In this document: positions 1 to 64,000 of the stretch, one piece after another
Numbering within the stretch: position 1 is the first letter of the stretch
How the letters are laid out: each line of letters begins with the position of its first letter
NCBI GenBank assembly: GCA_964016885.1
Contig: OZ024748.1
Span: forward strand, 29,140,001 to 29,204,000
Direction of reading: 5' to 3'
DNA: 64,000 nucleotides
From: Eledone cirrhosa
Taxonomy: Eukaryota
The notes under the pieces: model-generated
The model's input: the letters and a program-made list of their open reading frames with translations, nothing else
Database searches by the model: none
What the model was told of the DNA's origin: nothing
Position numbers and translations under genes: made by a program

Positions 1-3000
1 AACTACAGTAGTTAGTATCACTAACTCCACCCTGAAACTACAGTAGTTAGTATCACTAACTCTACCCTAAAACTACAGTAGTTAGTATCACTAACTCCAC
101 CCTGAAACTACAGTAGTTAGTATCACTAACTCTACCCTAAAACTACAGTAGTTAGTATCACTAACTTCACCCTGAAACTACAGTAGTTAGTATCACTAAC
201 TCCACCCTAAAACTACAGTAGTTAGAATCACTAACTCCACCCTAAAACTTCAGTAGTTAGTATCACTAACTCCACCCTGAAACTACAGTTGTTAGAATCA
301 CTAACTCCACCCTGAAACTACAGTTGTTAGAATCACTAACTCCACCCTGAAACTACAGTAGTTAGAATCACTAACTCCACCCTGAAACTACAGTAGTTAG
401 TATCACTAACTCCACCCTGAAACTACAGTAGTTAGTATCATTAACTCCACCCTGAAACTACAGTAGTTAGTATCACTAACTCCACCCTGAAACTACAGTA
501 GTTAGTATCACTAACTCCACCCTGAAACTACAGTAGTTAGAATCACTAACTCCACCCTGAAACTACAGTAGTTAGTATCACTAACTCCACCCTGAAACTT
601 CAGTAGTTAGTATCACTAACTCCACCCTAAAACTATTTTAGTTAGTATCACTAACTCCACCCTGAAACTACAGTAGTTAGTATCAATAACACCACCCTGA
701 AACTACAGTAGTTAGTATCACTAACTCCACCTGAAACTACAGTAGTTAGTATCACTAACTCTACCCTAAAACTACAGTAGTTAGAATCACTAACTCCACC
801 CTGAAACTACAGTAGTTAGTATCACTAACTCCACCCTGAAACTTCAGTAGTTAGTATCACTAACTCCACCCTAAAACTATTTTAGTTAGTATCACTAACT
901 CCACCCTAAAACTACAGTAGTTAGAATCACTAACTCCACCCTAAAACTACAGTAGTTAGTATCACTAACTCCACCCTGAAACTACAATAGTTAGTATCAC
1001 TAACTCCACCCTGAAACTACAGTAGTTAGTATCACTAACTCCACCCTAAAACTACAGTAGTTAGTATCACTAACTCCACCCTGAAACTTCAGTAGTTAGA
1101 ATCACTAACTCCACCCTGAAACTACAGTAGTTAGTATCACTAACTCCACCCTAAAACTACAGTAGTTAGTATCACTAACTCCACCCTGAAACTACAGTAG
1201 TTAGTATCACTAACTCCACCCTAAAACTACAGTAGTTAGTATCACTAACTCCACCCTGAAACTTCAGTAGTTAGAATCACTAACTCCACCCTGAAACTTC
1301 AGTAGTTAGAATCACTAACTCCACCCTGAAACTACAGTAGTTAGTATCACTAACTCCACCCTAAAACTACAGTAGTTAGTATCACTAACTCCACCCTGAA
1401 ACTTCAGTAGTTAGAATCACTAACTCCACCCTGAAACTTCAGTAGTTAGAATCACTAACTCCACCCTGAAACTACAGTAGTTAGAATCACTAACTCCACC
1501 CTGAAACTACAGTAGTTAGTATCACTAACTCCACCCTAAAACTACAGTAGTTAGTACCACTAACTCCACCCTGAAACTACAGTAGTTAGAATCACTAACT
1601 CCACCCTAAAACTACAGTAGTTAGTATCACTAACTCCACCCTGAAACTACAGTAGTTAGAATCACTAACTCCACCCTGAAACTACAGTAGTTAGTATCAC
1701 TAACTCTACCCTAAAACTACAGTAGTTAGTATCACTAACTTCACCCTGAAACTACAGTAGTTAGAATCACTAACTCCACCCTAAAACTACAGTAGTTAGA
1801 ATCACTAACTCCACCCTGAAACTACAGTAGTTAGTATCACTAACTCCACCCTGAAACTTCAGTAGTTAGTATCACTAACTCCACCCTAAAACTATTTTAG
1901 TTAGTATCACTAACTCCACCCTAAAACTACAGTAGTTAGAATCACTAACTCCACCCTAAAACTACAGTAGTTAGTATCACTAACTCCACCCTGAAACTAC
2001 AATAGTTAGTATCACTAACTCCACCCTGAAACTACAGTAGTTAGTATCACTAACTCCACCCTAAAACTACAGTAGTTAGTATCACTAACTCCACCCTGAA
2101 ACTTCAGTAGTTAGAATCACTAACTCCACCCTGAAACTACAGTAGTTAGTATCACTAACTCCACCCTAAAACTACAGTAGTTAGTATCACTAACTCCACC
2201 CTGAAACTACAGTAGTTAGTATCACTAACTCCACCCTGAAACTACAGTAGTTAGTATCACTAACTCCATCCTGAAACTTCAGTAGTTAGAATCACTAACT
2301 CCACCCTGAAACTTCAGTAGTTAGAATCACTAACTCCACCGTAAAACTACAGTAGTTAGTATCACTAACTCCACCCTGAAACTTCAGTAGTTAGAATCAC
2401 TAACTCCACCCTGAAACTTCAGTAGTTAGAATCACTAACTCCACCCTGAAACTACAGTAGTTAGTATCACTAACTCCACCCTAAAACTACAGTAGTTAGT
2501 ATCACTAACTCCACCCTGAAACTACAGTTGTTAGAATCACTAACTCCACCCTGAAACTACAGTTGTTAGAATCACTAACTCCACCCTGAAACTACAGTAG
2601 TTAGAATCACTAACTCCACCCTGAAACTATAGTAGTTAGTATCACTAACTCCACCCTGAAACTACAGTAGTTAGTATCACTAACTCCACCCTGAAACTAC
2701 AGTTGTTAGAATCACTAACTCCACCCTGAAACTACAGTAGTTAGTATCACTAACTCTACCCTGAAACTACAGTAGTTAGTATCACTAACTTCACCCTGAA
2801 ACTACAGTAGTTAGAATCACTAACTCCACCCTAAAACTACAGTAGTTAGAATCACTAACTCCACCCTAAAACTACAGTAGTTAGTATCACTAACTCCACC
2901 CTAAAACTACAGTAGTTAGAATCACTAACTCCACCCTAAAACTTCAGTAGTTAGTATCACTAACTCCACCCTAAAACTACAGTAGTTAGAATCACTAACT

Positions 3001-6000
3001 CCACCCTGAAACTACAGTAGTTAGAATCACTAACTCCACCCTGAAACTACAGTAGTTAGTATCACTAACTCCACCCTGAAACTACAGTAGTTAGTATCAC
3101 TAACTCTACCCTAAAACTACAGTAGTTAGTATCACTAACTCCACCCTGAAACTACAGTAGTTAGTATCACTAACTCTACCCTAAAACTACAGTAGTTAGT
3201 ATCACTAACTTCACCCTGAAACTACAGTAGTTAGTATCACTAACTCCACCCTAAAACTACAGTAGTTAGAATCACTAACTCCACCCTAAAACTTCAGTAG
3301 TTAGTATCACTAACTCCACCCTGAAACTACAGTTGTTAGAATCACTAACTCCACCCTGAAACTACAGTTGTTAGAATCACTAACTCCACCCTGAAACTAC
3401 AGTAGTTAGAATCACTAACTCCACCCTGAAACTACAGTAGTTAGTATCACTAACTCCACCCTGAAACTACAGTAGTTAGTATCATTAACTCCACCCTGAA
3501 ACTACAGTAGTTAGTATCACTAACTCCACCCTGAAACTACAGTAGTTAGTATCACTAACTCCACCCTGAAACTACAGTAGTTAGAATCACTAACTCCACC
3601 CTGAAACTACAGTAGTTAGTATCACTAACTCCACCCTGAAACTTCAGTAGTTAGTATCACTAACTCCACCCTAAAACTATTTTAGTTAGTATCACTAACT
3701 CCACCCTGAAACTACAGTAGTTAGTATCAATAACACCACCCTGAAACTACAGTAGTTAGTATCACTAACTCCACCTGAAACTACAGTAGTTAGTATCACT
3801 AACTCTACCCTAAAACTACAGTAGTTAGAATCACTAACTCCACCCTGAAACTACAGTAGTTAGTATCACTAACTCCACCCTGAAACTTCAGTAGTTAGTA
3901 TCACTAACTCCACCCTAAAACTATTTTAGTTAGTATCACTAACTCCACCCTAAAACTACAGTAGTTAGAATCACTAACTCCACCCTAAAACTACAGTAGT
4001 TAGTATCACTAACTCCACCCTGAAACTACAATAGTTAGTATCACTAACTCCACCCTGAAACTACAGTAGTTAGTATCACTAACTCCACCCTAAAACTACA
4101 GTAGTTAGTATCACTAACTCCACCCTGAAACTTCAGTAGTTAGAATCACTAACTCCACCCTGAAACTACAGTAGTTAGTATCACTAACTCCACCCTAAAA
4201 CTACAGTAGTTAGTATCACTAACTCCACCCTGAAACTACAGTAGTTAGTATCACTAACTCCACCCTAAAACTACAGTAGTTAGTATCACTAACTCCACCC
4301 TGAAACTTCAGTAGTTAGAATCACTAACTCCACCCTGAAACTTCAGTAGTTAGAATCACTAACTCCACCCTGAAACTACAGTAGTTAGTATCACTAACTC
4401 CACCCTAAAACTACAGTAGTTAGTATCACTAACTCCACCCTGAAACTTCAGTAGTTAGAATCACTAACTCCACCCTGAAACTTCAGTAGTTAGAATCACT
4501 AACTCCACCCTGAAACTACAGTAGTTAGAATCACTAACTCCACCCTGAAACTACAGTAGTTAGTATCACTAACTCCACCCTAAAACTACAGTAGTTAGTA
4601 CCACTAACTCCACCCTGAAACTACAGTAGTTAGAATCACTAACTCCACCCTAAAACTACAGTAGTTAGTATCACTAACTCCACCCTGAAACTACAGTAGT
4701 TAGAATCACTAACTCCACCCTGAAACTACAGTAGTTAGTATCACTAACTCTACCCTAAAACTACAGTAGTTAGTATCACTAACTTCACCCTGAAACTACA
4801 GTAGTTAGAATCACTAACTCCACCCTAAAACTACAGTAGTTAGAATCACTAACTCCACCCTGAAACTACAGTAGTTAGTATCACTAACTCCACCCTGAAA
4901 CTTCAGTAGTTAGTATCACTAACTCCACCCTAAAACTATTTTAGTTAGTATCACTAACTCCACCCTAAAACTACAGTAGTTAGAATCACTAACTCCACCC
5001 TAAAACTACAGTAGTTAGTATCACTAACTCCACCCTGAAACTACAATAGTTGGTATCACTAACTCCACCCTGAAACTACAGTAGTTAGTATCACTAACTC
5101 CACCCTAAAACTACAGTAGTTAGTATCACTAACTCCACCCTGAAACTTCAGTAGTTAGAATCACTAACTCCACCCTGAAACTACAGTAGTTAGTATCACT
5201 AACTCCACCCTAAAACTACAGTAGTTAGTATCACTAACTCCACCCTGAAACTACAGTAGTTAGTATCACTAACTCCACCCTGAAACTACAGTAGTTAGTA
5301 TCACTAACTCCATCCTGAAACTTCAGTAGTTAGAATCACTAACTCCACCCTGAAACTTCAGTAGTTAGAATCACTAACTCCACCGTAAAACTACAGTAGT
5401 TAGTATCACTAACTCCACCCTGAAACTTCAGTAGTTAGAATCACTAACTCCACCCTGAAACTTCAGTAGTTAGAATCACTAACTCCACCCTGAAACTACA
5501 GTAGTTAGTATCACTAACTCCACCCTAAAACTACAGTAGTTAGTACCACTAACTCCACCCTGAAACTACAGTAGTTAGGATCACTAACTCCACCCTAAAA
5601 CTACAGTAGTTAGTATCACTAACTCCACCCTGAAACTACAGTAGTTAGTATCACTAACTCCACCCTGAAACTACAGTAGTTAGTATCACTAACTCCTCCC
5701 TAAAACTACAGTAGTTAGTATCACTAACTCCACCCTGAAACTACAGTAGTTAGTATCACTAACTCCACCCTAAAACTACAGTAGTTAGTATCACTAACTC
5801 CACCCTGAAACTACAGTAGTTAGAATCACTAACTCCACCCTGAAACTACAGTAGTTAGTATCACTAACTCCACCCTGAAACTACAGTAGTTAGTATCACT
5901 AACTCCACCCTGAAACTACAGTAGTTAGTATCAATAACTCCACCCTGAAACTACAGTAGTTAGAATCACTAACTCCACCCTAAAACTACAGTAGTTAGAA

Positions 6001-9000
6001 TCACTAACTCTACCCTAAAACTACAGTAGTTAGAATCACTAACTCCACCCTGAAACTACAGTAGTTAGTATCACTAACTCCACCCTGAAACTACAGTAGT
6101 TAGAATCACTAACTCCACCCTAAAACTACAGTAGTTAGAATCACTAACTCCACCCTAAAACTACAGTAGTTAGTATCACTAACTCTACCATAAAACTACA
6201 GTAGTTAGTATCACTAACTCTACCCTAAAACTACAGTAGTTAGTATCACTAACTCCACCCTGAAACTACAGTAGTTAGTATCACTAACTCCACCCTAAAA
6301 CTACAGTAGTTAGAATCACTAACTCCACCCTAAAACTACAGTAGTTAGTATCACTAACTCCACCCTAAAACTATTTTAGTTAGTATCACTAACTCCACCC
6401 TGAAACTACAGTAGTTAGTATCACTAACTCCACCCTAAAACTACAGTAGTTAGAATCACTAACTCCACCCTAAAACTTCAGTAGTTAGTATCACTAACTC
6501 CACCCTGAAACTACAGTTGTTAGAATCACTAACTCCACCCTGAAACTACAGTTGTTAGAATCACTAACTCCACCCTGAAACTACAGTAGTTAGAATCACT
6601 AACTCCACCCTAAAACTACAGTAGTTAGTATCACTAACTCCACCCTGAAACTACAGTAGTTAGTATCACTAACTCCACCCTGAAACTACAGTAGTTAGTA
6701 TCACTAACTCCACCCTAAAACTACAGTAGTTAGTATCACTAACTCCACCCTGAAACTACAGTAGTTAGTATCACTAACTCCACCCTAAAACTACAGTAGT
6801 TAGTATCACTAACTCCACCCTGAAACTACAGTAGGTAGAATCACTAACTCCACCCTGAAACTACAGTAGTTAGTATCACTAACTCCACCCTGAAACTACA
6901 GTAGTTAGTATCACTAACTCCACCCTGAAACTACAGTAGTTAGTATCAATAACTCCACCCTGAAACTACAGTAGTTAGAATCACTAACTCCACCCTAAAA
7001 CTACAGTATTTAGAATCACTAACTCTACCCTAAAACTACAGTAGTTAGAATCACTAACTCCACCCTGAAACTACAGTAGTTAGTATGACTAACTCCACCC
7101 TGAAACTACAGTAGTTAGAATCACTAACTCCACCCTAAAACTACAGTAGTTAGAATCACTAACTCCACCCTAAAACTACAGTAGTTAGTATGACTAACTC
7201 CACCCTAAAACTACAGTAGTTAGTATCACTAACTCTACCCTAAAACTACAGTAGTTAGTATCACTAACTTCACCCTGAAACTACAGTAGTTAGAATCACT
7301 AACTCCACCCTGAAACTACAGTAGTTAGAATCACTAACTCCACCCTGAAACTACAGTAGTTAGTATCACTAACTCCACCCTGAAACTACAGTAGTTAGTA
7401 TCACTAACTCCACCCTAAAACTACAGTAGTTAGAATCACTAACTCCACCCTGAAACTACAGTTGTTAGAATCACTAACTCCACCCTGAAACTACAGTAGT
7501 TAGAATCACTAACTCCACCCTGAAACTACAGTAGTTAGTATCACTAACTCCACCCTGAAACTACAGTAGTTAGAATCACTAACTCCACCCTAAAACTACA
7601 GTAGTTAGAATCACTAACTCCACCCTGAAACTACAGTAGTTAGTATCACTAACTCCACCCTGAAACTTCAGTAGTTAGTATCACTAACTCCACCCTAAAA
7701 CTATTTTAGTTAGTATCACTAACTCCACCCTAAAACTACAGTAGTTAGTATCACTAACTCCACCCTAAAACTATTTTAGTTAGTATCACTAACTCCACCC
7801 TGAAACTACAGTACTTAGTATCACTAACTCCACCCTAAAACTACAGTAGTTAGAATCACTAACTCCACCCTGAAACTACAGTAGTTAGTATCACTAACTC
7901 CACCCTGAAACTACAGTAGTTAGTATCACTAACTCCACCCTAAAACTATTTTAGTTAGTCTCACTAACTCCACCCTAAAACTACAGTAGTTAGTATCACT
8001 AGCTCCACCCTGAAACTACAGTAGTTAGTATCACTAACTCCACCCTAAAACTATTTTAGTTAGTATCACTAACTCCACCCTAAAACTACAGTAGTTAGTA
8101 TCACTAACTCCACCCTAAAACTACAGTAGTTAGAATCGCTAACTCCACCCTAAAACTACAGTAGTTAGTATCACTAACTCCACCCTGAAACTACAGTAGT
8201 TAGTATCACTAACTCTACCCTAAAACTACAGTAGTTAGTATCACTAACTCTACCCTAAAACTACAGTAGTTAGTATCACTAACTCCACCCTAAAACTACA
8301 GTAGTTAGAATCGCTAACTCCACCCTAAAACTACAGTCGTTAGAATCACTAACTCCACCCTGAAACTACAGTAGTTAGTATCACTAACTCCACCCTGAAA
8401 GTACAGTAGTTAGAATCACTAACTCCACCCTAAAATTACAGTAGTTAGTATCACTAACTCCACCCTGAAACTACAGTAGTTAGTATCACTAACTCCACCC
8501 TGAAACTACAGTAGTTAGAATCACTAACTCCACCCTAAAACTACAGTAGTTAGTGTCACTAACTCCACCCTGAAACTACAGTAGTTAGTATCACTAACTC
8601 CACCCTAAAACTACAGTAGTTAGTATCACTAACTCCACCCTGAAACTACAGCAGTTAGTATCACTAACTCCACCCTGAAACTACAGTAGTTAGAATCACT
8701 AACTCCACCCTGAAACTACAGTAGTTAGTATCACTAACTCCACCCTGAAACTACAGTAGTTAGTATCACTAACTCCACCCTAAAACTACAGTAGTTAGTA
8801 TCACTAACTCCACCCTGAAACTTCAGTAGTTAGAATCACTAACTCCACCCTGAAACTTCAGTAGTTAGAATCACTAACTCCACCCTGAAACTACAGTAGT
8901 TAGTATCACTAACTCCACCCTGAAACTACAGTAGTTAGTATCATTAACTCCACCCTGAAACTACAGTAGTTAGTATCACTAACTCCACCCTGAAACTACA

Positions 9001-12000
9001 GTAGTTAGTATCACTAACTCCACCCTGAAACTACAGTAGTTAGAATCACTAACTCCACCCTGAAACTACAGTAGTTAGTATCACTAACTCCGCCCTGAAA
9101 CTTCAGTAGTTAGAGTCACTAACTCCACCCTAAAACTACAGTAGTTACTATCACTAACTCCACCCTGAAACTTCAGTAGTTAGTATCACTAACTCCACCC
9201 TGAAACTACAGTACTTAGTATCACTAACTCCACCCTGAAACTTCAGTAGTTAGAATCACTAACTCCACCCTGAAACTACAGTAGTTAGAATCACTAACTC
9301 CACCCTAAAACTACAGTAGTTAGTATCACTAACTCCACCCTGAAACTTCAGTAGTTAGAATCACTAACTCCACCCTGAAACTACAGTAGTTAGTATCACT
9401 AACTCCACCCTGAAACTTCAGTAGTTAGTGTTACTAACTCCACCCTGAAACTTCAGTAGTTAGAATCACTAACTCCACCCTAAAACTACAGTAGTTAGAA
9501 TCATTAACTCCACCCTAAAACTACAGTAGTTAGTATCACTAACTCCACCCTGAAACTACAGTAGTTAGTATCACTAACTCCACCCTGAAACTACAGTAGT
9601 TAGAATCACTAACTCCACCCTAAAACTACAGTAGTTAGTATCACTAACTCCACCCTGAAACTTCAGTAGTTAGAATCACTAACTCCACCCTAAAACTACA
9701 GTAGTTAGTATCACTAACTCCACCCTGAAACTTCAGTAGTTAGAATCACTAACTCCACCCTGAAACTTCAGTAGTTCGAATCACTAACTCCACCCTGAAA
9801 CTACAGTAGTTAGTATCACTAACTCCACCCTGAAACTTCAGTAGTTAGAATCACTAACTCCACCCTGAAACTTCAGTAGTTAGAATCACTAACTCCACCC
9901 TGAAACTACAGTAGTTAGAATCACTAACTCCACCCTGAAACTACAGTAGTTAGTATCACTAACTCCACCCTGAAACTACAGTAGTTAGTATCAATAACTC
10001 CACCCTGAAACTACAGTAGTTAGAATCACTAACTCCACCCTGAAACTACAGTAGTTAGAATCACTAACTCCACCCTGAAACTACAGTAGTTAGTATCACT
10101 AACTCCACCCTGAAACTTCAGTAGTTAGTATCACTAACTCCACCCTAAAACTATTTTAGTTAGTATCACTAACTCCACCCTGAAACTACAGTAGTTAGTA
10201 CCAATAACACCACCCTGAAACTACAGTAGTTAGAATCATTAACTCCACCCTAAAACTACAGTAGTTAGTATCACTAACTCCACCCTGAAACTACAGTAGT
10301 TAGTATCACTAACTCCACCCTGAAACTACAGTAGTTAGAATCACTAACTCCACCCTAAAACTACAGTAGTTAGTGTCACTAACTCCACCCTGAAACTACA
10401 GTAGTTAGTATCACTAACTCCACCCTAAAACTACAGTAGTTAGTATCACTAACTCCACCCTGAAACTACAGCAGTTAGTATCACTAACTCCACCCTGAAA
10501 CTACAGTAGTTAGAATCACTAACTCCACCCTGAAACTACAGTAGTTAGTATCACTAACTCCACCCTGAAACTACAGTAGTTAGTATCACTAACTCCACCC
10601 TAAAACTACAGTAGTTAGTATCACTAACTCCACCCTGAAACTTCAGTAGTTAGAATCACTAACTCCACCCTGAAACTTCAGTAGTTAGAATCACTAACTC
10701 CACCCTGAAACTACAGTAGTTAGTATCAATAACTCCACCCTGAAACTACAGTAGTTAGTATCATTAACTCCACCCTGAAACTACAGTAGTTAGTATCACT
10801 AACTCCACCCTGAAACTACAGTAGTTAGTATCACTAACTCCACCCTGAAGCTACAGTAGTTAGTATCACTAACTCCGCCCTGAAACTTCAGTAGTTAGAG
10901 TCACTAACTCCACCCTAAAACTACAGTAGTTACTATCACTAACTCCACCCTGAAACTTCAGTAGTTAGTATCACTAACTCCACCCTGAAACTACAGTACT
11001 TAGTATCACTAACTCCACCCTGAAACTTCAGTAGTTAGAATCACTAACTCCACCCTGAAACTACAGTAGTTAGAATCACTAACTCCACCCTAAAACTACA
11101 GTAGTTAGTATCACTAACTCCACCCTGAAACTTCAGTAGTTAGAATCACTAACTCCACCCTGAAACTACAGTAGTTAGTATCACTAACTCCACCCTGAAA
11201 CTTCAGTAGTTAGAGTCACTAACTCCACCCTAAAACTACAGTAGTTAGAATCACTAACTCTACCCTGAAACTACAGTAGTTAGTATCACTAACTCCACCC
11301 TGAAACTTCAGTAGTTAGAATCACTAACTCCACCCTGAAACTACAGTAGTTAGTATCACTAACTCCACCCTGAAACTTCAGTAGTTAGAATCACTAACTC
11401 CACCCTGAAACTTCAGTAGTTAGAATCACTAACTCCACCCTAAAACTACAGTAGTTAGAATCATTAACTCCACCCTAAAACTACAGTAGTTAGTATCACT
11501 AACTCCACCCTGAAACTACAGTAGTTAGTATCACTAACTCCACCCTGAAACTACAGTAGTTAGAATCACTAACTCCACCCTAAAACTACAGTAGTTAGTA
11601 TCACTAACTCCACCCTGAAACTTCAGTAGTTAGAATCACTAACTCCACCCTAAAACTACAGTAGTTAGTATCACTAACTCCACCCTGAAACTTCAGTAGT
11701 TAGAATCACTAACTCCACCCTGAAACTTCAGTAGTTCGAATCACTAACTCCACCCTGAAACTACAGTAGTTAGTATCACTAACTCCACCCTGAAACTTCC
11801 ATAGTTAGAATCACTAACTCCACCCTGAAACTTCAGTAGTTAGAATCACTAACTCCACCCTGAAACTACAGTAGTTAGAATCACTAACTCCACCCTGAAA
11901 CTACAGTAGTTAGTATCACTAACTCCACCCTGAAACTACAGTAGTTAGTATCAATAACTCCACCCTGAAACTACAGTAGTTAGAATCACTAACTCCACCC

Positions 12001-15000
12001 TAAAACTACAGTAGTTAGTATCACTAACTCTACCCTAAAACTACAGTAGTTAGTATCACTAACTCTACCATAAAACTACAGTAGTTAGTATCACTAACTC
12101 TACCCTAAAACTACAGTAGTTAGTATCACTAACTCCACCCTGAAACTACAGTAGTTAGTATCACTAACTCCACCCTGAAACTACAGTAGTTAGAATCACT
12201 AACTCCACCCTGAAACTACAGTAGTTAGTATCACTAACTCCACCCTGAAACTTCAGTAGTTAGAATCACTAACTCCACCCTGAAACTACAGTAGTTAGAA
12301 TCACTAACTCCACCCTGAAACTTCAGTAGTTAGAATCACTAACTCCACCCTGAAACTTCAGTAGTTAGAATCACTAACTCCACCCTGAAACTTCAGTAGT
12401 TAGAATCACTAACTCCACCCTGAAACTACAGTAGTTAGTATCACTAACTCCACCCTAAAAATATTTTAGTTAGAATCACTAACTCCACCGTGAAACTACA
12501 GTAGTTAGAATCACTAACTCCACTCTGAAACTACAGTAGTTAGAATCACTAACTCCACCCTGAAACTACAGTAGTTAGTATCACTAACTCCACCCTGAAA
12601 CTTCAGTAGTTAGAATCACTAACTCCACCCTGAAACTACAGTAGTTAGAATCACTAACTCCACCCTGAAACTACAGTAGTTAGTATCACTAACTCCACCC
12701 TGAAACTTCAGTAGTTAGAATCACTAACTCCACCCTGAAACTACAGTAGTGAGAATCACTAACTCCACCCTGAAACTTCAGTAGTTAGAATCACTAACTC
12801 CACCCTGAAACTTCAGTAGTTAGAATCACTAACTCCACCCTGAAACTTCAGTAGTTAGAATCACTAACTCCACCCTGAAACTTCAGTAGTTAGAATCACT
12901 AACTCCACCCTGAAACTTCAGTAGTTAGAATCACTAACTCCACCCTGAAACTTCAGTAGTTAGAATCACTAACTCCACCCTAAAACTACAGTAGTTAGTA
13001 TCACTAACTCCACCCTGAAACTTCAGTAGTTAGTATCACTAACTCCATCCTGAAACTACAGTAGTTAGTATCACTAACTCCACCCTGAAACTTCAGTAGT
13101 TAGAATCACTAACTCCACCCTGAAACTACAGTAGTTAGAATCACTAACTCCACCCTAAAACTACAGTAGTTAGTATCACTAACTCCACCCTGAAACTTCA
13201 GTAGTTAGAATCACTAACTCCACCCTGAAACTACAGTAGTTAGAATCACTAACTCCACCCTGAAACTACAGTAGTTAGTATCACTAACTCCACCCTGAAA
13301 CTTCAGTAGTTAGAATCACTAACTCCACCCTAAAACTACAGTAGTTAGTGTCACTAACTCCACCCTGAAACTTCAGTAGTTAGTATCACTAACTCCACCC
13401 TTAAACTACAGTAGTTAGTATCACTAACTCCACCCTTAAACTACAGTAGTTAGTATCACTAACTCCACCCTGAAACTACAGTAGTTAGAATCACTAACTC
13501 CACCCTCAAACTTCAGTAGTTTGAATCACTAACTCCACCCTGAAACTTCAGTAGTTAGAATCACTAACTCCACCCTGAAACTTCAGTAGTTAGAATCACT
13601 AACTCCACCCTGAAACTACAGTAGTTAGTAGCACTAACTCCACCCTGAAACTACAGTAGTTAGTATCACTAACTCCACCCTGAAACTACAGTAGTTAGAA
13701 TCACTAACTCCACCGTGAAACTACAGTAGTTAGAATCACTAACTCCACCCTGAAACTACAGTAGTTAGTATCACTAACTCCACCCTGAAACTTCAGTAGT
13801 TAGAATCACTAACTCCACCCTGAAACTACAGTAGTTAGAATCACTAACTCCACCCTGAAACTACAGTAGTTAGTATCACTAACTCCACCCTGAAACTTCA
13901 GTAGTTAGAATCACTAACTCCACCCTGAAACTACAGTAGTTAGTATCACTAACTCCACCCTGAAACTACAGTAGTTAGAATCACTAACTCCACCCTAAAA
14001 CTACAGTAGTTAGTATCACTAACTCCACCCTGAAACTACAGTAGTTAGTATCACTAACTCCACCCTGAAACTACAGTAGTTAGAATCACTAACTCCACCC
14101 TAAAACTACAGTAGTTAGTATCACTAACTCCACCCTGAAACTTCAGTAGTTAGAATCACTAACTCCACCCTAAAACTACAGTAGTTAGTATCACTAACTC
14201 CACCCTGAAACTTCAGTAGTTAGAATCACTAACTCCACCCTGAAACTTCAGTAGTTCGAATCACTAACTCCACCCTGAAACTACAGTAGTTAGTATCACT
14301 AACTCCACCCTGAAACTTCAGTAGTTAGAATCACTAACTCCACCCTGAAACTTCAGTAGTTAGAATCACTAACTCCACCCTGAAACTACAGTAGTTAGAA
14401 TCACTAACTCCACCCTGAAACTACAGTAGTTAGTATCACTAACTCCACCCTGAAACTACAGTAGTTAGTATCAATAACTCCACCCTGAAACTACAGTAGT
14501 TAGAATCACTAACTCCACCCTGAAACTACAGTAGTTAGAATCACTAACTCCACCCTGAAACTACAGTAGTTAGTATCACTAACTCCACCCTGAAACTTCA
14601 GTAGTTAGTATCACTAACTCCACCCTAAAACTACAGTAGTTAGTATCACTAACTCCACCCTGAAACTACAGCAGTTAGTATCACTAACTCCACCCTGAAA
14701 CTACAGTAGTTAGAATCACTAACTCCACCCTGAAACTACAGTAGTTAGTATCACTAACTCCACCCTGAAACTACAGTAGTTAGTATCACTAACTCCACCC
14801 TAAAACTACAGTAGTTAGTATCACTAACTCCACCCTAAAACTACAGTAGTTAGTATCACTAACTCCACCCTGAAACTACAGCAGTTAGTATCACTAACTC
14901 CACCCTGAAACTACAGTAGTTAGAATCACTAACTCCACCCTGAAACTACAGTAGTTAGTATCACTAACTCCACCCTGAAACTACAGTAGTTAGTATCACT

Positions 15001-18000
15001 AACTCCACCCTAAAACTACAGTAGTTAGTATCACTAACTCCACCCTGAAACTTCAGTAGTTAGAATCACTAACTCCACCCTGAAACTTCAGTAGTTAGAA
15101 TCACTAACTCCACCCTGAAACTACAGTAGTTAGTATCACTAACTCCACCCTGAAGCTACAGTAGTTAGAATCACTAACTCCACCCTGAAACTACAGTAGT
15201 TAGTATCACTAACTCCGCCCTGAAACTTCAGTAGTTAGAGTCACTAACTCCACCCTAAAACTACAGTAGTTACTATCACTAACTCCACCCTGAAACTTCA
15301 GTAGTTAGAATCACTAACTCCACCCTGAAACTACAGTAGTTAGTATCACTAACTCCACCCTGAAACTTCAGTAGTTAGAATCACTAACTCCACCCTGAAA
15401 CTTCAGTAGTTAGAATCACTAACTCCACCCTAAAACTACAGTAGTTAGAATCATTAACTCCACCCTAAAACTACAGTAGTTAGTATCACTAACTCCACCC
15501 TGAAACTACAGTAGTTAGTATCACTAACTCCACCCTGAAACTACAGTAGTTAGAATCACTAACTCCACCCTAAAACTACAGTAGTTAGTATCACTAACTC
15601 CACCCTGAAACTTCAGTAGTTAGAATCACTAACTCCACCCTAAAACTACAGTAGTTAGTATCACTAACTCCACCCTGAAACTTCAGTAGTTAGAATCACT
15701 AACTCCACCCTGAAACTTCAGTAGTTCGAATCATTAACTCCACCCTGAAACTACAGTAGTTAGTATCACTAACTCCACCCTGAAACTTCAGTAGTTAGAA
15801 TCACTAACTCCACCCTGAAACTTCAGTAGTTAGAATCACTAACTCCACCCTGAAACTACAGTAGTTAGAATCACTAACTCCACCCTGAAACTACAGTAGT
15901 TAGTATCACTAACTCCACCCTGAAACTACAGTAGTTAGTATCAATAACTCCACCCTGAAACTACAGTAGTTAGAATCACTAACTCCACCCTAAAACTACA
16001 GTAGTTAGTATCACTAACTCTACCCTAAAACTACAGTAGTTAGTATCACTAACTCTACCATAAAACTACAGTAGTTAGTATCACTAACTCTACCCTAAAA
16101 CTACAGTAGTTAGTATCACTAACTCCACCCTGAAACTACAGTAGTTAGTATCACTAACTCCACCCTAAAACTACAGTAGTTAGAATCACTAACTCCACCC
16201 TAAAACTACAGTAGTTAGTATCACTAACTCCACCCTAAAACTATTTTAGTTAGTATCACTAACTTCACCCTGAAACTACAGTAGTTAGTATCACTAACTC
16301 CACCCTGAAACTACAGTAGTTAGTATCACTAACTCCACCCTAAAAATATTTTAGTTAGTATCACTAACTCCACCCTGAAACTACAGTAGTTAGAATCACT
16401 AACTCCACCCTGAAACTTCAGTAGTTAGAATCACTAACTCCACCCTGAAACTTCAGTAGTTAGAATCACTAACTCCACCCTGAAACTACAGTAGTTAGAA
16501 TCACTAACTCCACCCTAAAACTACAGTAGTTAGAATCACTAACTCCACCCTGAAACTACAGTAGTTAGTATCACTAACTCCACCCTGAAACTTCAGTAGT
16601 TAGAATCACTAACTCCACCCTGAAACTACAGTAGTTAGTAGCACTAACTCCACCCTGAAACTACAGTAGTTAGTATCACTAACTCCACCCTGAAACTACA
16701 GTAGTTAGAATCACTAACTCCACCGTGAAACTACAGTAGTTAGAATCACTAACTCCACTCTGAAACTACAGTAGTTAGTATCACTAACTCCACCCTGAAA
16801 CTACAGTAGTTAGTATCACTAACTCCACCCTGAAACTTCAGTAGTTAGAATCACTAACTCCACCGTGAAACTACAGTAGTTAGAATCACTAACTCCACCC
16901 TGAAACTACAGTAGTTAGTATCACTAACTCCACCCTGAAACTTCAGTAGTTAGAATCACTAACTCCACCCTGAAACTACAGTAGTTAGAATCACTAACTC
17001 CACCCTGAAACTTCAGTAGTTAGAATCACTAACTCCACCCTGAAACTTCAGTAGTTAGAATCACTAACTCCACCCTGAAACTTCAGTAGTTAGAATCACT
17101 AACTCCACCCTGAAACTTCAGTAGTTAGAATCACTAACTCCACCCTAAAACTACAGTAGTTAGTATCACTAACTCCACCCTGAAACTTCAGTAGTTAGAA
17201 TCACTAACTCCACCCTGAAACTTCAGTAGTTAGAATCACTAACTCCACCCTGAAACTACAGTAGTTAGAATCACTAACTCCACCCTAAAACTACAGTAGT
17301 TAGAATCACTAACTCCACCCTGAAACTACAGCAGTTAGTATCACTAACTCCACCCTGAAACTTCAGTAGTTAGAATCACTAACTCCACCCTGAAACTACA
17401 GTAGTTAGTATCACTAACTCCACCCTGAAACTTCAGTAGTTAGAATCACTAACTCCACCCTGAAACTTCAGTAGTTAGAATCACTAACTCCACCCTGAAA
17501 CTACAGTAGTTAGTATCACTAACTCCACCCTGAAACTTCAGTAGTTAGAATCACTAACTCCACCCTGAAACTTCAGTAGTTAGAATCACTAACTCCACCC
17601 TGAAACTACAGTAGTTAGTATCACTAACTCCACCCTGAAACTTCAGTAGTTAGAATCACTAACTCCACCCTGAAACTACAGTAGTTAGTATCACTCACTC
17701 CACCCTGAAACTACAGTAGTTAGAATCACTAACTCCACCCTAAAACTACAGTAGTTAGAATCACTAACTCCACCCTGAAACTACAGTAGTTAGTATCACT
17801 AACTCCACCCTGAAACTTCAGTAGTTAGAATCACTAACTCCACCCTGAAACTACAGTAGTTAGTATCACTCACTCCACCCTGAAACTACAGTAGTTAGAA
17901 TCACTAACTCCACCCTAAAACTACAGTAGTTAGAATCACTAACTCCACCCTGAAACTACAGTAGTTAGAATCACTAACTCCACCCTAAAACTACAGTAGT

Positions 18001-21000
18001 TAGAATCACTAACTCCACCCTGAAACTACAGCAGTTAGTATCACTAACTCCACCCTGAAACTTCAGTAGTTAGAATCACTAACTCCACCCTGAAACTACA
18101 GTAGTTAGTATCACTAACTCCACCCTGAAACTTCAGTAGTTAGAATCACTAACTCCACCCTGAAACTTCAGTAGTTAGAATCACTAACTCCACCCTGAAA
18201 CTACAGTAGTTAGTATCACTAACTCCACCCTGAAACTTCAGTAGTTAGAATCACTAACTCCACCCTGAAACTACAGTAGTTAGTATCACTAACTCCACCC
18301 TGAAACTTCAGTAGTTAGAATCACTAACTCCACCCTGAAACTACAGTAGTTAGTATCACTAACTCCACCCTGAAACTTCAGTAGTTAGAATCACTAACTC
18401 CACCCTGAAACTACAGTTGTTAGTATCACTAACTCCACCCTGAAACTTCAGTAGTTAGAAACACTAACTCCACCCTGAAACTACAGTAGTTAGTATCACT
18501 AACTCCACCCTAAAAATATTTTAGTTAGAATCACTAACTCCACCCTGAAACTACAGTAGTTAGTATCACTAACTCCACCCTGAAACTTCAGTAGTTAGAA
18601 TCACTAACTCCACCCTGAAACTACAGTAGTTAGTATCACTAACTCCACCCTGAAACTTCAGTAGTTAGAATCACTAACTCCACCCTGAAACTACAGTAAT
18701 TAGAATCACTAACTCCACCCTAAAACTACAGTAGTTAGTATCACTAACTCCACCCTGAAACTACAGTAGTTAGTATCACTAACTCCACCCTGAAACTACA
18801 GTAGTTAGTATCACTAACTCCACCCTGAAACTACAGTAGTTAGTATCACTAACTCCACCCTGAAACTACAGTAGTTAGTATCACTAACTCCACCCTGAAA
18901 CTACAGTAGTTAGTATCACTAACTCCACCCTGAAACTTCAGTAGTTAGAATCACTAACTCCACCCTGAAACTTCAGTAGTTAGAATCACTAACTCCACCC
19001 TGAAACTACAGTAGTTAGTATCACTAACTCCACCCTGAAACTTCAGTAGTTAGAATCACTAACTCCACCCTGAAACTACAGTAGTTAGTATCACTAACTC
19101 CACCCTGAAACTTCAGTAGTTAGAATCACTAACTCCACCCTGAAACTACAGTAGTTAGTATCACTAACTCCACCCTGAAACTTCAGTAGTTAGAATCACT
19201 AACTCCACCCTGAAACTACAGTAGTTAGTATCACTAACTCCACCCTGAAACTTCAGTAGTTAGAAACACTAACTCCACCCTGAAACTACAGTAGTTAGTA
19301 TCACTAACTCCACCCTAAAAATATTTTAGTTAGAATCACTAACTCCACCCTGAAACTACAGTAGTTAGTATCACTAACTCCACCCTGAAACTTCAGTAGT
19401 TAGAATCACTAACTCCACCCTGAAACTACAGTAGTTAGTATCACTAACTCCACCCTGAAACTTCAGTAGTTAGAATCACTAACTCCACCCTGAAACTACA
19501 GTAATTAGAATCACTAACTCCACCCTAAAACTACAGTAGTTAGTATCACTAACTCCACCCTGAAACTACAGTAGTTAGTATCACTAACTCCACCCTGAAA
19601 CTACAGTAGTTAGTATCACTAACTCCACCCTGAAACTACAGTAGTTAGTATCACTAACTCCACCCTGAAACTACAGTAGTTAGTATCACTAACTCCACCC
19701 TGAAACTACAGTAGTTAGTATCAATAACTCCACCCTGAAACTACAGTAGTTAGAATCACTAACTCCACCCTAAAACTACAGTAGTTAGTATCACTAACTC
19801 TACCCTAAAACTACAGTAGTTAGTATCACTAACTCTACCATAAAACTACAGTAGTTAGTATCACTAACTCTACCCTAAAACTACAGTAGTTAGTATCGCT
19901 AACTCCACCCTGAAACTACAGTAGTTAGTATCACTAACTCCACCCTAAAACTACAGTAGTTAGAATCACTAACTCCACCCTAAAACTACAGTAGTTAGTA
20001 TCACTAACTCCACCCTAAAACTATTTTAGTTAGTATCACTAACTTCACCCTGAAACTACAGTAGTTAGTATCACTAACTCCACCCTGAAACTACAGTAGT
20101 TAGTATCACTAACTCCACCCTAAAAATATTTTAGTTAGTATCACTAACTCCACCCTGAAACTACAGTAGTTAGAATCACTAACTCCACCCTGAAACTTCA
20201 GTAGTTAGAATCACTAACTCCACCCTGAAACTTCAGTAGTTAGAATCACTAACTCCACCCTGAAACTACAGTAATTAGAATCACTAACTCCACCCTAAAA
20301 CTACAGTAGTTAGAATCACTAACTCCACCCTGAAACTACAGTAGTTAGTATCACTAACTCCACCCTGAAACTTCAGTAGTTAGAATCACTAACTCCACCC
20401 TGAAACTACAGTAGTTAGTAGCACTAACTCCACCCTGAAACTACAGTAGTTAGTATCACTAACTCCACCCTGAAACTACAGTAGTTAGAATCACTAACTC
20501 CACCGTGAAACTACAGTAGTTAGAATCACTAACTCCACTCTGAAACTACAGTAGTTAGTATCACTAACTCCACCCTGAAACTACAGTAGTTAGTATCACT
20601 AACTCCACCCTGAAACTTCAGTAGTTAGAATCACTAACTCCACCGTGAAACTACAGTAGTTAGAATCACTAACTCCACCCTGAAACTACAGTAGTTAGTA
20701 TCACTAACTCCACCCTGAAACTTCAGTAGTTAGAATCACTAACTCCACCCTGAAACTACAGTAGTTAGAATCACTAACTCCACCCTGAAACTTCAGTAGT
20801 TAGAATCACTAACTCCACCCTGAAACTTCAGTAGTTAGAATCACTAACTCCACCCTGAAACTTCAGTAGTTAGAATCACTAACTCCACCCTGAAACTTCA
20901 GTAGTTAGAATCACTAACTCCACCCTAAAACTACAGTAGTTAGTATCACTAACTCCACCCTGAAACTTCAGTAGTTAGAATCACTAACTCCACCCTGAAA

Positions 21001-24000
21001 CTTCAGTAGTTAGAATCACTAACTCCACCCTGAAACTACAGTAGTTAGAATCACTAACTCCACCCTAAAACTACAGTAGTTAGAATCACTAACTCCACCC
21101 TGAAACTACAGCAGTTAGTATCACTAACTCCACCCTGAAACTTCAGTAGTTAGAATCACTAACTCCACCCTGAAACTACAGTAGTTAGTATCACTAACTC
21201 CACCCTGAAACTTCAGTAGTTAGAATCACTAACTCCACCCTGAAACTTCAGTAGTTAGAATCACTAACTCCACCCTGAAACTACAGTAGTTAGTATCACT
21301 AACTCCACCCTGAAACTTCAGTAGTTAGAATCACTAACTCCACCCTGAAACTACAGTAGTTAGTATCACTAACTCCACCCTGAAACTTCAGTAGTTAGAA
21401 TCACTAACTCCACCCTGAAACTACAGTAGTTAGTATCACTAACTCCACCCTGAAACTTCAGTAGTTAGAATCACTAACTCCACCCTGAAACTACAGTAGT
21501 TAGTATCACTAACTCCACCCTGAAACTTCAGTAGTTAGAAACACTAACTCCACCCTGAAACTACAGTAGTTAGTATCACTAACTCCACCCTAAAAATATT
21601 TTAGTTAGAATCACTAACTCCACCCTGAAACTACAGTAGTTAGTATCACTAACTCCACCCTGAAACTTCAGTAGTTAGAATCACTAACTCCACCCTGAAA
21701 CTACAGTAGTTAGTATCACTAACTCCACCTTGAAACTTCAGTAGTTAGAATCACTAACTCCACCCTGAAACTACAGTAATTAGAATCACTAACTCCACCC
21801 TAAAACTACAGTAGTTAGTATCACTAACTCCACCCTGAAACTACAGTAGTTAGTATCACTAACTCCACCCTGAAACTACAGTAGTTAGTATCACTAACTC
21901 CACCCTGAAACTACAGTAGTTAGTATCACTAACTCCACCCTGAAACTACAGTAGTTAGTATCACTAACTCTACCCTAAAACTACAGTAGTTAGAATCACT
22001 TACTCCACCCTGAAACTACAGTAGTTAGAATCACTAACTCCACCCTGAAACTACAGTAGTTAGTATCACTAACTCCACCCTGAAACTTCAGTAGTTAGAA
22101 TCACTAACTCCACCCTGAAACTACAGTAGTTAGTATCACTAACTCCACCCTGAAACTTCAGTAGTTAGAATCACTAACTCCACCCTGAAACTACAGTAGT
22201 TAGTATCACTAACTCCACCCTAAAAATATTTTAGTTAGAATCACTAACTCCACCGTGAAACTACAGTAGTTAGAATCACTAACTCCACTCTGACACTACA
22301 GTAGTTAGAATCACTAACTCCACCCTGAAACTACAGTAGTTAGTATCACTAACTCCACCCTAAAACTACAGTAGTTAGAATCACTAACTCCACCCTGAAA
22401 CTACAGTAGTTAGTATCACTAACTCCACCCTGAAACTTCAGTAGTTAGAATCACTAACTCCACCCTGAAACTACAGTAATTAGAATCACTAACTCCACCC
22501 TAAAACTACAGTAGTTAGTATCACTAACTCCACCCTGAAACTACAGTAGTTAGTATCACTAACTCCACCCTGAAACTACAGTAGTTAGTATCACTAACTC
22601 CACCCTGAAACTACAGTAGTTAGTATCACTAACTCTACCCTAAAACTACAGTAGTTAGAATCACTTACTCCACCCTGAAACTACAGTAGTTAGAATCACT
22701 AACTCCACCCTGAAACTACAGTAGTTAGTATCACTAACTCCACCCTGAAACTTCAGTAGTTAGAATCACTAACTCCACCCTGAAACTACAGTAGTTAGTA
22801 TCACTAACTCCACCCTGAAACTTCAGTAGTTAGAATCACTAACTCCACCCTGAAACTACAGTAGTTAGTATCACTAACTCCACCCTAAAAATATTTTAGT
22901 TAGAATCACTAACTCCACCGTGAAACTACAGTAGTTAGAATCACTAACTCCACTCTGAAACTACAGTAGTTAGAATCACTAACTCCACCCTGAAACTACA
23001 GTAGTTCGTATCACTAACTCCACCCTGAAACTTCAGTAGTTAGAATCACTAACTCCACCCTGAAACTACAGTAGTTAGTATCACTAACTCCACCCTGAAA
23101 CTTCAGTAGTTAGAATCACTAACTCCACCCTGAAACTACAGTAATTAGAATCACTAACTCCACCCTAAAACTACAGTAGTTAGTATCACTAACTCCACCC
23201 TGAAACTACAGTAGTTAGTATCACTAACTCCACCCTGAAACTACAGTAGTTAGTATCACTAACTCCACCCTGAAACTACAGTAGTTAGTATCACTAACTC
23301 TACCCTAAAACTACAGTAGTTAGAATCACTTACTCCACCCTGAAACTACAGTAGTTAGAATCACTAACTCCACCCTGAAACTACAGTAGTTAGTATCACT
23401 AACTCCACCCTGAAACTTCAGTAGTTAGAATCACTAACTCCACCCTGAAACTACAGTAGTTAGTATCACTAACTCCACCCTGAAACTTCAGTAGTTAGAA
23501 TCACTAACTCCACCCTGAAACTACAGTAGTTAGTATCACTAACTCCACCCTAAAAATATTTTAGTTAGAATCACTAACTCCACCCTGAAACTACAGTAGT
23601 TAGAATCACTAACTCCACCGTGAAACTACAGTAGTTAGAATCACTAACTCCACTCTGAAACTACAGTAGTTAGAATCACTAACTCCACCCTGAAACTACA
23701 GTAGTTAGTATCACTAACTCCACCCTGAAACTTCAGTAGTTAGAATCACTAACTCCACCCTGAAACTACAGTAGTTAGAATCACTAACTCCACCCTGAAA
23801 CTACAGTAGTTAGTATCACTAACTCCACCCTGAAACTTCAGTAGTTAGAATCACTAACTCCACCCTGAAACTACAGTAGTTAGAATCACTAACTCCACCC
23901 TGAAACTTCAGTAGTTAGAATCACTAACTCCACCCTGAAACTTCAGTAGTTAGAATCACTAACTCCACCCTGAAACTTCAGTAGTTAGAATCACTAACTC

Positions 24001-27000
24001 CACCCTGAAACTACAGTAGTTAGTATCACTAACTCCACCCTAAAAATATTTTAGTTAGAATCACTAACTCCACCGTGAAACTACAGTAGTTAGAATCACT
24101 AACTCCACTCTGAAACTACAGTAGTTAGAATCACTAACTCCACCCTGAAACTACAGTAGTTAGTATCACTAACTCCACCCTGAAACTTCAGTAGTTAGAA
24201 TCACTAACTCCACCCTGAAACTACAGTAGTGAGAATCACTAACTCCACCCTGAAACTTCAGTAGTTAGAATCACTAACTCCACCCTGAAACTTCAGTAGT
24301 TAGAATCACTAACTCCACCCTGAAACTTCAGTAGTTAGAATCACTAACTCCACCCTGAAACTTCAGTAGTTAGAATCACTAACTCCACCCTGAAACTTCA
24401 GTAGTTAGAATCACTAACTCCACCCTGAAACTTCAGTAGTTAGAATCACTAACTCCACCCTAAAACTACAGTAGTTAGTATCACTAACTCCACCCTGAAA
24501 CTTCAGTAGTTAGTATCACTAACTCCATCCTGAAACTACAGTAGTTAGTATCACTAACTCCACCCTGAAACTTCAGTAGTTAGAATCACTAACTCCACCC
24601 TGAAACTACAGTAGTTAGAATCACTAACTCCACCCTAAAACTACAGTAGTTAGTATCACTAACTCCACCCTGAAACTTCAGTAGTTAGAATCACTAACTC
24701 CACCCTGAAACTACAGTAGTTAGAATCACTAACTCCACCCTGAAACTACAGTAGTTAGTATCACTAACTCCACCCTGAAACTTCAGTAGTTAGAATCACT
24801 AACTCCACCCTAAAACTACAGTAGTTAGTGTCACTAACTCCACCCTGAAACTTCAGTAGTTAGTATCACTAACTCCACCCTTAAACTACAGTAGTTAGTA
24901 TCACTAACTCCACCCTTAAACTACAGTAGTTAGTATCACTAACTCCACCCTGAAACTACAGTAGTTAGAATCACTAACTCCACCCTCAAACTTCAGTAGT
25001 TTGAATCACTAACTCCACCCTGAAACTTCAGTAGTTAGAATCACTAACTCCACCCTGAAACTTCAGTAGTTAGAATCACTAACTCCACCCTGAAACTACA
25101 GTAGTTAGTAGCACTAACTCCACCCTGAAACTACAGTAGTTAGTATCACTAACTCCACCCTGAAACTACAGTAGTTAGAATCACTAACTCCACCGTGAAA
25201 CTACAGTAGTTAGAATCACTAACTCCACCCTGAAACTACAGTAGTTAGTATCACTAACTCCACCCTGAAACTTCAGTAGTTAGAATCACTAACTCCACCC
25301 TGAAACTACAGTAGTTAGAATCACTAACTCCACCCTGAAACTACAGTAGTTAGTATCACTAACTCCACCCTGAAACTTCAGTAGTTAGAATCACTAACTC
25401 CACCCTGAAACTACAGTAGTTAGAATCACTAACTCCACCCTGAAACTTCAGTAGTTAGAATCACTAACTCCACCCTGAAACTTCAGTAGTTAGAATCACT
25501 AACTCCACCCTGAAACTTCAGTAGTTAGAATCACTAACTCCACCCTGAAACTACAGTAGTTAGTATCACTAACTCCACCCTGAAACTTCAGTAGTTAGAA
25601 TCACTAACTCCACCCTGAAACTTCAGTAGTTAGAATCACTAACTCCACCCTGAAACTTCAGTAGTTAGAATCACTAACTCCACCCTGAAACTTCAGTAGT
25701 TAGAATCACTAACTCCACCCTGAAACTTCAGTAGTTAGAATCACTAACTCCACCCTGAAACTTCAGTAGTTAGAATCACTAACTCCACCCTAAAACTACA
25801 GTAGTTAGTATCACTAACTCCACCCTGAAACTTCAGTAGTTAGAATCACTAACTCCACCCTGAAACTTCAGTAGTTAGAATCACTAACTCCACCCTAAAA
25901 CTACAGTAGTTAGAATCACTAACTCCACCCTGAAACTACAGCAGTTAGTATCACTAACTCCACCTTGAAACTTCAGTAGTTAGAATCACTAACTCCACCC
26001 TGAAACTACAGTAGTTAGTATCACTAACTCCACCCTGAAACTTCAGTAGTTAGAATCACTAACTCCACCCTGAAACTTCAGTAGTTAGAATCACTAACTC
26101 CACCCTGAAACTACAGTAGTTAGAATCACTAACTCCACCCTAAAACTACAGTAGTTAGAATCACTAACTCCACCCTGAAACTACAGTAGTTAGTATCACT
26201 AACTCCACCCTGAAACTTCAGTAGTTAGAATCACTAACTCCACCCTGAAACTACAGTAATTAGAATCACTAACTCCACCCTAAAACTACAGTAGTTAGTA
26301 TCACTAACTCCACCCTGAAACTACAGTAGTTAGTATCACTAACTCCACCCTGAAACTACAGTAGTTAGTATCACTAACTCCACCCTGAAACTACAGTAGT
26401 TAGTATCACTAACTCTACCCTAAAACTACAGTAGTTAGAATCACTTACTCCACCCTGAAACTACAGTAGTTAGAATCACTAACTCCACCCTGAAACTTCA
26501 GTAGTTAGAATCACTAACTCCACCCTGAAACTACAGTAGTTAGTATCACTAACTCCACCCTGAAACTTCAGTAGTTAGAATCACTAACTCCACCCTGAAA
26601 CTACAGTAGTTAGTATCACTAACTCCACCCTAAAAATATTTTAGTTAGAATCACTAACTCCACCGTGAAACTACAGTAGTTAGAATCACTAACTCCACCC
26701 TGAAACTACAGTAGTTAGAATCACTAACTCCACCCTGAAACTACAGTAGTTAGTATCACTAACTCCACCCTGAAACTTCAGTAGTTAGAATCACTAACTC
26801 CACCCTGAAACTACAGTAGTTAGAATCACTAACTCCACCCTGAAACTTCAGTAGTTAGAATCACTAACTCCACCCTGAAACTTCAGTAGTTAGAATCACT
26901 AACTCCACCCTGAAACTTCAGTAGTTAGAATCACTAACTCCACCCTGAAACTTCAGTAGTTAGAATCACTAACTCCACCCTGAAACTTCAGTAGTTAGAA

Positions 27001-30000
27001 TCACTAACTCCACCCTAAAACTACAGTAGTTAGTATCACTAACTCCACCCTTAAACTTCAGTAGTTAGAATCACTAACTCCACCCTGAAACTACAGTAGT
27101 TAGAATCACTAACTCCACCCTGAAACTACAGTAGTTAGTATCACTAACTCCACCCTGAAACTTCAGTAGTTAGAATCACTAACTCCACCCTAAAACTACA
27201 GTAGTTAGTGTCACTAACTCCACCCTGAAACTTCAGTAGTTAGTATCACTAACTCCACCCTTAAACTACAGTAGTTAGTATCACTAACTCCACCCTGAAA
27301 CTACAGTAGTTAGAATCACTAACTCCACCCTCAAACTTCAGTAGTTTGAATCACTAACTCCACCCTGAAACTACAGTAGTTAGTATCACTAACTCCACCC
27401 TGAAACTTCAGTAGTTAGAATCACTAACTCCACCCTGAAACTTCAGTAGTTAGAATCACTAACTCCACCCTGAAACTACAGTAGTTAGTAGCACTAACTC
27501 CACCCTGAAACTACAGTAGTTAGTATCACTAACTCCACCCTGAAACTACAGTAGTTAGAATCACTAACTCCACCCTGAAACTACAGTAGTTAGTATCACT
27601 AACTCCACCCTGAAACTACAGTAGTTAGTATCACTAACTCTACCCTAAAACTACAGTAGTTAGAATCACTTACTCCACCCTGAAACTACAGTAGTTAGAA
27701 TCACTAACTCCACCCTGAAACTTCAGTAGTTAGAATCACTAACTCCACCCTGAAACTACAGTAGTTAGTATCACTAACTCCACCCTGAAACTTCAGTAGT
27801 TAGAATCACTAACTCCACCCTGAAACTACAGTAGTTAGTATCACTAACTCCACCCTAAAAATATTTTAGTTAGAATCACTAACTACACCGTGAAACTACA
27901 GTAGTTAGAATCACTAACTCCACTCTGAAACTACAGTAGTTAGAATCACTAACTCCACCCTGAAACTACAGTAGTTAGTATCACTAACTCCACCCTGAAA
28001 CTTCAGTAGTTAGAATCACTAACTCCACCCTGAAACTACAGTAGTTAGAATCACTAACTCCACCCTGAAACTACAGTAGTTAGTATCACTAACTCCACCC
28101 TGAAACTTCAGTAGTTAGAATCACTAACTCCACCCTGAAACTACAGTAGTTAGAATCACTAACTCCACCCTGAAACTTCAGTAGTTAGAATCACTAACTC
28201 CACCCTAAAACTACAGTAGTTAGTATCACTAACTCCACCCTGAAACTTCAGTAGTTAGTATCACTAACTCCATCCTGAAACTACAGTAGTTAGTATCACT
28301 AACTCCACCCTGAAACTTCAGTAGTTAGAATCACTAACTCCACCCTGAAACTACAGTAGTTAGAATCACTAACTCCACCCTGAAACTACAGTAGTTAGTA
28401 TCACTAACTCCACCCTGAAACTTCAGTAGTTAGAATCACTAACTCCACCCTAAAACTACAGTAGTTAGTGTCACTAACTCCACCCTGAAACTTCAGTAGT
28501 TAGAATCACTAACTCCACCCTAAAACTACAGTAGTTAGTGTCACTAACTCCACCCTGAAACTTCAGTAGTTAGTATCACTAACTCCACCCTCAAACTTCA
28601 GTAGTTTGAATCACTAACTCCACCCTGAAACTACAGTAGTTAGTATCACTAACTCCACCCTGAAACTACAGTAGTTAGTATCACTAACTCTACCCTAAAA
28701 CTACAGTAGTTAGTATCACTAACTCCACCCTTAAACTACAGTAGTTAGTATCACTAACTCCACCCTGAAACTACAGTAGTTAGAATCACTAACTCCACCC
28801 TCAAACTTCAGTAGTTTGAATCACTAACTCCACCCTGAAACTACAGTAGTTAGTATCACTAACTCCACCCTGAAACTTCAGTAGTTAGAATCACTAACTC
28901 CACCCTGAAACTTCAGTAGTTAGAATCACTAACTCCACCCTGAAACTACAGTAGTTAGTAGCACTAACTCCACCCTGAAACTACAGTAGTTAGTATCACT
29001 AACTCCACCCTGAAACTACAGTAGTTAGAATCACTAACTCCACCGTGAAACTACAGTAGTTAGAATCACTAACTCCACCCTGAAACTACAGTAGTTAGTA
29101 TCACTAACTCCACCCTGAAACTTCAGTAGTTAGAATCACTAACTCCACCCTGAAACTACAGTAGTTAGAATCACTAACTCCACCCTGAAACTACAGTAGT
29201 TAGTATCACTAACTCCACCCTGAAACTTCAGTAGTTAGAATCACTAACTCCACCCTGAAACTACAGTAGTTAGAATCACTAACTCCACCCTGAAACTTCA
29301 GTAGTTAGAATCACTAACTCCACCCTGAAACTTCAGTAGTTAGAATCACTAACTCCACCCTGAAACTTCAGTAGTTAGAATCACTAACTCCACCCTGAAA
29401 CTTCAGTAGTTAGAATCACTAACTCCACCCTAAAACTACAGTAGTTAGTATCACTAACTCCACCCTGAAACTTCAGTAGTTAGAATCACTAACTCCACCC
29501 TGAAACTTCAGTAGTTAGAATCACTAACTCCACCCTGAAACTTCAGTAGTTAGAATCACTAACTCCACCCTGAAACTTCAGTAGTTAGAATCACTAACTC
29601 CACCCTGAAACTTCAGTAGTTAGAATCACTAACTCCACCCTAAAACTACAGTAGTTAGTATCACTAACTCCACCCTGAAACTTCAGTAGTTAGAATCACT
29701 AACTCCACCCTGAAACTTCAGTAGTTAGAATCACTAACTCCACCCTAAAACTACAGTAGTTAGAATCACTAACTCCACCCTGAAACTACAGCAGTTAGTA
29801 TCACTAACTCCACCCTGAAACTTCAGTAGTTAGAATCACTAACTCCACCCTGAAACTACAGTAGTTAGTATCACTAACTCCACCCTGAAACTTCAGTAGT
29901 TAGAATCACTAACTCCACCCTGAAACTTCAGTAGTTAGAATCACTAACTCCACCCTGAAACTACAGTAGTTAGTATCACTAACTCCACCCTGAAACTTCA

Positions 30001-33000
30001 GTAGTTAGAATCACTAACTCCACCCTGAAACTACAGTAGTTAGTATCACTAACTCTACCCTGAAACTTCAGTAGTTAGAATCACTAACTCCACCCTGAAA
30101 CTACAGTAGTTAGAATCACTAACTCCACCTTAAAACTACAGTAGTTAGTATCACTAACTCCACCCTGAAACTACAGTAGTTAGTATCACTAACTCCACCG
30201 TGAAACTACAGTAGTTAGTATCACTAACTCCACCCTGAAACTACAGTAGTTAGAATCACTAACTCCACCCTAAAACTACAGTAGTTAGAATCACTAACTC
30301 CACCCTGAAACTACAGTAGTTAGTATCACTAACTCCACCCTGAAACTTCAGTAGTTAGAATCACTAACTCCACCCTGAAACTACAGTAATTAGAATCACT
30401 AACTCCACCCTAAAACTACAGTAGTTAGTATCACTAACTCCACCCTGAAACTACAGTAGTTAGTATCACTAACTCCACCCTGAAACTACAGTAGTTACAA
30501 TCACTAACTCCACCCTGAAACTACAGTAGTTAGAATCACTAACTCCACCCTGAAACTACAGTAGTTAGTATCACTAACTCCACCCTGAAACTACAGTAGT
30601 TAGTATCACTAACTCCACCCTGAAACTACAGTAGTTAGAATCACTAACTCCACCCTGAAACTTCAGTAGTTAGAATCACTAACTCCACCCTGAAACTACA
30701 GTAGTTAGAATCACTAACTCCACCCTGAAACTACAGTAGTTAGAATCACTAACTCCACCCTGAAACTTCAGTAGTTAGAATCACTAACTCCACCCTGAAA
30801 CTTCAGTAGTTAATATCACTAACTCCACCCTAAAACTACAGTAGTTAGAATCACTAACTCCACCCTGAAACTACAGTAATTAGAATGACTAACTCCACCC
30901 TGAAACTACATTAGTTAGTATCACTAACTCCACCCTGAAACTACAGTAGTTAGTATCACTAACTGCACCCTGAAACTACAGTAGTTAGAATCACTAACTC
31001 CACCCTGAAACTACAGTAGTTAGAATCACTAACTCCACCCTGAAACTACAGTAGTTAGAATCACTAACTCCACCCTGAAACTACAGTAGTTAGAATCACT
31101 AACTCCACCCTGAAACTACAGTAGTTACAATCACTAACTCCACCCTGAAACTACAGTAGTTAGAATCACTAACTCCACCCTGAAACTACAGTAGTTAGTA
31201 TCACTAACTCCACCCTGAAACTACAGTAGTTAGTATCACTAACTCCACCCTGAAACTACAGTAGTTAGAATCACTAACTCCACCCTGAAACTACAGTAGT
31301 TAGAATCACTAACTCCACCCTGAATCTACAGTAGTTAGTATCACTAACTCCACCCTAAAACTACAGTAGTTAGAATCACTAACTCCAACCTGAAACTACA
31401 GTAGTTAGAATCACTAACTCCACCCTAAAACTACAGTAGTTAATATCACTAACTCCACCCTGAAACTACAGTAGTTAGTATCACTAACTCCACCCTGAAA
31501 CTACAGTAGTTAGTATCACTAACTCTACCCTAAAACTACAGTAGTTAGTATCACTAACTCCACCCTGAAACTACAGTAGTTAGTATCACTAACTCCACCC
31601 TGAAACTACAGTAGTTAGAATCACTAACTCCACCCTGCAACTACAGTAGTTAGAATCACTAACTCCACCCTGAAACTACAGTAGTTAGTATCACTAACTC
31701 CACCCTGAAACTTCAGTAGTTAGTATCACTAACTCCACCCTGAAACTTCAGTAGTTAGAGTCACTAACTCCACCCTAAAACTACAGTAGTTAGAATCACT
31801 AACTCCACCCTAAAACTACAGTAGTTAGAATCACTAACTCTACCCTGAAACTACAGTAGTTAGAATCACTAACTCCACCCTGAAACTACAGTAGTTAGTA
31901 TCACTAACTCCACCCTGAAACTTCAGTAGTTAGAATCACTAACTCCACCCTGAAACTACAGTAGTTAGTATCACTAACTCCACCCTGAAACTTCAGTAGT
32001 TAGAATTACTAACTCCACCCTGAAACTACAGTAGTTAGAATCACTAACTCCACCCTAAAACTACAGTAGTTAGTATCACTAACTCCACCCTGAAACTTCA
32101 GTAGTTAGAATCACTAACTCCACCCTGAAACTTCAGTAGTTAGAATCACTAACTCCACCCTGAAACTACAGTAGTTAGTATCACTAACTCCACCCTGAAA
32201 CTTCAGTAGTTAGAATCACTAACTCCACCCTGAAACTACAGTAGTTAGAATCACTAACTCCACCCTGAAACTTCAGTAGTTAGAATCACTAACTCCACCC
32301 TAAAACTACAGTAGTTAGAATCACTAACTCCACCCTGAAACTTCAGTAATTAGAATCACTAACTCCACCCTGAAACTACAGTAGTTAGAATCACTAACTC
32401 CACCCTGAAACTTCAGTAATTAGAATCACTAACTCCACCCTAAAACTACAGTAATTAGTATCACTAACTCTACCCTAAAACTACAGTAGTTAGTATCACT
32501 AACTCCACCCTGAAACTACAGTAGTTAGAATCACTAACTCCACCCTGAAACTACAGTAGTTAGAATCACTAACTCCACCCTGAAACTACAGTAGTTAGTA
32601 TCACTAACTCCACCCTAAAACTACAGTAGTTAGTATCACTAACTCCACCCTGAAACTACAGTAGTTAGAATCACTAACTCCACCCTGAAACTACAGTAGT
32701 TAGAATCACTAACTCCACCCTGAATCTACAGTAGTTAGTATCACTAACTCCACCCTAAAACTACAGTAGTTAGAATCACTAACTCCAACCTGAAACTACA
32801 GTAGTTAGAATCACTAACTCCACCCTAAAACTACAGTAGTTAATATCACTAACTCCACCCTGAAACTACAGTAGTTAGTATCACTAACTCCACCCTGAAA
32901 CTACAGTAGTTAGTATCACTAACTCTACCCTAAAACTACAGTAGTTAGTATCACTAACTCCACCCTGAAACTACAGTAGTTAGTATCACTAACTCCACCC

Positions 33001-36000
33001 TGAAACTACAGTAGTTAGAATCACTAACTCCACCCTGCAACTACAGTAGTTAGAATCACTAACTCCACCCTGAAACTACAGTAGTTAGTATCACTAACTC
33101 CACCCTGAAACTTCAGTAGTTAGTATCACTAACTCCACCCTGAAACTTCAGTAGTTAGAGTCACTAACTCCACCCTAAAACTACAGTAGTTAGAATCACT
33201 AACTCCACCCTAAAACTACAGTAGTTAGAATCACTAACTCTACCCTGAAACTACAGTAGTTAGAATCACTAACTCCACCCTGAAACTACAGTAGTTAGTA
33301 TCACTAACTCCACCCTGAAACTTCAGTAGTTAGAATCACTAACTCCACCCTGAAACTACAGTAGTTAGTATCACTAACTCCACCCTGAAACTTCAGTAGT
33401 TAGAATTACTAACTCCACCCTGAAACTACAGTAGTTAGAATCACTAACTCCACCCTAAAACTACAGTAGTTAGTATCACTAACTCCACCCTGAAACTTCA
33501 GTAGTTAGAATCACTAACTCCACCCTGAAACTTCAGTAGTTAGAATCACTAACTCCACCCTGAAACTACAGTAGTTAGTATCACTAACTCCACCCTGAAA
33601 CTTCAGTAGTTAGAATCACTAACTCCACCCTGAAACTACAGTAGTTAGAATCACTAACTCCACCCTGAAACTTCAGTAGTTAGAATCACTAACTCCACCC
33701 TAAAACTACAGTAGTTAGAATCACTAACTCCACCCTGAAACTTCAGTAATTAGAATCACTAACTCCACCCTGAAACTACAGTAGTTAGAATCACTAACTC
33801 CACCCTGAAACTTCAGTAATTAGAATCACTAACTCCACCCTAAAACTACAGTAATTAGTATCACTAACTCTACCCTAAAACTACAGTAGTTAGTATCACT
33901 AACTCCACCCTGAAACTACAGTAGTTAGAATCACTAACTCCACCCTGAAACTACAGTAGTTAGAATCACTAACTCCACCCTGAAACTACAGTAGTTAGTA
34001 TCACTAACTCCACCCTGAAACTGCAGTAGTTAGAATCACTAACTCCACCCTAAAACTACAGTAGTTAGAATCACTAACTCCACTCTGAAACTTCAGTAAT
34101 TAGAATCACTAACTCCACCCTGAAACTACAGTAGTTAGAATCACTAACTCCACCCTGAAACTTCAATAATTAGTATCACTAACTCCACCCTGAAACTACA
34201 GTAGTTAGAATCACTAACTCCACCCTGAAACTTCAGTAGTTAGAATCACTAACTCCACCCTTAAACTACAGTAGTTAGTATCACTAACTCCACCCTGAAA
34301 CTACAGTAGTTAGAATCACTAACTCCACCCTCAAACTTCAGTAGTTTGAATCACTAACTCCACCCTGAAACTACAGTAGTTAGTATCACTAACTCCACCC
34401 TGAAACTTCAGTAGTTAGAATCACTAACTCCACCCTGAAACTTCAGTAGTTAGAATCACTAACTCCACCCTGAAACTACAGTAGTTAGTAGCACTAACTC
34501 CACCCTGAAACTACAGTAGTTAGTATCACTAACTCCACCCTGAAACTACAGTAGTTAGAATCACTAACTCCACCGTGAAACTACAGTAGTTAGAATCACT
34601 AACTCCACTCTGAAACTACAGTAGTTAGAATCACTAACTCCACCCTGAAACTACAGTAGTTAGTATCACTAACTCCACCCTGAAACTTCAGTAGTTAGAA
34701 TCACTAACTCCACCCTGAAACTACAGTAGTTAGAATCACTAACTCCACCCTGAAACTACAGTAGTTAGTATCACTAACTCCACCCTGAAACTTCAGTAGT
34801 TAGAATCACTAACTCCACCCTGAAACTACAGTAGTTAGAATCACTAACTCCACCCTGAAACTTCAGTAGTGAGAATCACTAACTCCACCCTGAAACTTCA
34901 GTAGTTAGAATCACTAACTCGACCCTGAAACTTCAGTAGTTAGAATCACTAACTCCACCCTGAAACTTCAGTAGTTAGAATCACTAACTCCACCCTAAAA
35001 CTACAGTAGTTAGTATCACTAACTCCACCCTGAAACTTCAGTAGTTAGAATCACTAACTCCACCCTGAAACTTCAGTAGTTAGAATCACTAACTCCACCC
35101 TGAAACTTCAGTAGTTAGAATCACTAACTCCACCCTGAAACTTCAGTAGTTAGAATCACTAACTCCACCCTGAAACTTCAGTAGTTAGAATCACTAACTC
35201 CACCCTAAAACTACAGTAGTTAGTATCACTAACTCCACCCTGAAACTTCAGTAGTTAGAATCACTAACTCCACCCTGAAACTTCAGTAGTTAGAATCACT
35301 AACTCCACCCTGAAACTACAGTAGTTAGAATCACTAACTCCACCCTGAAACTACAGCAGTTAGTATCACTAACTCCACCCTGAAACTTCAGTAGTTAGAA
35401 TCACTAACTCCACCCTGAAACTACAGTAGTTAGTATCACTAACTCCACCCTGAAACTTCAGTAGTTAGAATCACTAACTCCACCCTGAAACTACAGTAGT
35501 TAGTATCACTAACTCCACCCTGAAACTTCAGTAGTTAGAATCACTAACTCCACCCTGAAACTACAGTAGTTAGAATCACTAACTCCACCCTAAAACTACA
35601 GTAGTTAGTATCACTAACTCCACCCTGAAACTACAGTAGTTAGTATCACTAACTCCACCCTGAAACTACAGTAGTTAGTATCACTAACTCCACCCTGAAA
35701 CTACAGTAGTTAGAATCACTAACTCCACCCTAAAACTACAGTAGTTAGAATCACTAACTCCACCCTGAAACTACAGTAGTTAGTATCACTAACTCCACCC
35801 TGAAACTTCAGTAGTTAGAATCACTAACTCCACCCTGAAACTACAGTAATTAGAATCACTAACTCCACCCTAAAACTACAGTAGTTAGTATCACTAACTC
35901 CACCCTGAAACTACAGTAGTTAGTATCACTAACTCCACCCTGAAACTACAGTAGTTAGTATCACTAACTCCACCCTGAAACTACAGTAGTTAGTATTACT

Positions 36001-39000
36001 AACTCTACCCTAAAACTACAGTAGTTAGAATCACTAACTCCACCCTGAAACTACAGTAGTTAGAATCACTAACTCCACCCTAAAACTACAGTAGTTAGTA
36101 TCACTAACTCCACCCTGAAACTTCAGTAGTTAGAATCACTAACTCCACCCTGAAACTTCAGTAGTTAGAATCACTAACTCCACCCTGAAACTTCAGTAGT
36201 TAGAATCACTAACTCCACCCTGAAACTTCAGTAGTTAGAATCACTAACTCCACCCTGAAACTTCAGTAGTTAGAATCACTAACTCCACCCTAAAACTACA
36301 GTAGTTAGTATCACTAACTCCACCCTGAAACTTCAGTAGTTAGAATCACTAACTCCACCCTGAAACTTCAGTAGTTAGAATCACTAACTCCACCCTGAAA
36401 CTACAGTAGTTAGAATCACTAACTCCACCCTGAAACTACAGCAGTTAGTATCACTAACTCCACCCTGAAACTTCAGTAGTTAGAATCACTAACTCCACCC
36501 TGAAACTACAGTAGTTAGTATCACTAACTCCACCCTGAAACTTCAGTAGTTAGAATCACTAACTCCACCCTGAAACTTCAGTAGTTAGAATCACTAACTC
36601 CACCCTGAAACTACAGTAGTTAGTATCACTAACTCCACCCTGAAACTTCAGTAGTTAGAGTCACTAACTCCACCCTGAAACTACAGTAGTTAGTATCACT
36701 AACTCCACCCTGAAACTTCAGTAGTTAGAATCACTAACTCCACCCTGAAACTACAGTAGTTAGAATCACTAACTCCACCCTAAAACTACAGTAGTTAGTA
36801 TCACTAACTCCACCCTGAAACTACAGTAGTTAGTATCACTAACTCCACCCTGAAACTACAGTAGTTAGTATCACTAACTCCACCCTGAAACTACAGTAGT
36901 TAGAATCACTAACTCCACCCTAAAACTACAGTAGTTAGAATCACTAACTCCACCCTGAAACTACAGTAGTTAGTATCACTAACTCCACCCTGAAACTTAA
37001 GTAGTTAGAATCACTAACTCCACCCTGAAACTACACTAATTAGAATCAGTAACTCCACCCTAAAACTACAGTAGTTAGTATCACTAACTCCACCCTGAAA
37101 CTACAGTAGTTAGTATCACTAACTCCACCCTGAAACTACAGTAGTTAGTATCACTAACTCCACCCTGAAACTACAGTAGTTAGTATTACTAACTCTACCC
37201 TAAAACTACAGTAGTTAGAATCACTAACTCCACCCTGAAACTACAGTAGTTAGAATCACTAACTCCACCCTGAAACTTCAGTAGTTATAATCACTAACTC
37301 CACCCTGAAACTACAGTAGTTAGAATCACTCACTCCACCCTGAAACTTCAGTAGTTAGAATCACTAACTCCACCCTGAAACTACAGTAGTTAGAATCACT
37401 AACTCCACCCTGAAACTACAGTAGTTAGAATCACTAACTCCACCCTGAAACTTCAGTAGTTAGAATCACTAACTCCACCCTGAAACTTCAGTAGTTAATA
37501 TCACTAACTCCACCCTAAAACTACAGTAGTTAGAATCACTAACTCCACCCTGAAACTACAGTAATTAGAATGACTAACTCCACCCTGAAACTACATTAGT
37601 TAGTATCACTAACTCCACCCTGAAACTACAGTAGTTAGTATCACTAACTCCACCTTGAAACTACAGTAGTTAGAATCACTAACTCCACCCTGAAACTACA
37701 GTAGTTAGAATCACTAACTCCACCCTGAAACTACAGTAGTTAGAATCACTAACTCCACCCTGAAACTACAGTAGTTAGAATCACTAACTCCACCCTGAAA
37801 CTACAGTAGTTACAATCACTAACTCCACCCTGAAACTACAGTAGTTAGAATCACTAACTCCACCCTGAAACTACAGTAGTTAGTATCACTAACTCCACCC
37901 TGAAACTACAGTAGTTAGTATCACTAACTCCACCCTGAAACTACAGTAGTTAGAATCACTAACTCCACCCTGAAACTACAGTAGTTAGAATCACTAACTC
38001 CACCCTGAAACTACAGTAGTTAGAATCACTAACTCCACCCTGAAACTACAGTAGTTAGTATCACTAACTCCACCCTAAAACTACAGTAGTTAGAATCACT
38101 AACTCCAACCTGAAACTACAGTAGTTAGAATCACTAACTCCACCCTAAAACTACAGTAGTTAATATCACTAACTCCACCCTGAAACTACACTAGTTAGTA
38201 TCACTAACTCCACCCTGAAACTACAGTAGTTAGTATCACTAACTCTACCCTAAAACTACAGTAGTTAGTATCACTAACTCCACCCTGAAACTACAGTAGT
38301 TAGTATCACTAACTCCACCCTGAAACTACAGTAGTTAGAATCACTAACTCCACCCTGAAACTACAGTAGTTAGAATCACTAACTCCACCCTGAAACTACA
38401 GTAGTTAGTATCACTAACTCCACCCTGAAACTTCAGTAGTTAGTATCACTAACTCCACCCTGAAACTTCAGTAGTTAGAGTCACTAACTCCACCCTAAAA
38501 CTACAGTAGTTAGAATCACTAACTCCACCCTAAAACTACAGTAGTTAGAATCACTAACTCTACCCTGAAACTACAGTAGTTAGAATCACTAACTCCACCC
38601 TGAAACTACAGTAGTTAGTATCACTAACTCCACCCTGAAACTTCAGTAGTTAGAATCACTAACTCCACCCTGAAACTACAGTAGTTAGTATCACTAACTC
38701 CACCCTGAAACTTCAGTAGTTAGAATCACTAACTCCACCCTGAAACTACAGTAGTTAGAATCACTAACTCCACCCTAAAACTACAGTAGTTAGTATCACT
38801 AACTCCACCCTGAAACTTCAGTAGTTAGAATCACTAACTCCACCCTGAAACTTCAGTAGTTAGAATCACTAACTCCACCCTGAAACTACAGTAGTTAGTA
38901 TCACTAACTCCACCCTGAAACTTCAGTAGTTAGAATCACTAACTCCACCCTGAAACTACAGTAGTTAGAATCACTAACTCCACCCTGAAACTTCAGTAGT

Positions 39001-42000
39001 TAGAATCACTAACTCCACCCTAAAACTACAGTAGTTAGAATCACTAACTCCACCCTGAAACTTCAGTAATTAGAATCACTAACTCCACCCTGAAACTACA
39101 GTAGTTAGAATCACTAACTCCACCCTGAAACTTCAGTAATTAGAATCACTAACTCCACCCTAAAACTACAGTAATTAGTATCACTAACTCTACCCTAAAA
39201 CTACAGTAGTTAGTATCACTAACTCCACCCTGAAACTACAGTAGTTAGTATCACTAACTCCACCCTGAAACTACAGTAGTTAGAATCACTAACTCCACCC
39301 TGAAACTACAGTAGTTAGAATCACTAACTCCACCCTGAAACTACAGTAGTTAGTATCACTAACTCCACCCTGAAACTGCAGTAGTTAGAATCACTAACTC
39401 GACCCTAAAACTACAGTAGTTAGAATCACTAACTCCACCCTGAAACTTCAGTAATTAGAATCACTAACTCCACCCTGAAACTACAGTAGTTAGAATCACT
39501 AACTCCACCCTGAAACTTCAGTAATTAGTATCACTAACTCCACCCTGAAACTACAGTAGTTAGAATCACTAACTCCACCCTGAAACTTCAGTAGTTAGAA
39601 TCACTAACTCCACCCTAAAACTACAGTAGTTATAATCACTAACTCCACCCTGAAACTTCAGTAGTTAGAATCATTAACTCCACCCTGAAACTACAGTAGT
39701 TAGAATCATTAACTCCACCCTGAAACTACAGTAGTTAGAATCACTAACTCCACCCTAAAACTACAGTAGTTAGTATCACTAACTCCACCCTGAAACTACA
39801 GTAGTTAGTATCACTAACTCCACCCTGAAACTTCAGTAGTTAGAATCACTAACTCCACCCTGAAACTACAGTAGTTAGAATCACTAACTCCACCCTGAAA
39901 CTTCAGTAGTTAGAATCACTAACTCCACCCTAAAACTACAGTAGTTAGAATCACTAACTCCACCCTGAAACTTCAGTAATTAGAATCACTAACTCCACCC
40001 TGAAACTACAGTAGTTAGAATCACTAACTCCACCCTGAAACTTCAGTAATTAGAATCACTAACTCCACCCTAAAACTACAGTAATTAGTATCACTAACTC
40101 TACCCTAAAACTACAGTAGTTAGTATCACTAACTCCACCCTGAAACTACAGTAGTTAGTATCACTAACTCCACCCTGAAACTACAGTAGTTAGAATCACT
40201 AACTCCACCCTGAAACTACAGTAGTTAGAATCACTAACTCCACCCTGAAACTACAGTAGTTAGTATCACTAACTCCACCCTGAAACTGCAGTAGTTAGAA
40301 TCACTAACTCGACCCTAAAACTACAGTAGTTAGAATCACTAACTCCACCCTGAAACTTCAGTAATTAGAATCACTAACTCCACCCTGAAACTACAGTAGT
40401 TAGAATCACTAACTCCACCCTGAAACTTCAGTAATTAGTATCACTAACTCCACCCTGAAACTACAGTAGTTAGAATCACTAACTCCACCCTGAAACTTCA
40501 GTAGTTAGAATCACTAACTCCACCCTAAAACTACAGTAGTTATAATCACTAACTCCACCCTGAAACTTCAGTAGTTAGAATCATTAACTCCACCCTGAAA
40601 CTACAGTAGTTAGAATCACTAAGTCCACCCTGAAACTACAGTAGTTAGTATCACTAACTCCACCCTAAAACTACAGTAGTTAGTATCACTAACTCCACCC
40701 TGAAACTACAGTAGTTAGTATCACTAACTCCACCCTGAAACTACAGTAGTTAGTATCACTAACTCCACCCTGAAACTACAGTAGTTAGAATCACTAACTC
40801 TACCCTGAAACTACAGTAGTTAGTATCACTAACTCCACCCTGAAACTACAGTAGTTAGTATCACTAACTCCATCCTGAAACTACAGTAGTTAGTATCATT
40901 AACTCCACCCTGAAACTACAGTAGTTAGTATCACTAACTCCACCCTAAAACTATTTTAGTTAGTATCACTAACTCCACCCTAAAACTACAGTAGTTAGAA
41001 TCACTAACTCCACCCTAAAACTACAGTAGTTAGAATCACTAACTCCACCCTGAAACTACAGTAGTTAGAATCACTAACTCCACCCTAAAACTACAGTAGT
41101 TAATATCACTAACTCCACCCTGAAACTACAGTAGTTAGTATCACTAACTCCACCCTAAAACTACAGTAGTTAGTATCACTAACTCCACCCTGAAACTACA
41201 GTAGTTAGTATCACTAACTCCACCCTAAAACTACAGTAGTTAGAATCACTAACTCCAACCTGAAACTACAGTAGTTAGAATCACTAACTCCACCCTAAAA
41301 CTACAGTAGTTAATATCACTAACTCCACCCTGAAACTACAGTAGTTAGTATCACTAACTCCACCCTGAAACTACAGTAGTTAGTATCACTAACTCTACCC
41401 TAAAACTACAGTAGTTAGTATCACTAACTCCACCCTGAAACTACAGTAGTTAGTATCACTAACTCCACCCTGAAACTACAGTAGTTAGAATCACTAACTC
41501 CACCCTGAAACTACAGTAGTTAGAATCACTAACTCCACCCTGAAACTACAGTAGTTAGTATCACTAACTCCACCCTGAAACTTCAGTAGTTAGTATCACT
41601 AACTCTACCCTGAAACTTCAGTAGTTAGAGTCACTAACTCCACCCTAAAACTACAGTAGTTAGAATCACTAACTCCACCCTAAAACTACAGTAGTTAGAA
41701 TCACTAACTCTACCCTGAAACTACAGTAGTTAGAATCACTAACTCCACCCTGAAACTACAGTAGTTAGTATCACTAACTCCACCCTGAAACTTCAGTAGT
41801 TAGAATCACTAACTCCACCCTGAAACTACAGTAGTTAGTATCACTAACTCCACCCTGAAACTTCAGTAGTTAGAATCACTAACTCCACCCTGAAACTACA
41901 GTAGTTAGAATCACTAACTCCACCCTAAAACTACAGTAGTTAGTATCACTAACTCCACCCTGAAACTTCAGTAGTTAGAATCACTAACTCCACCCTGAAA

Positions 42001-45000
42001 CTTCAGTAGTTAGAATCACTAACTCCACCCTGAAACTACAGTAGTTAATATCACTAACTCCACCCTGAAACTTCAGTAGTTAGAATCACTAACTCCACCC
42101 TGAAACTACAGTAGTTAGAATCACTAACTCCACCCTGAAACTTCAGTAGTTAGAATCACTAACTCCACCCTAAAACTACAGTAGTTAGAATCACTAACTC
42201 CACCCTGAAACTTCAGTAATTAGAATCACTAACTCCACCCTGAAACTACAGTAGTTAGAATCACTAACTCCACCCTGAAACTTCAGTAATTAGAATCACT
42301 AACTCCACCCTAAAACTACAGTAATTAGTATCACTAACTCTACCCTAAAACTACAGTAGTTAGTATCACTAACTCCACCCTGAAACTACAGTAGTTAGTA
42401 TCACTAACTCCACCCTGAAACTACAGTAGTTAGAATCACTAACTCCACCCTGAAACTACAGTAGTTAGAATCACTAACTCCACCCTGAAACTACAGTAGT
42501 TAGTATCACTAACTCCACCCTGAAACTGCAGTAGTTAGAATCACTAACTCGACCCTAAAACTACAGTAGTTAGAATCACTAACTCCACCCTGAAACTTCA
42601 GTAATTAGAATCACTAACTCCACCCTGAAACTACAGTAGTTAGAATCACTAACTCCACCCTGAAACTTCAGTAATTAGTATCACTAACTCCACCCTGAAA
42701 CTACAGTAGTTAGAATCACTAACTCCACCCTGAAACTTCAGTAGTTAGAATCACTAACTCCACCCTAAAACTACAGTAGTTATAATCACTAACTCCACCC
42801 TGAAACTTCAGTAGTTAGAATCATTAACTCCACCCTGAAACTACAGTAGTTAGAATCACTAAGTCCACCCTGAAACTACAGTAGTTAGTATCACTAACTC
42901 CACCCTAAAACTACAGTAGTTAGTATCACTAACTCCACCCTGAAACTACAGTAGTTAGTATCACTAACTCCACCCTGAAACTACAGTAGTTAGTATCACT
43001 AACTCCACCCTGAAACTACAGTAGTTAGAATCACTAACTCTACCCTGAAACTACAGTAGTTAGTATCACTAACTCCACCCTGAAACTACAGTAGTTAGTA
43101 TCACTAACTCCATCCTGAAACTACAGTAGTTAGTATCATTAACTCCACCCTGAAACTACAGTAGTTAGTATCACTAACTCCACCCTAAAACTATTTTAGT
43201 TAGTATCACTAACTCCACCCTAAAACTACAGTAGTTAGAATCACTAACTCTACCCTGAAACTACAGTAGTTAATATCACTAACTCCACCCTAAAACTACA
43301 GTAGTTAGTATCACTAACTCCACCCTGAAACTACAGTAGTTAGAATCACTAACTCTACCCTGAAACTACAGTAGTTAATATCACTAACTCCACCCTAAAA
43401 CTACAGTAGTTAGTATCACTAACTCCACCCTAAAACTACAGTAGTTAGTATCACTAACTCCACCCTAAAACTACAGTAGTTAGAATCACTAACTCCAACC
43501 TGAAACTACAGTAGTTAGAATCACTAACTCCACCCTAAAACTACAGTAGTTAATATCACTAACTCCACCCTGAAACTACAGTAGTTAGTATCACTAACTC
43601 CACCCTGAAACTACAGTAGTTAGTATCACTAACTCTACCCTAAAACTACAGTAGTTAGTATCACTAACTCCACCCTGAAACTACAGTAGTTAGTATCACT
43701 AACTCCACCCTGAAACTACAGTAGTTAGAATCACTAACTCCACCCTGAAACTACAGTAGTTAGAATCACTAACTCCACCCTGAAACTACAGTAGTTAGTA
43801 TCACTAACTCCACCCTGAAACTTCAGTAGTTAGTATCACTAACTCCACCCTGAAACTTCAGTAGTTAGAGTCACTAACTCCACCCTAAAACTACAGTAGT
43901 TAGAATCACTAACTCCACCCTAAAACTACAGTAGTTAGAATCACTAACTCTACCCTGAAACTACAGTAGTTAGAATCACTAACTCCACCCTGAAACTACA
44001 GTAGTTAGTATCACTAACTCCACCCTGAAACTTCAGTAGTTAGAATCACTAACTCCACCCTGAAACTACAGTAGTTAGTATCACTAACTCCACCCTGAAA
44101 CTTCAGTAGTTAGAATCACTAACTCCACCCTGAAACTACAGTAGTTAGAATCACTAACTCCACCCTAAAACTACAGTAGTTAGTATCACTAACTCCACCC
44201 TGAAACTTCAGTAGTTAGAATCACTAACTCCACCCTGAAACTTCAGTAGTTAGAATCACTAACTCCACCCTGAAACTACAGTAGTTAGTATCACTAACTC
44301 CACCCTGAAACTTCAGTAGTTAGAATCACTAACTCCACCCTGAAACTACAGTAGTTAGAATCACTAACTCCACCCTGAAACTACAGTAGTTAGAATCACT
44401 AACTCCACCCTGAAACTACAGTAGTTAGAATCACTAACTCCACCCTAAAACTACAGTAGTTAGTATCACTAACTCCACCCTGAAACTTCAGTAGTTAGAA
44501 TCACTAACTCCACCCTGAAACTTCAGTAGTTAGAATCACTAACTCCACCCTGAAACTACAGTAGTTAGTATCACTAACTCCACCCTGAAACTTCAGTAGT
44601 TAGAATCACTAACTCCACCCTGAAACTACAGTAGTTAGAATCACTAACTCCACCCTGAAACTTCAGTAGTTAGAATCACTAACTCCACCCTAAAACTACA
44701 GTAGTTAGAATCACTAACTCCACCCTGAAACTTCAGTAATTAGAATCACTAACTCCACCCTGAAACTACAGTAGTTAGAATCACTAACTCCACCCTGAAA
44801 CTTCAGTAATTAGAATCACTAACTCCACCCTAAAACTACAGTAATTAGTATCACTAACTCTACCCTAAAACTACAGTAGTTAGTATCACTAACTCCACCC
44901 TGAAACTACAGTAGTTAGTATCACTAACTCCACCCTGAAACTACAGTAGTTAGAATCACTAACTCCACCCTGAAACTACAGTAGTTAGAATCACTAACTC

Positions 45001-46083
45001 CACCCTGAAACTACAGTAGTTAGTATCACTAACTCCACCCTGAAACTGCAGTAGTTAGAATCACTAACTCGACCCTAAAACTACAGTAGTTAGAATCACT
45101 AACTCCACCCTGAAACTTCAGTAATTAGAATCACTAACTCCACCCTGAAACTTCAGTAGTTAGTATCACTAACTCCACCCTGAAACTTCAGTAATTAGTA
45201 TCACTAACTCCACCCTGAAACTACAGTAGTTAGAATCACTAACTCCACCCTGAAACTTCAGTAGTTAGAATCACTAACTCCACCCTAAAACTACAGTAGT
45301 TAGAATCACTAACTCCACCCTGAAACTTCAGTAGTTAGAATCATTAACTCCACCCTGAAACTACAGTAGTTAGAATCACTAAGTCCACCCTGAAACTACA
45401 GTAGTTAGTATCACTAACTCCACCCTAAAACTACAGTAGTTAGTATCACTAACTCCACCCTGAAACTACAGTAGTTAGTATCACTAACTCCACCCTGAAA
45501 CTACAGTAGTTAGTATCACTAACTCCACCCTGAAACTACAGTAGTTAGAATCACTAACTCTACCCTGAAACTACAGTAGTTAGTATCACTAACTCCACCC
45601 TGAAACTACAGTAGTTAGTATCACTAACTCCACCCTGAAACTACAGTAGTTAGTATCATTAACTCCACCCTGAAACTACAGTAGTTAGTATCACTAACTC
45701 CACCCTAAAACTATTTTAGTTAGTATCACTAACTCCACCCTGAAACTTCAGTAGTTAGTATCACTAACTCCACCCTAAAACTACAGTAGTTAGAATAACT
45801 AACTCCACCCTGAAACTACAGTAGTTAGAATCACTAACTCCACCCTGAAACTTCAGTAGTTAGTATCACTAACTCCACCCTAAAACTACAGTAGTTAGTA
45901 TCACTAACTCCACCCTGAAACTACAGTAGTTAGAATCACTAACTCCACCCTGAAACTATTGTAGTTAGTTTCATTAACTCCACCCTAAAACTACAGTAGT
46001 TAGTATCACTAACTCCACCCTAAAACTACAGTAGTTAGTATCACTAATTTCACTTTGAAACTAGAATTGTTAGTATCACTAAA
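1..46083. repeat. 35-bp tandem satellite array (~1,316 monomers), consensus AACTACAGTAGTTAG(T/A)ATCACTAACTCCACCCT(G/A)A, open at the left edge of the window
   Basis: Monomers start at 1, 36, 71 and so on. Three common dimorphic sites: CT[A/T]CAG, TTAG[T/A]ATC, CCCT[G/A]AA. The ORF track is empty across the array. The last monomers (45950-46083) are degenerate. Confidence 0.99.
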
Positions 46084-46478
46084 ATAGTTAGTATTACTGA
46101 TGTCATCATAATATTAAATTTACTCTACCTTAAAACTGATCACTAGTCAGTTTCTACATTTTCAATTGCTATATCTTCCAACAAAGGATATAACATTAGC
46201 TGGAAATTTAAATAATGTTAGTTTTATACAGAACAGGTTTAATCTATGTCTGCTGTATTATTATATTAGTCTCCCAACTCTTGTAAGATATATTATAGTC
46301 ATGTTTTATATAATTAATATATAATATAATTTATATAATTAATTTTTATATCGTTGACTGTTGTTCATTTTATGTTATTGCTTGTCTTTTTTTAGTCTCC
46401 TATTTAAATTATTCTCATTTCATATTGCATTTTTTTTTAAAATTAAAACAAAATCTCCACCAAATTATTTTACTAAAG

Positions 46479-46633
46479 AAAAGGAAGAAAAGGAATATGG
46501 GGCGTTTACGTCAAAGAAGGCATAAGAAGAATCATCGGTTGACACAATTTATTTTAGCTCGTCAGGCTCAGAAAGAAGTGAGGAAACAAGAGGAGGAGGC
46601 TGTGCAATTGGATAAAGCTAGAGAAAGATTAAG
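46479..46633 (+). CDS. First visible coding exon of a SAFB/SLTM-like gene (start of charged coiled-coil region); 5' boundary uncertain
   Basis: Translates KRKKRNMGRLRQRRHKKNHRLTQFILARQAQKEVRKQEEEAVQLDKARERL(R). Donor AAG|GTTTGT at 46634 is phase 2, matching the next exon. Candidate 5' ends: weak AAG acceptor at 46478, TAG acceptor at 46557, or in-frame ATG at 46497. Confidence 0.6.
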
Positions 46634-46726
46634 GTTTGTTGAAAATTCTTTGACACTTGAATTTTTTAGTGTAAGGTTGCATGGTTGTATGCTTAAGAAG
46701 TTCACTTTACAACTATGTAGTTTTTG

Positions 46727-46822
46727 ATTCAGTTCATTGTACAGCACAATGGGTTAACTAAACCTCGGGTGGGCCAATGCTTTGTAAGTGAAGTGTGGTA
46801 GATGAATACTATGTTAAAGCTT
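46727..46822 (+). mobile_element. Degenerate SINE-like repeat fragment
   Basis: GATTCAGTT...CCTCGGGTGGGCCAATGCTTTGTAAGTGAAGTGTGGTAGATG resembles a common cephalopod SINE body. Recognised from memory, not searched. Confidence 0.35.
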
Positions 46823-46928
46823 ATCTAAAGGATTGTTGTTGGTTTTTGGTGATAGGTTTAACTCCTCATCAGTTGATGGTGTTAAATGACATGAAAATCA
46901 GAATCTGTAAAATATATTGAGTGGTATA

Positions 46929-47057
46929 TACATTCTGAGTAAAATCCCGTTGAAGTCAACTCAGGTGGATAAAATAAAAGTACCAATAGAGTGCTGGTGT
47001 CGATATAATCGACTTTCCCCTCCCTACGAATTGCCAGCCTTGCATCTAAATTAGAAA
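46929..47057 (+). mobile_element. 5'-truncated tRNA-derived SINE, same family as 51493-51678
   Basis: Shares TCTGAGT..AAATCCCG, GATAAAATAAAAGTACCA and AATTGCCAGCCTTG..CTAAA.TAGAAA blocks with the copy at 51493-51678. Confidence 0.7.
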
Positions 47058-47327
47058 TCCTATTTATGTTGTTTGTTTAAATTGTTTTAACTACCTCATG
47101 GTGTATTTATTTTTAATATCTCATAATCGAGTGGGTGGTTTGAACACCATCAAAAACCTTTGACTCTACCTAGGGTCGAAGAAATTGTAGCAAGCAGTGA
47201 CACTATTTTATCACGGTGGAGTAATTTGGTCGTGCTTTGTCACTCGCCAGCCCTTAGGGTTGGTGGCGTATGAATACAAAAGATGACTTCCGCCCAGCAG
47301 TGGCTTCACGCCTTTTATCAGTTCTAG

Positions 47328-47555
47328 CTAGCAATTGCACTTGGCATTTCGTCAACACCAGCACCTCACAAGTGGCTTTCCTGGTCAATGCACCATCTTT
47401 CAAAACTACCTAGCAGTTGCGTTTGGCATTTCATCAACACCATTACCTTACATTTAGCTTTCCCGGTCGATGAACCATCTTTCACAACTACCTAGCAGCT
47501 GTGCTTTCCATTTCGTCGGCACCAGAACCTCACAAGTGGCTTTCCCAGTCAATGG
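47328..47555. repeat. 82-bp tandem repeat, ~2.8 diverged copies, probably part of an unclassified transposable element
   Basis: Units start with CTAGCA at 47328, 47410 and 47492 and share CATTTC.TC..CACCA..ACCT.ACA...GCTTTCC..GTC.ATG. Confidence 0.85.
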
Positions 47556-48961
47556 CTTCCTTACTCCTATGATTTTGCTCTCTAACAATGAGAGTAGTTT
47601 AATTATACGGCTTTTTGGAGATTTACTGTAACTGACAACTTGGTTCCAAACTGCTTGCCTTTAAGAGATTTGCCATTACATGTCAGCTTTGTTACACAAA
47701 ATCTGTGTACCACTTCACACCCTTTGTACATGCGTCCATGTCAAGCAAAAATAAATCTTTATTATGTTTAACTATGCCTTCTGATCTTTCCAACTGGACT
47801 AAACATAAACACGCAGCCTTACATCTCTATCTTCTTTAAGGATATAATCTCCGCTACCAATACAGAATACAGCTAAAGTAATCTCACTTAAAAATGATAT
47901 GTTGGAATAGCTTTCCTCAGTGTCTTTTCAAGATCCAAGGAAGAGCTCATCTCTTCCTTGCAAGTTAAAGAAATACCTATCAAGCATACACTTCTTCCAC
48001 TCTTGCTGCACTGAACTGTTATTAGTGTTGGTGTTAATGGTTAACTTCAGGTTAACTTTAACAAACAGGCTTATGAACAAAGGCATTCCAGTCGTGACCA
48101 TCCTAGCTTTTTAGGGTTATCCAGAACTACCTTATGTAATATGTCTGTTCTTTATGCTAATGGCATGTTATTTAATAGAGATTTCTTGGGGATTGAGTGA
48201 TCACCGAGAGGATTTATAAATTGTATCTGTACATGTGTATTTCAATCAGGCTGAGTGATCGCAGAGACACCAATAATTGTACCTCTACAAGATATGTATT
48301 TAGTGTTATGTGGATGTTATTTTGTGACTTAAATGTCTTTGCCCAGAAAACAGTCTAACACCAATAATGTTGTTCCATCATCTGACACAGTGATTTTATT
48401 ATCTTGTCTAACTGTCACTTGATTCTCTTTCCCTGGGAATAAAATAAGTAGTTTATATATTAACCCTATATCAATAGGCTTTTCTTTATACTCCTTACCA
48501 TTAAACATTTTATTACCATATTTCTAATGAAATACACTTTATTTAAATTAATCAATAAAGAAATTTGAGGGATTTACTAAAATTCTTATTATTACTAAAA
48601 ACAGTAATTTAACATGATTATTATATAAAGTTGTTGGAAGATTATAATTTAGGTAGGAAACACTTTAAAACATGGGGTTATCTTTCACAGAACCTGAGCC
48701 CAAAAGGGCTAAAAAAATAATGTTAAGATATCAACAACCTCATCTGATATTTCTAATATTTAAGGTTAATAAATTGGCATATAAAAAAAATACATATTTT
48801 TTCCTAAATTCCAAAGAAAGTATGTTTGATATTTTTCAGAGTATTATGAGAATGTATAGACTCAGTTCAGTGTGTGATAGGGACTGGGAACATTTTCATT
48901 CTATTTTGATTTTTTCCAAGTATTTCTTGGTGATGTCTTTATATTGTTTTATACTTCTCAG

Positions 48962-49057
48962 GCTGGAGAGAAGAAAGCTGGAGAAAGAAAAACTATTAAG
49001 ATATAGAATGGAAAAAGAAATTCTTCAAAAGGAAAGGCTGAAAGCTGAGATGATGAG
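48962..49057 (+). CDS. SAFB/SLTM-like gene, 96-bp coiled-coil exon (copy A)
   Basis: Polypyrimidine tract and CAG acceptor, GTGAGT donor at 49058, phase 2-2. Translates (R)LERRKLEKEKLLRYRMEKEILQKERLKAEMM(R). Confidence 0.85.
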
Positions 49058-49155
49058 GTGAGTAAATCAGAAAATATTCTTACTATACCATTATGAACTT
49101 AATGGTATCTTATTAATTATCTTTGACATTATTTAGTCAATTGAGTTAATTTACT

Positions 49156-49245
49156 ACTCGCCGTCAAGGCTAACGAACTAACTGATAGAATACAGCATGG
49201 CAAAGTAGCCGATAGAATACAGCAACAATAATATTAATAATAGCC
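49156..49245. mobile_element. 90-bp insertion flanked by a 21-bp target-site duplication
   Basis: AGTCAATTGAGTTAATTTACT occurs at 49135-49155 and 49246-49266. The insert has an (AAT)-rich end. The paralogous site at ~49679-49698 is empty. Confidence 0.75.
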
Positions 49246-49516
49246 AGTCAATTGAGTTAATTTACTTATTCCTCTCCCTCCTCTTGGCTACCTTTTCTAT
49301 TTGTTTTGTTTATTGGTTGGTTTTGGTTGTTGGCAATAGGATCTTTTAAATAGATTTTACTTTGTGGAAAGTAGTCTGAAATGTAATTCATATGTGTGAC
49401 ATGATAACAACACTCAACAATATGTTATCAAATGTATAAAAATATATTGTAATGTAAATCTGTTGAAAAAATATATAATTCTTCCTAAATTCCAAACAAA
49501 ATATGTTGTTCTTCAG

Positions 49517-49612
49517 GTTAGAGACAATAAATCTGGAGAAAGAAAAACTATTGAGATATAGATTGGAAAGTGAACTTCTTCAAAAGGAAAGACTTAAAGC
49601 TGAGATGATGAT
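49517..49612 (+). CDS. SAFB/SLTM-like gene, 96-bp coiled-coil exon (copy B, tandem duplicate)
   Basis: TTCTTCAG acceptor, GTGAGT donor at 49613, phase 2-2, no stops. Translates LETINLEKEKLLRYRLESELLQKERLKAEMM, 25/31 aa identical to copy A. Confidence 0.75.
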
Positions 49613-49839
49613 GTGAGTAATTCAGATTATTTTCTTACTATATCATTATCAACATTTTAATTGTTTTTGACATCATTTAGTCAATTGAGTTAATTACTTA
49701 TTCCTCTCCCTCCTCTTGGTAACCCTTTCTATTTGTTTTGTTTATTGGTGGTTTTGGTTGTTGGCAATAGGATCTTCTGAATAGATTTTACTGAGTGGAA
49801 AGTAGTCTGAAATATGATTCATATGTGTGACATGATAAC

Positions 49840-50041
49840 AGCATGTGGTTTAAGGTAATTTTCTCTGTTAAAGCAGAGATTAGCCTTGCTGAGCTCCACA
49901 ACAAGCTTCATATTCATGATGGGCTCCTTCTTCTGGCAATATTTTATGGCTGGATGTCCTTCTTGGTGCCAACCATTTTAGTCACCCCTTTACAACATGC
50001 AAAGATACAGAGTACCTATTTTAAACTAGATACACACAGTT
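49840..50041 (-). mobile_element. ~200-bp insertion containing an RTE 3'-end-like motif, between 12-bp direct repeats
   Basis: TGACATGATAAC at 49828-49839 and 50042-50053. Internal GGCTGGATGTCCTTCTTGGTGCCAACCA is the reverse complement of the motif in the RTE 3' UTRs at ~53330 and ~62795. Confidence 0.5.
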
Positions 50042-50340
50042 TGACATGATAACTTATGTATGAAAAAATATTGTAATGAAGATGTGTAGCAGCCATAATA
50101 AACCAGTGGTAGTGGGGATCTTTGACTCAGCAGTCATCTTGCATCTTAAACAACCACTAGCTATATGTAAACTACACTGAGGAAGTATTTATGTAGTCAC
50201 TCAGCCTGCTAGTAATAACAGCCAAATCTCACCATGCCACCTTAAAAAGATGAAGGATACATCTTCTGGCTGCTTATCCACTACTGCAGTTGTTTACTAC
50301 TATTAACTTTATTTTGTTGTTTACTGTTCCTTGTTTTTAG

Positions 50341-50484
50341 GCTGGAAATGAGACATTCCATGAAAAGACCTTTTGATCGAAGCAACGTACGTGAGGAAGA
50401 TCTCTGGGAGGAACCTAAACGTTCCAGGATAAGCAATTCCAACAACTCCTTGAGGTTTGAACTTCCATTCCAGAATGAATCTCA
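50341..50484 (+). CDS. SAFB/SLTM-like gene exon
   Basis: TTGTTTTTAG acceptor, GTAAGT donor at 50485, phase 2-2. Translates LEMRHSMKRPFDRSNVREEDLWEEPKRSRISNSNNSLRFELPFQNES; the KRP..R...D.W...KR pattern resembles the post-coiled-coil motif of SAFB proteins. Confidence 0.85.
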
Positions 50485-50526
50485 GTAAGTTATGTGTGAT
50501 GAATGATAATATTTCTGTCATTGCTT

Positions 50527-51470
50527 TATTATTGTTGTTGTTATGGCTGTTATTGATTTATTGTTACTGTTGTTGTTATGGCTGTTATTGATTTATTGTT
50601 ACTGTTGTTGTTATGTCTGTTATTGATTTATTGTTACTGTTGTTGTTATGTCTGTTATTGATTTATTGTTACTGTTGTTGTTATGTCTGTTATTGATTTA
50701 TTGTTACTGTTGTTGTTATGTCTGTTATTGATTTATTGTTACCGTTGTTGTTATGTATGTTATTGATTTATTATTACTGTTGTTATGTCTGTTATTGATT
50801 TATTGTTACTGTTGTTGTTATGTCTGTTATTGATTTATTGTTACTGTTGTTATGTCTGTTGTTGATTTATTGTTACTGTTGTTGTTATGTCTGTTATTGA
50901 TTTATTGTTACTGTTGTTATGTCTGTTGTTGATTTATTGTTACTGTTGTTATATCTGTTGTTGATTTATTGTTACTGTTGTTGTTATGTCTGTTATTGAT
51001 TTATTGTTACTGTTGTTATGTCTGTTGTTGATTTATTGTTACTGTTGTTATATCTGTTATTGATTTATTGTTACCGTTGTTGTTATGTATGTTATTGATT
51101 TATTATTACTGTTGTTATGTATGTTATTGATTTATTATTACTGTTGTTATGTCTGTTATTGATTTATTGTTACTGTTGTTGTTATGTCTGTTATTGATTT
51201 ATTGTTACTGTTGTTATGTCTGTTATTGATTTATTGTTACTGTTGTTATGTCTGTTGTTGATTTATTGTTACTGTTGTTATATCTGTTGTTGATTTATTG
51301 TTACTGTTGTTGTTATGCCTGTCATTAATTTATTGTTACTGTTGTTGTTATGTCTGTTATTGATTTATTATTACTGTTGTTGTTATGGCTGTTATTGATT
51401 TATTGTTACTGTTGTTATGTCTGTTGATTTATTGTTACTGTTGTTGTCTGTTATTGATTTATTATTACTG
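50527..51470. repeat. T/G-rich minisatellite with 35/32-bp unit GTTATTGATTTATTGTTACTGTTGTT(GTT)ATGTCT, ~28 copies
   Basis: Direct reading: units at 50549, 50584 and onward. Length variants differ by one GTT. Confidence 0.95.
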
Positions 51471-51492
51471 GTATGACCGGTATTACTGGTAT

Positions 51493-51678
51493 GGCAGTGG
51501 ATTGGCAGTATCGGTAGAGGGTAGGACGCCATGCTTTCCAGCATAGTTACGTCCCTTTATGATCTGAGTTCAAATCCCGCCGAGGTTGACTTTGCCTTTC
51601 ATCCTTACGAGGTCGATAAAATAAAGTACCAGTAATGCACTGGATAATTGCTGGCCTTGTGCCTAAAGTAGAAACAAT
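51493..51678 (+). mobile_element. tRNA-derived SINE with internal Pol III promoter boxes
   Basis: A-box-like TGGCAGTATCGG and B-box-like GAGTTCAAATCC. Flanked by the direct repeat TATTACTGGTAT (51481-51492 and 51679-51690). A second copy lies at 46929-47057. Confidence 0.8.
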
Positions 51679-51767
51679 TATTACTGGTATGACCTTATAA
51701 ACACCCTTTTGCCTTTCTTACCTTTGTGTATGTTTTTTCATTTCATCCCCCTTTCTCTCCCTCTCAG

Positions 51768-51920
51768 CTACTATGAATATGATCATATTGGTGGTGAAAG
51801 ACATGTGGAACTTTATGAGAGAGAAATGAAGAGAAGGGAGATGGGTCCTATCCGAGATATTCGAGACAGAGAGGACAGACAATCTGATGACCGGTCTCGA
51901 ACAGATGAAAAACTTGGAAG
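51768..51920 (+). CDS. SAFB/SLTM-like gene exon (R/D/E-rich)
   Basis: Long pyrimidine tract and CAG acceptor, AG|GTAATT donor, phase 2-2. Translates YYEYDHIGGERHVELYEREMKRREMGPIRDIRDREDRQSDDRSRTDEKLG(R). Confidence 0.88.
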
Positions 51921-52434
51921 GTAATTTTTGTTTTTCCTTTTTTTATCTTATATTAGTTTTTATTTATTTTTCTTTAGGTATTTATTTATATATTTATGTG
52001 TGTGAAAGATCATATATACATATATAAATATACTCACACATACATCTCACTTCCTCCATCATCCCACACCGTACAAAATTCTTTCCTCGGTCACTTTTGC
52101 ACGGTTAAGATGTGTCTTGGTCTTCTCGTCAATATTCGCAAGTTCTTATGTTCAAATGAATCATTGACTTGATTTCCTCATTTTTTCCTCTCTTTACATT
52201 GTCTCACCATTCATGTTTGTTTACCTGTCGCTCTTTCTCCACCCAATTCTTTTTATCCCAATAACTTATTTTAGTTATTGTATCGCGCTAGTCTGAGGTA
52301 TCTGGTCTTTAATGTGAAGAAATACCTATGATGGCTAGTAGACCACTGAAGATGGGTAGTCCTGGATTCTATTTCTAATTCTTCATTTTATTTATATATT
52401 ACATTTGCAACAACACAGCATGCCATTTTTCATT

Positions 52435-52436
<2 letters not shown>

Positions 52437-52466
<30 letters not shown>
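52437..52466. repeat. (TA)n microsatellite
   Basis: Direct reading; abuts the 5' end of the RTE fragment. Confidence 0.95.
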
Positions 52467-52469
<3 letters not shown>

Positions 52470-52470
<1 letters not shown>

Positions 52471-53481
52471 TAACTCAAGACGGGTTCAATGAGTCTCTAA
52501 TGCTCACTACCTCCCAGAAACCCAACAGTGACTATAAAATTATTACTGGCGATCTTAATGGTCATGTTGGACAACATTGTGATGACTATGATGGTGTCCA
52601 TGGGGGTTATTGGTTTGGTACTAGAAATGAGGAAGGCTTCAGGATCCTGGAATTCTGTGATGCAAATGACCTGATTGTCTGCAACACAAACTTCAAAAAA
52701 CATTAGTCATTTGATCATGTATAGATCAGGGGAGCACGCCAGCCAGATAGACTTTATCCTTACTAGGAAACGAGACAAAGTGTCTGTTTTGAACACTAAG
52801 ACGCTCCCTCATGAATAACGCGCCTCCCAACATAATTTAATAGTAAGTGACTTCATAGTCAGAACCAAACGTAATTGCCGCCAGAGAATACCTTAAGGAG
52901 AAGATTATGCTGAAATGTTGAAGGTATCTGGAATGGTGGGACATACTATGGTCACCCGGATAGTAAACCAAGTAATACAGAATGGGGTCATACCAAATCA
53001 CTAGCGTAGCAACATCATCATCAACTGTTACAAGGGCAAAGGAGACGCCCTGGATAGAGGAAACTATAGGGGTATTAAATTAGTTGACCAAATCATGAAA
53101 GTCACAGAAAGAGTTATTACTCAACTGATTAGAGACCAAATTGATCTAGATGAAATGCAATTTGGGTTTGTGCCAGGTAAAAGTACCACGCATGCTCTTT
53201 TCCTTGTACGGCAATTGAAGGAGAAGTACCTGGCTAACAGTAAACCCTTCTACACCTTAATCTGGTGGGCTCTTAGAAAACTAGGGGTGTAGAAGACATG
53301 GTGAAAAGGCTTCCAGTCCACACTGTAAGTGTGGTTGGAGCTAGGAAGGGCCTCCAGCTGTAAAAGAAACCTGCCAGAGACGCTTCCGTGTGAGCGAGAC
53401 ATGGTCTCCCGCAGCAAATGGAACAAAACCGTCTAACACATGCTAGCGTGGAAGATGGACGTTAAACGATGATGATGATGA
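52470..53481 (+). mobile_element. Dead, internally deleted RTE-clade LINE (AP endonuclease fragment, RT N-terminal fragment, 3' UTR)
   Basis: Endonuclease motifs GDLNGHVG, RNEEG.RILEFC, SQIDFILTRK and SQHNLIVSD. RT motifs YKGKGD...NYRGIKL and QFGFVPGKSTT. In-frame stops are present. Ends GGACGTTAAACGATGATGATGATGA. Confidence 0.92.
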
Positions 53482-54017
53482 CATACACACATGCATAACA
53501 CATCCTAATGCCAACCAATTTGCAGAGTTTACTAGCTGTATTCCATCATGCTACATACACTTGTGAGGTTGTCTTGTCAACAGCAGGCTAAAAGGTACCT
53601 TCCCACCCCATGTAGTCTCCAATCTCTCATTACTTTTAGTGTTATTGTTGCCATCCTTGAACCAGTGGACCTTCATCACAATCCTGTGTCATTCCTTGAC
53701 AATGTTCAGGAGATTATTCTTCACAAATTCCTCACATGTCTTACATAGTCTCTCTTTTTCATGTGTTCTATTTATTTCAAACATTCAACACTTTTTTTTT
53801 ATACAACCTTCGCCCTCCTTCCACATCACATGCCTGTACCAACACTAAATCCCATTCCACTTCTACTCAGCTTTTCTCTCAGCTCTCTTCTGCTCTATCA
53901 TTCAGGCACACTTACATTTAACATGCAATGAATGTGTAAATCTTTATATGTACATTTATATTTGTTTATATGTATTTATACATATACATGCACAAAGCAA
54001 GTTTTGGAGTTGTAAAT

Positions 54018-54515
54018 GTATACACCAACCTCTATAGAACAGTGTTGATGTATACACCAACTTTTATATAGGACAGTGTTGGTATATACACCAACCTCTA
54101 CAATATGACAGTGTTGGTATATACACCAAACCCTATATAACAGTGTTGACATATACACCAACCTCTATATAGAACATTGTTGACATATACATCAACCTCT
54201 AGAATATGACAGTGTTGGTATATACACCAACCTCTATATAGAACAGTGTTGACATATACATCAACCTCTATATAGAACAGTGTTGATATATACACCAACC
54301 TTTATATAGAACAGTGTTGGTATATACACCAACCTCTATAATATGACAGTGTTGTTATATACCCCATCCTCTGTATATGATAGTTTTGGGACATATAACA
54401 ATGTTGGTGAATACACTAACCTATATATGTTAGTGTTGATGTATGTACATCAACCTCTATACATGACAGTGTTGATGTATCTATATATGACTGTTGATAT
54501 ATACACCAACCTCTC
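54018..54515. repeat. 34-bp minisatellite (ATATACACCAACCTCTATATAGAACAGTGTTG(G/A)(T/C)), ~14 copies, decaying rightwards
   Basis: GAACAG recurs at 54241 and 54275. Internal inverted repeat GTTGGT-ATATAC-ACCAAC. Confidence 0.92.
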
Positions 54516-54609
54516 TAAGTGTATCAAAATATCTCTTGTAGAATATGCTTCTAAACACTTTCTTGAAGTAAATTGCTAGCTTTGCATCTGATTTAACCCT
54601 TATATTTAG

Positions 54610-54743
54610 GATGCCCTATGAATTCAGAAGAGATATGGGAGTAAACCAGGAAAGATATATTGGCCCTGAATCAGGACAAGGAGACTCTGACAGACAAAAT
54701 ATATCAGCTCATGACAGGCTGGGCCGAATGAGAAATCCTTCTG
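54610..54743 (+). CDS. SAFB/SLTM-like gene penultimate coding exon
   Basis: TTTAG acceptor, G|GTATGT donor at 54744, phase 2-1, bridging the neighbouring exons exactly. Translates MPYEFRRDMGVNQERYIGPESGQGDSDRQNISAHDRLGRMRNPS. Confidence 0.82.
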
Positions 54744-54914
54744 GTATGTTTTTATTGTAGTCTCACTATCAACATCATTTAATGTCTGCTTTCCCTGTTA
54801 CATAGAAATGTATGTTTGTATTCCTTCTTCAGAAGATAGAATGAGAAATAAAAGATTGAAATAGAAAGAGAGTGAGTGAGAAGAGGAAGAAACATTTTTT
54901 TAATTTTAAAATAC

Positions 54915-55407
54915 AGGATCTTTTCGGTTTGATTGCCACCATTAAAGTTTATTGAACATTTTTTAATTTGGCACATATTGATGTAGTTTTCCAAGCTGAA
55001 TTGCTGGAGTTGTTTCATTTTTTCCAGAAAAATGTTTTTAAAAGGTTATTTAAGTTTGATATTTTTCACCCAGTCAGGAATCAGGATTTGGAAGCTGTCA
55101 TCCCCAGTTTACACTTGTTACTATGGAAACAGTCTTCAATATATTGTCAACACGTGCTTCCTTGCAGACAAAACAGTTCTTATGTTCCGCTTGTTACTAT
55201 GGAAACAGGCATGAATATATCTGTGGCTTACGATTGGCTAAAATTACCCAAAATGTTCAATCTTTAATTGCTAATAACTCTTTATTTATTGATTTATAGC
55301 GAAAATGATTTTCATGACATTCATTAGCCTATAAATGTGTATTGTTACACTGAATATGAAATCAATTCGAAGAGAAATGCCGCTGGCAGTCAAACTGAAA
55401 AGATCCT
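54915..55407. mobile_element. MITE / non-autonomous DNA transposon with ~24-bp terminal inverted repeats
   Basis: Left AGGATCTTTTCGGTTTGATTGCCA (54915-54938) and right TGGCAGTCAAACTGAAAAGATCCT (55384-55407) differ by 2 mismatches. No transposase-like ORF. Confidence 0.8.
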
Positions 55408-55635
55408 AAGTACATGTGTATTCTGTCACCCAATTTTGGGAATGCTGGTCAGTGGGTATCTTAGGTATTATAGAGGTTTAGCAAGGGAGATAATTATTGT
55501 GTATTTTGAGTATGCATATGTGTGTAGATTTGTCTGTGCAAAGCTGTGAAGGATCGGCATTGGACCGTAACTGAGTTGGCTGGTGTGAGAATATATATAT
55601 GTATATATATATATTCATGTGTATATATATATATA

Positions 55636-56420
55636 TCATCATCAACATCATTTTACGTCCGCTCTTCCCTGCTCGCAAGAGTGGGACAGGTCTTATTCAG
55701 CACAGCATCTCTCCACTCGTCACGGTCCTTCGTCAGCTCCACCGTGAGCTTCAACGATCTGAGGTCTGTTCTCACCACCTCCGCCCATGTTTTTCGTGGT
55801 CTACTTCTATCACGTCTTCCTTCAACTGGCATTTCCTGGCACTTCTTCACCCATCGGTCATCCTCCATGCACATCACATGTCCATACCACCTCAGTCTCC
55901 TCTCCCGTACACTACATTCTATCCTTCTCAGACACAGTTACTCTCTCAACACATTCATGCTAGGTCGTTCACGCACATTTACACTGCGCATCCAACAAAG
56001 CATGCTTGCCTCATTCTCTCCAGCCGTCGCATATCCTCTGCAGTTGCTGCCCATGTCTCACTACCGTGCAGCATTGCGCTCCTCACACAGGCATCATACA
56101 ACCGGCCTTTCATACTCAGGGAGAAACCCTTCTTCGTCAGCAGAGGAAGCAGCTCCCTAAACTTCTTCCAACCCCTCCTTATTCTAGATACTATGGCCTT
56201 GGAACACCCTCCTCCCATGCTAATCTGATCTAGGTACCGGAAGCTATCCACCACTTCTATAGCACCCGCCTGCATTTGAAAAATGTGTCTATCAATGCGA
56301 CGTCTACTGTCTAATTTCCCTGTACATCTACTGCATACATATTTCTCCCTACCTGTTAGTTTGCCTGCTATCCCGCTACATCTCTTATGTACCCAGGATC
56401 TGCATTGTGTGCATTTTATA
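55636..56420 (-). mobile_element. 5'-truncated RTE LINE (PHD-like Cys/His finger and RT C-terminal region), frameshifted, embedded between (TA)n tracts
   Basis: Minus-strand peptides IKCTQCRSWVHKRCSGI..YVCSRC, VVDSFRYLD, GWKKFRELLPLL, LHGSETWA and RPRKTW.EVV. (GAT)n tail at 55636-55650. Confidence 0.92.
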
Positions 56421-56441
56421 GAATATATATATATATATATA

Positions 56442-57043
56442 TATATAGAATTCACAGGAATCAAAGTTATGTTCAAACCATTTATTAGCTTACAATTGTT
56501 TCATCCAAACCGAGGCTTGGAGTCTTCGGAGCATTTTTCAATGTTTGTATACATACATGACCTCCTTTCCAACGCAAGAGACACACAGATACATATGTAT
56601 ATGTATATGTATATGCTTAAAGTGCTTGTATTGCATATAACACCCTGCCGCACAATAATCATATATAAATAAGACACACGTGCATGCCCCACGTGTAACT
56701 AATGCATACAATAACTACTACAACTGACTAACAAACTATCCTCTTGCATTATCCACGTTAACTGCCGATGTTGTATTTTAATTTTAATTTTGCTTTGATT
56801 CTGTTTTAATATGATTTTAATTTTTGAATTTAAATTGCTATACAGAAATAATATAATATATGTCACCCCACTGTACATCAATATATACATATGTATCTGT
56901 ATGTCTCTTGCGTTGGAAAGGAGGTCATGTATGTATACAAACATTGAAAAATGCTCCGAAGACTCCAAACCTCGGTTTGGATGAAACAATTGTAAGCTAA
57001 TAAATGGTTTGAACATAACTTTGATTCCTGTGAATTCTATATA
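56442..57043. mobile_element. Long inverted repeat (~160-bp arms, ~280-bp spacer), probable Penelope-like element remnant with inverted terminal repeat
   Basis: 56442-56602 is the reverse complement of 56883-57043 with 2 mismatches. TA-rich flanks. Each arm carries a minimal hammerhead motif followed by AATAAA. The inverted repeat is certain; the Penelope assignment is inference. Confidence 0.7.
56953..56997 (+). ncRNA. Minimal type I hammerhead ribozyme motif (U4C core variant); antisense twin at 56488-56532
   Basis: GCT / CCGAAGA / C-TCCAAAC-CTCG-GTTTGGA-T / GAAAC-AATT-GTA / AGC. Stem I is GCT:AGC, stem II is 7 bp, stem III is the palindrome ACAATTGT, and the cleavage triplet GUA is at 56992-56994. 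Confidence 0.65.
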
Positions 57044-57266
57044 ACTGCTCTGTAGAACAACTGATGTTATTACATTGAGCTATTTATCTTACTGGTAATA
57101 AGGTAGTAATAAATTACTGTCTTTCACTGTTTAGGGTTTAAAATATATATAACTATAAAAAGTTTTAATATATACATAACCATAAATAGTATCCTTAATA
57201 CTATATATATATATATACATATATATACAGCTTGATATATATATATAGATATAGAGAGAGAGAGAG

Positions 57267-57553
57267 AGAAAAAAGATGAAATCGAAAATGCAACTGGAGT
57301 CTTATTTTTTTTTTAAATATATATATTTATTTGGTTCCTTTACCAGTTTCGTAGTTCTTCTGCTTTTCAAAAGTAGAGTTGAGATGGAGGGTCTGTGGTT
57401 TTTCTCACATCTGAGAAAAACCACAGACCCTCCATCTCAACTCTACTTTTGAAAAGCAGAAGAACTGCGAAACCGGTAAAGGAACCAAATAAATATATAT
57501 ATTTTTTTTTTAAATAAGACTCCAGTTGCATTTTCGATTTCATCTTTTTTTCT
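57267..57553. repeat. Near-perfect ~287-bp palindrome (4-nt centre CATC at 57408-57411), part of an insertion spanning ~57237-57638
   Basis: The ~140-bp arms are reverse-complementary apart from a T-run and a few substitutions. The insertion is flanked by the 20-bp direct repeat ACATATATATACAGCTTGAT (57217-57236 and 57639-57658). Confidence 0.93.
57446..57481 (+). ncRNA. Minimal type I hammerhead ribozyme motif with U3-A8 core; degenerate antisense twin at 57338-57373
   Basis: CTT / TTGAAAA / GCAG-AAGAA-CTGC / GAAAC-CG-GTA / AAG. Stem I is CTT:AAG, stem II is 4 bp, stem III is the palindrome ACCGGT, the GUA triplet is at 57476-57478, and AATAAA follows just downstream. Confidence 0.6.
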
Positions 57554-57648
57554 TTATATTTTCACTCGTGTATGACACCTCGGTTATTTTTCATTTTGTA
57601 AAAAAAAACCTCACTTTCTAATATATATATATGTATACACATATATAT

Positions 57649-58195
57649 ACAGCTTGATGCCCTTCCTAACACCAACCATGTTTACAGTGTGGAACTGGAT
57701 GGCCCATTATGAGGAGGTTCTGGCCAGTTGGCCACGCCATACTCTGCTTACATCGGAACCATAATTTGGGACCTAGGTGGGGCCACTATTTGGGAGGTTG
57801 GGCCAGTTGTTCGCGCCAAATCTTACTCATAAAGGAGCCATGTTACCAGGTGGTCCTGATATGTTTGTTAATGATGAAACCCACTCCATGTTCGTATGTT
57901 TGGTGTCACCACGATTTGTGGCCTTCATCTGTAGTTGTCTCACTAAATCCAGTCCAGCCCTAATCTGGCATCTTATTTGACTGTTTGTGTATTATGGTAT
58001 TTCAGTGGACTTTAGAATGCTTGGCAGTGCCCATTTTCTCTCCAACCTTCAAGTCCCTCACTAAGTTTAGCCTGCCAGCAGAAGCAGTTTCCAGGGTGTA
58101 GCTGGAAAATATTTTCAAAGCCAAAAATGAGAGTAGGGTAAAAGCCAGTGTACCCGTCCATCCCTAAGGATGCTGCTACCGGACATCAAGGTACT
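57649..58195 (-). mobile_element. Possible RTE-derived non-autonomous element or fragments
   Basis: 57649-57698 is the reverse complement of the RTE 3'-UTR motif (CCAGTCCACACTGTAA..GGTTGG..TAGGAAGGGC.TC.AGCTGTA). The adjoining more GC-rich block is unassigned, so the extent is uncertain. Confidence 0.35.
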
Positions 58196-58492
58196 CTCTC
58201 TACACCCAAGTAACTATATAGATTTTCAATAGATATAGTGCTCTCTTACCACTTATTGAATATTTTGCTACACACACATCTTCCTTCAGCTGTCTTTTAT
58301 ATACTTCTCTCAATACAGCCCTCTCTTAATCCTGTTTCTTCCCTCACCCTTATTTCTCTCCCTATCCCCGCCTCTCTCTACTGTTTTCGATACTCTCCTC
58401 TTTACACAATTATAACTACTCTATTCTAAATTGTTCATTGTTTTCATATTTGTGATTTATTTGAAAATATAATCTTTTTGTGTTCCTGTTAG

Positions 58493-58872
58493 TTGGTGGA
58501 CCTGACCAAAGACCTCGATGGAGTTCTGGCAGCATGGGTAGGAAAGTGGACAGATGGTCTTACATGCATGGAGACATGGACAACAGTGGTATGAACAGAT
58601 CAAATGACCAGTGGCATGGGAACAACATAAACTCAACAGGTCGTGATGCCAGTGGGGCATTTGTTGACCATGGTAATAGAGGTGGTAATAGTGGAGGGAT
58701 GGTGCAAAACATGGGACCTGGTAACATGTATGGCAACCCTCAGTCACAGGGTGGGCTTACAATGGTTTCACATGGTGGTGGAAGTGGTGATGGTGGTGGT
58801 GGTGGTAATAATATGAGTGGACATATACAGGAACCTCGCTTTGATGCTTATAAAGTTATGGGATCAATGTGA
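58493..58872 (+). CDS. Terminal coding exon of the SAFB/SLTM-like gene (Gly/Ser/Asn/Met-rich low-complexity tail)
   Basis: TTCCTGTTAG acceptor, phase 1 matching the previous donor. Translates VGGPDQRPRWSSGS...GGGGGNNMSGHIQEPRFDAYKVMGSM*. The terminal RFDAYK motif is recalled from invertebrate SAFB-family proteins. The seven exons total 1158 nt, i.e. 386 codons including the stop, with no internal stop. Confidence 0.88.
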
Positions 58873-59326
58873 AAATTAAACAGAACTTTGCTACAGGGCA
58901 GGCTGTATGACTAGGGGAAGCAGATGGAATCTGAAGCAGTTTATAAAACCCTACCCTGCAGCTATATATCACATACATTCTCCATTCCAATTATGAGTTA
59001 ATGCTTGGTTCCAGAATATCCAATCATTTTTCTGACCTTCCATATGTTAACACACACATACATATATAAACAAACACAACTTTCTATCTTCACATTATCC
59101 ATTTCCCAATTATACTGTCTTAATATATTTCGTGTGTTGCTATAGTTTATTTCTATAACCTCATCCAACACACACACATCACACAGTTGAATGTATTAAT
59201 GAAAAAGGAGGAGGAGGAAGAGAAATCAGATAGATTGTATTTATGAAATAGGGGGAGAAGGGAAAAAGAGCAACTATAGAATGTAATAATGAATTGGAAG
59301 AGACCACAAAATGTAATATATGGAAA

Positions 59327-59332
59327 AATAAA
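59327..59332 (+). promoter_or_regulatory. Candidate polyadenylation signal AATAAA for the SAFB-like gene
   Basis: About 455 nt after the stop codon and followed by a GT/T-rich tract (TGTTGTTAATGTTGTTTGTT, ~59351-59370). Confidence 0.55.
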
Positions 59333-59533
59333 ATTTATTCACATAAATGATGTTGTTAATGTTGTTTGTTACTCTTTTTTACCTTTTACCTTTGTTTTTC
59401 TCTTTTCTGTTCTCCATTACTTGGGACTCCTATCTTCAAAGCACCCAAGAAATTTCCTACAAGATGCAATTAGGCAATTTCTGTACGTAATCAGCCAAAG
59501 AAATAAAAATGAGCAATACCAATTTGATGTTTA

Positions 59534-60370
59534 TGAAGTGTGCCAGAAAAGAAACAGGACTGGGGTTGCAAAAAAAATATTTCAAATACAAACTACAAGT
59601 TTTTCTCTTCAAAATAAGTCCCTTTCCCATCCTCCTCTATCACACCTCCATGCACACTTGGAAGGATTCCCCACAGCCTTCTTCATGGCTTCCACATTTT
59701 GAAAATGGTCCCTTTGATGACTCTCTTGATCTTGGGGAAAATGAAAAAGTCTGATTTGGTTTCAAAACACTCGAGGATGTCCTGACACACCTGCATGCAC
59801 CGCTCCTTCTGGTCGTCATTCAGCAACTTCAGCGCCATCTTCGTACAGATCTTCCGCATGCCCAAATGTTTGGTGAAATCTTCCAAATGCTGTTGTGGTT
59901 CATGGCCATCTCACATGCAATCAGTTGTAAGGTCAGCCGACAATTTCCACACACCACCTGCCCAACGTTGGCCTCAGTCATGCTTGTTGAAGGCCTTCTG
60001 CTCATGGCGTTGTCTTGCACATTTTCGCGTCTCTCTTTGAACTTTTTGTGCCACTTGAAAACCTTTGAGTGTGACATCATCTCATTTCAATATGCTTGCT
60101 GCAGTATTCTGAGTGCTTCTGATGAAGTTTTCGCTAGTCAAACCAGAAATTTCAGGTTGGTTTGTTGCTCTGTGCCCATTATTCAATGGCCTAAAATTGG
60201 GGAGCTGTTAACAAAAGCCTGTGAAAAAACATACAATGGCTGCAGAGAGCTTAGATTGCAGTTATGTACTCCCCGGAAATTATGTCACATGATGACACAA
60301 TGTGCTAATCCCTACCCCACTCATAGCTCACACAGCACTTTAATTCCTGTTACTTTTCTGATACTCAACA
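59534..60370 (-). mobile_element. Internally deleted mariner transposon with transposase pseudogene
   Basis: 28-bp imperfect TIRs (59534-59561 and 60343-60370, 21/28 match) with TA on both sides. Minus-strand peptides VFKWHKKFKE..RPST, LGMRKICTKM..KLL..QK.R and DFFIFPKIK. The catalytic region is missing and frameshifts are present. Confidence 0.9.
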
Positions 60371-61039
60371 TATATGATCTATTTAATACAAGAAAATGAT
60401 TGCAATTGACTTAATTGAATGTAAAATTAAATTAAGTTGGTAGTTAATGTCATTGTGTACAGCAATTGTTGAATTTCTGCGAAACTTAATAGAAACTGAA
60501 TACAAAAGAAAGCCAGGTTTCCAAATGAATCTTGTGAATTTATAACGCTGAACAATGAAATCTGCATATGTTGAGGACAAAGACAAATATGTTTCTTTTA
60601 ATTCGAGGTCAGCATTGATTAAATAGATTTATGATCAAATTAATTCAAGCAATGGCCATCTTTTTTTGCAGGTATGTAGAAATAAGGTGTGATTTGAGTG
60701 ATATTGAGCTGTTGTTTCTAGCGGTTCAGGCGACCATGTAGAAATTCTCTGATTTAGACCAAGGGTGTTTTCATGAGCTGTGAAAGAAATTCAGTCATAT
60801 TAAACTGATATGGATGATGTATGAAAGCATGCATACCAGATTTTTCTATTGGAAATGAAAGTAATTTGGAGGGTTTTTACACCAAGTTAGAATGGAAGGT
60901 ATAATTTAAATAAGAGAAAATGATGACTGTCAAATGAAGAAAAAAACATTCTGGGGAGTGAAGACCCTCATACACCACAACAAAAGATGTTAGAGATTCC
61001 CTCCAACAATTTTTGAGGAAACCCAACACACTTGCAGCA

Positions 61040-61172
61040 ATGCTTTATATGGCTTTAAGTCGTACAAGAAGGAAGGAAAACTTAAAATTTCTTTTGAAAG
61101 AAACAAGCAATCATGGCTTGTTAGTTGTGGATACATTTTTCACAAAAAAAATTTATAATAAAAGAATTATTA
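61040..61172 (+). mobile_element. Helitron RepHel (PIF1-like helicase) C-terminal fragment, partly duplicated at 61481-61569
   Basis: LYMALSRTRRKENLKFLL...FFTKKIYNKRII resembles the helicase motif QLYVALSRV and the terminal TKNIVYKEIL pattern. Confidence 0.6.
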
Positions 61173-61574
61173 AACTAAAAACTTGGTTTTGTACCCTTTT
61201 TATATATAAAATATTACAATTAACTGCCGTCATTTTTACAGCACAGTAATATATAATGTTACTAAAATACTCCTAAGTATATAACCATGGCTACCAGAAT
61301 GTAAATATTTCAGTTTTAGCACACACCCTCACATTATGTATTTATAAAACTCAACAAATGGCTCAGATGTATGATGTAAAATGCATGGATTTCACCAAAT
61401 ATTTGTGGGAAGGGGACCACTTTTTGTTACTATATTACTAGTGAAATACACTAATACTTGAAGCATTACTTGACAAAGATTTATATGGCTTTAAATCGTA
61501 CAAGAAGGAAGGAAAACTTATTTTGAAGGAAACAAGTAATCAAGGCATGTTAGTTGCAGATAAATTTTTCCGAA

Positions 61575-62101
61575 TTGAAGATAGTGAGTTTGGCTTTTAT
61601 GCCTGACTCCCTTCTGATTACCAAATGCTGAAGCTGGTGCATTACTGCGCCGGCTCTTGCAATTCTTGCAAGAGCTGGTGCAGTAATTCAGCCTCTTGCC
61701 TTCCATCACTTGTGAACATGGCCCTGAGATACTTCTCTACAGGCTTCAATGGAACTCCATTCACATGTAAAGTGCACTGCGCAGGCTTCCTTGGGAGTTA
61801 CGAGTGTCTCAGTTTTCGCAGTACTGATTTTCATTCCAACCATGAAGCACTCTGCATCAAACCTATCAAGCGCATGTTGTAGATCACCTTCTGTTGAGTT
61901 AAGTAACACCATGTCATCAGCAAATTCCAGCCGACTGATTTTACACCTGCCAGTCGTGATACCACTTCCAACCTGGCTGTGCATGTCAATCCTGTTCATG
62001 TAAATAATGAATAGTAGCGGTGACAGTACACACCCTTGGCGGAGTCCGACTCCCACATTGAATAGTTTCGATTTAGCACCATTTATCCAAACACAAATAC
62101 T
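61575..62101 (-). mobile_element. RTE-clade LINE reverse transcriptase fragment (downstream part of an element split by a nested insertion)
   Basis: GVGLRQGCVLSPLLFIIYM, FADD and GMKISTAKTE motifs; frameshifted downstream. Confidence 0.92.
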
Positions 62102-62940
62102 TTGGCATTCGCATCTATTGTAGAAACAGTAGATAACTTCTGCTATTTAGATGACCAAATTAGCAGCAGTGGTGGGTGTTCTGAAAGTACAGTAGCCAGA
62201 GTAAGAACGGGATGGAGGAAGTTCAGGGAGCTTCTACCACTGCTGGCTACAAAAGGCTTCTCCCTCAGAATTAAAGGCAGACAGTATGATGCATGTGTAC
62301 ATACAGCTATCGGTGCTGTGTGCAGAAGACTTGCATAGATTGGAAAGAAATGAAGCCTGCATGTTCCGATGGATGTGTAATAGTAATATGCGAGAACAGC
62401 AAAGGATAAATGAACTGAGAGAGAAACTAGGCATAAGAGGAATCAAATGCTATGTGCAGGAGAGGAGATTGCGTTGGTATGGACATGTGATGCATATGAA
62501 AGATGACAGCTGCATAAAAAATGCAGTGCGCTCAAAGTCGTTGGAAGTCTTGGAGTGAGGAGACCGAGGAAGACCTGGGATGAGGTGATAAAAGTCGACC
62601 TTACCCAATTGCACCTCTCAAAGGAGATGACACATGACTGGGATCTTTGGCGATTTGCAGTAATACAGAAGATCTGACTTCCTATGAGCGCAAGCTTAAG
62701 CATATGTACAGTATGCCCCACTCTACCCCCCAGTCCACACTGGACACATTATAAAAGACACGGCAAAAAGCACCCAGCACACACTGTCAATGTCGTTGGT
62801 GTTAGGAAGGGCATCCAGCCAGAAACACCCCTATACAAGTGAGACACGGTCACCCGACCCAACTTGCCTCTAAATGGGAGTCATCTAACCCATGCTAGCA
62901 TGGAAGATGGATGTTAATCGATGATAATGATGATGATTGA
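62102..62940 (+). mobile_element. 5'-truncated RTE LINE nested inside another RTE; same family as 55636-56420
   Basis: Peptides VDNFCYLD, GWRKFRELLPLL, RRLRWYGHV and RPRKTWDEV. 3' UTR resembles 53310-53481. (GAT)n tail at ~62920-62940. Confidence 0.92.
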
Positions 62941-64000
62941 GACATCAGGGCAACAAGAAGCTGACCATCAGTCCCATACTCCTACACAACCTTCTACAGC
63001 AGGTCCTAAGGAATCCGGTCATATGCCTTTTCAAGGTCGACAAAACAAGAATATACCTCTTGCCAATTCTCCCATGATTTATCGAAGACCCGCTGCGCTA
63101 TGAATATTTGGTTGGCTGTGCTGTGTCCAGGGCAAAAGCTGCACTGCTCATCAGATAGCTTGGACTTAACAATCTCCCTGCCAGACACTAAGCATAGATT
63201 TTACCGGGCAGGCTTACCAATGAGATCCCTCTTGTCTCCCTTTTTGAAAATTAGGATTATCCCTCCCAATTGTCATTGTTTAGGTGCCTTTCTAGAGATC
63301 CAGGCCATCCGGCACACAAGTCAGCGAGAGAATATCTTCTCTATTTAAGGCTTTTAATATCTCGGGCCAGATTTCATCTTTCCTAGCGGCCTTGCCACGT
63401 TTGAGCTCTTTAACTACTCTTGTGACCTCAGCCTCTGAGAGATTAGTCACCGCTCCCAGATGTTTAGGAGATCAGCAAAATATTCTCTCCACCCCATGAG
63501 GATGCATCTCTCTGAAGAGAGGAGAACCCCAGACGCATTCTTGATAGTAGGTGTGGAAGAGGACTTCTTATTGTGAAGTCAGCAGATGGTTTGCCAGAAC
63601 ACTTTATTTGCTCATCTAAAATCAAATTCCAGCTTAACCACAAAGTCCCCCATTTCTCAACTGGACACCTTTACTGTCTCTGCTGCGATTCTTCGTGCCT
63701 GCTTGTACTACAAGTGCAAGAAAGAGGACTTATTTTCAAGATAAACTTTGTAGGCTTCCTTCTTTGCTTTGATGCCATCTTTGACCTCTTGGTTAAATCA
63801 AGGAATTCTCCTGCTATCTGGTGCCACACCAAGCCTCACACACCACAACAAAAGATGTTAGAGATTCCCTCCAACAATTTTTGAGGGAAGCCAACACACT
63901 TGCAGCATTGCTGTAGGAGAGCAACCATGGATAGAGGGAAGAGACATATGAGCATTCATATAGACCTAGACTCCCAAATTGTTTTGGCAATGTAGTCAGG
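62941..64000 (-). mobile_element. RTE-clade LINE, upstream part of the element continued at 61575-62101 (RT N-terminus and linker), degenerate
   Basis: EQCSFCPGHSTANQIF, CFVDLEKAYDRIP and NQEVKDGIKAKKEAYK; stops and frameshifts. The right boundary is uncertain. Confidence 0.85.

Follow-up and report, generated by a model that had tools for sequence, protein, structure and literature searches.

In minisatellite and satellite arrays with interspersed variant units, turnover proceeds through unequal exchange, through conversion and through the duplication of blocks. The array described here, a tandem repeat of a 35-bp unit in Eledone cirrhosa, is like them in that its dimorphic sites are shuffled among units, its linkage decays over 6–17 bp, and it contains nested 3,044-bp block duplications and old units at its edge. 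It is unlike them in that a short ancestral state survives in six paralogs, and in that only this copy grew, beside an insertion of about 1.2 kb.

Some of the variants in this array are clustered changes that perfect an inverted repeat. In this they resemble quasi-palindrome correction, or short-range template switching, as formulated in the Ripley model, in the four-point model (PMC5453318), in the homogenisation of yeast inverted repeats (PMC8604942) and in PMC8794818. PMC5453318 notes that matches of less than 12–13 bp are often a product of chance and applies filters at 10 and 14 bp, while accepting that short events can happen. PMC8604942 reports genes significant against simulation in 8 of 42 cases for arms of 7 bp, 11 of 16 for 8 bp and 10 of 10 for 9–11 bp. 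Events are recorded from 6 nt upwards, and compared with simulations, in PMC8794818. Here the arms are of 5–8 bp, within the range of chance, and the complete set of alleles shows no excess over a matched null, in both of which respects the array departs from quasi-palindrome correction.

A third comparison is with the dyad symmetries that, according to PMC5889037, are enriched at many centromeres. The present unit is like those dyad-rich satellites in being short, in having dyads below 10 bp and in folding better than its shuffles, and it differs from them in belonging to a single intronic locus of 53 kb, where stem-shortening alleles are common. Were hairpin-templated mutation to give satellites their dyad symmetry, the centromeric enrichment described in PMC5889037 could be mutational rather than selected. 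The array allows a direct test of this: it shows no array-wide bias, and the test would probably have picked up a templated share of about 15% or above. A literature search of titles and abstract openings, with partial coverage, found no study of this array and no template-switch test in satellite units.

We conclude with good confidence that the variants are products of ordinary point mutation and of short exchanges between units, multiplied by block duplication, and that the completion of hairpins is no commoner than chance. Unequal exchange or slippage would have expanded an intronic repeat of 35 bases until it had about 1,500 units, and its alleles would have been shuffled among units by short exchanges. 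What is left over amounts to at most one or two instances of an already known type of mutation.

The array, its host gene and its paralogs

The array occupies positions 1..46082 (+) of the window (the whole 64,000-nucleotide stretch of contig OZ024748.1 that was analysed) with 1,316.7 copies of the unit. In total it extends over about 52.6 kb and about 1,500 units, 1,315 of them full units within the window and 185 upstream. To these 1,315 full units the analysed set (n = 1,500) adds 185 clean ones taken from 6.5 kb of upstream sequence. It leaves out two degenerate segments at the 5' edge, partial segments at the ends, and units with an insertion or with more than 8 differences. Units are numbered so that CCACCC is positions 1–6. 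Dimorphic sites in the 1,500 units are position 8 (G/A, 355 A), position 14 (A/T, 396 T) and position 25 (T/A, 768 A), and the full tally is 67 substitution alleles and one deletion allele.

Short head-to-tail units, interspersed variant units and block duplications, the marks of an expanded single-locus array, are all present. Of the 1,209 matches that a 23-nt pattern of the unit has across the 3-Gb genome, 1,196 belong to the array and the remaining 13 to six neighbouring paralogs; since every match falls in one or the other, the array is confined to a single locus. An exact second copy of the first 2,000 bases follows 3,044 bp further on (a block of 87 units, window 1–6100), which is either a recent duplication or an over-expansion in the assembly.

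The array is an expanded minisatellite inside an intron of an RRM gene, whose upstream exons (outside the window) match Pfam RRM_1 with E = 1.3e-5. The next exon is likely to lie at 46479..46633 (+), judging from splice-like ends and an open reading frame that is basic and charged. In Pfam, five frames of the window had no match and two upstream frames had only weak, sub-threshold matches; a search of the Atlas gave no usable match. We take the host gene to resemble SAFB/SLTM, and a nearby interspersed repeat presumably resembles a cephalopod element. Later introns contain other, unrelated tandem repeats, at window 50510–51470, 54019–54377 and 47324–47554 (periods of 35, 34 and 82 bp). Introns also hold fragments of retroelements of the reverse-transcriptase type, at 53005–53292, 55979–56500 and 61706–62146 of the window and at L002 3951–5024 (−), the last of which matches RVT_1 and PHD.

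Searches with the flanks found seven tandem copies of the RRM-containing gene at about 28.98–29.43 Mb (about 450 kb), two of them inverted. The same intronic minisatellite is present in all seven and is expanded in one only. The other six have a short array of about 4–11 units each, which is the ancestral state of the repeat. The sister copy differs from the array copy by 11 differences per 1,475 upstream bases. For the more distant paralogs, insertions that do not align inflate the flank distances, and only the closest pairs were used.

Directly before the array, inside the second minisatellite unit, there is a dispersed-repeat insertion of about 1.2 kb (L001, about 2308–3477). Its reading frames are retroelement-like, and 7 bp are duplicated at its ends. 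It is found in the expanded copy only (1/7) and is a possible trigger of the expansion. A more ambitious account is the birth of a satellite beside its own ancestors: an insertion of about 1.2 kb into an intronic minisatellite of 5–6 units, then an expansion of about 250-fold in one of seven gene copies, with the only two spreading multi-base variants written by correction between arms of 6–7 bp. Taken as a whole we consider it rather unlikely. If it were true, template switching with very short arms would be a real, if minor, source of variant units in satellites. Of greater use is the locus as such: it is a young satellite of 53 kb with its short ancestral state preserved in sister genes, so that alleles can be polarised.

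Hairpin motifs and the origin of the multi-base changes

The original prediction listed five motifs in which variants of the unit create a perfect hairpin, and a scan of the window located each of them at the coordinates given. The TTT allele at unit positions 15–17, on 8A, forms CTAAAACTATTTTAG, with 6-bp arms and a 3-nt loop (first at 627..641, +; 17 copies in the window). A single later substitution, 12A, on the TTT allele gives the zero-loop palindrome AAAATATTTT (first at 12458..12467, +; 12 copies). The pair 8C+23T on a 14T/25A unit gives TCAAACT-N5-AGTTTGA, with 7-bp arms (first at 13506..13524, +), in six copies starting at 13506, 24986, 27331, 28591, 28801 and 34331. The common allele 14T on 8G gives CTGAAACTTCAG (first at 592..603, +; 350 copies), one base being substituted and one pair gained, and 26G on 25T gives AGTTAGTGTCACTAACT (first at 8548..8564, +; 7 copies), where the loop of the main stem is closed to 1 nt.

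These hairpins had been attributed to multi-base changes. That is correct for the first and third motifs (CAG>TTT and 8C+23T) and only for these: 12A, 14T and 26G each alter one base, and their loops are of 0, 2 and 1 nt. Neither 12A nor 26G adds a pair or any gain in the predicted DNA fold, 14T changes the predicted fold by about −1.1 kcal/mol, and the stem of TTT is absent from the predicted fold of minimum energy. Of 18 copies of 26G, 10 are on 25A, where the stem is not completed. The original prediction was right to trace the recurrences of a motif to a small number of events; the six copies of 8C+23T go back to one event.

Haplotypes that lack a one-step parent number 6 of 116. In two of the six, TTT and 8C+23T, all changes lie in one perfect stem of at least 6 bp, against 0.125 expected (P about 0.006, with threshold and window chosen post hoc), and these two are the only multi-step haplotypes with more than one copy. 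The mirror-control stems are 3 and 0. Their arms are of 6–7 bp, and those of the five cited motifs of 5–8 bp; the candidates do not reach the lengths that would exclude chance, a copied fragment of 10–14 bp (PMC5453318) or arms of 8–9 bp and longer (mostly significant in PMC8604942). It is possible, although we put it at somewhat less than an even chance, that TTT, or the last step of 8C+23T, or both, were copied from the opposite arm in isolated template switches during replication and then amplified. This is a special case of the explanation that we prefer. In its favour, besides the excess among multi-step haplotypes and the mirror controls, are the exact inverted template for TTT described below and the lack of intermediates in the interior of the array. 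It is weakened by the post hoc choices, by the ease with which stems arise by chance, and by arms shorter than the 10–14 bp used in PMC5453318, even though events from 6 nt are included in PMC8794818.

For TTT, as in quasi-palindrome correction, a 6-nt inverted template (unit positions 6–11) reproduces CAG>TTT on 8A exactly, and no direct-repeat (slippage) template for the change was found. Among the 1,500 units all 36 copies of TTT are on 8A. They span 98% of the array, as the oldest alleles do, and because they are spread over nearly all of it TTT is likely to be an early allele. The same 1,500 units contain possible intermediates, namely TAG in 3, CAT in 2 and TTG in a single unit at the 3' edge of the array (45945..45979, +), which carries the old TTG allele on 8G together with 26T. 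TTG is likely to be the intermediate between CAG and TTT. It is present in 5 of the 6 paralogs, including the sister copy. The 35 paralog units caught by the unit pattern, which missed a few degenerate ones, have at positions 15–17 CAG (11), TTG (9), GAA (7), GAG (4), and AAG, TTT, GAT and TAG (1 each). These positions form the loop of the stem centred on 16 and are freely variable in the paralogs.

TTT has a one-step ancestor, which sets it apart from quasi-palindrome correction. The claim that there are no intermediates is not confirmed, given TTG in the paralogs and at 45945, TAG and CAT; 8A+TTG and 8G+TTT are absent among the 1,500 units. Common stepwise intermediates, which the original prediction named as a second refutation, are seen in the paralogs and not inside the array. 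The related claim, that TTT occurs only on the allele it complements, stands for all copies in the array and fails in the assembly of one paralog (L011, at position 29068388), where TTT is combined with the non-complementary 8G. Reads did not confirm this combination, three runs giving 0 contigs and one giving 2 reads. The TTT on G of L011 could be a conversion from the array, since this paralog is not the sister and has 34T in common with the last full unit of the array.

On the stepwise route, TTT would have come from standing TTG by one G>T, and the combination with 8A from an exchange within about 6 bp, the two taking place in either order. The route is supported by the paralogs, whose short ancestral arrays contain both TTG and 8A. 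An exchange between 8A and 14T, over the same interval of 6 bp, is seen in the 12 copies of 8A+14T. A one-base hairpin correction of 8A+TTG also fits; on this background a stem of at least 6 bp results from 14 of the 105 possible single changes, a measure of how easily chance would do the same. CAA (8 copies, for example at window 5030) and TTG are exact inversions of the loop within 5-bp arms, with a 13-nt template, a further likeness to quasi-palindrome correction. CAA is not counted as evidence of templating because it is also one G>A away from CAG.

The changes 8C and 23T fall one on each arm, and there is no single inverted template from which both could be copied. With changes on both arms, 8C+23T is not one template switch and needs two steps, another point at which the array parts from quasi-palindrome correction and one that counts against an isolated switch. 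In the interior of the array there are no units with 8C only or with 23T only, and no direct-repeat (slippage) template for the pair was found. Second steps that follow 8C or 23T and give a stem of at least 7 are 6 of 105, so that here too a chance stem is easily made. By the explanation preferred here, 8C+23T would have arisen in two steps with loss of the intermediate, and one last step, in this haplotype or in TTT, may have used the opposite arm as its template through quasi-palindrome correction; this would be an isolated event, not the mode in which the array evolves. With its intermediate missing, 8C+23T is the best remaining candidate for hairpin templating. Both multi-base haplotypes are fair candidates by their excess over expectation, one of them having a stepwise route and the other requiring two events.

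Other sources of 8C were considered. It could have come from the first unit of the array or the unit upstream of the insertion, both of which carry it; this is possible and weak, as a tract of about 14 bp or less is needed and the copies of 8C+23T are confined to the middle of the array. An origin from neighbouring 8T units is suggestive, 6 of 6 copies lying 1–2 units after one, and still requires two changes.

Pairing gained by chance across the array

The unit is already close to a palindrome. Its inverted repeats include a 7-bp main stem (19–25/29–35), a stem centred on 16 and a stem centred on 18 with 7 of 8 pairs. The ancestral-type unit has four registers with at least 6 pairs and at most 1 mismatch, and folds better than its shuffles (z = −2.3). 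On the five main backgrounds, 11–16 of the 105 possible substitutions give a perfect stem of at least 5 bp and 7–9 give one of at least 6 bp. Stems are therefore often completed by random changes.

The null used here keeps the base change and the background of each allele and draws the site at random (5,000 permutations). The 58 one-step alleles have a mean change in folding energy of +0.75 kcal/mol, against +0.70 expected, and 1 of the 58 stabilises the unit by more than 0.5 kcal/mol, against 2.9 expected; the picture is the same for the 102 edges of allele by background. With zero-length loops allowed, stems of at least 5 bp are formed by 8 of 61 one-step alleles (9.64 expected), or 9 of 61 (13.5 expected) when each allele is scored on its best parent. 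The most generous permutation takes all 67 alleles with their partner changes in place, TTT being counted three times and 8C+23T twice. Even so, stems of at least 6 bp are found in 11 of 67 against 9.95 expected (p = 0.40), and of at least 7 bp in 6 against 6.21. Looked at from the other side, 11 of 15 hairpin-making substitutions are observed, and 56 of 90 others (p = 0.56).

The original prediction proposed that the array evolves by hairpin-templated mutation, and named as its refutation a gain in pairing no greater than that of random changes. This is what was found: substitutions matched in spectrum gain as much, and the family offers a stepwise route to TTT. The power of the test is 0.29, 0.63, 0.89 and 0.97 for templated shares of 5, 10, 15 and 20% of alleles. 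Together with the lack of excess this makes a bias across the whole array unlikely, and leaves a few events compatible with the data. A process in which a large share of variants comes from template switching can call on the five hand-picked motifs and on 26T and 28T, each of which perfects a stem. In view of the permutations we regard it as highly improbable, and a share above about 15% is already contradicted. The 26T of the edge unit at 45945–45979 perfects an 8-bp stem (unit 7–14/22–29) and was counted in the null test.

Selection, errors and linkage

The other mechanism that had been proposed is selection for dyad symmetry, in which a centromere-like or structural role would keep the variants that perfect a stem. 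It would agree with the folding of the ancestral-type unit relative to shuffles, with the frequency of the stabilising 14T (396/1,500) and with the enrichment of dyads at many centromeres described in PMC5889037. The commonest derived allele, 25A (768/1,500), nevertheless costs the 7-bp main stem its innermost pair, and 672 of 1,500 units have this stem intact; a majority allele that shortens the main hairpin argues against selection. Sites in stems are as variable as sites outside them, with alleles in 11 of 12 against 25 of 30 for C and G, and in 14 of 30 against 17 of 33 for A and T, and the stem sites show no conservation. Copy number does not correlate with stabilisation (rho = −0.12, p = 0.38), and the copy-weighted energy of the unit is −3.92 kcal/mol, compared with −4.20 for the ancestral-type unit. 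The array is moreover a single intronic locus, and we regard selection of this kind as very improbable.

That the variants are errors of sequencing or assembly at hairpins, which can trouble long-read consensus, is scarcely credible: the exact 2,000-base repeat at lag 3,044 could be an over-expansion, but the variants recur in the same context of neighbouring units, and contigs of public runs (the best of which may be from the assembly's own sample) contain 25A and show very high repeat depth.

The linkage to which the original prediction drew attention, of the CTTCAG allele with one partner allele, is real, with 350 window copies of CTGAAACTTCAG against 4 of CTAAAACTTCAG. It calls for no special cause, since descent over 6 bp gives the same. 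The linked common alleles 14T and 25A convert an A–T pair to T–A in a 3-bp register (13–15/24–26), too short to be set against chance. D' falls with distance, its values at 6, 11 and 17 bp being −0.95, 0.78 and −0.35, and other alleles also avoid 8A, namely 19T (0/24), 1T (0/17) and 30A (0/12).

Follow-up and report, generated by a model that had tools for sequence, protein, structure and literature searches.

Probable insertions of two Penelope-like element families as the source of two hammerhead-bearing foldbacks in an intron of Eledone cirrhosa

The window, that is, the whole stretch of 64,000 nucleotides that was analysed, is occupied from position 1 to 46082 by an array of a 35-nt satellite, which stops ~400 nt upstream of the earliest exon-like segment of a host gene on the + strand (46498–58872). 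The exons of this gene are charged and rich in Gly, Met and Asn and include two near-duplicates of 96 nt, at 48962 and 49517; its C terminus presumably resembles SAFB-like proteins. Contigs of run X4 (kind of run unrecorded) join 54743 to 58493 over a GT..AG joint, and the two exons around this intron share one frame with a single stop at the end. The last exon had no matches in Pfam or Atlas, and exon differences among the runs hint at a paralogue of the gene. Minisatellites lie in the introns at 50529–51470 (period 35) and 54019–54520 (period 34). LINE-like RT pieces are found at 52470–53440 and 61700–62700, and another LINE-like RT fragment, of very high copy number, occupies 55636–56412 on the - strand, immediately left of two foldbacks, here called E1 and E2, whose features are as follows:

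54744..58492, + strand: last intron of the host gene, with a spliced GT..AG joint; holds E1 and E2
56442..56611, - strand: E1 short end, a tailless copy of the pLTR that is inverted and 5'-truncated
56488..56532, - strand: E1 mirror hammerhead motif, intact, from the descriptor scan
56615..57204, + strand: E1 main arm, a long 5'-truncated pLTR end with tail, of a family with Hydra-clade motifs
56953..56997, + strand: E1 minimal type I hammerhead motif with U4C core; predicted cut after 56994
57044..57204, + strand: E1 tail, ~160 nt, which continues into the ORF start in the full-length copy
57217..57236, + strand: 20-nt direct repeat beside E2, left copy (repeat family D8)
57267..57411, - strand: E2 inverted arm, short end, beginning at the recurring 5' boundary of the E2 family
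57338..57373, - strand: E2 mirror hammerhead motif with two substitutions, which disrupt the palindrome and a pair in stem II
57412..57625, + strand: E2 main arm, a minimal pLTR unit of a Neptune/Nematis-type Penelope-like element; long end with tail
57446..57481, + strand: E2 minimal type I hammerhead motif with U3-A8 core; predicted cut after 57478
57560..57625, + strand: E2 tail, ~66 nt, which continues into the ORF start in the full-length copy at L227
57639..57658, + strand: 20-nt direct repeat beside E2, right copy

The initial annotation had described two foldbacks of common design in a single intron, and the arms, descriptor matches and spliced joint bear this out. The E1 arms (56442–56611 and 56874–57043) are 170 nt long and 97% complementary, and those of E2 (57269–57407 and 57412–57550) are 98–100% complementary in two blocks; both right arms extend past the symmetric part, to cover 56615–57204 in E1 and to reach 57625 in E2. 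The 20-nt direct repeat around E2 is likely a target-site duplication and takes in part of the TA tract adjoining E1, which suggests that E2 arrived after E1. None of the contigs of the runs links the two flanks of either insertion directly, and no empty allele was seen among them. Counts of A>G and T>C differences were similar in the contigs of all four runs, although contigs are unable to reveal editing.

Both right arms carry on their + strand the annotated core, palindromic stem III, GUA site and AATAAA, and both motifs include the conserved core with its 3-8 pair, stems I and II and an NUH site. The E1 motif combines a U4C core, a stem II of 7 bp that follows a C.U opposition, a 3-bp stem I and, within stem III, a palindrome of 6 nt (GUA at 56992–56994, AATAAA at 56999–57004). 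In E2 the core is U3-A8, a 4-bp stem II contains G10.1-C11.1, stem I again has 3 bp and the palindrome has 4 nt (GUA at 57476–57478, AATAAA at 57488–57493). Both U3-A8 (PMC4209133, PMC3088659) and U4C (PMC3088659) are described natural variants. The GUA triplet opens a string resembling a 5' splice donor in both families (56992–56997 and 57476–57481).

A hammerhead descriptor run over both strands of the 64 kb window returned three matches (+ 56956, + 57449 and - 56529), which are the two right arms and the E1 left arm. The annotated mirror copy on the - strand of each left arm is therefore intact in E1, whereas the E2 mirror fails the descriptor and is degenerate. With a stricter descriptor, 835 kb of genomic loci yielded 194 motifs, mostly of the E1 and E2 families by choice of loci, and 381 kb of shuffled loci yielded none. 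Rfam gave no hammerhead match over 50000–64000 at E values up to 10; its microRNA matches there were set aside as generic hairpin matches under the gathering score. Across 70 E2 arms, 1 of 490 core letters and 12 of 560 stem II letters differ, a variation too small for covariation. Four hammerhead families in the sampled loci keep the same architecture with unrelated stems.

The arms belong to high-copy families. A 29-mer from E1 has 307 exact matches in the genome, and a first look with the E1 arm gave 3659 candidates, the best 40 of which are 98–100% identical. The E1 main arm is 96–98% identical to pLTRs on either side of an RT+EN ORF at L061 and L062, where the order is inverted arm, pLTR, tail, ORF, long 3' region, pLTR and tail, making a pLTR-ORF-pLTR partial tandem. 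While the E1 ORF pieces had no relevant Pfam match (0 relevant hits for 5 of 6 proteins) and a PDB sequence search returned nothing, 13–69% of the members of neighbouring Atlas groups carry RVT_1 or HTH_animal. Translations at L061 contain DKT, a CxCX5C linker, and CxxC and CxH around a conserved E and N, with no CCHH. This pattern, with (TA)n insertion, is that of the Hydra clade (PMC8557442, section 11), to which E1 is provisionally assigned by motifs; RWR stands at the place of RWK, and the unit differs from the clade in being longer than 3 kb owing to the long 3' region. The full-length E1 copy also has a branch-point-like motif and an AG just before the ATG (L061, ~6575–6600), which together with the donor-like string would suit a 5' intron overlapping the E1 ribozyme region in part.

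For E2, 11,061 sites in the genome match exactly a 35-mer that spans the ribozyme, and its reversed control matches none. The E2 unit lies downstream on the same strand in 23 of 25 loci chosen by their GIY-YIG end, and L227 is a full-length copy (pLTR-ORF-pLTR) in which pLTR and tail lead into the ORF start. Pfam matches of the ORF are GIY-YIG at E = 9.9e-7 and RVT_1 at E = 8.7e-7, the latter falling slightly below the cut-off, and its translations contain GxKF, DKG, a CX4CxxC linker and a CCHH endonuclease with a C-terminal GIY-YIG. These motifs resemble the Neptune/Nematis clades, within which E2 is provisionally placed by motifs; on sequence style we presume Neptune over Nematis. No spliced joint was found at the E2 pLTR-ORF junction in contigs, which can show the presence and not the absence of an intron. 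A GIY-YIG ORF beside E2 at L064 was discarded as linkage evidence, as it belongs to another family.

That both E1 and E2 are Penelope-like elements (PLEs), of two families, is virtually certain, and the linkage of both to RT/EN ORFs upholds the annotated Penelope origin of their minimal hammerheads and inverted arrangement. The two insertions had been called unrelated, which is true of their DNA (no similarity beyond a 12-nt match of AT repeat) but not of their ancestry: both come from PLE families whose RTs are distant homologues and align weakly (24% over 175 columns, E = 0.0014). E1 or E2 copies at L063, L064, L070, L106, L137 and L224 have as neighbours other PLE families, which carry RT/EN ORFs or minimal hammerheads of their own and are often nested in (TA)n. 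One neighbouring PLE family has both U4 and C4 cores, and L063 also contains LTR-retrotransposon-like ORFs.

We then compared insertions across copies, using for E2 the first 80 of 100 listed matches, merged into 60 loci with 1.5–2.5 kb flanks. At least 34 of the 60 loci hold a head-to-head pair (distant partners being missed), and 26 have no head-to-head partner inside the sampled flanks. Among 36 E2 pairs, 32 combine a long and a short end, 3 a long and a truncated end, and 1 two short ends, one arm of which lies at the locus edge; none combines two long ends. The hammerhead lies entirely within both arms in 27 of the 36, and at a two-base subfamily difference the arms match in 26 of 27 pairs, where shuffled pairs average 15.3. 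Solo copies have a long end (23) or a short end (9). The first 30 listed E1 matches represent 24 insertions, 13 of them paired by eye and all of these long plus short. Long ends are followed by TA repeats in 138 of 148 cases, and flanking direct repeats, mostly TA-rich, occur in 6 of 37 pairs, against a mean of 1.2 in the controls. For PLE insertions, PMC8557442 and PMC3846280 describe a truncated copy in inverted orientation and a tail on one side.

In both families the foldback junctions vary from locus to locus, which means that the palindrome is rebuilt at each insertion. This largely refutes a reading of the foldbacks as fixed palindromes, whether mobile in the manner of MITEs or active as genes for small-RNA precursors. 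Such units would account for the long near-perfect hairpins, for the microRNA matches that stay below the gathering score, and for a 220-nt E2 unit that stands far above the ORF in summed contig depth, a quantity that is not copy number. The ends are asymmetric, however, and in longer copies the arms continue into RT/EN ORFs, and we regard this reading as highly improbable. One E1 pair recurs with the same junction and flank at two loci 585 kb apart (L002/L006 and L003/L005, G000:C2); we rejected it as a moving palindrome and attribute the shared junction and flank to segmental duplication. One E2 pair is locally duplicated at L217/L218.

How the inverted arm is made is a separate question. 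One possibility is snap-back synthesis, in which the same elements would form the inverted arm by self-priming of one strand, with endonuclease resolution at the short end. It fits the same foldback anatomy, including the common subfamily variants and the prevalence of long plus short ends, and PMC3846280 reads junction palindromes as self-priming. Solo copies with either end speak against it, as does PMC11167929, which reports that both strands are extended and that RT starts at two sites mapping to the borders of the tail. We hold snap-back to be a minority possibility and find double priming on an uncleaved template somewhat more probable than the other routes together, although this step is borrowed by analogy from in vitro work on a Poseidon element, which belongs to another clade.

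The state of the template was approached through the 5' ends of the E2 copies. Both E2 arms share a sharp boundary ~40 nt upstream of the core, where 54 of 104 sampled arms begin within a single 15-nt stretch. Genome-wide patterns counted 1787 copies beginning in a 3-nt window there and 213 beginning at the cut site; three control windows gave 104, 146 and 177. As these patterns are not alike in composition and also catch point and indel variants, only the roughly tenfold peak at the boundary is firm. There is accordingly no sharp excess of E2 copies starting at the cut site, and 18 of 30 inspected matches among the 213 were true truncations. Contigs of two runs have loose ends at the same three boundaries in E2. 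E1 starts are scattered, with no sharp 5' boundary.

We infer that the E2 boundary is the 5' end of the RNA and that most templates were uncleaved, and the ends of the paired arms together with their common variants point to one uncleaved template per insertion. This agrees with PMC11167929, in which hammerhead cleavage was unnecessary for insertion and cleavage needed protein. In 6 of 9 foldbacks picked for a cut-site start, the partner arm by eye also starts at or downstream of that site; these picked loci could reflect a minority of cleaved templates, and symmetric deletion of the foldback tip could give such double starts as well. Both E2 arms start at or just below the predicted cut site at L175/L176, L177, L190/L191, L167, L168 and L169. 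It is conceivable, though on balance doubtful, that the foldbacks are fossils of a PLE replication intermediate, one RNA being copied twice from the tail borders as far as a fixed 5' end that lies ~40 nt before the core, with most templates uncleaved and the small class with both arms at the cut site marking rare cleavage in vivo.

The initial annotation had gone further and proposed a self-masking design that spares the host transcript from being cut, or a switch from which editing or helicases could release the ribozyme. If such masking were selected, insertions with an antisense arm that blocks cleavage or the sense AATAAA would be tolerated in introns and enriched among sense intronic copies. 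The pairing it supposed is indeed predicted: with the left arm present, the modelled stem II probability falls from 0.7–1.0 (0.88–1.0 in E1 and 0.73–0.79 in E2) to 0, and pairs in which both arms span the whole hammerhead are common. Tandem retrozymes, moreover, are reported in bioRxiv 10.64898/2026.07.22.740005 to be depleted from Xenopus genes. Even with the left arm absent, however, predicted stem I probability is at most 0.48 and mostly <0.05, and stem III of E1 is <0.1, so that what is predicted is passive masking of a monomer fold that is hardly populated. In PMC4209133, single minimal hammerhead motifs do not cleave and dimers cleave at a low level, and U4C reduces activity according to PMC3088659. 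The E1 and E2 palindromes differ, which would make pairing of one with the other through stem III impossible.

The layout itself is the standard product of PLE integration and follows from geometry alone. Whichever way a head-to-head pair is inserted, its antisense arm is transcribed first, and this order requires no selection. The same inversion is described for Naiads, which carry no canonical hammerheads (PMC8557442), and dual minimal hammerheads on opposite strands, 100–700 bp apart, are described in PMC4209133. About half of the sampled copies lack a masking arm, and divergence from the column majority was equal in paired arms (1.76%) and solo copies (1.74%; p = 0.91, 59 paired and 30 solo, from loci chosen on an exact hammerhead match). 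A literature search found no paper on point for a masking role of PLE inverted arms or for PLE start sites, most subscription journals and supplements lying outside it. The sampled copies thus give no sign of a selected self-masking design, which we consider very unlikely.

We conclude, with a probability of about 0.85, that the foldbacks are separate short PLE insertions of two families, each comprising a hammerhead-bearing pLTR end and an inverted truncated copy of it, and that the inversion was likely made by integration and not selected to shield host RNA. In the sequence of events that we favour, a GIY-YIG endonuclease would cut both strands within a (TA)n tract, and reverse transcription would be primed from both ends, starting at the two tail borders. 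Both cDNAs would copy back through the uncleaved hammerhead toward the RNA 5' end and would then be joined head to head. E1 would have inserted first and E2 later, into the TA tract beside it, with 20 nt duplicated. A long hairpin is the predicted fold of either insertion in the host pre-mRNA; it would passively bury a ribozyme whose monomer is in any case expected to have almost no activity.

The locus is ordinary, holding two of thousands of dead PLE stumps, and it is the family statistics that bear, modestly, on how PLE inverted arms are made and on the role of the hammerhead. The long plus short ends, the matching arm variants and the sharp 5' boundary are countable constraints on mechanism. 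Thousands of long hairpins of this kind would likely be a source of dsRNA in host introns. Selected masking would have been a new principle of host tolerance for ribozyme-bearing elements, and nothing that we found points there.

Compared with known systems, E1 and E2 resemble the insertion unit of EN+ PLEs (PMC8557442, Fig. 2; PMC3846280) in their head-to-head arms, one-sided tail, (TA)n targets, hammerhead within the pLTR and pLTR-ORF-pLTR masters. They differ from it in tail length, ~160 nt in E1 and ~66 nt in E2 versus 30–40 bp in described EN+ PLEs, and the copies in the window carry no ORF. Their short stem I and palindromic stem III are those of the minimal type I PLE hammerheads in PMC4209133, among which the U3-A8 variant of E2 and close opposite-strand pairs also occur. 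E1 departs from the usual PLE hammerhead in U4C and in the C.U opposition that replaces G10.1-C11.1, and both families are homogeneous (~2% divergence), unlike the highly variable PLE hammerheads of that study. Non-LTR retrozymes (bioRxiv 10.64898/2026.07.22.740005) are similar in that they, too, are short and non-coding, carry type I hammerheads and are related to pLTRs. We rejected this identity for E1 and E2: no tandem array was found at the window site, and E2 neighbours <5 kb apart among the first 100 listed matches were head-to-head in 23 cases, tail-to-tail in 2 and on the same strand in 1. Retrozymes form head-to-tail tandem arrays that allow dimer cleavage, whereas E1 and E2 lie head to head, with one sense ribozyme per strand.
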